Shown piece after piece: positions 1-64,000 of a DNA stretch of 64,000 nt. Position numbers and translations under genes: made by a program. The stretch is from Carcharhinus longimanus (lineage: Eukaryota): contig JASCQW010000119.1 in assembly GCA_030264375.1 (NCBI GenBank), positions 9,834,103 to 9,898,102 on the forward strand, read 5' to 3'. The notes under the pieces were generated by a model. It worked only from the letters and a program-made list of their open reading frames with translations, searched no databases and was not told where the DNA came from. The first letter of the stretch is position 1; every line of letters starts with the position of its first letter.

Positions 1-12
1 AGGTGAGTGAAT

Positions 13-105
13 CTGACAAAGGGACAAACCCCGAAAGCTTGCGAGTTTACCATCAAATAAATCGGTTGGACTTAAACATGGTGTTGTCAGACTTTTTACT
101 GTATT
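13..105 (+). mobile_element. Penelope-like element terminal remnant with decayed minimal hammerhead ribozyme core
   Basis: CTGACAAA-GGG-acaaac-CCC-GAAAGCTT (13-40), then AAATAAA..GTTGGACTT.AAC.TGGTGTTGT.AGACTT..TACTGT. This matches my recollection of shark Penelope-type termini. Confidence 0.55.
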
Positions 106-319
106 CACAAACTTGACACTTTTTTTAGGAAGCCGGAATAATTGAGTTCATTGTCAAAAAATAACTTTCGTTTGCTCACCAGCTGTAGGGGCAACTATCT
201 ATAAATAAAATAGTGGAGTGCTGAGGATAACTCATCTCATTTCCACGATGTTATTGACGGTCTACAAAACAGCAGCATACCAGATACAGCTATTCTCCCT
301 TTTACATCTATGACCCTTT

Positions 320-420
320 CTCTCTGGAAGGGAAGTGTGATTTTGGTCAGACAGGCAGCATAGTCAGTGCAAGCATCGACGGCCGAAGTGTCTGACCTTG
401 TCGTGCATTTTTTTCTTTAG
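320..420 (+). mobile_element. Old CR1 LINE 3' UTR remnant
   Basis: GGTCAGACAGGCAGCAT...GGCCGAAG.GTCTG resembles the CR1 3' end at 15700-15785. Confidence 0.5.
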
Positions 421-739
421 TCGAAAAAGAAACAAGTTCTCTCTTTTGTGCACTTCTCAGAAGCATTTGCATCCCTTCAGTTAGTTATTGATTGCTTGTT
501 TGTGCACAGCGAAATCTGCAAAACGTCCAACCCTACTCACACAAGGACAAAAATCAGTGGTATTAGTTGGCCATTTGTCTTCTTTAGCTGGCTCTGCTAT
601 TCAACAGGATCGTGGCTGTCACGCTCCCTCAATGCCAAATATGTGCATACACTCTCTACACTTTGATCCCATTCAATCTGAACAAAAAAGTTTTTTTTTC
701 CCATGCATCGATTAAAATTTCTCATAAAATGCTGGCCAT

Positions 740-1660
740 TGCATTGTAAGGTTTAAAATGATTGGATGTGAGGATCATGTTTTTTTTTTAGCATTGTAAA
801 ACTAAGTATTGTACGACAGTGGACATCAATGGGCAAAAAAAAATGCTGATTTTTATTGTAACGACTTGTTGGCCAGGAACTAAAGTTGTTGCTGAACAAT
901 AGGTACCTTGAAAAGATGAATGACCACGATAAAGTTGAAGCTTACTGCGCTAAGGAAGAACATACAGTTGCAGATGAAGGAGAATATGCACTTTCAATAA
1001 GATGACAAACATAAATTCACTTTAATAATACGAAGAGGGCTGATGAAAATAATACTTACAGAAAATGCAAAGGGAAATCATAACGCCTTCAGTAGACATA
1101 TTAACAGCAAAAAGTTGTTAAAAATACAACATTTGGCGAATTATGAGCGGAATGGAAGTTTAATCATTCAGCGTGAGAGCTTTACAACGGAGCAAGGTGA
1201 TGTTTTCCCTCGATCTTTACCACGGAACTTAATACTAAACACGCTATAGGACTAGACGAGGAAGCATTGTTCCTAACTGCGTTCAAGTCTGGAACATAAG
1301 TGCAGTTGAATAAACGCTAGACACTTGGATTTCGCAAGGAAATTAAATACGAGATGCATTCATGGATGTTGAATGAAGGGACAATGAAAATTGCTTGGAC
1401 ATTGGCCAGTGACTTTCATAATTCTCCACACGCTGGGGAGGATCCAGAGCACGACAGAATACTACAGAATGGCAACTTTTCCACATTTGTTCTTCTTTAA
1501 ACGTTTGTAAGAACAATCCTAGTAAATGCAGGTCCGCCGTTTCAATATGGGAGGTGGGAAATCTTCTGGAAATAATTACTTCAAATGTAATCTGTATCCA
1601 AGTGACAAAGAACGGATTGTTAAGAAAAGCGGACAAGATTCTTGCTATTACATTTAACAT
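740..1660 (+). mobile_element. Degraded CR1 ORF2 fragment
   Basis: ENAKGNHNAFSRHINSKK (~NIKGNPKAFYRHINSK) and DNA resembling NYRPVSLTSVVGKLLE. Many stops and frameshifts. Confidence 0.7.
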
Positions 1661-1689
1661 TAATCATTTGCATTAAATCCCGAAATTAG

Positions 1690-2010
1690 GGAACATCAGC
1701 TTCCTATCCATTCGTTCCATGCCAGCTTTGGCACATATACCTCAACCTTGTACCACTTTCTACGTTGTGTCATCGAAAAAAAAAGAATTAAACCCTCCTT
1801 CATCGTTCAAATTCACTATCACGAGCAATGTCCCAGTGAATCTGTTCTCCATTCTCCACTGTTCACACAATATATTCTGTACAGAAGGGGGTCATTAGGT
1901 CCATCGAATCTTTTCCAACTTTCTGCGGGAGAATGTTAATAGGTCCGATCTGTATAACTTATCATATTTCCATCACCTATCCATCTTGGTCCACGTTCCT
2001 GTGCAGTAAA
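1690..2010 (-). mobile_element. Degraded CR1 3' fragments
   Basis: ACAGAAGGGGGTCATTAGGTCCATCGA resembles the reverse complement of a CR1 3' UTR. Confidence 0.4.
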
Positions 2011-4279
2011 CGCTTAAGAGCTTGCACTTACTGATTCCGTACAAAAATAATTTTAAAAAAAGGTTTATTTGTTTAGATTCTGAATGCTCATTGAGAAAAT
2101 GGAAAAAAATATAAACCAGCAACAATTTGCCAGTTAATTCAACGGTGTTGATTAAAACAAATTATAAAAATAAAGTTGTTGGTGGAAAAGCAGCTTAAGT
2201 AGAAATGACGAATACACCGTGCATTCTGAATCGCTTTTAAGCACATTCCTGGATTTGCAAAAAAAAACGTAATTGCAGTTATTCAGAAAATAAAAGCGGC
2301 AATCTACCTTAAGTCGGCACCCTTGGCTGTGCTTCAAACTGACCGTCATTTACACAACGGTGATGTATTCCTCGTGTCACTCATTGGCAGTCCAGGTCGA
2401 ACAACGGTGTTTTCACGTGCAACTGAATGTTTTTTTTTGTTGTGAGCCCCTCATCTCACTCAGTGAGGAAGCTTTTTTGCATGAACCCCACAGGGAGATA
2501 AAACAATGAGTGTCCGTGGGCCCTATGACCATCATCAGATCCTTGTCCCGTTATATCCGTGAATCTCCCAGCAAATGCAACATTCAGCGGCTTAGAATTC
2601 AGCCTTACATCCGCAGAATGCAGGAATGGATCAGCTCGAAGAAGGGACAGTCTTTTCTGGAGCACATGCCTTAGTTTGCCGAAAATGTTTCCTCATCCGA
2701 TGTTATTTCTACTGGAGGTCCAGTTTGTCAGCAACATTTTCCGAGTCTGTAAATTCACAAAGTGAAGGGGCTGACACAAAATTAAACTAGAGCTCATGGT
2801 TCACACTAGCAGCTGCCATCATCATAGCTGGTCATGCGGGCTGCTCGGTCATGATTTCGTCTCTCTGCAATGCTACAAATAGTTATATAAGCCTTTAATT
2901 TGATCTTGAAAAATTACTGGTCCCTTCATTGCCACCCTAGGGACTAAGCTGGGAATGAATCCAGAGTTTCTCAAATTTGAGCTGACACCGTTGGCGAAAT
3001 TAATTTCTGTACATGCAGGATCATTGTTTTTTAACTTTTCTTAAAGTCAAGTGTGCAATTAGCAGGTTTAATATTGTACAAAGCCGTAGTCCCATCACCC
3101 GCTTTGAAGGTGTAAAATCTGCTACTGCATGCGGTGTGGTCCCATAATCGAAGAGAAATCATGCCAAGTTGGTCGCCATGAATGCCAGCAGTTTTCCGTC
3201 ATGTGATTTTTAAAGGTTGAATCGTGCTTCTGCCTGTAACCACAACGGTGGGAGATAATGTGCAGTTTGAACGTGCTTCAGGTCAATGGCGAGCACAATA
3301 TTCTGGAAATTGCCGCCAGTAACAGCAGTGTCATAAGCATAAACACCTACTTCCACATGTCATGTTCACTGAAGATTTAATTTAATTTCCGGAGCGTAGC
3401 CTGACTCGTTGTGGACCACAAGAACTGCTTCGCCAACCGCTTGACGTGCGCCCAATACAATTGCATATCTGTAAGCTCGTCCTTACTCACAGTCATCCAT
3501 GGTCTGCCATACAAATCCTCTGTGTATGGGAGAATAAAAGAGGAATGCTTTTAATTCCCCGAAATGGAACATATCACTTCACTGTACCAGTGATATCGCA
3601 ATCAAAACCGAACTCCCAGCCGTAACTATCATGCAGCATCTTCATATTTGATACACCAGGTGCCCGTTAAGTAGTTTTGTTTAGGTTGGACGTCGGCCTG
3701 AGAGAGGAACAATCACTCGGGGCATACGGCGATTCGGCATTCATAATATTGTCGGTTTTCAAGTCTACAGAGGGTGAAAAAGACGGGTAGGATCTTATGC
3801 CTTATGTTAGAGAAAGTTCTATATTTTTAATTGCAGGCCTCAAAATGCCATCCTCAAAATGCCAGCGCTTGCAATAATTTTAGAGTAATCACACCCTATC
3901 TAATGATGGTAAAGAAGTCACGCTTAAGTGCACAATAAATGACTCAAAGTGTCAGCATTGAACATAAGTGTGCAGGGCATTGATCTACAATATTTTTGAA
4001 CAAAAGCTTCAAGTCTCAGATTATATCTGAATGTGGGACATATTGGGGATCCACTTGTCCTATTTGCAAAGTCCTGTTAAGTGTTGGTGTTGGGTTATAA
4101 TAATCAATGTCAATTTAGTTGAATTTGACAGGTTTTTCTCAGGCTCTAATTTTAAAAATATCTTTCCACGTAATTGTGTGAAAACGAAAAAAAAAGAAGT
4201 CGGTTCGAAATTGATTAAACGAACTGCATCGATCTAACACCTTATATAACAAATTCTTACATATAATCTTTACGGCATT

Positions 4280-5000
4280 TTTAAAACTACTTCAACATCA
4301 ACTTAAATGAAACTTTACCTGTTTAACTGAAACACTCACTTCTTCCATTGCAAACTGATACTACCCGCTTCAGAACAAAATGGCCAAGCCCACTCCCTTG
4401 TAGATCCGTTTTTTTTTATTCTTGATTCGTTCATCCTTCAGGGTAAATTGGAAAGTATTGTCTGTGGTCGTCGCTGAAGACAAAGCGTTGAAAATAAAAA
4501 TCCCCAAACTGTCCCAATTTCATAACGTCATATCTCTCAAGGTGTTCGGTCGCGATTTTCCACCAGGGCTCAAACTCGTTGATAGCTCACGATTTCGTAA
4601 ATTTTGTATCGTTTAAAGTTTTATCATGCTGAAGCTAATGGTTCAGCATTCTTTTAACTATTGTATGCCTCGATTCTTTTTTTTGTGTGACTACTTCAGT
4701 GTTGTTAACATGGCAGAAGTAATGCATGAGCTGTGTATATTTGGCTTAGTCGTAAACACGACAGTCTCAGTACTCGATTTAACTGAATATTTGCATCATT
4801 CCTTTCTGTTACCAGAGTCGTGTCTAGGGATTGTCCTGAGAGACAGATTGATACACAAATTTCCCTCATCCCCAAGGGGCAATTCAGTGAAAAGTCCGAT
4901 TTCTGCGACCAAAAAACACTTCACTTTACACCAAAAAGCAGGGAGTAGCCTGCAGCTTGCGTGTCGATATGGTATACCTGCGGACGCCTATTAGTCATTG
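4280..5000 (-). mobile_element. Highly degraded CR1 ORF2 fragment
   Basis: Scattered weak matches to reverse-complement CR1 endonuclease/linker sequence. Confidence 0.35.
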
Positions 5001-6737
5001 TTCAGCAGCAGGTTGCCCACCACCACTGAACAATTCTCATGAAGCAAACTTCTGATCACCCAATTCGGAAGCTGGGACTTCACGAAATCCACGAGATTGA
5101 TATATTGATGATGCCGCTCGGTCTTCCTGGCAACCAGAACACATATAAAACAGTATTAATGAGAGTTATCATTCCTATGTGGTGTAAGTAGTTATCCAAA
5201 CATTTGTTTGATATTATACCCTGCGAAGGAACTGTGAACTAAATGAATCATCACGGAAGAAAAGGAATAACGACGTATTAGACACAGTCTTTTCTGATTG
5301 AACGGAGATTACTCAAGAACAGATGCAACATTTCAGAGGGATGCCAGAATTATTGATGTGTATGTACACAGGGTCTGATATTGGGGACATTTTTCTTTCG
5401 TCCCATAGGCTATTGTCCTCGGTAATGTTGCGTAGTTTACTCGTCCGACGTGCAAATATGACGAGAAACATTACATGTGTTGAAATACAGGGAGATGCCT
5501 TCGAAAATCAAAAACATAAATGGAGGATGGATTTGAAGGGAAGTTGAGAAATTGTGTTGAATGCAAATAAGAATTAAGTAATTCCCTTTGAAACGGATAG
5601 GTGCACGGTGAACACAAATGATGTATACTATTTTGAAATGCGTAGGTGCAGGATAACATTGGTCTTTACTTGCGAGGTGGAGATGCCATGTCAGATTCAT
5701 AGTCCAAAATCTAGCTGATTTGATTCTTTTTGCTCAATACCGTCGTTGCATATGAGTGCTGTAACGTTCTTCTATTCTCTATAAATGCACATGACGCACA
5801 TCTGAGTCAGAAAACTTAGCTTACCACGTGTTACTCTGCATGGACCAATGGAAGCATTTACTGATGACGGTTTTAGCGGAACGTTGCAAACCACAGGAGG
5901 AAACCATCGGAAGTCCACACAGTTGTAGGTGAGGACTTGTGAACAGGGTAATGTTCGAAATTCCACAGAAAATTAAAAAGGAAACTTGAATTGGAAATAG
6001 AGGGAAATAATTATAATTCCACAAAAAAAAACAATGATGACGGTGATTCAAATTATGCGTTTTCGATAACTTGCAGAAAAAAAATTTCCATGCCCTGGGC
6101 AATATCGGTGTGTGACTATAATTGTGGACCTAACCTCTTGAATGCTGCATAGCATAGAACGGCGTTCTGAATGAGATTATATGTTCAGCTGGGCCAAGAA
6201 TAACCAACGGCTTACTAATTTCTTCGTCCAAAACTTGCTTGGTTCGTTGCATATAGTTTTCGGATTTTCAAGTTTAATCTCTATTGAAATACTATTGCCT
6301 TTCACATTGTTCTGATTGAGTTCAAGAGAAAGTAAAGGCGAACTGATATTTATGCCGATGGATCGGTTGTTGTTTTCGTTTTTAAATTAGCTAAGGATAG
6401 CGAACATGCCCTCAAAACATGTGTGCGGTTTCAAAACTGCTGTGTACCTCTCAACAGAAAAAAGCGTTTAAGTGTTGCCAAAATGGTAAGGCAAATGTAC
6501 TTACAGGCTCATATGAATTATTGTTTGGCCTCCAACAGGAGATTAATTGCAAATTAAAAGGATGTTGAAGATCACTTGCCCTTGCCTCATTTCCCTGTTC
6601 TATCCATTCTGTGGATTTGCTCCCCTCCAATAGACGGTGCAAATTCACTCTATCAGTTGCTACTGGATCTCCATCAGCAGAACAACATCTTTTTTAGCAC
6701 AATAAACACAAATCATGCATGGTCATCTGCGTGCATG

Positions 6738-6810
6738 AACACGCACAAGCACACAAACACATACAACAGATTCGTGCACAGACACAAACGGACACACGCA
6801 CACAAACACA
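6738..6810. repeat. Degenerate (CA)n microsatellite
   Basis: ACACGCACAAGCACACAAACACATACA...GACACACGCACACAAACACA. Confidence 0.75.
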
Positions 6811-6829
6811 TTTTTTTATATTTCCTCAG

Positions 6830-7335
6830 GGTGTCATTTTACCAGATACTGTACAGAGGGATGACATCAAGATGCTGCCTGGGTAGAGCATCACTGAGAC
6901 GAAAAGAAGGTGCATACGTTTATCGACTTGAAAGAGAAGAAAAACGGATGGGGCGCTGTGGGGTTTCGTGGGGGGTGATTGTCATGAGTCTGTTTGAAAT
7001 TGGGAAGACGAAGATTCTACAGATAAGAAGATATAACTCTCCCCTTCGGCTGGCATTTTCTTTTCATGTCGGAGAAAAGAATACTGTGGTGTGATCAAAT
7101 GGATGTGTCCTAAATTGGGAGGTACAAAGATATTGCAATTAACAAGATACATTGCCCCTCTGTGTAGTCGCCAATAAGCACTGATTTCAGTAAACTGGCA
7201 GGATGTTTGTGGATAATTTGAAAAAAAAAGTTTTATTTCATCCAGGAGGTGTTGGGAGTCCGGAACTCATTGTCTGGAAGGATATGGAGGCCGACATCCT
7301 CACACCGGTTAAGAAATCTCTCGATGAGCTGAGTA
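6830..7335 (+). mobile_element. Degraded CR1 RT C-terminus/3' region
   Basis: GTACAGAGG..AAGATGCTGCCTGGG (~VQRRFTRMLPG) and TTTCATCCAGGAGGTGTTGGGAGTCCGGAACTCATTGTCTG (~FTQRVVGIWNSLP). Confidence 0.6.
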
Positions 7336-8649
7336 TTTAAGGACTTTCTTCTGGCCGATCTCCTACCCAATTACTAAGCAACAAATGAAAATAATTTGCT
7401 CTTCGACACTACCTTTTCAAAGTTAACATCAAAAGAGATCCAAATAGTCCCACACACTTTTATATTTGAACTGCGTGAAAATAAAATCACTGGAAGCAAA
7501 GATCATCTCAGCGAATCTCCGGCATTATGATTGGACTCCCAATAATTTTAACACGTGGATTATCGATTGGTACGCACAGAATTGTTCCTGATAACTTTAG
7601 TGCTTTAAGTAGAATATGTATAACGTTTGCAAACTGCTTTTCGAGTGTTCTGAAAAAGGGTGCTATATTTCAGTATCCGTTTAAACACAAAATGACAGTA
7701 CCTTACGTTTGAATGAGAATCTTCCCTGAGATCGCAGATTGTTGTTCCTTTATGGGCAGACAGTTTCCTCCGTTTATGACCACACATTTTTAAATATTAG
7801 GAGCCAAATTGAGGGTTTAGCATTGTTGGTATTAATACGTTTCTTTTTCTTCAGTTGTGTCCAGTGAGTTTGAACAACAGTTTTGTCTTCGACTGTCGGA
7901 GTACGATATCCATCATTTTGCATGACTGCTGTAGTTCTCCTTTCTGCAAATGTCTACGGTTGTCTTCTCCGACTGGATTTCTACTGCTTTTGTGGCAAGT
8001 AACTTCATTGAAATATGAAAACATACATGCGAACTGCACACGGCAGCGTTTCCAAATTTCAACAATGCTGACTCAAAGTCAGGCTGAAACTTCGTCAATA
8101 GGATTTAATTTGGAGGCCAATGCAGGAAATACTGTGCTACTGCAGGTTTCATTATGTTGACAGTAATTCGTAAATCCTGAATCTGTGCGTATTTATGCTT
8201 CAAACTGTCTACGTCGTTGGTGCTGTCTTCCTCCAGGTTAAAAGTTCCTGTATGGAAATCCTTCAACGTATCAAACATTGTTCAATTGGAGCGACGATAC
8301 GCCTAATTAACACATCAAAATGGAATACGCTTTCGTTCAAGAGGACAACATTTGTTCTAATCCGCATGTTGCTCTCCTAAATATGTTTTGCATTTCAGAT
8401 AAGACAAATGGCTTATTCGCATCATCAGTTTGTAATTTGGTTATTTGCCGAAGGCTATTCTCTTCGAATAATGGCAAAACAGCCTATGATGTTTCAAATA
8501 TGTTGGCATTTTCACAATAGTAATAGATGAAAATGCAGCAGATGGGGACTGGAAGGTGAAAAAAAAGTTGATGCGAAATTAAATTGAGATAAATTCAAGA
8601 AGAAAGCACAATGAGAGATAATCAGCATACAATTAATGCTCATCAGTGT

Positions 8650-9790
8650 GTGTAACTTCAAAAAAAAATCAGGTAAAGATTAGTTATATCCTAGATTGAT
8701 GTGCGAGACGAAAATACAGGCAGTCTGATCTCAGCTCTATTGCTTAGATGGTTACAGGGGAGATATGGAAAATTGGAAAATAGCGAGAATGCCTTCACTT
8801 TTTAACAATGTGCCGACTATAAACCAGAACATTCCATACCAGTAAATCTCAGATTCAGTGGTAGAGGAACTGTTGTACAGCAGCACGAACAAGAAAATCA
8901 ATCTTCATCTGGAAATGCAAAAGGTGATCAGTCATTGTCTGACTGCCTTAGTCAGAGGAATGCAATGTCAAACACATCTGATTGAATTTACCGGTGAGAT
9001 GGATTGGCTGGGCCTGTACGCGTGATGCAGCAAATGTAAATAATGCAGATATCAGTAACGCCTTTCACACGTTGCAACATGCAGGACTGATCAAAACGGT
9101 ATAAGCAGATCAGATTCAAGGAGAAGGGAAAGTTGGATCAAAATGCATTTCAGTCGTAGGAGAAAGATGATGATAATAGAAGCCTACTTCTTCGATGGAG
9201 TCCAGTGTTTCGTGGTATACACATTCATCCAAGCTAGCTTTCAGGAAAATGTCTAAAGTTTTGTTCAAGTAAGTGTCAGCTGGAATTTAATCCTGAAATT
9301 TACGAGCTGGTGGAATTTGTAATGAGTTACAAGAAAAAAAGTAGTCGTAAACAAATGGCGCGACACTGAAGTGCTCAGAAGAACTGAATAGGCGTTTATG
9401 TGATTATGGAAAGACCACTAAAGAATGTTGCGTTTGTTCATCTGTTAGCTGAGACGGCAAATAGATCACGCCCATTCATCAGCCGTGACATAGGTTATAA
9501 GAACTGGGGTGTTAAGTTAGTTTTCTTGATATCTGTCGTTCTGGTAGAGCAGAGATATTGGGTATAACGTTGTTCACCTCAGTGTAGTAGACATTTGAAT
9601 GCACTATATTCCACCGATAGAAGGTTTATCTGAATGCTGACTGACAGCGAAGCAGAGAGCCTGGATCGTACCTGTTTGCTTTTAATTGAACACAAAATGC
9701 TCAGTGGCACCGTGATTGAAGTGTGTAGGATTATCAACGGCTTGGATATGTTCAACACAAAGAACAGAGCCAGGATACATATGCCTGTTT
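8650..9790 (+). mobile_element. Degraded CR1 ORF2 reverse transcriptase
   Basis: Colinear decayed motifs resembling WKIAN, NYRPVSL.SVV, CLTNLIEF, WQLEFNP and GDLIEVYRI. Confidence 0.7.
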
Positions 9791-10636
9791 TCAGTTGAAC
9801 AGAAAATGCCCTGGGCAGAACCTGCGATTTCAGAGATCGTAGCAGATAGACAACTATCTCCTGATACCACTGCAGGAAAACGTGCCACACATTGCAACCA
9901 CTCGCGGTTATGAAACAACCTGATAGAATACATTAGGTTAGTTATGATCACTAGAGTGACAAATGTAACGCAGGACGCAGCTTATAGAATATTAATCAAA
10001 TGTAATGTGTTGTGAGGCTGCTGACATTATTCTACAGCGGGGAGTTTTTTGATTGGAAATACTGTGACCGGGCCTTTAACGGCAACATTCACACGAATCG
10101 TTTTCATCTCTGGGAAGATGGTTATTAAGTTTCAAAAAACATGGAATGGCATTGAGAAGTGTTTCACTGTGGGCAGCGCAATCATGAATCGATGGAGACC
10201 AAACAAAACGTAACTTCAAAATAATGATTACTTTTCTATGTTATTGAACACACCTTATTAAACAAATATTATTTTCCTTTTGTTTTCACAACAACCGGAC
10301 CCGGAAAATATTGCATTGCTAATACAACGTTTATGGACGTCTGGTGATCTGTCAATAAATGCCTTATTGATTCGCACGGTTAATTGTCTGCTTAAATGTG
10401 AAAAGGGCAGCTGCGAAAAATGAAAATTGATTGCAGTTTATATAAAAAAAATTCTGTCTGCTTTTGATTAACACATTTGATTTCGTCCCAGCCTGTAATG
10501 AACCACAATGCTTTTCCTTCAATCCAAGTACGACTGAATATCGTAGCACTCTGAAGTTTGAAGAGACAGAAGCCTGACGAAGGTGTATGAATCTCGTTTT
10601 GGACAGACGTGAATAGATTTATGCAAGAAACTGTTT

Positions 10637-10919
10637 CATAAGAACATAAGAACATACGAAATAGGAGCAGGAGTAGGCCATCTGGCCCTTCGAGCCTGCC
10701 CCGCCATTCAATAANNNNNNNNNNNNNNNNNNNNNNNNNNNNNNNNNNNNNNNNNNNNNNNNNNNNNNNNNNNNNNNNNNNNNNNNNNNNNNNNNNNNNN
10801 NNNNNNNNNNNNNNCGCCTTTTGCCTGGCACCCTTCTTAAACAACGGCGTAACATTAGCCGTTTTCCAATCTTCCGGCACTTCCCCGGATTCCAGCGACG
10901 TCTGGAAAATAACCAAGAG
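10637..10919 (-). mobile_element. Young 5'-truncated CR1 LINE, family A, interior in 100-N gap
   Basis: (CATAAGAA)n tail and 3' UTR left of the gap. Clean LVIFQTSLESGEVPEDWKTANVTPLFKKGARQKA right of the gap. Confidence 0.92.
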
Positions 10920-13225
10920 AATAAAGACATATATTTTTAGGTATTTGTATCTGGCTTGCTGCCGATATATGCATTCCAAACAGCGGTCAATGCTGCAATA
11001 ATTGTGATGACTGCGAATGCATTTTCGGAAAAGAACTCTCAAAATGAAAAACATACTTCATGATTTTCCTGACATGTTGTGCCACAAAAAGCGATTTGTG
11101 TTTCGTACACCGTTCAGTCTGGACTAGGCCCGCTAGACTGGGTCAATGTCTACCGATTTAGTCACTCGCTCCCTCTAACCATGAAACAAAATGATCGCCA
11201 TGTGGGCTGGCACTGTATTTCTTTTTGTGGATTTTATTCGGCTCCGTTGGCAGTTCAATCTAAACCTACCAATCCTATAATCTTGAAAGGAAATGGCAGC
11301 CAAAGCCAACTTTAGCTCCTGGAATTTCGTCTCGAATGCAGTTATTATTGGATGCGCTATTGTTTCTTCACTGCCACTGGCTGGACGTACAGGATAGCTC
11401 TCCCTACCCACACCGTCAGTGAACTTGTGTCAGATAGCATTATTCAAGAAGCCGGCTCAAAGCTACTTTCAGAAGTGTACTTCGGAAGTGTGTAGAATTT
11501 TGGCCAGTCCAGAAATCCCGATCGCATGTGATAAAAATAATTGCAATAAAAATAGAAAATACGTAATCGCCAATACTTCTTCAATGTAAATGGATTTGGG
11601 GAATTTGTTAGCTGTACAGATAGGAGCCTATGTGGACGTAAAAAGTGACTCCTGGAAGCAACGTTGCCTCCCTGGTGCCAGAGTCCACGATGCCTCTGAG
11701 TGGGCAGAAAGCAATCGGAAGGCAGAGAGTGAACAGCGAAATGCAAATTGATACCAACGGTTTAGGAAGGAAAAATGAAGCTCTTCTGAAGCAGCAGTTT
11801 GGACAGTTAGACCGGAAGTAAAAAAAAAATCAGGCCACCCGGGTTATAAACTCATCAGTGAAGGTTGGAAGAGGACGATAGTACTGCCCAGCACACGGCT
11901 AATAAACTGATATATGAGCAAGGGATTCAGACATCTGGGCCATTGGGATCTCTTCCGGAGCAGGTGGGACCTGCACAAGAAGGACGTGTTACATCTAAAC
12001 TGGCGAGGCATAACTATTCCGACCAGGGGGTTTGCTATCACCAAACAGGAGGATGTATATTTGTTTCGCAGCGGTTTGACAATCAAAGCAAATTTGAATT
12101 AAGTGAAGGGTTACGAGTGAGTAGGGCCATAAAGGATGAATGAAATAACAGACAAGCTGCGGCTGCTGATCAACAAGGATGTGGTGGACTGAAGTGCATA
12201 TGTGTCAAAATGAGAAACACACTATGCAAAGCCGAGATTGGATTCGCACTTGGAACTGTGATGCCGTTGCCATTGTGAACACTTGTTTAAGGGGAACATA
12301 GGAGTGGCACGTTACCTTTCCAGGATAGAGCTATTTCAGTCGGGATAGAGGGTGATAAAAGAAAAGTGGGGTGTCCACTACTGGTCAAGGGGAATATCAC
12401 AACTGTATTGTGGGAGGATACCTCAGAAGGCCGATATTTCGAGTAAATATGGGTAGAGCTCATGAAAAGGAAGGGAATAATCAGAAATTGGGGGATTTAA
12501 ATGGGCCTCACACCGGACAGCGTCAGATAAAGGAACAGACGTGTAGATAGATTTATGGAAGTTTTAATAGGGACCGGATTGCTATGCTGAGTGATTTTAA
12601 CTTCTGTTATATTGACTGAGACTTGATTAGTGCAAGGAAAGTAGATGAGATAGTGTTTATAAGCAGCATCGAGGAGGGCTACGTGAAACGGTGTGTAGAT
12701 AGACTAACTAGGGAGGAGGCCATTCCTAACCTGGTGATGTGAAATAAGCGCGGTCATGTTTTCGACGTTTCAGTAGGGGAGCAGCTGGGCTCAGTGGTCA
12801 CAATTCAGTAAGCTTTAAAGTAATGATGGGAAAAATATTAGTGTAGTCCACAGGTGAAGGGGTTACATTTGAGGAAGGCGAATTACAATAATATTCGGCA
12901 GGGAACGACTAATGTAGATTGTGTCCGTCTTTTTTTAGGGAAAAGTTAATATGTGGCATGCGGGAAGTTTCCAGGTGTAATATTGATACGAATTCAGGAC
13001 CAACTCCTGTAGAGTTGAAGGAGGAGTATGGCACGTTTCGCGAACCTCGGATAACGAGAGCTGTTATGAGCCCAATCAAAAAGAGAGAAAAAAAAGTCAA
13101 TTCTTGGAGGCTGGCAACAGAGGAATCAAATGAGGGATACAAGAAAAGTTGAAAGCAACTTAAGCAAATGGGTCACAAATAGCCTTTGGCCCGCAGAATT
13201 AAGCAACATTCCAAGACTGTTAGAA

Positions 13226-13261
13226 ATATATATATATATATATATATATAGTATATATATA
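13226..13261. repeat. (TA)n microsatellite
   Basis: TA run with one G interruption. Confidence 0.95.
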
Positions 13262-13295
13262 GCTAAAGTGATGTTTGACTCACTCAGGTGCTGGG

Positions 13296-13375
13296 ATAAG
13301 AACATAAGAACATAATAAGAAATAGGAGCAGGAGTAGGCCATCTGGCCCTTCGAGCCTGCCCCGCCATTCAATAA
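13296..13375 (-). mobile_element. Young CR1 family A 3' end nested in the old CR1 (remainder in gap)
   Basis: ATAAGAACATAAGAAC...AAATAGGAGCAGGAGTAGGCCATCTGGCCCTTCGAGCCTGCCCCGCCATTCAATAA. The core is identical to the copies at 10637 and 14280. Confidence 0.9.
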
Positions 13376-14279
13376 NNNNNNNNNNNNNNNNNNNNNNNNN
13401 NNNNNNNNNNNNNNNNNNNNNNNNNNNNNNNNNNNNNNNNNNNNNNNNNNNNNNNNNNNNNNNNNNNNNNNNNNNAGATGGAATGGATGAGGAATCAAAC
13501 GAATACTTTGGGACAGTATTAAATTAAAAAAAAAGAGAGTGAGTGGATGATGTTTCTGGGAAAGGTGTGGAGGTATTTTGGTTCATGTTTAGATACGGAA
13601 GGGGGAGGTACTGTGAGTTTTGAAACAAAACATTAAGATGGGGAAGTCCCCAGGGCATGATGGGGTCTACCCCAGAATACTGAGTAAAGCGAGGGAGGAA
13701 ATTATTGGCGCCATGTGAGAAAACGTCGGGTTCACACTGGCTAGATGAGAATTTCCAACCAATTGGAGAGAAAAAAAAACTATTTTATTTTTGTTTAACA
13801 AATGGTAGCAAGGACAATTCAGATGATTGCAGAACGGTGAGTCTCACATCAGTTGTCGGAAAAAAATGTTGGCGATGATTCTTTAAACAGGATTCATCCC
13901 CACTTGGAAATATGTGACCGTTTTAGCGAGAGGCAACATAAGTCAAGGTGAAGTTGTGTCCAAATGAGATGATAAATGCCGAACATTATTGAAGAGGATA
14001 GGGCAGTTGGATGCTGTCTACGTGGACTTCAGTCAGGCCTTTGCCAAAGTTCAGCTATGGCAGACTAGAAGACTGACATCAGACGGGATCGGATGGAAGC
14101 TGGCAAGAAGGTCACAAAACGGGCTCGGTCATAGAAAATTAAGACCGCTGTGGAAGGCTACGTTTCTGAATGTAAAGAGTTACTGGATTGATTAGCAAAT
14201 TTACTGAAAATACTAACTTTGGTGGAAGTATGGAAAGTGATGAGGATTGTCAGAGGATAAAGAATTATGTGGATCTTTC

Positions 14280-14527
14280 CATAAGAACATAAGAAATAGG
14301 AGCAGGAGTAGGCCATCTGGCCCTTCGAGCCTGCCCCGCCATTCAATAAGANNNNNNNNNNNNNNNNNNNNNNNNNNNNNNNNNNNNNNNNNNNNNNNNN
14401 NNNNNNNNNNNNNNNNNNNNNNNNNNNNNNNNNNNNNNNNNNNNNNNNNNNCCTCCACCACTTCAACAGGCAGAGAATTCCAGAGATTCACCACCCTTTG
14501 AGTGAAGAAGTTCTTCCTCAACTCCGT
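14280..14527 (-). mobile_element. Young CR1 family A copy nested in the old CR1
   Basis: Tail and 3' UTR, gap, then ELRKNFFTQRVVNLWNSLPVEVVE. Candidate TTTC target duplication at 14276-14279 / 14528-14531. The host RT resumes afterwards. Confidence 0.9.
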
Positions 14528-14723
14528 TTTCGAGACTGAGGTGTACAGATGGCGGGATTTTACCTGGACAAATGTGTGGTAATGCATTTCGGAAGTTCTA
14601 ATACTTGTGGGGAATACACAGTAAACGGTAGAGCACAAAATAATGGAGGGACCTATGCATATGTGTGCAGAGGTCCTTGAACTTGGCAGCGCACGTGGAG
14701 AAGGCAGATCGGAAAGCTTACAC

Positions 14724-15250
14724 CATTATTTGGATTAATTCATAGGATATGGACGTGGCTGGCTAGTCAGCATTTGTTGCCCATCCCGAGTTTTTCTATC
14801 AGAAGTTGGTGATAAGGCAGCTTCTTAAATCACTGCAGTCCATGCTCATTGTATTTATCCACTATGCTATTAAGGCGGGAATTCCAGGGTTTTAACCTAG
14901 CGACTGTGAAGGACTGTCGATATAATTCCAAGTCAGGTGATGAGTGTCTTGGAGGGGAAAATGTGAGTCATTCTGTTTCCCTGTTTCTACTGCCTTTGTC
15001 TTTCTATTTGTAAGTGTTCTTGGATGTGGAAAATTCTGTCTAAGGACGCTTGGTGAATTGTTGTCGTGCATCTTGTAGACAGTGCACTATGTTGTTGTTG
15101 AACAGCGCTGGTGGAGGGATTGAATGTTTGCAGACGAAGTGTCAATCAAGTGGGCTGCTTTGTTCTGGGTGGTTTCAATATCCTTGAATTTGTTCAAATT
15201 GCACACATCCAAGCATTGGTTGTGTTCATCGGCCGGGGTCATGAATGTAA
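14724..15250 (-). mobile_element. Second LINE family (L2/CR1-group, family B), 3' part, nested in the old CR1
   Basis: Minus-strand TQNKAAHLIDTSSANIQSLHQR. The reverse complement resembles 63540-64000. Confidence 0.8.
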
Positions 15251-16509
15251 AAATTGGCAAGGCATGTTCCACTATGTAGATTCTTAGTTTACCTTCTCTT
15301 GAGATATAGAGTTCAAATCTGGGCGCTACAGTGTCAGAAATACTTAGAGGCTTTTAACAGGGCACATAAAATATTTACGAGGACGCTGTCTGGTTTGGCG
15401 GACATTGGTTATCTGAAAAGGTTGCTGAAACTTTGCTTTCTCACAGCAATGAGGGAGTTTAGGGGCGACCCCATTAACGACTATAAGATTATGAGCGGTA
15501 TGGGCAGAGTGGTCAGTCAAAATATTTTTCCCAGGGTGGAAGAGTCAACTACACAGGGAAATAGGTTCAAGGTACGAAGAAACCGGTAGTTGGGGGAAGT
15601 TTTGGAATGAGATAATATAGTCACATTCTGGGTTCTTCTTGACAAGTATATTCAAGGATGATAAAAGAGAGATATGGTCCCCAGAAAACAAGGGAGTTTT
15701 GGTTCAGACAGGCAGCATGTTTGGTGCTACCTTGAAGTGACAAAGTTCTGTTCCTGTGCTGTAACTTTAGCTGTCCTTTGTTCTCTGTATTTCAAAAATG
15801 TTCCTCAAAACACGTCATCTGTTTGAGTAAAATACTTCTGTTACATTTTTTCGTCGCCTTTCTTTTGAAGTGTTTTCACTAAATTCAAATATATTCACTT
15901 TCAGAAACATTGATGGAAAGGTCATCAACATGTTTTGTTTTAGAGCGGGGCAGTCCAGAAATTTGTTAACTATCGAAGATATAAATTTAATGTCCATCCC
16001 GAAAGAAAACAGTTGTTATCTTGTTTCCTCCGCTTCCACTACTTTGCAGAAAGGACAAACTTCAAAATCATACGTTAGTTTTGAAATAAGTCTGTTCCTC
16101 ATAGAATTAAACACATTTGCAGTGTGCATATTATTTGGATGGTCAAGAAAAAAAATTGCATGATAACAGACAGTATTTAATTCTCAATTCATAAATTCTT
16201 CTGATTGAAGCGGATTTTCATTGTTTATTAACAACCTTTTTCCTGTTCTTCATATACAATAGTTAATATTAGTAGTAGGAGTAATAATATTAGTGATACT
16301 TCTGAATTTGCAAATATTCTGAAACAGATTCCATTTTAGTAATGTTAACCCTGGGTTTCTGTATGTTTCCTGTACACATCCATTAAAACAAAAAAAATGA
16401 TTGTCACATTGAGTGTAATGGAAAAAAAAATAGACTTTACAACTTAGTAAATTATATTTGGCATTTCCTCCCTTTCATTTCATATGAACACTTGTGTTTT
16501 TAATACATT

Positions 16510-16797
16510 TCAGGAGATTGCTCTTTTATATAGGAAACCATGGGTGTCATCGATTGTAGCATTCGCCCAAAGTATTATGAATCTGTGAAAGTCCTGCTCA
16601 GTTAAGGAGTTGGAGCTAATTAATTTAATGTATTTTAAGGCATGAACAGGTAAGTTCTTCGAGAGTAAATGAATTAAGCATTACGGTGAGTGGGCGGGTA
16701 AGTGGAGCTGAGCCCATGAAATTATTTATTGAATGGCACAGCGGGGTCGAGTGGCCAGAAGGCGTACCCCTGTTCCATGTTCCATTATCCTTATGGC
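16510..16797 (+). mobile_element. Old CR1 3' end
   Basis: GCGGGTAAGTGGAGCTGAG...TTATTGAATGGCACAGCGGGGTCGAGTGGCCAGAAGGC, a decayed relative of the family A 3' UTR. Confidence 0.75.
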
Positions 16798-17371
16798 TTT
16801 ACGTTCAAATCTCGAAATAAAATTGTATTCAATTAATCATTTGGACAGTCTGGAAGGACATGTCAGAAAGTCAAAGCAAAGGACATGAAGGCAGTTGTTA
16901 AAAAAAAAACAGGCTACCAATAAGGTCATTACTTTAAACAAATAATCATCCCTCACCTCAAGGTAAAAATACAGACTTGAACTTACTGGTCGTTTCCACC
17001 TCACTTAGTTCCGGGTTCAACTTCCCTCACGGTTGAGATATGTACCTGAATTTATTTTTCACCTGAATCGGCATTTTTTTTTTGTTTGTTGTTGTTCAGT
17101 TTGACGATTGGATAAACTTTCATGGACTACATATTTAAATTTTGGAGCACAACTGTAAAATAGCGCGAACAGTCACACATGTACACATGAAATATCTGAG
17201 CCACAACTTGCAAGAATGAAACTGTTTTTAGAAGCATATATATTTGAAAACCTGTCGACAATATGGATCGGAAATAAACGCTGAAAACCTTTTAAAACTT
17301 CAGAAGGTCGATGCGTATTTGTCAGGAGCTGAACAAAATTAAGATTTAGAATGCATTTTCTCTTTATATTT

Positions 17372-17658
17372 ACTGCGGAGTGCCGCAGGGATCGGTGCTG
17401 GGGCCTCAGCTATTTACTATTTATATAGATGATCTGGAGGAGGGGGCTGAGTGNNNNNNNNNNNNNNNNNNNNNNNNNNNNNNNNNNNNNNNNNNNNNNN
17501 NNNNNNNNNNNNNNNNNNNNNNNNNNNNNNNNNNNNNNNNNNNNNNNNNNNNNCTGATCCACTTCAGATCAGCCATGATCTTATTGAATGGCGGGGCAGG
17601 CTCGAAGGGCTAGATGGCCTACTCCTGCTCGTATTTCTTAAGTTCTTATGTTCTTATG
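17372..17658 (+). mobile_element. Young CR1 family A copy
   Basis: [25 protein letters not shown], gap, 3' UTR and (TTCTTATG)n tail. Confidence 0.92.
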
Positions 17659-17880
17659 TTTATTGTTTGACCTTCCTTCATACGGTTTGTCATTATACTC
17701 GTTTATTTTACAACAGCTCGTGAGTGTGAATTTCAGTCATTAAAATTCACAATATATTAAATGTTTTTCAATTTAAATTCCATCTGATGTATTTCATCTG
17801 TAGACTCTGTCCATACAAATAAACATGTTTTTTTTTACAACAATAGATGGTGATAATAATTTTGCTTATTCATATTGTAG

Positions 17881-17916
17881 AAGGAGATCTGTGCAAAGAT
17901 TTTCAGGAGCAGGCAG
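17881..17916 (+). CDS. Short coding exon E1 (36 nt, phase 1-1) of unidentified gene: (x)GDLCKDFQEQA
   Basis: Acceptor ttttgcttattcatattgtag, donor CAG|gtacga. Open in phase 1. Confidence 0.62.
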
Positions 17917-18871
17917 GTACGAGAAAAAATGAAGTCTCCAATCTTGATGAAATGGCACTGTTTTAACATTTTGCACATAAATAATAATAATAAAAAGAAA
18001 GAACTTGTGTGGTATATTTCCCTGAATTGCAGAAGATGTTATCAATTTGCAAATGCACAACATATCAGATTTACTTGAAATATTGTTCGATAACGTTCGA
18101 GATACTGTTCCATAAGGTCCAAATATTTGAAGTAATCTGCACGGAAAGCACGAGGACGGAACAATGTAGACAAAGTAAAACAGAAAAGTACGTATCTTGG
18201 CGTATGACAAATGTAGTATACAATTCAGAAGCTACCGAGTGATGGAAATAAGAATGGCAAATAGAAGACTCGATAACCTAATGAACGTTAATATAAAGAC
18301 AATCCAGAAGAGTAAAATAGGCATATAGGGGGAAAATGCTACCAAAAGCAGCTGTGCCAAAAAAAAAACAAACAAGGAAAATAATGACAGATGAAGGCTG
18401 AATATCTGGTGTTGGTGCTAAATAAAACAAAAAAAAATGTGCATTTGACTTCAGCAAGCATGAAATTGCTCGAAAAGTCCATATAAAAGCCAAAAATAAA
18501 TATCATTCTGGCACTGAATTTTTCTCCACACATGGTCTTAGTTCGCCTAAATTTGCATGTGGATTCACACGTACGTGTTACATAAAAAATGTGTTGACTG
18601 ATATTTCGAGAGACAAGGAATCAGAATGTGAATGAATGATGTCGCAGCTCCCTGTCCACATTCGATGTCATTGATGCCGGACCTCTAAAGTGTTACACAA
18701 AAGTGGAATGTTGTCCTGAAAACTACTCACACATATTCTAGAAGTCATGCTTAAGCATTAGGCATTAACATTATATTCGCAAAGAGAGGTCAGGACAAAA
18801 TTACGATTAACGTCAATAAAGATCAACACTTAATTAAAAGAACAGAATTTGTTTAGGACAATCATGTTGAT

Positions 18872-18990
18872 CAAGAACATGCGAATATACGAACCTGAGC
18901 ATGCATAGACCGCATGGCACTTCCGGGATCCATAGCATTCAATAATATCGTGGTTGAACTGCTTTTCAAATAAAATTTCCTGCCTAGCGA
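18872..18990 (-). mobile_element. Old CR1 3' end remnant
   Basis: AAGAACATGCGAA...CATTCAATAATATCGTGGTTGA resembles the reverse-complement 3' UTR. Confidence 0.5.
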
Positions 18991-19399
18991 TTCATGCACA
19001 AGGGGAATAATATCTCCATGTAATGTCTCAACGTTCCATGAACACGTTTAAACAATTTCCATTGTCAACATCGTCATTTTCACATGTTCGTTCATGATAC
19101 TTCATTTGCCAGGATGCTGCCTACTCATGTGATAAATTAACTTATAAATATTCGTCTGCGGCCTCTTTTCCTTTTATAACATGGCTTACAAACTAACATT
19201 TTGCTATAAGCAAACTAGCGACAAACAAAAACTGTGCTGTCCCCCAAAAATCTAAAACGCTGTACCGAGTTGAAATCCGAGCCATGGGCATTCTGGAACA
19301 CCACTCAGGACAACCTTCAAAATTGGTCGCTAATATTGCACAGCACGGACATGTGTGTTTCTAAATCATTCAAATGTAAACGGTATTGCTGTGTGGACA

Positions 19400-19527
19400 C
19401 TTAACCGTCTTTCCCATTCGTGGGCCTGAAAATCGGAGAATCATGACTGAGCTCAATGGAGCTTTGCATAGTCCACCTCCCACCCACTGTAATTCCTCTG
19501 GCAGGCAGGGCGGGAAAATTCAGGCCA
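19400..19527. mobile_element. Probable one arm of a non-autonomous DNA transposon (MITE)
   Basis: GC-richer patch ending GGCGGGAAAATTCAGGCC, like shark MITE termini as I recall them. No second inverted end found. Confidence 0.4.
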
Positions 19528-20159
19528 ATAAATTTGTTTTCACCAGGCAGCATAATATGCTGTTTAACTGCGAGTTGTAAGATCTATTCCTTCCTTCTAA
19601 GTAATTTCATTGTGTTCTTTGACGTGTAAAGTAATGGTTGATCAGTAGAATACAGGTAAAGTGGTGCCGCTGCATTCCATAAAAGTGAACGATTTAGTTT
19701 CTCTAGTCAATGGCATCAACATAAGATATATTTGATGACGGAATTGTTTTGCATAGAGTAGGAATTTTGGTAGGTAGTTTGTTCTTGTGATCTCAGGTTT
19801 TCTTCATATACATCGTTGAAAGAGAATCAAAATTCAGGCCAATAATTCCAAGAGTGGGGATAGCAGAAAACGAATACAAATTGTGTTCACCAGAAAGCGT
19901 ATCTCAACATTTAATCGGACCTTTCTGTATTTAAGGAATCAGAGGATGAAAGATAGAAACATGTAAAACCCAGTTAAATGACTTGATTGTTTCCAAGTCG
20001 GTAGAATCTCGCTCATCCAACATAAAAAGAAAATACCCAACGTGGAAGACAAGCGGAAGAGTCTGCGAATGTGTGTGCACACTCATGGACAGCTGCTGCA
20101 GAAACTGGCAGCAGAACGTTAAATTGATAAGGAGATATGAGCTTTAAATGGAAGTTGAA

Positions 20160-20760
20160 AAGAAATGTAAAATAAATGAGTTTTTTTATGAATCTGGATT
20201 AAACACTGTTTCTGGCGTATGTTGCTGTCCTGTGTATTATTCTGTGCACCACGTCCTGTAATGGGAAAACCTACACGAGAGAGCGGGAGCTCTTAAAAAA
20301 AAATAAAAAAGTAAATATATTGGATACACCAGCAGTGAAAACTTTGGCGATGGGGCAATGAATGCAATGTCTGCTAAGAATATTGAACGTTATGAAACGA
20401 CGGAGCATAATGGATAGAAAATAAAACTGTTTCCACTGCTGAAATATATTGTCTCAGTGGAGAATGGTTTAAGGTTACTTGACAAAGGAATAACAATGAC
20501 CTGTTCAAATGCGAATTATTATTTTGTACGAATTTGGTCTAGATTGTGTATAAGTGTTGCTTTGGCATCGTCCTAATGGACATATCTGTGCCAAATGTAA
20601 GCCTCAAATCTGATGAATGTGTTGTCTTTGGACAACAAAATAATTCTAACATATCAGCTATAGCCTCAGGTGTGGTTCATGGAAAGCACTGCACGAGACT
20701 GATGTTTTTATGTTTATTGTGTGACTCAATATTTCGGTGGAGAAATTGATTAAATTTGCT
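20160..20760 (+). mobile_element. Highly degraded CR1 3' third
   Basis: TGTGTATTATTCTGTGCACCAC (~CVQFWAP), AAACTGTTTCCACTG (~KLFPL) and a 3' UTR-like end. Confidence 0.45.
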
Positions 20761-21049
20761 AAGAAGTAAACGTAACCCATAAGGGAGTTTGGTTTCAGTA
20801 TTCTTTTTTTCAATTTCCCATGGTAAGCAAGTGTGTCATTGATTCGCTCAAAAAGAGGCTTGAGGCTAAATGAATGGAATGTCGATGGTTGGTGAGCGAC
20901 AGGAACTTAATGTAACTCTACGTTTGAACGAATGGTTACAATAATTACATTGTGTGTGGAAGGATGATTTCGTTCTCTTGTTCGACCACAACATTTTAGA
21001 TGTAATGATCAAAATCACTGTCATTCAATCTAAATTATATGATTCATAT

Positions 21050-21530
21050 ATGAACACTTCGATGAAACAATCTTCTCCATGTTTATCAGTGAACTCAATT
21101 CCTCTGCGTTTTCATTCTCCTGTTTTGGATTCACATGATTGTGCAACTGCAAAGAACAGCCATGTTTTGATGTTGAACTGCAGTATGCGAGTGGAATATG
21201 ATGGCTGCTCGTTCATGTTAGCACAGATAATTCCCTCATAAATTGAGCTTTTTCATCCAGGGACCACATTTCTCCCCATCGCTGGACTCTTTTCATGCCC
21301 CTCATCATCGACATGATTGAGAGCTATCCTTTTCTCTCTCTTTAAGGCCAATTAAAATCACCGCAAATCTAGCGGCCTTGCCTGTTCGGTTTGTTCGCTT
21401 CCAATATATTTAATACGTTAGTCCAAGCCTTCTATTTCCAATGCCCCGTTTTATCAATTTGCAAAAATTAACGCCATGCTGGACTTCATCCACCTTATTC
21501 ACGACATATCCTGCGATGTATATGTTTTGT
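21050..21530 (-). mobile_element. Degraded CR1 endonuclease fragment
   Basis: Minus strand GTCGTGAATAAGGTGGATGAAGTCCAG (~VVNKV.ELQ at the ORF2 start). Confidence 0.4.
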
Positions 21531-23061
21531 ATAATAACAGCAGCTGCAGTTTTGATGCTGATTTTAATGTTAGAAAATGAGAGCATTTCAAAGCATACTC
21601 CGAGGGAGGGACGTGAAGTTCAATGTGGAGAACGCTGGGAAAATTATCCTTTTTTCACCCCTGTAATCCTGAATGAATGATAAGATGTCTGATTCATCAT
21701 TCAGGTTGAAGGACAACACTGGAACTCAGTGAAAAAAGAATGTAGAACACGTGTACGAAAATCTTGCCAAAGCAATGGTTCAGCGACAGTGATAGCAGTN
21801 NNNNNNNNNATTGATATTCGGCTGAATTCAATAATATTGGATCAGAATATAATTAAATCGAGCCAACTTCTCAGCACGGAGCATTCAGTGGAAGAAAATC
21901 ACAGCTTTTGATTGTATGAATCTCCAACGGCATTGTTCATTTTGCGACAGCTTGCGGCCAAAAGCAATTTCAATGCAATGATGGCTAATCTGGCTGCCAC
22001 GCAGCAAAGACATATTTCCTTTCTCGAGCTGCTGTTCGGCTATCTTGGGGTACAATTGTCAGCACCGACAAAAACATAAGGTAGTAACAGCGCAGAAAAA
22101 AAAAACTTATTTTCTTCTGATTATATTCCATTTAATTTTGAATTTGAAATTTCTCACCCCTTGGTTGCGACTTTATGGTGACTGCTAACTTTTTCTGAGC
22201 TATTATCTATGCAAAATATTGTCTTGTAGTTTGATTCTGCCATGCATGTCTGATTTATTTTCCATCATCTGCGCAAATAGCTTTGACTTTGTTACTCTAC
22301 AAACCAAGAGTTTGGCGATTTTCTATGTTGTTCCCTTCAATTAGTGAAATATAAACTAGATCTGGATAAAATGGTTAAGGACTGTTTCCAGCAATCATAT
22401 TAATAGATACAGAATTTTAATTCGACCTGTTTCTGTGAAAACAATTAACATTTACCAGACTCCTAGAATTTCCACTCTCAGTGTTACCACAGACGGCGGC
22501 ACTCTTCAATCTCACGTTTCAATTATAAGAGAGTTGCGGCATTTAACTTGAAGGCATAGGTCGAGTGTGGAACCAAAGACTACATCTGGCGGCTGTTGAA
22601 CAAGCAAAAACAGCCAATACTATACCAGATCTGAATATTGTTTCCAGCCGGAAGATTTTAGACAAGTCGTGAAAGTTCCCGTTATAATTTCATTTTAGCT
22701 GTAAAGTCATTTTAGATTTGCGAAAATGGCCCACAAAGTTTTTTTTTCTCTGTTTCGTGCTCACAAAGGGATGATTAGGTTTCTTTTCAGCTATCCATTG
22801 GGCGTTACTTCTTCCTTCTTCACTCTGTTGTCTTGTTGAGAATGGCCTTCTGAATATTGGTGTAAGGACGAACTATACGAAACACCAAATATCCCATTTA
22901 ATTTGAAGCCTGGTTATATAGCATTTCGTTTAATACAGTAGGAGGAACTCAGGGAAAAAAAAAACGAATGAGAGATTGTGCACTTCTCAACAAGTTTAAT
23001 TAGCATTGCTATATTTTGACAAATCCTAAGCATGTGTCCTTTCTGTAAATTAATTCCATAG

Positions 23062-23088
23062 CAGAAGAACTCGTTGCAAAAGCGAAGG
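23062..23088 (+). CDS. Short coding exon E2 (27 nt, phase 1-1): AEELVAKAK
   Basis: Acceptor tttctgtaaattaattccatag, donor AGG|gtgagt. Open. Confidence 0.68.
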
Positions 23089-24313
23089 GTGAGTGTTCGA
23101 GAAGTACTGTCAATTGGTGTGGATTCAAACAGGAATGAGTATTTTTTCCGGAAACTTACAATGAACGAAAATGCAAAGGGAAATTTTGAGAGTAGGCGTT
23201 ATCATCCCGAAACAGAAACAACGCACAGTTCCTTGAATTGTTGCAATGCGAAGAGCTAACATACAAAAAGCACAAGTTGGTTATTATCCGAACCTCTGGT
23301 TCCAAGCGACCATTGGTTAAAATGATTCACATGAATCATGGAGAAAAAAACACGAGTTGTTATGTTGTTCCATGCACTGTTTGGCTGATGATCTCGGAAA
23401 TAAAAAGTAAAATTCGTTTGTTAATTAAAGCAGATTTGTGGGTTGCAGAGTAAGATTTATTGGGAGGATCATACTGGAGAAATTATACAATAAAAATAAG
23501 TATGGAATCATGATACCTTAACTTTTCAAATTGGATAAATTGGATAAAGTGCAAGAAAATCATATGCAACAAACTCTTCATGGAAATATGCTGAAAAGTG
23601 ATTTACCTTCGTGGAAGTTGGACAGAGATTTGGTCATTGTTTTTACCGATTGTAATTGACAGGGCCGAAATCAGACAAGGGAATCCAATATTCCTATCAT
23701 TTTACAGACTGTATTGTAGTTTCATTGATTGACTGTGTCGCTTTAACTGTCCCGACGAGTGGAGATGAAAGGTTCAGACTACATCCAAAAAAATCTAACT
23801 ACACTCACAATAAAATAATTCAACTAATAACATGCCTGATTGAATTTCATCTGCATGCTGTAATATGTATTTTTTTTCATCTGTGTCTTTCAGTATAGTG
23901 ACCAATTTATTTTATTTTGTGTCGTTAATTATGTTGCCTTGTAATAATTTTTGTGTTGCTATTTCACACTTTATGCTTTATGGTTATTCTCAACACATGG
24001 AGAGACATTTTGATTTGGACTGAAGCCATTGTAATTGACATGGAATCAGGATGTTTTAAACAACTAGGAATTACAACTTGTTCCATAAATTTGGATCTGT
24101 TCTTTGGAATGCTTATTGAAATGAATGGAATACATATGGTAATTGGTCAATGCTGGGGCTGATGAAGTACTGTTGTCAATTGGGATGCAAAAAAAAAGCT
24201 AATGACATGTTACTCACACATACTTAGCAGCATCTCCGAGTGATTGAAGCAATTTCTTGATGAAATTAATTGGAAGTTAGAAGAAATGTTTCGCAATACC
24301 TACAAACTTCGTT

Positions 24314-25295
24314 TGTTCCTTCCTAACATCCATTCTTCCAAATTTCCTACCCATTCCTCCCTCTCTCCCTTCCTTCCTCTCTTCCTTCCTCCATCTCCCG
24401 TTCCACCACCCTTGCCTTCTTTCCTCCCTTCTTCCGTTATTCCCTGCCTTCCTCCCTTCTTCCCTTCATTCCCTTCTCCCCTCAATTCCTTCCTTCAATT
24501 GCTTCCCTTAATTGCATCCTTCCTTCCTTCAATATTTCTTCCCTTTCTTCCTTCATTGTTCCTTCCTCCTTTCTGTACTTTCTTCCTTGTTCATTCCTTC
24601 CTTCCTTCCTTCCTTCCGTCCTTCCGTCCTTCCTTCCTTCGTGTCCTGCCCCTCTTTGTTTTTTTTTTCCTTCTTTCTTGCCTTCCTTCTTCCTTTCCTT
24701 CCTTCCTTTCTTCTTTCCTTCCGCCCTTTCTTCCTTCATTTTTCCTTCCTTCTTCCCGTGCTTTCTTCCTTGCTCCTTGCTTCCTTCCTTTCTTCCTTTC
24801 TTCCTTACTTCTTTCCTTCCATCCTTCCTTTCATCTGTCCTACCTCCCTGCCTCCCTTCCTTCCTTCCAGACGTCCTCCTTCCTTTCTTTTTATTCCTTC
24901 CTTCCTCCCTGCCTTTCTTCCATCCTTCCTATGTCCTTCTTTCGTTCCTTCCTTCGTTCATCCCTTCCATCCTACCTTCCTTCCTGCCTTACTGCCTTCC
25001 ATCCTTCCTTCGTTTCAACCGCCCTTCACTTCTTCCTCTTTCCCTCCCTCCATATGATTTCCACCCTTCCTCGCTTCATCCATTCCTTCCTTCCTTCCAT
25101 CCTTCCTTCCTTCCTTCCATCCTTCCTTCCTTCATTCATTCATTCTATCCCTCTCTCCTTCCTTCCATTCTTCCATCCTCCCTCGATTTTTCCCTCCCTG
25201 CCTCCCTTCCCGTTCCCTCCTTTTTATCCATATGCATATTTCAAAGGACTTAGCTCCTCCCTCTCCTGTTCAATTTTCTTTTGCTCGCTCTCTCT
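24314..25295. repeat. ~1-kb degenerate (CCTT)n polypyrimidine tract
   Basis: Almost all C/T, dominated by CCTT/CCTC/CCAT units. Explains the F/L/P/S-rich ORFs here. Confidence 0.95.
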
Positions 25296-26269
25296 ATGCT
25301 TCGCATAGTCATTTCATGAAACGATTCAATCCATTGTGGCTAGTTGTGGTGTTGCATTTAATTTCTTATGCGATCTTTTCGGCTACGAGGTTCAAAGACC
25401 TGGATTCGTACCATGTTTCAATTTCTTTGGATGGACTACTACCAGTTGCATTCTCGCTATTTCGGTGCTGCATTTTAAACAATTTCTGACGAACCTTTCC
25501 CTGATTGCCAAATCTGTAAAGTAATGCGAATGCAGTGATGCATACGCAATGATATCTGCTTGTGCAAATTTGTAATTTGCATACTAAGATATCAGGAGGC
25601 TTTGCCACCGGTTATCATTTAAGAAATAATGCTCATTTTAGTTCGATACATTTCAGTATACAGCAAAGCTGTCAGCGGCTCGAGAGAAATGCATATTTCA
25701 AGTAGATCCTGGTTAAAGTATTTATCTCTGCTGCTGACCATCTAAGATTCTGAAGTATTGGGAATCACCTTGACCAATAAACTTCACATCACCCAGTTTT
25801 TATCAGTACGATTTGGAAAGACGAATGGGATTTATATTTCAGGGATGTAGTCACAACTTTTGATGCACCCATTCAGCACTCTTATATGGTCTTTTTAATC
25901 AATACGCAGTATTTCTGTATTTTTCCAATATCGACCACACCGAAGTCTTGCAGTAAAAAGGTGCCTAAAGAAAACTGGAGTGAATTAAATGGCGACATTG
26001 ACAATTCATATCCTTGTAGATTACAAGAATTACGGCCTCGACAAAATCGAACATCTTACACCGCCTGACAAAAAAAAATGTTATTCATTACATTTATTGT
26101 GATGCTTTTTGTTTGGGCGCCGAATCTTTTTTTTCATGTAAGCATTGAACACAACTGTAGCCACATAAGTCTGATTATTTGTAAATGTGGGAAATGATGA
26201 ATATAGTTGGCGATAGGAAGGCACATATGGTGTAAGTCTAGGTAAATTCCTGTTTACTTATATTTTCAG

Positions 26270-26305
26270 CACTTAACTTGTCGGAGGAAAGAGTGAGGTT
26301 ATTAG
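26270..26305 (+). CDS. Short coding exon E3 (36 nt, phase 1-1): ALNLSEERVRLL
   Basis: Acceptor tgtttacttatattttcag, donor TAG|gtaagt. Open only in phase 1. Confidence 0.72.
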
Positions 26306-26321
26306 GTAAGTATGAAATAAT

Positions 26322-27700
26322 GAGGTGACTGAAGATTGGATGATGGCAAGTGTTGGGCCTTTGTTCAAGCAGGGCTGCACGGAAAACCTGGGAACTACAG
26401 ACCAGTCAGATTATTGGCTGCAGTGAGTATGTCGTAGAAGGAATTCCAAACTGTAGGATCTACAAGCATTTACAAAGGTAAGGGCTGATTATGAACAGTC
26501 AGTAATGGAAAATCATATCTCACAAATATGATTGTGTTTTTGAAGGGATGAAGTTAGTGCAGTTGGTGTTATCTAACTGGAATTTAGCAAGGCCATTGCC
26601 AAGGTTATGTGTGAACGTTGTTGCATAAGGTTAATTCTCAAAGGATGCAGTTTCAGGTAGCCAACTTAATACGACATTTGTTTGATGACAATGGGCAGAG
26701 GGTCGTTGTGGAGAGTTGTATTTTTTTCAAAAAATGATGTGCCTCAGGGACTGGTGCTGGATCCATTGTTATTTGTAATTTTTATTAATGATTTGGCTGA
26801 AAATGTGGGTGATACGTTTAATAAATTGGCAGATGACACCGAAAGTATTTCGGATTGCACGGGGATGAGTCTTGTTCAATTGCATCAGTGGGCTGATGAA
26901 TGGCAGATGCATTTCAATTTTGATACATGTGAGCTGCTGTACTTTGGTAAATCAAACCAGGGGAGAACATACTCTGTATATGGTGCATTGTTGGGTAGAG
27001 TTGGAGGACAAAGAAGTCCATCGGTACAGATTCATAGTTCTTTGAGAGTGGAGTCACAGGTGGACAAAGTGGTAAAGGAGTCGCTCGGCATGCTTGGTTT
27101 CGCTGGACAGTACATTGGATATTGGAGTTAGGACATCTTGATGGACTTACCAACACGATATTGGTCATGGCACACTTGTGCAGTGTGTGCAGTTCTGATC
27201 ACTCAATCATAAAAAATGATATTATTAAACTAAATGTGTGCAGGAAACATTCACTCACGAGGATGCGTGTGGAACTTGATGGTTTGAGTTAGAAGGAGAG
27301 GGTGAATAGATTGGGACCATTTTCCCTGGAGCGTATGAGATTTAGGGATGCTCTGATCGAGTTCTAAAAAGTAATGAGATGTATCAATCAGTCACACAAT
27401 CCGCAACATTTCCCAAAGTAGGGAAGTCTAAGACTAGAAGTAATAAGTTTAAGCTATGTGAGGACGATACAAAAGTGTCCAGAGGGACAGTGTTTTCACA
27501 TAGAGGCTGATAAGTGTATGGAACACTCTGCCTGACATGGGAATCCATGCGGCTACAATTTTGTCTTAAACACACGAAGACAGTTGCAAGAGTAGGATGG
27601 TTACCGAGCGACATGTGCCAACCACGGGCAAAAAGACTAGTTTGGAGCTTGACCAAAGGGGAGGCACGGAGATATTGGGCCGAGGAGCCTGCTTCCATGC
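26322..27700 (+). mobile_element. Old CR1 RT region and 3' UTR
   Basis: EDW..A.V.PLFK, GNYRPV, DVPQGLVLDPLLFVIFINDL, KLADDT, WADEWQMHFN, ending GGGCCGAGGAGCCTGCTTCCATGC. Confidence 0.9.
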
Positions 27701-29401
27701 NNNNNNNNNNGAGAGCTGCCCTGTTGCAGGTCTGGTCCCAAAGAGACAGCAGTTTTATATGTTGTGGGTTTTTTTTGTTCAACTCTGTCGATCGAATAAA
27801 TGGATGGCAGTCGCTTGAATGCCTTTTTCTTTCAAAATTCCTGTTTGGACTGGCAAGTTAGTTTTAGATTGTCTGAAGCAATTGGATTTGTTTTTTTTTC
27901 ACTCTTTGTGCGATAGTTGCATTGTTGCTACGATGATTTCATAATTATTCAACTGTGTTTGTAATTTAAATTGCGTTAAGATCTGTCACAGTGGTGTAAA
28001 CGAGATTCAGACCATGCATAAGGCAAACCATAAGGCAAAATGTCACTGTTCTGCCATATCTCAATTAAGTAGTAAAGTGATTGTGAAGGACATCAAATAT
28101 GTTGCGTACACTCGTTTCCCTTTCTTTTGTTTTTCTGTTCATGTGCGACAAATACATCCTGGACATTGTCTACACAATATGGTATGATTTCATAACGGGC
28201 AGTCACCTGAATGGGAAGTGCCTGTCCAGTGCCCATTAAAAAGGCGTCAAATACAATTAAGCCAACACTTCGAAGAAGGCAGAAAACTTTAAACAAAATC
28301 AGAGTATATTTTTAGCCATCTGCTATTTAAAAAAAGAAAAAAAAATCATACTGCTATTTGGCAGATTGAATTAGATGCGCGATTGAAGTTATTGTTTCTT
28401 CTGTTAATGTAAGCAACATCATATCAGTGAATGGTCCTTGGTTTGCTATGTTTGATATCTTCATTCATTTACAATGGGAAAATTCCACTGTTATTGCTAC
28501 TTCTAGATTATAATTTAATATTTTGCATCAGTCTTCATTATTAGAAACAAACAAATTGTGTATTGCCCTCCATATTTTAGTGCCCGAATGAAGTTTTGAA
28601 GTATTTTGTTTTTGTCCCGTGGAAGAAGAAAGTAAACATTGTGAGAGAACGGGGGCATTGACAACTTCACAGAGGGAAAACTTGAGGATGCTTGATTGCC
28701 ATATTCATTTTTTCGTCGATTCTTAATTCGAGCTAAATACACTTAGCTTCGGAAAATCTCCTGGCCTTGCCATGGTACAGTGCTGTGGGAAGTCGCCAAC
28801 ATTTCTCAGCACAGATGGTGCCCACAGTTCACAATTAATCTCAAATTCAACAGTTACTTCAGTAATGTTCTCTGCTGGCTTTGGACTTATATAAAATCCT
28901 CAGTTTCCAAGAAGCGTCAAGCCCACAAACTACTACTCCAACATCAGAGAGCCATTTGAACATTACAATCTCTAAATTTAAGAGTGCAGCCCTCCCTCTT
29001 TCTTGAAATGATGGCACTGCAGCGTCACATTACTACCGAAGGTGCATCAGTGATGCAACCTCTTACAGCTTCCATTTCAGATAAGGTTTCGTAGAAAAAC
29101 TGGGAAGTCAAATACATTGTGTGATGCATTTGACGTGTGTAATCAATTTTATTATTTTATTAATCATATTCAAATGTCAGCATATTCTAATTCACAAGTA
29201 ACTTGGTATTTTAATGATATTTCTTTAAAGAGATTAAACATGGTTTCTTTTTCAGAGTTGGAGTTCAACGGCTTGATTGCAAGTAATTAACTCTTGTTTC
29301 CATCACAGAATTATTGTTTTGTTGCCTGTGTAAGTATGACATTTTTTGGCATCAAACTCTTGAATGTTTCACTATTTTCTATCTTCCAAATACACCATTA
29401 G

Positions 29402-29428
29402 AGCTGAAAAATAAATGTGGCGTCGAAG
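29402..29428 (+). CDS. Short coding exon E4 (27 nt, phase 1-1): ELKNKCGVE
   Basis: Acceptor attttctatcttccaaatacaccattag, donor AAG|gtgagt. Open. Confidence 0.7.
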
Positions 29429-29607
29429 GTGAGTGTCATGGGGAGAAAAAGAATGAAAAATTAACAACAGTCATCATAAAATAAATGTTTGTGATCAGCG
29501 ATATAAAACAAGCATATACAAACAAACATTGAATTCATATCATATACTTATGAATGTCGTTTTGACAGTAATCTCTTCTTTAATAACGTTAAAACATTAC
29601 TGATATA

Positions 29608-30080
29608 AACAAAATACTGCAAGTATGTGTGGGTTTCCTCCGGGTGTTTTGGTTCCCTTCCGCAGTCCGAAGATGTGTGGGTTAGGTTGATTGGTCATGC
29701 TAAGAACTGGTCCATTAGTGTCCAGGGATGCGCAGGTTAGAGGGATTAGTGATATAATATGTAGGGATATGGGGGTAGGGCCTGTGTAGGATTGTGTTTG
29801 GTGCAGACTCGATGGGCCGAAGGGCCTCTTTCTGCACTGTAGCTTTCTATGATTCTATGATTCTATGAAGTACTGGAATATGAAAAAAGGCAGAAAAATT
29901 GTACAATCTCATTAAGTCTCACATCATCGGTGCAGAGAACATAGAGACACATGTTCACGACTCGATGACTCTTTCTCAGAACTGAGCAAAGTTTCAAATC
30001 TAGCTGACTCTACTTCGAAGCGGAGAAAGGTCATTTAGACTCGAACCTTTGGCTCAAATCTTTCCCCACAGATGATATAA
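29608..30080. mobile_element. Decayed inverted pair of Penelope-type terminal repeats, interrupted by the SINE
   Basis: Imperfect inverted arms 29922-29980 and 30021-30077 (GAGAAAG(A)GTCAT...GAAC...GATGAT on opposite strands). Confidence 0.5.
29626..29867 (+). mobile_element. 5'-truncated HE1-type SINE
   Basis: GTGGGTTTCCTCCGGGTG...GGTTAGGTTGATTGG...GCAGACTCGATGGGCCGAAGGGCCTC and (TTCTATGA)n tail. AAGTA target duplication at 29621-29625 / 29868-29872. Confidence 0.9.
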
Positions 30081-31233
30081 GGAATGCACACCAGTGTCAA
30101 AGAGACTAATGTAAGTTGATGTTAATCCAGCAAATTCTGAGAATAATCCTTTTGGACTAAACCAGAGAAGATGTTACAAAACCTGGTGTGGACACTTTCA
30201 ATGAAGCTATCGCCATTTTTACAGTGTTCGTGAGGCGCCTGCGAGGGCACAGTAACCGAGTGCAAGTATCATGCACTTCATGTTATTGGGGCCAAAACTA
30301 ACTGCATGCAAGCACTTATGTAATCTGTTGTCAACTTGTTGTTTTTGAACACGCATTTTGTCTTATTACATGGGAAGTAAACTTACCCAATCAATCATTG
30401 TCAAGATGGAACCACACGGACTCCACCCTCGAAACCCACTTCTAAAAATGTACCAACAGGTATCAGGAGTTATTTAATTCGACATATCACACAATGATAC
30501 TTCAGAAAACATCTATGACATCCTTTCTTCAACGTCACTGACAACGGTTACATTCGCTCTACACCATTAATTTTCATGGAACTAAATTGCTTTCCAGATC
30601 GGTTCAGATGCAAAGCAATGACTGTTGTTTGTTGTGGATCAGAAGGCTAAGGGGATGCAGTCAAGATATGAAGTGGCACGGACGTTTCTGTATTGGTCAT
30701 CACATGAATCACATGGTTCTTTTGTGAAATCAGTGGTCGCTTCCCTGGAGGGGCTTTATGATTAGTTTCCACGACAGATTTGTTGTAGTTGAAATTCCAT
30801 CAATCATTTCAGTAGAATTTGAAAAGATAACCCCACTGTGTGAAGCGAAACCTTGGTTTCCACATTCTGTGGCATGAATACGGAGATACTATTTCATATA
30901 ATTTGATTACACTTCTAAAGAAGATGTTGAATTAATTTTTAACATACGCTGCTTAAAACGGGTATGACCTTTTTTGATGATATATTTTCAGCAATCATTC
31001 GGAACATTCTACCATTAATTTCCAAGAAGGGAACATCAACGCTGGATGGCAAACTGAAATCAAACAACCTCTTTTTTTTCATATTCTATCTGTTTGAAAC
31101 AATGCTGTTTTGTTTAAGGCGGAGACACTTTTCATGACAATGCATTGAATAATTGAGATAAACCATTTTCACAATTGCAGGGAAGCGACTTGTCAACAAA
31201 ACTGACCAATGACCACATGCATACATGTCTCTT

Positions 31234-31333
31234 TATCTATCTATCTATCTATCTATTTATCTAACTATCTATCTATATGCACCTCTTTGTATATCTATTA
31301 ATTATATGTAAATATATACATATATATATATAT
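31234..31333. repeat. (TATC)n plus (TA)n microsatellite
   Basis: TATCTATCTATC... followed by a TA run. Confidence 0.9.
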
Positions 31334-32051
31334 ACAATACCCATCTGTTTAATTGAACAGATGGATCTTATTACTGTACAGTTAGTTAAGTGCAACGGCT
31401 ATTGCTACGTGTCTCTGTACTCATCTTCATGTTTTAAAGCAAGTTAATGATCAATATTCATGTAAAATACAGCATTAAAACAAAACACAACACCACTGTC
31501 GGTTACATGCAAATTCCTCTGTCAATAAACTTATTACACGCCCAGGTATTTCATTAAAATTGTGCATGATGCAATAATTTTTCAAGTCCTATATTCCACC
31601 ATTTTCTTATAATTTCAAAGTTTCACTATTCCCCTTCGGGAACTGGCTAATAAACACTCAGCCATGCAGCTGCATTGGCTTCACCACGGGAATCCAGGGA
31701 AGAACAATGTTTCGCTAATCATTCGATGCCCTCTCTACTCCTGCACTTCGACTTCACGTTGAGGCAAACCAATTGGAAAGCAACCGACAGAAATGGAACT
31801 TCGTATCAGTAGTTTATTGGTTCTGCATGAATATCATACAACTGTTTTTAATTACTTTTCAAATTCTTGATCCTATTTCTGACGTCGAGATCTTCTTTAC
31901 TTGCATTTATGTATGGATGTGTACAATGATTTGCTTGATTAATTGGTTGGATTTCTTTATTTTCTGTTCGAACGTTTAAATATTTGCTATCTAGCTGTTC
32001 AGTGCTAAATCGGTATTTTTGACTTGCTAATCTGGATTTCAAATTGCTTAA

Positions 32052-32305
32052 AAAGGCAAAAGGCGGGGAATTATAGGCCGGTTAGTTTAACGTCTGTGGT
32101 AGGTAAAATGTTAGAATCCGTCATTAAGNNNNNNNNNNNNNNNNNNNNNNNNNNNNNNNNNNNNNNNNNNNNNNNNNNNNNNNNNNNNNNNNNNNNNNNN
32201 NNNNNNNNNNNNNNNNNNNNNNNNNNNNCTTATTGAATGGCGGGGCAGGCTCGACGGGCCAGATGGCCTACTCCTGCTCCTATTTCTTATGTTCTTATGT
32301 TCTTA
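32052..32305 (+). mobile_element. Young CR1 family A copy
   Basis: RQKAGNYRPVSLTSVVGKMLESVIK, gap, 3' UTR and tail. Confidence 0.92.
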
Positions 32306-33049
32306 ATCTACAGCCTTGGCAAAATCATATAATTCGATCATAGTTGTATAGTCATATTTGAGTTATTCCAATTCTAGATCGTGTTGAATTTCAATAGTTA
32401 CGGAGTAGACAATTTTACGTTATTCATTAGAGGGAAAAAAAAATCATCAGGAGTTGTCTATACGTCCAAATTGGCCAAATAACTGTCCACATTTTATATA
32501 CACTGAGAACATAATTTATTTCTTAAAAATAATCTGTTCTGAAAACATTGTAATTTCGTGGAAGAATGAGACAAGTTCATTTCCAGTTTTAAAACTATTT
32601 CCCTACCCTCCACGATTTAATGAGCTCAACTCAGAATGTTAACCGTTTGGACTGCATAAAATTGTACGAATCCAAAAGAAAAAAACAGATTATTATACAC
32701 TAAACATTGTACACTAACATTGAAGAAAAGACCAAAAGAGACCAAATTTAGAGCTCACAATGCTCAATTGGGAAGACATCCATGCCACATCCTAAGAATC
32801 AGTCTCGCAGTTCAAACAACATATATGAGAATCAAATTATTTATAGTTCCTCAAAATCTCCCTGAAGAAGGGAGCCTGTCCTGAAGTCCCCTTCACTAAG
32901 CAACTCGAACAGTGGTCGGTGTCTATGGACAGTGTATTCAATCATAAAGTTGCAAATTGTTGCAGAACATCTTCAGCCCAATTGTCTGCACAGTTAAAAT
33001 CACACGAAGTAACACGTAATTGTGTGTTGTGGGGAAAATTATCATTGGC

Positions 33050-33475
33050 ACAGTCATTGGTAACAGGGGACTCGCTCGCTGCAGACACAAATAAGCTTTT
33101 CTGTGGCCGTGACACAGACGTCATGATGGTGTGTTGTCTCCCTGGTGCCAGGGTCAAGGACGATTCTGAACGGCTGCAGGACATTCTTTAAGAGAACATC
33201 CAGAGGTCTTCGCACATATTGTCACAACGACATGGATAGAAAAGGAATGAGGCCCTGAATAGTGAATACATAGAGTTAGACACAAAACTAAACTGCAGGA
33301 CCTCGATTGGAGCTTTTTTTTTTGCTACTGCTGATGCCACGTGCTAGCGAGACAAATAAGTGGAAGATTAGACAATGAATGTGTGGCTTCAGAGCTTGTA
33401 CATGTGGCAGGGATTTGGAATTGTGGATTATTGGGATCTCTTCTGGGGAATTAGAGACGTGTTCAAGTGGAAGAA
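33050..33475 (+). mobile_element. CR1 ORF1 (SGNH esterase-like) remnant
   Basis: LVTGDS...FCGRDTDVMMVCCLPGARVKDDSERLQDIL, later WDLFWG. Homologous to 11615-12050. Confidence 0.85.
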
Positions 33476-33599
33476 AACATTTTGAACAAAAACAGAATGT
33501 CAGAAGGACGCCCAATGCAGTTGAAATGTCACCAATAAGAAAAATACAATAACACAAGAACCCTAGCAAGAAAAGCCGGAGTGGGTGTTCTGGCACCCA

Positions 33600-34290
33600 A
33601 AGCCTGTTTCGTAAATCAGTATGAATGGTCTTAATCTCTGAAGGTTCAATTTTTTTTTATGTGTTATTTCCCCCACCGCCCTGTATTCCACTATTTAGAA
33701 GATATTTATCTACTCTCACTGCACATAACTTTAGTGACCCTGCATTCAAAACTAATTATGGAAGAATGTTCTAGAGTTCAAGTACCGTCTGTGAGAACAC
33801 ATTTATGTGCACATCAGTTCCAAAGGACTGACCCTTTATCTTCCAGCTAACACACCTTCTTTTTGGATCCTCCACTGATGAGAGACTTGACCATCTATTC
33901 CGTCAAATCCCTCCAGGAACTTAAATGCCTGATTAAGGTCACAACACATTCCTCTAAACTGCATTTGAAAGGGTTCAGAGAATTCAGTTTATTTCAACAC
34001 AGGACAGCACAATCATTTGATGAATTAGCAACTATCACCAATATTTCTATTTCATTTTCAAGTGGACCAAAACTGTGTGCTGTATTCAAGGTGTTTCCTC
34101 AGCAACATCATTTTCATTTGCAACATTATCTCACAATTTTTGAATAACACCTTTGCAATAAAGGCCAAAGTGCGATTTGAATCCTTAACTCTGCAGTTAC
34201 ATAGAGTTATCGAGCCATGGGTCTTTCCAAAATGGAAACTGGTCCCTCTGTCAAATTTATCCATTTTTAAATCTTTTTTTTGTATTAAGG
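33600..34290 (-). mobile_element. Degraded CR1 3' part
   Basis: Minus-strand FHFGK...TLAFIAK...HLEYSTQFWS. Confidence 0.7.
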
Positions 34291-34883
34291 TATTCCGACA
34301 TGTCCNNNNNNNNNNTACCTATGGAACTGTCCAAATGTTTCTTTTGATAGACAAAGTTGTACGCACCTCTGCTGCTATCACTGACAGCTTATTCTTGACA
34401 CTCACTACCGTCTATTTGGTAAAAAAAAAACCTTTAATGGACCTGCTTGCTCGATTTTTGTACCTCCAACATAAGAACACGGAAGTCACTCTGCACATCG
34501 CACGAATGTAATTTCACTCATTATTTAAAAAAAAATATTGCTACAATGAAGATTGCATTAACACTGCAATGAAGTTACTGTAAAAATGTAAATGATATTA
34601 GTAAGAATGTAAAATAACAGGAGAGCAAAAGTGCGTGGTTCATTTAGTTTTGAGTTCAGTGATTGGATGCATTGTACGCACGGAACCTAAGTTGCAACAT
34701 TTTCTTCGGGAACCAAGCATCGGCATTGCCGTGTTCACAGTATTCTTGTATTTGAATAACTTACCTTTTTTTTAATGCAATCAGCTAATGAGCATCTATC
34801 AGGTTTGAATTTGTATTTGTTGGCAACATCCGGCCAATCGTGGTGTTGGAAAATTGAGTTGTCATTTCATATCTAAAATACAG

Positions 34884-34955
34884 AGCAACAGCCGCCTCAG
34901 GGGACCAGTTCTGGAGCCGAAGAAAGCGCAGAACAACCGCAGCAGCTAACGGCAG
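34884..34955 (+). CDS. Coding exon E5 (72 nt, phase 1-1): EQQPPQGTSSGAEESAEQPQQLTA
   Basis: Acceptor catttcatatctaaaatacag, donor CAG|gtgagg. GC-rich island in AT-rich flanks, 24 open codons. Confidence 0.75.
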
Positions 34956-35574
34956 GTGAGGGCAGTCAGGGCCTCTGAAACATTTAACTCATCATTTAAT
35001 CAGCGAAGATTACCAAATCAGAAAATGCTTACAGCGACTGGTCAAGTACAAACGACCTCTACAATTTTTTCTAAGCCATCATACCGGTCGTGTGTAGTTT
35101 TTTTTCTTGAAAGTGACAATGCATTTTCATGACTATTTTGTATTGATGTCCCTTGCCTTTGTTTGAACTGCATTTCAGTCAAACCACCCTATAATTGACA
35201 TTTTGGTGTTTCAATTAAAGTTCCTGGTAAGTTAAATTAAATAGCTTGTTAATTAATCCAGTGAACACGAGTTTTAGTTCTTTATATTAATGAACTTCTG
35301 AACGTTAATGTCGAGCAGTTAACATTTTAACAAACATTTTTTTTTACCACATTAAGAAATGATAACGAAACAAATACCCCTTGCATTGAAACATAACTTT
35401 TAGAAAAAAAATCTTATCAGAGAATACGCTTCAATATTTGCTACTCATTTTTGTCCATTCCGATGATACGATGGTTGCTTTGTCATACCATTGTTACGTC
35501 CACATGTTACATCTGATCAAGTTCAAGCCAAAAGGTTTGTGACAAAGTAGAAAGATCTTTGTAGTAATAGAGTA

Positions 35575-36200
35575 ATTCAGAGCAGAAGACTATCTGGCAC
35601 TTCGAGGCGCTCCACTCCCCATTCAGGACATGACTTCTCCTCATACGTTGTGCTATGCTTCTCCGTTCTGCACATGCCATTCGATGTCATATTAAAAAAA
35701 AAAATGGATTCTTTCCAGTGATATGGCCTCCAAGAACTTTTTGGTGATTAATTGCAGAGGTCAACGAATGTTTGAGTGAAGAAAGCCGAGCTCATATTAT
35801 ACCTAAATGGGCACATGTCACGATAACAAAAATGTATCCTCGCTTTGCTTTCTCCAAACAAGGACATTATCTGCTCATCAGTTGTGTCCAGCACTCTTCG
35901 AAATATGTGCATGACAATAACATCTCCTGTCTTTCTTCTTCTGAATTCCGGTGAATGCAGGCCCATTCAAGAAATATATCTTAATAGGACAGACACACGA
36001 AATTCGTCATCAGACTCGTGAACCTCCACTTCACTCCTCTTTTGACAAGTACATTGTTGCTTTGGTAGACCAAAATTGAACACAATACGCCAAGTATAGT
36101 CTGACGAAGGAACTACATATTTGGTGAAGTACGTCTCTAAATCGTTACTCAAATGCTCTGCCATTTTATTGTTTTTTTTTTCTGTTTCCATCTCGTGACT
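35575..36200 (-). mobile_element. Degraded CR1 3' part
   Basis: Minus-strand MGLHSPEFRR..GDVI...LFGESKAR...FFTQ. Confidence 0.7.
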
Positions 36201-36375
36201 TTACATCATGTTATGGATGAGTCAGATGTGGTGGTAGTGCACAGTAGATTTTATATTCTCCAGGTCCTCCGATTGAAAAAAAATCTATTTCACACATAAA
36301 GATGCATGTTGTGGGAACGTGCTATTATGGTGGTAAACCATGACTTTAATACAGCAAATTGATTTTCTGTTCCAG

Positions 36376-36405
36376 AAAACGTCTCCAGAAAACTGAACAA
36401 AGCAG
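36376..36405 (+). CDS. Short coding exon E6 (30 nt, phase 1-1): ENVSRKLNKA
   Basis: Acceptor ttgattttctgttccag, donor CAG|gtaatc. Open. Confidence 0.7.
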
Positions 36406-37883
36406 GTAATCAGAATATGACATTGCCTGTATTAGAGCAAATGGAACACAAAAACAATCTGTTTATTATCAAACATTTCGAAATCTCTATCAATATGTAT
36501 GCTATCACGTAATATCAAATTTATGAAGACTCTAGAAATAAAGAGGATGATATCTGTGTAGATTATGCAACATGATACCAAAATTCCATTCACACGACAT
36601 GATAATTTTCTTGTATTCTTGCCATGTTTCAAAAAATGTTTCACGATTTGCATGAAAATGCCAGTTGATGCAATCATTGATGGATGATTCGTTTGTGGAT
36701 TTTATATAATATATAACATTCACTTTGGGATAATCCACAAACCCTAATGAACAAACTGGTAACCAATATCTCGAGTAATCTGTTCAGCTTTGCCAAATAT
36801 AAAAAAAACAACAAAAATCACTTGAAGCAAAACTCTTGAAAACAACTTCTGGCCAAGTTGAATGTTCATTCGTTCTGACAAAGAGCATGCAAACCTCAAA
36901 CGGACCAACACAATCCACTTGTGATGATTCCGATCTAATTCCATGCTACATTCAAACTGTAAAGATGACCATCAGTGTTTTTTTTTCACTCATTATTGCA
37001 TCTAATTCACACTATCCAAAATCCATTCAAGCTAAGCATCTGCACAAGGACAGTAACAATACTGATGAACTAATTACTTCAAGTTTGCAATAAAAATTGG
37101 CCTTACAATGGCCCGGAACACTTTTATGCAGACTAGGAGGAATGATCATTCTCATTCCCGAACATAGACACCCATATTGCATATGGTCAACTTAAGTTTT
37201 CTTGACACACATTCCTTCCACTCAAAGTATGGACAATCAATTGACTAGCCGCATACTTGTTGCACACATTCTACACCAATGGTTATCTTAACAATGTCGT
37301 TAAAATCAATATTTTTTGCCATAAATTTGTGCATGTGTCATTCATTTCAACGTCACTTCAATCACATTTCAAACCAAGGGGTCATTTCCGTTATGATTTT
37401 GTAATTCATAAGCTATTATAGGGAAATGGACTGCTCATGAAAAAGGAATAACTTGTTGGTGGTGTCTATCCAAAAGATACAGTTAATCTCGTTAATTAAT
37501 GACACTAGCACTGCACTCTGACTGACGATGTTTCATATCTTAGGAATGCATAAAAGATCATTGACCTGCGTTGCAATTCCCGAGCAATTAACGACATTGT
37601 GCACTTCGGCACTCCAAACATAGCATTTAATTGTTGAAGACTAGCTAGTAATGTGAAATGCAGTCGAAATGAACGACTGTTCTCAATGCTTCGTTTCCTA
37701 CATGAACATATATAGATTCAGCACTTATCCAAGTACCTGGAGAAAATTCTGTTGGCTGGTATTCTTCCAAATATATGAAATGATCCCCCCACCGCATCAG
37801 GTTAAATATCATAAGAATACACTATTTGTATATTCGGATTAGTATCAACTAATATATACGATTTTTGTGATACACATTTAGCG

Positions 37884-38219
37884 CATAATCGATAGAATCC
37901 TACAGTGGAGAAGGAGGTCATGAGGCCGATCGAATTTGCATCGACTGCAATCCGGCCCAGACTCTATCGCTGCAACCCCTTGTATTTACCGTAGCTAGTG
38001 CCGCTGACAGTAAGGGACAATTTATCATCAATTTAACATTAGTTCAACCAATCTAACACACACATGTTTGAACAATGGGACGAAACCGGAGCACCGCAGG
38101 TAACCAACGCAGGCACAGTGAGAATGTGCATCCTCCACACAGACAGTGACACAATCCGGTAACCGAACCCAGGTTCCTGGCGCTTTGAGGCAACAGTGCT
38201 AAGCACGCTTCCACAGTGT
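37884..38219 (-). mobile_element. Near full-length HE1-type tRNA-derived SINE
   Basis: Minus-strand head TTAGCACTGTTGCCTCA..GCCAGG.ACCTGGGTTCG (A/B-box-like), body, and LINE-like tail CTGTAGGATTCTAT. Confidence 0.88.
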
Positions 38220-38921
38220 CAAAAAATGTCAGATTTCTATTTTAAATTTTTGATATGTTTGCATACTTTCCCGCTTTCAGTTGTCAATGTGCTAACTCTC
38301 CCAAATATAATAAATTAATAGACATCATCAAATATGTAGTTAACATTTAAAATTAAGGTTTGGCATAATAATTTAATAATCTCAGAAATGACAGCAATTG
38401 CATCACATACATTAGTCCTCACACTTCTAAAGTGGTGTCCATATTTTTAAATCTTCTATAAAGACCTTCACAGCGATCAACGGAACACGAATACTTGACT
38501 AAGCTCTGGGGGACGTCACCCTTATATGTCTTGGCACGGAGACAATGCGTTTGAGATTGTTCAAATGTTTCATCTAAATTGCTCAAGCATTGACTTACCC
38601 TGGACATTATTAGTAGTATGTAATCCACAGAGCGACCATTTAAAATCTGATTCGTCGATCTTTGAAGTAGGGCCAATGTCGGCGTTTATATTTTCGCTAG
38701 AGAAATAAACCGAAAGTATACCTGAATGCGAAATCATGATAAGCAGTGGTAGTGATTCAAAAGTTGTACTGGTCTGTAAGTCGGCATCTAACTACCTATT
38801 TTATAACTCTTAGTGGAAATCGTTTTGGCATGTCACTTAATGGAACTTCGATGCAAACAACATAATGGTTCACTTTAGGAAAATAAGTTGGACAATGCTT
38901 TGTGATTGTTCTTTATCTTAG

Positions 38922-38951
38922 AAGTGCAAAAATTGAAAAAATCTAAGGCTG
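38922..38951 (+). CDS. Short coding exon E7 (30 nt, phase 1-1): EVQKLKKSKA
   Basis: Acceptor ttgttctttatcttag, donor CTG|gtaagt. Open. Confidence 0.75.
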
Positions 38952-39059
38952 GTAAGTTGCTCGATGTAATGAATAACTCTGTCGTCTGTTCAACAGTATT
39001 ATAATGTATAGTACTTACTTATCCGTGGAAGAGGCCGACACATTATGATAGGTTTTGGA

Positions 39060-40197
39060 AATACCGTCATCATCATTTTTTCCAGGAAACTCGTCTCCAA
39101 ACTCCGTGGCCTGGCCTCGGCTCCTCCTTCTGCGACTGGATCCTGCGCTTCCAACCTAGAGGCCACAATCAATAATGGTGGGCGACAACACCTCATCCAC
39201 GATCATTCTCAACACTGGTGCATCACAAGGTTCTGGTCTTAGCCACCTACTGTACTTATGTATATATATACTCGGGACGACTGTTCCCCACCAAATGATT
39301 TTCAAGATTGCTGAAAACACCACAGTAGTGAGTCGGATCTCGAAAAAAAAAGTCACGAGATAGAGTAAATGATTGAGGTGGAGAATTTGCTGAATTGATC
39401 AAGAAACAATACTCCCTCCCTCAATGTCAACAAAAAGAAGGAAATTGTTCTCGACTTCAGAAAGTGCAGAAAATNNNNNNNNNNNNNNNNNNNNNNNNNN
39501 NNNNNNNNNNGACCTTCCAGTGTCTGGTAGCCAGAGCACCAGCAATCTGTGCTGCCCCCCGCACCGCCCCACCCCCCCGCCCCCCGCCCCAACCAATGCC
39601 GTTAGAACAGTTTAAACATGTTAAATGTTCCTAATTTGTCAGATGACTAAGGGAATTTGACATGTCAGCCACGACTCTCCAACCTTACAACAGCAACATT
39701 GAAAACGTTATGTCTGATGCCATCCTAGCTTGGTATTTTTCCTGCTCTGCCCAAGACCACAGGATACTACTAAAGTTATCTAATCCATCACATAAACCAG
39801 TCTCACATCCATTAACTCTGTCTAAATTATCTGCTGCCTCAGCAAAACAGCCAGCATAATTAAGGACCCAATGCACCCCGGATATTATCTTCTTCTGCAA
39901 AAATATATTAAAATCAACTTTCTTCCTTCTGCAAAAAGATACAAAAAAAATCTGAGATCACGTACCAACTGACTCAAGAGCAGCTTCTTCTCTGTTGTCA
40001 CCAGACTTTTGAATGGACCTGCCCTGCATTACGGTGACCTTTATCGCCATTCCAGCTACGATAGCGACACAGCATTCTGCACTCTACCATTTACTTCTCA
40101 GCGAAACGTATGCTCTGTCCGTATAGTGCGTAAGAATTAATATTGTCACTGTATGATACTAAGTCTGACAATAATAAATCTAATTAAATCAAATAAA
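39060..40197 (+). mobile_element. Rex1/Babar-type LINE, 5'-truncated and degraded
   Basis: KLVSKLRGL, CDWIL, VGDNTSSTIILNTGASQG..LS.LLY, IFKIAENTTVV.RIS (~GAPQGCVLSPLLY / KFADDTTVVG), with an AAATC-like tail. Confidence 0.85.
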
Positions 40198-41713
40198 AAT
40201 ATCTGAGCACGCAAGTAATTTTATGGAAATCGCTGCACCCGATCGTTCAGTCCATCAGCAAAACTTGTATTGATGGATTTTATATAAAAAACTGTATGTT
40301 TCCACCAATCTCATGTAATCAAATGCGATTATACCTTTAATTTTACCTTTGTCAAAACTGACAAAGCATACAAATTGACGTTTTGTCTCCTCTTTCCCAA
40401 TTAGCATGGAGCTGTATCTCTGTTCATGTTTCATTAAACATCAATGGCCAATTAAGAGTGGCATTTATAAAAAAAATGCGTTATTTTTATCAGTGGGTCT
40501 GTACGTTAATGTTGGAAACAGAAGTATGGAATCAGAAATAAATAATGAGGATACCTAAGATTAAACTGAATAAAAAACACACTACCTGACGTTCATGCGC
40601 CTTACAGTTATCTGCATAGTGAACATCATACGCAAAAAAAAAAATGTTGCCCTGCTTGGGCAAGACTTCTATCCCTCTTCTTCGAATATTGAATTCCATC
40701 TCTCTCGTGAACCGATGATTTTTTTTTACCAAATGGAGTCAGCAAGTAAACCATGGAAAACTTGAAAAACAATATGTGCGACATCCAGCAAAATGCACGG
40801 AAATATCCGACAATAGGTGTAAACGAGGTGCCATTCGCTGCTCGTGTGTCTCAAGAGACAAATTATGTTCAGATTTCATATTTCCAACCCATATATAACA
40901 AAATCACGCAGCAAATTTAAGTTCACATCAGTATAGCTATGCAATCTAAAACCCATACTGATGAAGTTTACCTTGAATTAAGCGAACGATATTTAGTTTA
41001 ATCTCTGTATTTTAGAAATGAAATTCGAATCATTTAGCACATTTTTAATGATAGACATTGAGCAATTGTTAAGAACACCTGGTGACGTATCGTGACGATT
41101 TAAGGAAGATGAGCAATCATGAACACCGGAACACTCCTAGCACGGAAGACCTTCTTCCGGGAAAGATCAGCAACACAATGCCTCGACCTGCGTAACTGAT
41201 AATACTTGGACACGCTATCGTCGATTACGTACCCCTCAAACACGCAACTCTGACATTTTTCACGCCTTTAGGGCCAAATCTATAGACATTTATTTCTGCA
41301 AAACACGACAATATGCACATCATTTCGAAGATTATCTCCCTTCCCAAAACAGTGCCTGTAGTGCATCTGTTTAATGGTTCTATTCGTCAGAAGAGTGTCA
41401 AACAAGCGACACACTGTGCACAGATGTTACTCGTTCATCTAACACCTTCTTCTCTCTGTGTTCGGCCCCAATATTTTTTTTCCAAAATCAAGACAATTAT
41501 ATTTTTCAGATAACGCTATGTCGAACTGGGAAGTTTTATTTCGTGTGTCATTGTTTACGTATTTATTTATTTAGTACATTTATGTTGAAGTGCCAGATGA
41601 CTTAACTTATCCATTTTATCGTTTGAAGTATACGCGATATCCATCAAAAATCATGATAAAGATCATGGAGAATGTTTGAAATCGTGCTCGAGATAGCAAC
41701 GAGGCTTGAAAAT

Positions 41714-42140
41714 CTAATAGAGGTATACAAAATTATGAAGGGTATAGATAGAGTAAACAGAGGTAAGCTATTTCCTATAATCGAGACACGTAGGGCAAGG
41801 GGCCATGGACTTAAGGCGAGGGGGGAGCGGTACAACACAGATATTAGAGGGAGGTTTTTCACACAGAGGGTAGTGGGGGTATGGAATGCTCTGCNNNNNN
41901 NNNNNNNNNNNNNNNNNNNNNNNNNNNNNNNNNNNNNNNNNNNNNNNNNNNNNNNNNNNNNNNNNNNNNNNNNNNNNNNNNNNNNNNNNNNNNNTTTCCC
42001 TCAATCTGGATGGCCATAAAACATTAGATAGGGGTCATGGGTAGAGAGGTGGACTGGTGGTGTTGAGATGGTGGCGCGGGCTCGTTGGGCCGAATGGCCT
42101 GTTCCCCGGGCTGATTTTGTTCTTTGTTCTTTGTTCTTTG
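41714..42140 (+). mobile_element. Young CR1 copy, family C with (TTCTTTG)n tail
   Basis: LIEVYKIMKGIDRVNRGKLFP...FFTQRVVGVWNAL, gap, 3' UTR. TTGAAAAT direct repeat at 41706-41713 / 42138-42145. Confidence 0.9.
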
Positions 42141-42969
42141 AAAATATATTTGGACCTTCCCTTCCGATGAAAGAAAATCATTGTCGGGTTGCTACATAAG
42201 TTAAACTTAATTCCATTGTGCTGGGAATCTAGCTCGTACACCTGAAGCAAACATCCACAAAAAATGTTAAGAATGTCTTCATCGGTTGAATATGTTGAAC
42301 AGGAAATGTCACAGTATTCTAGCTGCCGTATTCCAACACAATTAAACATCTGAGAAGTATAGAAAACATTGTAAAGATGGGTCGAAGGCCGGTATGTAAA
42401 TCTGATTCCACTTTTTGGTAGTAGGGAAATAGTGAGCGAGTTATGTAGATGAGGTAGTAGCATGGCATGTTAAAATATGAGAATGCAGTGTGGAAAGAAC
42501 ACGCCTGAGGCGATTTGTTGAAAGTCAGAAGTGACGGTGTTATCGTTTCAATTGCCAATTCAATTCAATTGCTGAGGCTTGCCAAATGTTTACAATCAAT
42601 CTGGACCAGGTGGTCATGGGTGGCTCAGACAACAGCTGAGATTGTGGACTAGCGGGGCTGGAAGCAGCCAGCATATTATATCGGGGATGACAGATTCTGG
42701 TGGCAAGTCAGGCAAGTTGGGAATAGAAGTTTTTAAGAAAGCACAAATTATCAAATCAGGACGGATGAATGCAGTTGTCCGATGGCCATTGTCCATATTT
42801 GCTCCTTAATGTAGTTTCAAGGAACAAACATTTCCGGACTTTTCATCTTTAACTCCCTCACAAGCAAAAACGTAAAAACAAAAAAAAATCATGAGTTTCT
42901 ATATCCCTTGAATATTGCATAACATTTATCATTATCCGATCTTATTACCAACATTTGTGGATACGCAAT

Positions 42970-43351
42970 ATAAGAACATAAGAAATAGGAGGAGGAGTAG
43001 GTCATCTAGCCCTTCGAGCCTGCCTCGCCATTCAATATGATCATGGCTGATCTGAAGTGGCTCAGTTCCACTTTCCCGCCTTCTCCCCATAACCCTTAAT
43101 CCCCTTGCCTATCAANNNNNNNNNNNNNNNNNNNNNNNNNNNNNNNNNNNNNNNNNNNNNNNNNNNNNNNNNNNNNNNNNNNNNNNNNNNNNNNNNNNNN
43201 NNNNNNNNNNNNNNNCCAAAGTGGACAACCTCACACTTGCCAACATTAAATTCCATTTGCCAGTTCCTCGCCCATTCGCCCAGCCTATCTAGCTCCCTCT
43301 GCAGACTTTCCACAATCTCTGCACAATTTGCCATTCCACCAATCTTTGCGT
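42970..43351 (-). mobile_element. Young CR1 family A copy
   Basis: Tail and 3' UTR, gap, then AKIGGMANC...LQRELDRLGEWARNWQMEFNVGKCEVVHF. Confidence 0.92.
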
Positions 43352-43796
43352 TCCACCAATACTTTGGCGGTGCCAATATTATTTGGCTCGCAGGACTAAA
43401 CTGAAAATTTAGATTGCAAACTACGTTACGTTTGACCATATTTTATTTTCATAATAAACAAATGTTACAGCACTGCTCTTTCAGCCTATTTCAGGGCTGT
43501 GCTTAATGTTCTTCGGTTTAATAGATGAACAGAGCAATTTATATGAATCTACCTATGTTGTGTTGTGACCTTTGGCAATTCATCAAAATCGGTTCAATTG
43601 ATACTGTCACCATTTTCCGATCGGCGACCTCTCCGTATTTATTTCATTACGCAGCTCTTGAATTTGGAAAAAAAAGTTAAAAATATTATTCATTCTGTGC
43701 TCCCCAGTATTTGCAACGCAGTTTTGACCCGTGCATGTTGAATCTATTTCACGCTGAACTACAACATCCGAATGATCTCCCTATTCTCGGAAACAG

Positions 43797-43823
43797 GAAA
43801 GAAGAAACTTCAGAAAGAATTAG
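43797..43823 (+). CDS. Short coding exon E8 (27 nt, phase 1-1): GKKKLQKEL
   Basis: Acceptor tctccctattctcggaaacag, donor TAG|gtaaca. Open. Confidence 0.65.
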   Translation, partial: ERRNFRKN

Positions 43824-44579
43824 GTAACATTATTTTCCAATCTCATATCCCATTTATCTCATTTTCCTGATCTGATAAATATACACTGGACACTTTTCTT
43901 GAAATATTTGAAATACGTCACTTTTTTGAACAGTCAGTGCAAAGGCACAATTTGATAAGATAATAACTTTTGATGAAAGGTGACACCGAGGTGCTTTAAT
44001 ATAAGTGCAGCTACTGGGAGTAATGAGCCAAACTCCACTTTGCATTTCAAATTGTCTTCTTGCAGCGATATTGCCTTTCAGCTCTGCCCCAGGACAATTG
44101 AGAGGAATTGATCCTGGAATGCAGTCAATGTATTTAAATATCATTAAGCTCCATCAGAAGACGCTTTGGCTAACATATTAGCAGTCTAGGCAACGAAGGA
44201 ATACCTGTTGACTTTGAATATCGCCCTTGCAATCTTCAATGTTGGGCTGATAATGGCAAGAAAATTTCCTTTCACGTAAGAGATTGTAATGGAAGTTCTC
44301 AGAAGCAAAGATCCAACTTGTTTCCTATCAAACTCAATTGGATTTCATCTGTGATTCCTCAAAATTTACGACTTTGAACATCAACCGTAAATTTTAATGG
44401 CCTAACTTCATTTTCACTTGATACAAAAAAAACTGTGGTTGAAAGAATAAGAGTAAAGCTTCATGATAAATATCAATGTTCACATTCCCCGGAATCTGGT
44501 CTGCCTTTCAGCACTGAAGCAATGTTCCTGATGACCACTTGTCTGTCCATTCACCGTGAACCTTAATTCCATGATTAAT

Positions 44580-45250
44580 AAAAAAATGACGCAACTCAGT
44601 CTCATACACAAGGACTCTTCTGCACAGTTCTCTGCTGCAAGGACTTTGAAAAGTTTATTCTTTATTGATAGAATAAATTCCTCCTCACCTCAATAATACA
44701 TTTGCGATCTTTTTTTCAGAGATAATGCCTTCTATTCCCCGACAATTCTGCCAAGTCTTTTAAGAATGCGATATGTTTGAATGAAGATCACCTTGGCTTC
44801 TGTCAAATTTCAATGAGTCCTAACATGATTAACCTTTCCTCCTCAGACCATCGCTGCACATCTCAAATCACCCTGGTATAGCTTCTCTGAACTGCCACCA
44901 GTAATGCATTGCATTTCTTGATATCAGGGGATGATAACAGCACACAATATTACCAATGCAGAGCTGCAGATAGATGTCACCACATTTTTTAAACCATCCA
45001 CCTCAATGTAATGGCCAACATTCCAAGATTTTCATTGTATAGCTGTTGTAGTTGTGTGAAAGTGTTCTGTGTTCCATGCGCAAGGGTCCACAATTCAGTT
45101 CGGGTGATAACATTCTGCAGCTTTCCTCTCTCTGAATTTCAGGAATACTCTGTTAGATATCAGTATCTTGTCAAATATCCTGAAGGCTCTCAAATCGTTC
45201 AATGTATTGCGAATTTTGCTGCAGTACTTTCACTTCCTTCCTCCAAATAA
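44580..45250 (-). mobile_element. Degraded CR1 3' part (duplicated at ~51370-52030)
   Basis: GAATAAATTCCTCCTCACCTCA and TATGTTTGAATGAAGATCACC resemble reverse-complement CR1 3' ORF2. Confidence 0.6.
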
Positions 45251-45885
45251 CTTATATCTTCTAAAACGTTGTTGTTCCGGCGCAGTTCAGTGCATAAACT
45301 CACTGGTAGCATGTCGCTAAACTGCAAATTGGGTTGTAATCTCAAGCGCTGTTGCGAGCACATTTATCAATTCTCGTTGTTTGTTAATTAACTACGTCTT
45401 ATACCGTGGGTTCTTACAATTTAAGCATCAGTGACCTGACGTTCGGAAGATCAAAGATCAGAACAAGTAGATTTCTACTTGTTACGTCGTTTCATCCCAA
45501 TTGTAATACAGTCGTTAAAAAACAACTATTACATTTTCGCACATAATTTCCCTTTGATAAAGTCTTTTTAACGCAATTTTTATCAGATTCCGGTTTTTAT
45601 TGTTTGCTTCCTCACTTCCTCAATTATTGATGCCAACATTGATCCAAGAAAATACAGCCAGTTAACTTGTCTATAGGTAAGGATTTTGCCTCCCTTCTAT
45701 GTTAACAGCTGTGTCAGTGAGAAGCCGGAATAATAAAAAAAAAATGTCGTCATGATTTCTTCGTGGTAACATCACGTAAAAAAAAATGGTTTTAGATATA
45801 CAGCCATGGTAACAATTTGATCCTGAGAAGCTGCACGTTTTGCATTGAATTCTTTGAATTCTTTGACTTCTGTACGTCCCACTAG

Positions 45886-45912
45886 ATGGGAAAAAAGTGA
45901 ACATCGAACAAG
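45886..45912 (+). CDS. Short coding exon E9 (27 nt, phase 1-1): DGKKVNIEQ
   Basis: Acceptor ctttgacttctgtacgtcccactag, donor AAG|gtgaga. Open. Confidence 0.7.
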
Positions 45913-46149
45913 GTGAGAAATATGACTTTCCTCTTCTGATGTGATTAATTCATTGCAATACGAGGAATTTCCAATATGGTTTTTAATTCATTCCAAGTCA
46001 TTTCAACAGAATTCCACGGACCTCCAAAGGAATGTTTAAAACACCGAAGAATAAAAGATAATATATTTGCATTGTCTCTCATTCTCTGATGGTTCACAGA
46101 ATGCTTTACTCACATGTTGCTGAATTGCAAATGAAGCACACCGATTTAG

Positions 46150-47830
46150 TATACTATTGTGAGTTATTTTGGATGCAAAATGTGGTCGTATGTGAAGTGT
46201 TCAACGGAAGTGCCTGATGGGATCTCCAAAGTTCTGTGTGCACGTTGGGCTGTTGCAGGTATCTGTGTATTCCACTGTACAGGAGAACATGAATTAGGAC
46301 ATACGATAGGCAATCTGGTTCTTCGTGTGAATGCAAGTTCTTTAATGGGATGAAAACAAAATGCAAATTGTTTTGTACAAGTTAAGTAAGAGAGCCTAAA
46401 ACTGGCAACTGGAATTTGACGTTTCTAATTCTGATGTTGTCTTTTTTTCGGTGAGACAAATAAAAATGCCACCTGTTACCGAAATGGACAGATAGTGAAA
46501 AAAATCACAGAAAAAAATGCAAATGACTTTGGATATCCTTGGACATGACTTGGAGAAAGTTAGTATTCATGTGCAGCAAGAGATAAGAAAGCCTACTCTG
46601 CCATTCAGTACGATCATATCTAATCTTTTCTGTCCCTCAGATCGTCTTTCCTGACCTCTCCCAATAACCCATCATTCCGCGACTAATTCCGACCCATCTT
46701 TCTCCTCCTTTGTTTAGTTTCCCAGTGTCCAGTACACTCTGCGATAGAGAATTCCTCAAAATCACAAGTCTTCGAATTAAATAGCACTTTTTCATGTATG
46801 TTTTAAATCTGCGACTGTTAGCTTTAAGTTATGCTGTCTCGTTCGAGAATGAACAACAGGTTGAAAGATTCGCTCTACAATTGCCAATACAATCACTTTA
46901 GAATCGTAAAGAAAAAAAGATTTAGCTCTCCTCTAATTTTTCAATATTCACGGGATTACAGGCCGAAGTTATGCAGTCATTAATTATATGAAAAGTCCTT
47001 CACCTCTGAATAAAACTAACGATTCTTCTCTGAACAGCCTTCATGATTTACTGTCTTTTTCCTCTCCAGTTAATGGGTCAACACTGTCTCTCGTGCTTCA
47101 TTTGCGACCTCATAAATGCCGAATACAGTTGGAATCACACGCTGTCCTTCTGTACCTCCTTGCATTGCCAATGAATGCCAAAATCCCATTTGCCTTTCTT
47201 AACACTTGCTGAACATGAATACTATCATTTTCCAATTCATGCACAAAAATATCCAAACCCATTTGCATTGAACACTTTTTATTTTTAACAATCTGTCCCT
47301 TTAGGTAACAAGTAGCATTGTTATTTCTCTTACCAAAACAGACAGCGTCAGAACTATCCACGCCAAATTTCACCTGCCAATTTTATGTCCACTTATCTAA
47401 TCTGTACAAACCTATTAGCATTTTTATCACATTCAAGCAATTTGCATTCACATGTATATTTTCTTCTGCTCATTTGACTATACTATGCACTATTCCTTCA
47501 CCTGCTTTATTAAAAGAGATTACAAATAGGTGGAGCCAGATGACCAAACCCTCCTGAACACAAATTTCAGTGTGCTCACTTAAAGATAAAAAAAAATCCC
47601 TGTTAGCTCATTTTGTCTGTTAGAATATCTCTATTCATGAAAATATTTTAGCCCACACCTGTGTGAACTTACCTTGTACATCAATGTTTTCCTGGACATC
47701 CTTTTGAATGCTTTCCCGAGATCAGATATAATGCAACCATTTAAACATCATTATTCATGTTCCATTTGACACATTCGAAGAAATCTAGCAATATAATCAA
47801 ACACGATATATTTTTCATAAAATCATTCTG
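46150..47830. mobile_element. Tail-to-tail inverted pair of degraded CR1 RT segments
   Basis: + arm to ~46592, then a minus-strand copy running from its 3' UTR to ~47830. 46370-46590 matches the reverse complement of 47194-47410. Confidence 0.75.
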
Positions 47831-48622
47831 ATCATATCTGATTGTGTTTTGATCTTCCAGTTGTTCCGTTACTAAATATCTGATAATGAATTTCAATGAA
47901 TTCCGAACAACAAAAGTTATAATAACTGGTGACGAATTTCGGGAATTCGGCGGCTTGATGGGATAGGTGAGATATTCTTTCAGAGATTTGATGAACCCTC
48001 AAGAGGCCACATTGTCTCATTCCGCACTGTGGGAGTCCCATTAATCGTGCAGTGCAAAATGATGCAACAGAAGGACTGTGTAGATACAGTGAATAAATCA
48101 CACGCAAAAGATAAGACTATTACCCAACTAATATAAGAAAGCGTTTGTTTGCATAATTAGAGATATCCACATTAAGTATTGCAACATTAGATTGAGGACG
48201 AAACTCGACGCCAGAAAAAAAACTAAAGCAATCTGGCCCGGAACAATTGGGTGAGTGCCAAAACAAGTTCATGCCAGCTGGGATATTTAATCGAAATAAT
48301 AAGATAATGTTCGCCAGCCACAAAGTTGTGTGCCACACCCAATGCGGATTGCAGAATTAAATGCCTGATTTTATTTTTCATAAGGAAATGAGAGATGGAG
48401 AGAACACTGAACATCTTGTGGAAGCAAAACATCACTTTAGCCGACCAAAACTCTCAGTTACAACAGAAAATTGCTAATACAAAATCAAAGGTTAATTTTG
48501 CAAATTGTGAACTCTAAAAAACAGGAAGTTAATGGCCTGAAATAGGAAATTGATGGAGAGGTTTAAATTGATGCACATCTGCTGAATCCAGAACCAAACC
48601 AGAACTTTTCTATCCCAAGTAG

Positions 48623-48658
48623 AAAAGAGAAAACTTAAAGATCAGCTTAAAAAAAAAG
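48623..48658 (+). CDS. Short coding exon E10 (36 nt, phase 1-1): EKRKLKDQLKKK
   Basis: Acceptor cttttctatcccaagtag, donor AAG|gtgaga. Open. Similar motif to E8. Confidence 0.68.
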
Positions 48659-49399
48659 GTGAGAATAAAATAAAAATGACGTGACTATGTCATTGCATTA
48701 CCTCCAAACAATGCCTTTTTATCGGACAAACAAATTGATCAACAACCGTTGAAGTTCCATGATGTGTCATAATCACGATAACATATTGTTTTCTTTAGCA
48801 TCAAGATAATGAAGAAGGAAATGAAACAATTCAGTTCTCCGTAATGAAATGTCGATTGATGATTAAAAAGCGAGCAAGCTACAGTTGAATGCAAATTAAA
48901 AGCTCTCCATATTAGAGGCTGGCAATAGGGGTGGGACGGGGAAGAAATTGCCTTTTGTGCGGTTGTGGTCAGCTACGGTACTCCAGGTTGCGCTGCTGAA
49001 GGCTTTCTAAAATTCCCGACTGAAAGTTGCAATGCAATTTCATTGAAACACAAACTCTTATCTCTGGCTCCAGCCAATTGTAACACTACGGAATACCCAT
49101 TTTTCATGGGAACATTTTGATGGTTTCCACTCGTTTATACAGCAGTCATCGTGAAAGCGTTGCAGAAAATATGACTTTTCTTTCAACTGAAGAGTCATGA
49201 GTACACAGACAAACANNNNNNNNNNNNNNNNNNNNNNNNNNNNNNNNNNNNNNNNNNNNNNNNNNNNNNNNNNNNNNNNNNNNNNNNNNNNNNNNNNNNN
49301 NNNNNNNNNNNNNNNACAGCAGTCATCGTGAAAGCGTTGCAGAAAATATGACTTTTCTTTCAACTGAAGAGTCATGAGTACACAGACAAACAGATACTC

Positions 49400-49900
49400 T
49401 CACATCAGTACTGCTACCCCAAAAAGATCAATGAAATCTCCCCTCCCCCAATCCCCGTTTCCACAGCTGGACTTGCCAATATCAGTGATCGAATTAGTGC
49501 CTGAGCTGAATAGTCGAGATCCGTTTCTACAGCTTTGCTCCATTCGCTCAAGCAACTCCATGCAGCCCTCCGCTATCCTGTCATCCACAAGCACGAACGG
49601 GATCATTGTTGTCTTACGCCCCAAAACACTCACACACCACCTCCCCTTCCGCCCACATCACTCGAACATGTCTGATTCGCAGTCCAGCAAACATTATCGA
49701 TTAGGTCCAGACCAAACTAGTTTAAACCCACACAGAGTGCCAGCTGGATTTACGCCTGCAACAAGAACGCACAACCACCCTGCTCACGCAACCACAACAG
49801 GCCGAACACCGAAGAGGTCCAAACCTCAATTCAAGCGCCCAAGTTCCGTTTTCCAGATAATTGTCACGCCCCGAAGCTACCAAGAGTCTCCACAAGCCTC
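49400..49900 (+). mobile_element. Probable decayed L2-type LINE fragment (C-rich)
   Basis: C-rich strand with weak resemblance to the L2 EN-RT linker as I recall it. Source of the 239-aa chance ORF. Confidence 0.35.
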
Positions 49901-50499
49901 CAACGGCACCACTGGCTGCACTGAAACCATCATCGCGTGCATTAAGTCGTCTATATTCAATACAGTTCAACGCATGTATATTTCGCATCATATCTATCCT
50001 ACGGTCAGTAAGGGACATAAATTAGAAATCAGGAAACTATGGAAGTCTCAAAGCAAACATTCATGTGGCAGTCTCTATGAGCTTTTTAGTTGAGGTAAAC
50101 TCACACATCCATTGAAGGACACCCACCGAAAATAGGTGAAGGATTTGAACACGATCATTTAACTTCCGGGGATGAAACAGAATACATTGGATGTAAATGC
50201 ATGGGAGAAATTCCTCTTGTAATTGCGCAATGCTTTTGAACACAAATATTCAAAATAATTCGATACCTCCCTTGTTCATTTAGAAAACATAGTTCTGGCT
50301 ACCAGTAATTCGATTCCTATATTTGAAAGTACACTCCCGACTTTTCATTACCAATTCCAGCTCCAAAATGTGGTGGAAACTGGCAAGCACGATAAAATTA
50401 TGATAGTTTCAGCACTTTTTCTCTGGTAGTAGCGCTAAAAGTGCCAATAAATAAATAAGTATTAAATATTTGCAAATTTCGTGTCACTGCAGTGACTAC

Positions 50500-50830
50500 C
50501 ACATCGGATCCAACTGACATGCATCGTCTCCTGAATATATTTAATACACTCGCTTCATCCACTTCCTGTGGTAATGAATTGCACACATTCACCACGCTTT
50601 GTGTGAAGAAATGTCTCCTCATCTCCATTCTAAATGGCCTAGCCCGAAACATCAGAACACTTCCCCTCATTTGTTCTCCTCCACCATCGAGAACGTCGTC
50701 CTTGAATCTAGCCCGTCTAGTTATGTTAGAAGTGCATTAGTCTTATACGTTTTCTATGTCGATGAATACTGTAAATCGATGCGTCCTCTCCCTCCTTCCT
50801 TTCAACTCCTCCTTCCAGGGATTGACACAT
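50500..50830 (-). mobile_element. CR1 3' part (duplicated at ~53250-53580)
   Basis: Minus-strand RARPFRMEMRRHFFTQSVVNVCNSLPQEVDEA. Confidence 0.8.
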
Positions 50831-50859
50831 TCCTAATCCGCCAATGTGTGCCTGCGCTG

Positions 50860-53615
50860 AGGACATTTGACAGGAATTGATCCTGGAATGCAGACAATGT
50901 ATTTAAATATCATTAAGCTCCATCAGAAGACCCTTTGGCTTTCATATTAGCTGTCTAGGCAACAAAGGAATACCTGTCCGCTTTGAATATCGCCCTCTCA
51001 ATCTTCAATGTTGGGCTGATAATGGCAAGAAAATTTCCTTTCACATAAGAGATTGTAATGCAGGTTCTCAGAAGCAACGATCCAACCTGTCTCTGATCAA
51101 ACTCAATTGCATTTCATCAGTGATTCCTCAAAATTTGAGACTTTGAACATCAACATCAACCATAAATTTGAATGGCTAACTTCATTTTCGCTTGATACAA
51201 AAAAAAAACAGAGTTGTTGAAAGAATAAGAGTAAAGCTTCATGATAAATATCAATGTTCATAATCACCCGGAATGTGGTCTGCCTTTCAGCACTGAAGCG
51301 ATGTTCCTGATGACCAATTGTCTGTACATTCACCGTGAACATTAATTCCATTATTAATAATAAGAAAATATGCAACTCAGTCTCTTACACAAGGACTCTT
51401 CTGCACAGATCCCTGCTGCAAGGACTTTGAAAAGTTCATTTTTTTTTGATAGAATAAATTCGTCCTCACCAGAATAACACATTTGCAATCTTTTTTCAGA
51501 GATCATGCCTTCTGTTTCTCGATAATTCTGCCAAGTCTTTTAAAAATGCCATATGTTTCAATGAAGATCACCTTGGCTTCTGTCAAATTTCAAGGAGTCC
51601 TAACATGTTTGCCCTTTCCTTGTCAGACAATAGCTGCACATCTCAAATCACCCTGGTATATCTTCTCTGAACTACCACCAATAAGGCATTATATTTCTTT
51701 GTATCAGGGGATGATAACAGCACACAATATTACCAATGCAGAGCTGCAGATAAATGTCGCCACTTTTTTTCACAGAAACCACCTCAATGTAATGGCCAAC
51801 ATTCCAAGATTGTCTTTGTATAGCTGCTGTAGTTGTGTGAAAGCGTTCTGTGGTCCATGCGCAAGTGTCCACAATTCATTTCGGGTGATAGCATTCTGCA
51901 GCTTTTCTCTCTCTGAATTTCAGTAATACTCTGTAAGATATCAGTATCTTGTCAAATATCCTGAAACCACTCAAATCTTTCATTGTGTTGCGTATTTTGC
52001 TGCAGTATATTCACTTCCTTCCTCCAAACAATTTATACCATCTAAAACGTTGTTGTTCCGGCGCAGATTAGTGCATAAACTCACTGGTAGCATGTCGCTA
52101 AACTGCAAATTGGGTTGTAATCTCATGCGATGTTGCGAGGACATTTATCATTTCTCGTTCGATGTTAATTAACTATGTCTAATACCGTGGGTTCTTACAA
52201 TTAAGCATCAGTGACCTGACGTTCGGAAGATCAAAGATCAGAACAAGTAGATTTCTACATGTTCCGTCATTTCATCCCAATGGTAATATAGCCGTTAAAA
52301 AACTATTACATTTTCGCACATAATGTCCCTTTGGTAAAGTCTTATAATAACAAAGAACAACACAGCACGGGAAACAGGCCCTTCGGCCCAACGAGCCCGC
52401 GCCGCCGTCCCATTGTCTCAGTNNNNNNNNNNNNNNNNNNNNNNNNNNNNNNNNNNNNNNNNNNNNNNNNNNNNNNNNNNNNNNNNNNNNNNNNNNNNNN
52501 NNNNNNNNNNNNNNNNNNNNNNCAACCACCCTGCTCACGCAACCACAACAGGCCGAACACCGAAGAGGTCCAAACCTCAATTCAAGCGCCCAAGTTCCGC
52601 TTACCCAGATGATTCTCACGCCTTGAAGCTACCAAGAGTCTCCACAGGCCTCCAACGGCACCACTGGCTGGGCTGAAACCATCATCGCATGCATTAAGTC
52701 GTCTATATTCAATACAGTTCAACGCATGTATATTTCCCATCTTAACTATCTTACGCTCAGTAAGGAATCCAAATTAGAAATCAGGAAACTATGGAAGTCT
52801 CAAAGCAAACATTCATGTTGCAGTCTCTATGAGCTTTTCAGTTGATGTCAACTCACACACCCATTGAAGGAGACACACCGAAAATAGATGAAGGATTTGA
52901 AAACTATAATTTTACTTACGGGGATGAAACAAAATTCATTCGATGTAAATGCATGGGTGAAATTCCACTTGTAATTGCGCAATGCTTTTGTACACAAATA
53001 TTCAAAATAATTCGACATCTCCCTTGTTCATTAAGGAAACTTAGTTCTGGCTTCCAATAATTCGATTCCTATATTTGAAAGTACACTGCCGATTTTTCAT
53101 TAGCTATTCCTAATCCAAAATGTGGTGGAAACTGACAAGCACGATAAAATTATTATAGTTTCAGCACGATTTCTCTGGTAGTAGCGCTGAAAGTGCCAAT
53201 AAATAAATAAATTTTAAATATTTGCAAATTTCGTGTAACTGCAGTGAAAACCACATCGGACCCAACTGACATGCACCGTCTCCTGAATATATTTAATACA
53301 CTGGCTTCATCCACTTCCTGTGGTAATGAATTGCACAGGTTCACCCCGCTTTGTGTGAATAAATGTCTCCTCATCTCCATTCTAAATGGCCTACCCCGAA
53401 ACATCAGAACATTCCCCCTTGATTTGTTCTCCTCTACCATCGAGAATGTCGTCCTTGCAGCTAGCCTGTCTCGTTATATTCGAAATTCATTAGTCTTATA
53501 CGTTTTCTAATTCGATGGCTATTGTAAGTCCATGCGTCCTCTCCCTCCTTCCTTTCAACTCCTCCTTCCATGGATTGAAACATCCCTAATCCGCCCATGT
53601 GTGCCTGCGCTGAGG
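50860..53615 (+). repeat. Tandem segmental duplication, copy 2 (middle lies in gap 52423-52522)
   Basis: The junction CTG-AGG-ACA joins the unit end (CTGAGGCC, 53610) to the unit start (CCCAGGACA, 44088). Confidence 0.93.
52344..52422 (-). mobile_element. CR1 3' end, family C-like, present only in duplication copy 2
   Basis: AACAAAGAACAACACAGCACGGGAAACAGGCCCTTCGGCCCAACGAGCCCGCGCC resembles the reverse complement of 42070-42135. Absent at the matching site (~45566) of copy 1. Confidence 0.85.
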
Positions 53616-56229
53616 CCTTGTGGGCGTCTTCGGATGCTGACACCAAAGAGCTCGGTCGAACTGACATGTCAGCACCACATTGCTGATAGTTATATTCGGA
53701 TTTCACTTGTCTCGTGAGCGTAAGTACAGCTAAATTAATTTGCACTTTCCACATGTCCTTTTTTTATTATTTCAAGCCTTTAAAGATAATGTTCCTCAGC
53801 ATGTCTAAGTTATTCACGTCAATTCTCGTTAGCAGCTCTTGATAAAGTGCTTAATCGAGAATATTTACTTTTTGGGCGTATTTCTATGTTATGGGAAGTT
53901 TGGATCAAATTGCGTTTTTCCAATTGTGCTTTCCAATTGTGATGATTCTTGCTAATTTTTACTTCATATTTATATTCATCCCATGATACAACAAAAAAAG
54001 TTGATCCATTATCACCACTAAGGTTACGAGATCCTAACAAAGTTTATTTTTAAAGAGAACGCATGACTTCGGCAATAAGCTCAAATTGAACTGTTTCCCT
54101 TGCAATCGCTTAACTGTTGTGTCAGTAAGCACGTTGTCAAAATATAGCTGATTCTTTTGATAAATTGTTTCCCTGTCCGTTCATGCCTGATTTGCATTGA
54201 TTCCCTTCATAGCGGTTAGGAGAGCATACTTTTTCCGTTCAATCATATCGTTGTGCGTTCTTTGGGTGCCATGATGAGCATGTGTAACAATTATTGCTGT
54301 GAACGTGGAACGCTTGCAAAATGTCATGCTATTAAATTTGTAGTGTTTCTGTTGGACTAAAGCTTTCGTGAAACTAAGGTGTTATGCATGCCTGTCACAC
54401 AGATTGTCCACCAGTTGCGAGACACAGTAGCATTCAAGCCTCTGCAGGAATGTTCCAATACTTACAGCGACTCAACATTACTTTAACACCAATTTTTTTT
54501 CAAGGTTGGATTTATCTCGCCGCCTGATAGCTGTGCTGTATGTTTCAAAGTATATTTGTGTTGATACTTTTGTTGTATGTGATTACGTAGGTAGAACGCC
54601 CATGTGTTTTACATGACTCTATAGGTAGTCGTTTAATTTTCGAAGATGCATAATTACGTGAGTCAGATTGTGACCGTGGAAAGAGTGAATGCTGGTGTGA
54701 CGTGTAATATTAGTATGCAGATGGTTAACTGAGACATGCTCATGTGCATTTTTTTTAACGTGTGTTGATGAGACTCTCAGTTACGTTGGGATTTTTTTAA
54801 TGGACATTCGGTGAGCACCTTGGAACGCTGTGACTTGCTGAATAGATTGGAATGGCGCCACATCAATTGGCGCAGAATATTGAGTTGAGTACGATGCTGG
54901 ATTATTATTTAGGTAATTGCCTGAGGCAGAAACTGATTGTTTCAATGTGCAAGACGAAATAATGTTGGACCTTAGCTGAATAGGGGAGTTATTTGGACAG
55001 TACCTGACTTGGCGTGTTGGATATTAGTGTAGATTGATACTTAGCTGGGTTGCGAGTTGCTTGAATTGCAGAATGATATGTAGCTGAATAGCGGAACAGA
55101 ACAAGTTGACCAGGTTAATGTTTGCATCGCTTGTCGTGTTCTAATTTCTGTCTCTGGCAGTGTTGAAACGTGATTAAACAAATTAACTTATTTGATACAT
55201 CATTGGGTCGACGACGAATATGCCTAGGAGAGGTAGATCTGTTTGGAAATGAGTTGTGCTCTTGAGCGAGTTGAAGTTTGGTGAATGATTGTGGGAGGCA
55301 GCGAACAAGGAATGTTTGCACATTTTTTTTTTAACTTGGCGAGTTGGCTTGTTCTGTGATTTTTTTTTGATGTGGGAATGTGTCAAAGAGAATAATTAAA
55401 GATACAATATTGCCCACAAGAGATGCAGATCACATTTTTTTCTTTCTGTTTGTTTTAAAGCTGTGAGATTTTGTAATTACTTTTCCTCTGCCCTCCCGAA
55501 GTATGGTGCAGATGCAAGCATTCTATTATTGTTTAATGTGAAATACTTGACAAAGCAAGCAATGTGGGAGATGGATTACGTCAGGGACTAACATTCTTCA
55601 AAATCGATATCCAACACGGGCACGATGTATTGCATTTCGGGCTGCAGTAGAAAGCCACGAAGGAAATGGTGGATGTTTTTTTTTAATAACCGTTACAGGG
55701 TTCTATTCAGGCTCACTGGGCTTAGAAGTCCGGGCAAGTTGTACGTTTTGCAAAAAAAAATGCTGCTATGGGAAGCTAACCAAAATGAGACGACTGCCAA
55801 TTTTGCTTTGGCTCTCCACCGTACGTTCGAAATTCCCTGAGGATCAGACTGCAGTGTCACTGATTGCTGTGGCATAGTCAGCATGTCTTTCTTCCGGGAT
55901 GATCAAGTCTAAATAAGTAAATGTTTTTGTTTTTTGGCAATTGCTAAGGAGGATTGCAAGTCACAGTGTTATGCACACAGCTGTTAAACGATTTAGTGTG
56001 AAACTTGAGATGTTCCCTTGTCCCAGACTGAAAATAAATCTAATTTAATGTTAAGCAATGTATCGTCGGAAGTAGGAGCGAGTTTTTGGTCCATGGCCAG
56101 ATGAAAAGTGATGAAAGGTTTTACGACTGCAATTCGGTTCTCCCTGGAATTTTATGTAGGTCAGTGCTTGTTCTAAAAGGTTTATGTGGCAACATATAAG
56201 TGTGATGGCAATATATACAATATGTATCA

Positions 56230-56875
56230 CAAATGACCACGTTGTTGGTACAGAGAGGCAAACAGCTGTCTCAAGAATGACTGCGTGAGCAGGAAGTTGG
56301 GAAATGGAGTTCAATGAAAAGCAACATCTTATTGAACATACTTGCGAAGCGAAAACTATACAGAGGAATACTCAATGAGTTGAAACATTTTAAGTGGATA
56401 TTCTGAAGCGAGAGAGAATTAAATCAATATCGATTATTGTGTAAAATTTGCAGGGCACGTTGATCAGCCGCTCAAACAAAACATTATTCTTGTTTGATGG
56501 CAAAATGTCCAATGCAAGTCAATATGTGTTGATGCAACAATGTCCATCATTTTTCAAGGCCTTAGCTGCAGTTTCATGTACGTTTTTGAATATAACATTA
56601 TTTGGAAGAATTAACACCATTAATTAGCACATGCAAGTGTGATTTCTAAACTTAAAATTTGGACCTCCACAGAGAAATTGGTTATGCTTGGTTGCCTACT
56701 TCAGGATTGAAGAGGGAAGTGCAAAAATATTTGCGCTGTACAAAGTTATATGTTATGAAAAAAGAAGATTAACAGGCAAGATATCACACCNNNNNNNNNN
56801 CCACCCCCCCCCCCCCCCCCACCCTTCATCCCAACGCGTTTGAGAAATCAATTGTCAGAGAGGATGGATGGAAGG
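56230..56875 (+). mobile_element. Highly degraded CR1 RT 3' part
   Basis: TGGGAAATGGAGTTCAAT (~WQMEFN) and later weakly colinear motifs. Confidence 0.5.
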
Positions 56876-59800
56876 TCATCTGGTGAGGAAAAGGAAAGGT
56901 AAGGTGTCAAAACTCGTGGCCAGTATCGGACCCACGTGATTTTCATTGCTTATCCGGCTGGCTACTTTTGGAAAGTGAGCTGATTTAAAATGATGCCTCG
57001 GGCTGACGTACAATAATTTGTATGACTGTGGACCAGGAGATGTGAAAACGTTGATTTGGGAAATGTTTGCTGGTACAAGGACGATGGGATCATCACGCTC
57101 GTTCTCCAATGTAGGTTCCCGACAGTTCCATAGTTGTAGCTTTGCAACGGAACGCCCTCGTCTAAAATGAATTGTCTCTTCATTATTAGATCAAATGATA
57201 AGGTTATTTTACTTATTTTACTTTAAAATAACCTTGGTTATTTTACTGAACGTTCTCCCTGTCCTTCAATATTCTATTTGTTTGGTACCCAACATTGTTG
57301 CAGTTTATGTCAGTACAGCAAAATAAGAAGTGTCAGCTATGTAAGCTGAAACCATGAATTTGAACAGCTCGCTTTCAGGCTTTCATTGCCAGCAATTTGC
57401 TCGCATGTGGCAACCCATTGAGTAATTGATAGCTGACTTCCTACTCTGCTCAACACCCCATAGCTCGTCGGGTAATTACCCAACAAATTTTGGAATGATC
57501 TTTGCCCGTTGTATTTTTTTTCTTGGCTGAATACTGAGCTCCTAGTGCAATATTGACTGCTATCCAACTATTTTTGCTGCATTGCTCCCGAATATAACTG
57601 CAATGGAAATTATATCACGTTCTAAATCGCATATTTCTCAATGAAAAGAGTGAAAATGTTTTCCAGATGTACTCAATTGCCGCTCAAAAATGCAACAGGA
57701 ACTGGTTGCTTCAAGCTTTCTCTCTACTGTTCTTATCAATCCATTGACAGGAAAGATTAACATATGGCATCCTGTCTGTTTTCCGCTGTCGCCATCATCC
57801 CAGGTTGAGTGTAAATCTCATGTTGGTGCATTGTTTGGATTCCTGCCATAGGAAACAAGGGTATTGGACGTACTTAATTGTCGGGGCTCTGGAGAAAGAA
57901 ATTATTAAAACAAAATATCCTCCTGGAAGAGGTTTTACAACACAATGTGATGCTGGAGATCATTTGGAGGCAAAAGGAGTGTGCCAACAATAAGCAACCA
58001 AATTATTGTATTTCTTGACACATTTGTCTCTTTGAAATACAAACTGTCCATATTTTAACTGCATTTTGTACCGTATGACCTTTTCAGGAAAGATAAATGT
58101 CTGTCTTCAGATTCAGTATACCATAGAAATGCACTTCATTGAGCAAATACTCATCGTGTTGCATTGGAGTGAAAAATGAACTGTTCAATTTCTCTCGGCG
58201 CTTTGTGCAACAATTAGGGAGAGCAATTTTGATTGTAGGATGCTCGTAACTTCCAAATGCAAATGCCATTTTGGCTGAGCCATGGAGAAGGGGAGACTTG
58301 CCATATAAATGAAGCATTGCAAGGATGAAACTCTGTGTCACAAAGCTGACAAATCAATTAATATTAATATCGAATAGCAGAATTACTGAAGTGGCACATT
58401 GCTCGCATGTGGGGTGGGGGGTGCGGGGTGGCGGGCGTGGCGACTTTAGCAAGATTTGTACAGGGAAAACCAATACTGAATTCCACGGAACCAAGATTAA
58501 CATGGCGAAGCAAATGTTTTGCAGGATGGATCGTGTACCATGAAAAAAACATTTCATACGTGATTCACGATTATTGCAAAGTGGGGGCTTCTACTTCCTC
58601 GCTCAAGATATACATGTTCAGTGATTCCTTTTCAGAAAAAAAAACTGTTTAACTGAAAAGAATGGTGTCTGCAGTTGCCTGGAGTCTCGCTTGTGGCGGC
58701 AGCTGCGCACAACGCACTATACTGATCACAAATAGCGCCAAACATTGAGATGAATGGATCTTTGAGTACCTGCTATTTTTTTTATTTACATCAGTTGGAG
58801 AAAATGAGACAATTGGTTCTTACAGCTCTGGTTTTGAAACACCGTCAGGTGTTGTTGCAAGGGCCAAACAAAGCGACGGCGATGTGGCGTGAACAAAGGA
58901 TTAAGAGGATCATGCTGAGCACCGTGAGGTGTGTGTGACGATGAGGCATTTAGCATAACTGAATCTGTCACAGCTGGCTGAAAAGTGAAATGCTTGTCGT
59001 GCAATGAAACAGGGACCAAATGATGGCAAATATTTTTATTTCTCACCAGTACCATATTTGTGAGCAGGAACTACTGTACGCAAAGGCAATACAATGCTAA
59101 TGGGCGTGCAAGTTTCTGTGACAATAAATTTCATGTATCATTGTATGGTTATGTACGGACTGCTTCATGAGTTAGACTGCAGATTTGTTAGAAGGTTCAC
59201 CATTGTCGCAGCCTCAAGGGCAACAGCGGATATATAATCGAGATGGTGTAGACAATGAAACAACATTCCAATCAAATTCTAAGAAAATATTGAGCATCTT
59301 GCAGTGAGTTACTTGCCAAATAATTAGCATGGCCACAAATCGCTTGCCAACGAAAATCAATTAATCCATGACGTTTCACAAATCCTCGAGAGGCAGGGTT
59401 TGCATCAGCCGGATTGTGATTGATGGATATGTGTTTCAATTATGTCGAATGGTTAATTTGTTGCACATACGCTCTGCTGGGAAATCTTTGAGCGGGAATA
59501 GAAACATTAATAGGCCGAAATATATTTAACTCTCTGATTGATCATCTGACCTGTGATCAACGTGGCACAAAAATAGGTGTGTCTTATATTTTCCAGTGTT
59601 TTTTTTTCATGATACTTGCATCCTCATTGATTCCCAGGTGTCGTAATTGTTTGCTACAACGTCCCCTCCCCATTTCATCAATTACATTATTTGTTTAATG
59701 TTGTCAAGTGGTATCATCAGAATGCTTGGCTACATACATTTCCAAGTAATGCAGGAAGCAGAGTCGCACAGAAGGATAATTTTGGTCAATCACCATCAAA

Positions 59801-60392
59801 ACAGCAAGAAGGAGAAAGGAGACTGGGCTGCAGAAGGTGACCTCAAGCAACACGGACAAGTGAGCATGAGTACAGGTATATGTTCAGATAATAGTTTCGC
59901 AATCAAATTAACCTGCTTCAAGTTACGTCACATTCTCACAAATAATGGCTGAAACAATGCAAACCGGTCAAATAGAATACCGTGCCTTGTTCAGGTAATT
60001 CAGCTGGGCAACTGGCTTGGAATCGTATGAAAATGAGGGAGTGGAGGGTGTATTTGCAACTTCAGGGGCTTCATTGACGGGGAAAAAAAAGCAGACAGGC
60101 CCTTCGCAGAGTTCTTCCACAATGATTCCAACCAGAATGTTGCACCATATTGTTACACAAATGTTACACGTCCTCTTTGTTTCCACATTGGGGTTGAAGC
60201 AACTCATCATGCGCGTCACTTTGTTTTGACTACACCTTTTCACTTAACCCTGTTGTGTGCAGCAGCTTATCCACTTTTCCCACCAACGGAAGCAGGTTTC
60301 TGGTTGCACTTAATAGACTACAAGCTGAAACCATCCGAACAGTCCAGCTGAGAAATGCGATATGTTCATCTCATTCCGATCCCAGGGAATGA

Positions 60393-60719
60393 TCCCGGGT
60401 GTTAGCGATGGAAAGATGGTAGGAGTGGAGGGCCTGAATGACATTACTGTTACTAGAGAGGCAGTGCTCGAAAGACTGGAGGGACTGATTGTGGACAAGT
60501 CCCCAGGACCGGATGGAATGCATCCAAGGGTTCTGAAAGAAATGGCNNNNNNNNNNNNNNNNNNNNNNNNNNNNNNNNNNNNNNNNNNNNNNNNNNNNNN
60601 NNNNNNNNNNNNNNNNNNNNNNNNNNNNNNNNNNNNNNNNNNNNNNATCTTATTGAATGGCGGGGCAAGCTCGAAGGGCTAGATGGCCTACTCCTGCTCC
60701 TATTTCTTATGTTCTTATG
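60393..60719 (+). mobile_element. Young CR1 family A copy
   Basis: ITVTREAVLERLEGLIVDKSPGPDGMHPRVLKEM, gap, 3' UTR and tail. GAATGA direct repeat at 60387-60392 / 60719-60724. Confidence 0.92.
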
Positions 60720-62279
60720 AATGACGCCTCCAGCAGTATTCACATGCGTTAGACGAGGACATGAAGGGAGCTATTGCTGAACAGTAGTCCTGCTCGTTGT
60801 CTTGCACTTTATTATGCTGTGGCATCGACGAAGTATATTCACTTTTTAATGCCAATTGCTGCAAAGACGACCTGGAGGAGTAATCACTAAGTTTATGTCG
60901 GTCAAAAAAAAATCAAAAAAGGGGGCTTGGAGGAATGAAAGGTGTTCAGAATTCAAGACTTCGACGCAATGTGACGCCTTTAGGCAGTTGACGTCCGGCG
61001 CTTACCGCTTTACGTCAAGGTAATTCTTCGAATGTTATTAAACATTAGGCTGCATTTACAAAATTACAATTGCAAATGTTCTTGTCCTTCATTCCCGGCT
61101 ACACACTCGTCAGCGTCCCAGCAAACGAAAGCATTCGAATGCGGTACTCTCTATTGGCCTCTAAAAATCTTTGGTCATTTTATGGTGTCAAAAACATCTG
61201 CTGAAATTATGCTGGACAAATTCAGTTAAAAAAACACAGTGACCCTTTTTTTCCCCGTGGATTTGAAACTAGAGTTCTACTCAGCATTGTGTTTCCATAA
61301 CTTCATTTTTTTCTACATTCCTGCTTCAAATCAGATGTTTTGTTTCCTGTCTGACCCGTGAATATAAACCCGCGAAAGTTTTCAATGAATATTTCACGGA
61401 ATATTGCCGATAACTCTTTAATTTCGTACATAATCAATAAAAAAATGGAGAGTGTAGCCATCATTGGACAAAAAGAAATCGAGATATTTGTTTTTTTTTC
61501 AGTAAGCATTAATGCTGCAGGGAAGTTCCGTGCAAATAAATAATCCCAATATCAATCCTGCTTTGGGGTATGTGGAAAATTTGTGCCAGTTTTGAATGTA
61601 CAAAATGGAGAGGAAAAAAACATATTCTCACGTTTTAATATGATAACATTTTTTAAAAAGAGAGACGCAATAAACAATACCATGTAGACCATACCACCAA
61701 AATTGCAACCACAAAGCGGAAAACTTTGGAAAATTACGTTGAGGACAGGACAAACTGAAAGTTCATACTCGTATTGCAAATGAAGAGGATTGTTCAGGAT
61801 TGTTTAGGGGATAAGCAACAACGCATAATGGTTTTCTTTGGGGAAGTGCATCCTACGCCAATAAAGTCACTTAATGCTGGGAATACTACTTCTGGTTAAT
61901 TATGATCATACCTGAATACAGGTAGTTCTCTTTCAGCTGGCATGATCTTGCTTTTTGCTCTTGTTTTGAAGAATCACGGGCAAATAGTTAAAACAAAAAC
62001 TCAACTCACGTTGGACTGCGGACAACTGATTAGTTCGGATGGAGGATTGAATGAGCAAAATAAAATAGAAGGTCGTGAAAAAATGTATGATATTCTAGTT
62101 GGCAAGTTGTAACTGACGTGTTACCAAAGGGTTCTTCCCTCTTTCCCTAACTATTTAAATTTCGCATTAATTAATTGCATAAAGACATGCAAGGTNNNNN
62201 NNNNNAATTTGGTGGGGCAGGAAGTTCCGATGATGAAGTAAAAAAAAGAAGTTTACAGATTGTGGGAAAATTTGAAATT

Positions 62280-62580
62280 GGAAGTTCAATGTCGATAAGA
62301 GTGAACTTATCGATTTGGTTTAGAAACTGCAAAGGTATGTTATTATCCAAGTGGAATTTGGGAACCTGTTTTTGCAATGTGATACAAGGGCCTTCGCGAT
62401 TGAATGACACAAATGTGTCAACGAATAGATCAAAAGAAGTGATCTGTTTTTGTGACTCCACGTGATATTAGTGGGGGTGGGAATTAGAATATCCTGTAAA
62501 TTTTTGCTCCTCTTACTCGAGGAAGGATATAGTTGCCTTGGACGTGGTTCAGGAGAAGTTCACTGGGTTGATTCCAGAGT
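62280..62580 (+). mobile_element. Degraded CR1 RT fragment
   Basis: AGGAAGGATATAGTTGCCTTGGAC..GTTCAG..TTCACTGGGTTGATTCCAG (~RKDI.ALE.VQRRFT.LIP). Confidence 0.65.
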
Positions 62581-62581
62581 T

Positions 62582-62745
62582 GAGCGTGTTTGGCACGTGA
62601 GAGGAAACAGGAGCATCCGGAGGAAACCCACGCAGACATGGACAGAAAGCGAAAACTGCACACCGACAGTGACTGGAGGTAGGAATTGATCCCGGATCCC
62701 TGGTACTCTGAGGCAGCAGGGATAACCACTGTGCTGTCATGCCTC
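62582..62745 (-). mobile_element. HE1-type SINE, 5' half
   Basis: GGAAACAGGAGCATCCGGAGGAAACCCACGCAGACA...CCCTGG..CT.TGAGGCAGCAG..TAACCACTGTGC. Confidence 0.88.
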
Positions 62746-63346
62746 CCGGAAAACTCTCCTCGTGCATTCCTTCATTATCAATCAATCAATTGGCTACTTC
62801 AAAATCCCACACCAACTATGCCATGTGAAATCTTTCCCTACCGGGTAAACGGCCGCCAAAATAAAATTATCTTCGCAGAAATTCTGGGCATTCGACCGAG
62901 GTTTATTTCAGTTGCTCAAAAAAGTTTTTATATGTAAGGTTCCATGCTGCTATAAGTTGTCCCTCGAAATATTTGCCGACCATTTTGATGCTAAAGTTAA
63001 CAAGTCGAAAGGCTATTTAACAGGTCTTTTAATTAACTTTTTTGTTTCATCCATAGCTAATTCGAGATGTATACTTAACCGGAATACAATGATAATTTCA
63101 GTGTATTGCTCAAAATGATATGAGCAAAAAGGCAGATTCTGAGGCATTGCCCACTATGTCAAGCCATATCCAAATTATAATCCATGATCCATGTGCCTAT
63201 CGACTATTGGCATTAACAACGGGAAAAATGCAATCCGCAGAATGACATACAAAATTTATTAAAGTGCCACATCAAATTATGTTTCAAATATTCATTTTGG
63301 TAGAACTGTCAAAATGCTAGTAAGTTGATTTTTTTCTCTTTTGCAG

Positions 63347-63373
63347 AACAAAAAATCCCCCTTCAATTGGAAG
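63347..63373 (+). CDS. Short coding exon E11 (27 nt, phase 1-1): EQKIPLQLE
   Basis: Strong acceptor tttttttctcttttgcag, donor AAG|gtaaaa. Open. Confidence 0.72.
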
Positions 63374-63539
63374 GTAAAATATAATTCTTCGATATTTGTA
63401 TTGCTCCCATGATTCTGAGCCATGTGAGATCTTTCTCTGTCGTATGACTCACTCAATACACAATAGAGTGTCCCCCAAGCGTGTCAATAGCAGGAATNNN
63501 NNNNNNNNNNNNNNNNNNNNAAAATCCCGGGCGTCAAGG

Positions 63540-64000
63540 TCAGCAGCAGTTCCTAACCACTCATTTGAATTTCATCCACAATATGCCGAATTTCTGGTAC
63601 AGCTCCAACAACACTCAAAACGCTTGACAACATCCACGGCAAAGCGTCCCGCTAGATTGGCATCACACCTAAAATCATTCAATCCCTCTACCAGCCAAGC
63701 TCAGAGGCAGCAGTGTGTACTGTCCACAGGATGCACTGCAACAATTCGCCAAAGATCCTTCGGCAGCACCTTCGAAGTCCACGGCCAGCATCATCCAGAT
63801 GGAAAAGCAGATAAATGGCAACACCGGCACCAGCCAGGCCCCCTCCAAGCCACTTATCATTCAAACTCAGAAATATATCGTCATTACTTTGCAGTCTCTA
63901 GATCGAAACCTTGCAGCTCCCTCCCTAATGGCGTTGTGGGTCAGTCCAAATCACACGGAAGGCAATGACTCAAGAAGACAGCTCACCAGCACTTTGTGAA
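63540..64000 (+). mobile_element. LINE family B 3' part, runs off the window
   Basis: DNA resembling KLDTIQDKAARLIG...IQSL...AAVCTV.RMHC, and CAAGAAGACAGCTCACCA. Homologous to 14724-15250. Confidence 0.85.

Follow-up and report, generated by a model that had tools for sequence, protein, structure and literature searches.

The window, a 64,000-nucleotide stretch of Carcharhinus longimanus DNA, carries eleven short segments that are genuine exons and make up ~5% of a far larger array.

17881-17916, + strand: exon 1, 36 nt, phase 1; Cys at a heptad core position; held-out splice score 17.8
23062-23088, + strand: exon 2, 27 nt, phase 1; alternative acceptor at 23065
26270-26305, + strand: exon 3, 36 nt, phase 1
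29402-29428, + strand: exon 4, 27 nt, phase 1
34884-34955, + strand: exon 5, 72 nt, phase 1; rich in Gln/Pro/Gly/Ser; the only 72-nt exon of the working set
36376-36405, + strand: exon 6, 30 nt, phase 1
38922-38951, + strand: exon 7, 30 nt, phase 1; alternative acceptor at 38925
43797-43823, + strand: exon 8, 27 nt, phase 1; held-out score 10.9, the lowest among the eleven
45886-45912, + strand: exon 9, 27 nt, phase 1
48623-48658, + strand: exon 10, 36 nt, phase 1; alternative acceptor at 48620
63347-63373, + strand: exon 11, 27 nt, phase 1

All eleven were verified on the + strand to possess the AG acceptor, GT donor, length, and final G reported in an earlier sequence-only reading, and when joined they contain no stops in phase 1 and eight and five stops in the other two frames. 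The acceptors had also been described as pyrimidine-rich, which is too strong for some of them because several score weakly on a generic matrix (-1.8 to 7.1); the AG itself is present in all cases. Each of the three alternative acceptors is an additional AG located 3 nt from the acceptor, and the 72-nt exon at 34884-34955 likely serves as a hinge within the predicted rod.

The window lies within a predicted gene of ~990 kb, whose parts outside the window are given in coordinates of contig JASCQW010000119.1 (C119).

C119 9694798-9694858, + strand: candidate signal-peptide exon
C119 9727102-9762230, + strand: first exons of 27, 36, and 30 nt
C119 9792884-9827001, + strand: block of ~11 exons of 21 nt each
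Window 1-64000, + strand: in its entirety, interior of the predicted gene
C119 9898449-10673934, + strand: ~170 exons beyond the window
C119 10681078-10681598, + strand: terminal B30.2 exon

We infer that the leader candidate, the exon blocks, the window, and the B30.2 exon form one predicted transcript. The earlier proposal that the segments represent the middle of a large gene is borne out. The array runs on both sides of the window and reaches a B30.2 exon at its 3' end. The scale of the locus (~1 Mb, ~200 exons, and six paralogues) is invisible from the window.

The ~200 exons of the predicted gene are mainly 21, 27, 30, and 36 nt long, with a mean coding exon of 31 nt; in the working set (n=201), 176 exons are 27 or 36 nt and 12 are 21 nt, and stops are present in five entries. 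The joined array encodes a heptad-patterned peptide of ~2,000 residues, and the joined working-set peptide has a periodicity peak at 3.5. Positions 1, 4, 8, and 11 of the 36-nt exons are hydrophobic in 74, 74, 82, and 54% of cases, respectively, and position 3 of the 27-nt exons in 76%, while the first Cys of Cys-bearing exons is position 4 of a 36-nt exon in 26 of 36. The charged, helical product and the symmetric, skippable exons anticipated from the window are both supported, the former for the predicted peptide. Duplicated exon pairs show a dN/dS of 0.57, with identities of 0.85 in exons and 0.78 in flanks (16 non-independent pairs).

That the eleven segments are chance picks, or a piece of triadin or junctin, is very improbable. 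A held-out splice model, trained on 163 exons that all lie outside the window and used with a candidate cut-off score of at least 14, yielded 41 candidates of any length on the + strand of the window and 33 on the - strand, a near equality that favors chance but is not decisive. With lengths confined to 21, 27, 30, 36, and 72 nt, a set picked after inspection of the data, the + strand gave ten candidates, eight of which were the exons of the sequence-only reading, against a mean of 1.4 and a maximum of 5 in 40 shuffles. The decisive test applied a generic splice matrix across the whole gene span (~990 kb) without a frame or length filter: 27-nt segments numbered 26 on the + strand and three on the - strand, and 36-nt segments 48 and two, respectively (74 vs 5), with an average of 1.9 per length for segments of other lengths. 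Stops occurred in 54/74 of these + strand segments in phase 0, 3/74 in phase 1, and 31/74 in phase 2. These length spikes and the phase bias across the whole span contradict chance. Identity with triadin or junctin is not supported, as the three triadin/ASPH family matches (PF05279) sit on other contigs, C61 and C27 only, and the array terminates in B30.2.

A further alternative divides the span into a number of tandem genes, or copies in partial decay, with a B30.2 domain kept only in the last; the window exons would then be part of a unit that is non-functional or lacks B30.2. Blocks are separated by intervals of 25-31 kb, one of them directly before the window's first exon, the block styles differ (a 21-nt block and a Cys-rich block), and stops in some exons and segmental duplications are present. 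Nevertheless, spacings of 15-30 kb are found throughout the array, 71/74 exons are open in phase 1, neither another B30.2 exon nor a separate strict signal exon occurs within the span, and paralogue E is similar, with a span of ~1.1 Mb and 21-nt exons near its 5' part. We therefore consider the tandem arrangement unlikely. The assembled span contains 156 gaps totalling 98.5 kb of N (10%), which could conceal Ig or transmembrane (TM) exons or an additional B30.2 exon.

The intact PRY-SPRY/B30.2 exon that closes the array at its 3' end, on the same strand, is the only B30.2 exon in the 1.46 Mb examined. The six closest B30.2 exons all lie on C119 at 6.3-11.3 Mb, and the six paralogues occupy ~5 Mb of one chromosome; family exons were found in 12 of 17 sampled 10-kb stretches, and in all 12 their strand agrees with that of the B30.2 exon that follows. 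One family member is located inside the C81 TRIM/Ig cluster. In a tree of 43 B30.2 rows, a 100/100 branch separates 15 family rows from 28 TRIM/BTN/NLR rows, and the family clade, which includes catshark, ray, skate, and chimaera proteins, stands apart from TRIMs and from butyrophilins, including those of chimaera and ray. When single proteins were used as queries, homologue searches recovered nothing beyond TRIM/NLR-type B30.2 domains or the cluster of the query itself. Regular-expression scans for Ig, PRY, and SPRY motifs produced only noise, and a tblastn comparison of gene A with gene C in their 5' regions produced only repeats and noise.

Only four strict signal-exon matches occur in 1.46 Mb, and one of them is the signal-like exon at the 5' end, 32 kb ahead of the array and sharing its strand. 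With 20 codons and a phase-1 end it resembles a leader exon, and its hydrophobic stretch includes Glu and His, which makes for a poor anchor. Six 100-N gaps lie between this exon and the first micro-exon, and a family-like 36-nt exon on the + strand ~10 kb upstream of it misfits a simple model. Scans of paralogues B, C, and D and of the C81 member found no convincing signal exon; a 12-codon hydrophobic candidate upstream of gene D was judged unconvincing.

Another alternative is a conventional butyrophilin-type receptor carrying a very long tail, with Ig and transmembrane exons that fall in assembly gaps. The leader-like exon, the 21-nt heptad exons, and the B30.2 exon match the butyrophilin/BG plan, and the upstream gaps are of unknown size. 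However, a butyrophilin Ig-domain profile scored no better than E 1.6 across 1.46 Mb that takes in three 5' ends, whereas true Ig exons were recovered as positive controls at E 2e-8 to 3e-5; no Ig exon was found within 200 kb around the C81 member, none of the 150 scored V-set matches (of 928 candidates) falls at C119 6-12 Mb, and no Ig domain was visible by eye in the family proteins inspected. Together with the separate B30.2 clade, this makes such a receptor improbable. The candidates for a transmembrane exon included no convincing phase-1 hydrophobic exon, with assembly gaps remaining, and a RING/B-box profile, run without a positive control, gave a best E of 0.12 in 1.46 Mb and no match near the C81 member. 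Of the Ig, TM, and B30.2 exons that the sequence-only reading had recommended seeking in flanking windows, a B30.2 exon is present, and scans of the assembled DNA revealed no Ig, TM, or RING exon.

Relatives in other cartilaginous fishes extend the picture. The skate protein XP_055510696 (295 aa) has a signal-like N-terminal peptide followed by a coil and a family-type B30.2 domain; its predicted structure combines a B30.2 fold, best matched by the B30.2 domain of TRIM7, with helices at 17-57 and 67-103. The chimaera protein XP_042192744 (1,697 aa) has a hydrophobic N-terminus, a long coil, and a family-type B30.2 domain; its coil matches the joined array peptide weakly (E 2e-4), and residues 400-900 show no 3.5 periodicity peak. 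Micro-exons of two paralogues map in order to catshark RefSeq proteins (eight and five exons), and cassettes of nine or six residues distinguish the isoform models of catshark, electric ray, and chimaera. No signal peptide is present in the models from catshark (460 aa), ray (378 aa), and chimaera (230 aa), which may be 5'-incomplete. Public models hold fragments of these genes under misleading names (TRIM39-like and nuclear-pore anchor-like). As a lead only, the auto-annotated chordate SPRY clusters of the ESM Atlas (1,579 aa with 137 members, 1,277 aa with 55, and 1,802 aa, "isoform X51", with 79) are likewise long, with coil-type names or families and many isoforms by name. The main text of a nurse shark plasma proteome, in the portion available, mentions neither SPRY, butyrophilin, nor coiled (PMC9207270), and a literature search, with most subscription journals outside its scope, found no description of the family.

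A single gene encoding the rod could instead be intracellular, its N-terminus being a membrane anchor or missing and the rod and B30.2 domain cytoplasmic, like a butyrophilin/BG tail without an ectodomain, as a long tether or cytoskeletal partner. Consistent with this, the heptads and B30.2 domain of butyrophilins are cytoplasmic in the available text of PMC4046983, a signal peptide is missing in three of five relatives' models, and a basic cluster follows the chimaera N-terminal hydrophobic stretch, as would follow a membrane anchor. The cytoplasmic tails of chicken BG proteins, in the sections available, carry conserved Cys (PMC5938342) and regulate actin-myosin (PMC4046983, PMC5938342), and Cys is therefore not proof of export. 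On the other hand, the skate model resembles a cleavable signal with the coil directly after it, the candidate shark exon is leader-like and its Glu and His are unsuited to an anchor, and secreted venoms contain B30.2 proteins, the vespryns, as partially available text describes (PMC12730704). An intracellular rod is possible but doubtful.

The observations comprise the exons with their bias in strand and phase, the heptad periodicity, the B30.2 exon at the 3' terminus, and the clustered paralogues. They are best explained by a single ~990-kb gene of ~200 symmetric phase-1 micro-exons predicted to encode a ~2,000-residue coiled-coil rod with a B30.2 domain at its end, likely exported through an N-terminal signal peptide and likely tuned by exon skipping; we hold this reading with about equal measures of belief and doubt. 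In this secreted-rod model, a 36-nt and 27-nt exon pair would form a three-heptad building block and a 21-nt exon one heptad; as the units are multiples of heptads, duplication and skipping would alter rod length while keeping the frame. Skipping is indicated only by the cassette differences among the relatives' isoform models, and in-frame skipping likely varies the length of the predicted rod. Two chains would zip in parallel, with Cys at core positions cross-linking the paired chains extracellularly; Zhou, Kay and Hodges reportedly found in 1993 that core position d is favorable for a Cys that forms an interchain disulfide. At the tip of a stalk of up to ~300 nm (2,000 residues x 0.15 nm), ligand would be bound by the paired B30.2 heads. 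A role in immune or barrier recognition, the weakest step, is proposed as most likely because other B30.2 heads are analogous.

More tentatively, cartilaginous fishes may have kept for more than 400 million years a secreted B30.2 family of disulfide-linked rods of up to ~300 nm, whose reach is set by combinatorial skipping, as a vertebrate counterpart of schistosome micro-exon genes. If so, megabase genes with hundreds of three-heptad modules, covering ~5 Mb of one chromosome, would have been overlooked by annotation. A ~1-Mb gene with ~200 coding exons would rank among the most exon-rich vertebrate genes, and six are clustered here; titin has about 360 exons and nebulin about 180. If secreted, the proteins would represent a type of B30.2 molecule absent from the literature search results, and the locus would allow study of the origin, expansion, and splicing of heptad micro-exon modules in the butyrophilin/BG lineage.

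Among known systems, enterophilins are long leucine-zipper and B30.2 proteins without Ig domains, mammalian and intracellular; the term was absent among the literature matches listed. TRIM39/A33-like proteins, whose names the RefSeq relatives bear, likewise have a coiled coil followed by B30.2, but the RING and B-box of the TRIM (RBCC-B30.2) plan were not found here, and the shark coil is micro-exon-built and far longer. Vespryns such as ohanin are also extracellular B30.2-domain proteins (PMC12730704), although ohanin, compared here by description only, from partial text, and with no toxic role claimed, is a snake venom protein of 107 residues without a long rod. Schistosoma micro-exon genes share a signal peptide, short exons mostly divisible by three, and isoforms from alternative splicing, but have 10-20 exons and no coiled-coil/B30.2 plan in the available description, and the likeness is one of design only (PMC10526429). 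Chicken BG genes also encode a long coil from many tiny split-codon exons of varying number, with alternative splicing and a multigene cluster (PMC4046983, PMC5938342), but, in the parts of those papers available, have an IgV domain and a transmembrane segment, exons that are mostly 21 nt long (27-37 in the cited genes), and no described B30.2; the shark gene has a mainly 36+27-nt unit, ~200 exons over 1 Mb, a B30.2 exon, and no IgV and transmembrane ectodomain in assembled DNA. Butyrophilins (BTN/BTNL) share the plan of heptad exons with B30.2 as the last exon, but differ in their Ig domains, transmembrane helix, and few heptads (PMC4046983, in part); Ig exons were not found in the shark gene, 10% of whose span is gap, and its B30.2 domain forms a separate clade. 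The butyrophilin/MOG/BG analogy first drawn from the window proved a useful pointer, given that B30.2 forms the last exon of the gene, but membership is unsupported. The gene is neither triadin nor a member of the butyrophilin or BG families, and it shares the heptad-exon logic of butyrophilin and BG genes.

All 11 short symmetric phase-1 exons that the sequence-only reading had proposed on the plus strand (window 17881..63373) are present, and the micro-exon feature they form is real. The comparison with the opposite strand and with shuffled sequence gave a divided result in the window (G000:C119:9834103-9898102, in a genome of 2.68 Gb): exon candidates of any length at a splice score of 14 did not separate the two strands (41 vs 33), whereas candidates of the family lengths exceeded the shuffles (10 vs a mean of 1.4 and a maximum of 5 in 40 shuffles). 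Because the window alone failed to separate the strands by splice score, the examination was extended to 500 kb of upstream and 900 kb of downstream flank, numbered here by extension of the window (C119 position = 9834102 + number; negative numbers lie upstream). An intronic degenerate CCTT microsatellite (24368-25183) is a source of spurious long open reading frames in the window. Tandem acceptors 3 nt apart occur at 23062/23065, 38922/38925, and 48620/48623, and could, from their spacing, yield one-residue variants.

On the plus strand, the array covers roughly -107 kb to +840 kb. Scanned by a generic splice matrix, frame and length filters being off, the span from -140 to +847 kb contains 26 segments of 27 nt on the plus strand vs 3 on the minus strand, and 48 vs 2 of 36 nt, against an average of 1.9 for other lengths. 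Of the 74 plus-strand segments of these two lengths, only 3 are interrupted by a stop when read in phase 1, vs 54 and 31 when read in the other two phases. The working set obtained with a trained splice model comprises 201 exons, of which 96 are 27 nt long, 80 are 36 nt, 12 are 21 nt, 9 are 30 nt, and 4 have other lengths; 5 contain stops. The set depends on the threshold, has some false positives, and lacks exons that fall within the 98.5 kb of gaps. The two main lengths alternate in 114 of 164 adjacent 27/36 pairs, and Glu is the split codon at 134 of 195 junctions. Exons resembling the family and flanked by good splice sites, yet containing an in-frame stop, occur at 477433, 566658, 458978, 641857, and 652344; they may represent degenerate cassettes, exons that truncate the product, or errors in the bases. 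Otherwise typical exons at 219996, 408115, and 523812 have GC donors instead of GT. CpG observed/expected across the 1.46-Mb region is 0.69, which seems high for a vertebrate.

The array leads to a terminal B30.2 exon, the only one in the 1.46 Mb, in a predicted plus-strand gene of ~990 kb (the giant gene), and a candidate leader-like exon precedes the first micro-exon by 32 kb.

Features at the ends of the predicted giant gene (extended numbering)
-201445, plus strand: second leader-like exon
-192, -177, and -164 kb, minus strand: exons in the head-to-head junction region
-149056, plus strand: family exon upstream of the leader-like exon
-139,304: candidate leader-like exon, 20 codons, hydrophobic, strong phase-1 donor, single copy
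+846,976: PRY-SPRY (B30.2) exon, 172 residues, phase 1, uninterrupted up to its stop codon and followed by AATAAA

A single gene for the rod plus B30.2 is highly probable. Profiles detected neither butyrophilin Ig domains (best E 1.6) nor TRIM RING/B-box regions (best E 0.12) in the 1.46 Mb, an absence short of proof because the stretch from the leader-like exon to the array is broken by six 100-N gaps, each of which may differ in real length; as a positive control, the Ig profile recovers real Ig exons of the same genome (E 2e-8 to 3e-5). Strands are mixed in the head-to-head junction region (-201 kb to -139 kb), where small scaffolded pieces may be misoriented.

The six best genomic B30.2 matches all lie on C119 at 6.33-11.29 Mb, comprising the giant gene's own and five at 37-45% identity. 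A minus-strand array starts head-to-head upstream of the giant gene, a further plus-strand array starts beyond its B30.2 exon, and family exons occur in 12 of 17 sampled 10-kb stretches, in every case on the same strand as the B30.2 exon that comes next. Together, these observations define a cluster of six genes, whose sizes range from about 0.4 to 1.1 Mb. The family has a seventh, shorter member at 94.27-94.34 Mb in a TRIM/Ig cluster on contig C81, where dozens of B30.2 exons are densely clustered with V-set exons (85.9-102 Mb). Growth of the array by duplication of exon modules is evident from sixteen pairs of exons whose flanks can be aligned and from two segmental duplications (2-3.7 kb, 90% identity). 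Over the duplicated pairs, whose sites are few and non-independent, a dN/dS of 0.57 suggests weak constraint.

The 196 stop-free exons join into a peptide of 1,997 residues (Lys+Glu 37%, Leu 13%, Pro <1%) with a hydrophobic periodicity peaking at 3.5. Hydrophobic residues occupy positions 1, 4, 8, and 11 of the 36-nt exons and position 3 of the 27-nt exons, so that a 36+27 pair makes three heptads; 26 of the 36-nt exons carry Cys at position 4, a core position. The window's 72-nt exon, rich in Gln, Pro, Gly, and Ser, would by its composition interrupt the helix. The whole array and the B30.2 exon would form one transcript, and the product would be exported and pair as a parallel dimer with core disulfides, exon skipping setting the rod length and B30.2 binding a ligand. 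This secreted reading as a whole is evenly poised, its main rival being an intracellular rod; a signal peptide is absent from three of five relatives' models, and the skate XP_055510696 model (295 aa) runs from a signal-like peptide through a coil of ~100 residues to B30.2.

These relatives emerged from a B30.2 profile search over 1.84 billion representatives, in which 8 single-domain matches among the best 150 of 4,410 rank above TRIMs: catshark (2), electric ray, chimaera (2), basking shark, a skate cluster, and an unnamed contig protein. In a 43-row tree (midpoint drawing, rows chosen by us, bony-fish long-coil proteins left out), a 100/100 branch separates these 8 and seven G000 domains from 28 TRIM/butyrophilin/NLR domains. 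The chimaera XP_042192744 model (1,697 aa) passes from a hydrophobic N-terminus through a long coil to B30.2. For the skate protein, AlphaFold predicts helices at 17-57 and 67-103 (mean pLDDT 75.5), and the best fold match is the TRIM7 B30.2. In catshark, ray, and chimaera, predicted isoform models vary from one another by 9- or 6-residue cassettes. Under a loose filter that also passed some out-of-order matches, 8 micro-exons of the C81 member and 5 of gene B, a paralogue on C119, were placed in order on catshark proteins, with 4-7 identities each. The catshark XP_038668997 RefSeq model looks chimeric, as its residues 64-115 match a broken, repeat-like intronic stretch in the giant gene's region. 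Long SPRY proteins, possible kin of the family, make up three chordate clusters in the ESM Atlas, which suggests that automatic annotation probably contains the long-coil plus SPRY architecture. Two teleost proteins measure 1,721 and 1,409 aa, the former with 8 B30.2 stretches.

No paper on the family was found in the literature searched. The array, its phase, the heptads, the B30.2 end, the cluster, and the clade are established here, and the 1-Mb size, the six-gene arrangement, the candidate leader, the named relatives including chimaera, and the cassette isoforms are new. Triadin, which had been raised for the 11-exon array, was not borne out as its identity. The giant gene works like chicken BG and butyrophilin tails, as described in PMC4046983 and PMC5938342, but it parts from BG/butyrophilin in the Ig test and from TRIM in the lack of a detected RING/B-box. 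In design, it resembles the schistosome MEGs (PMC10526429) and, if secreted, the vespryns (PMC12730704).
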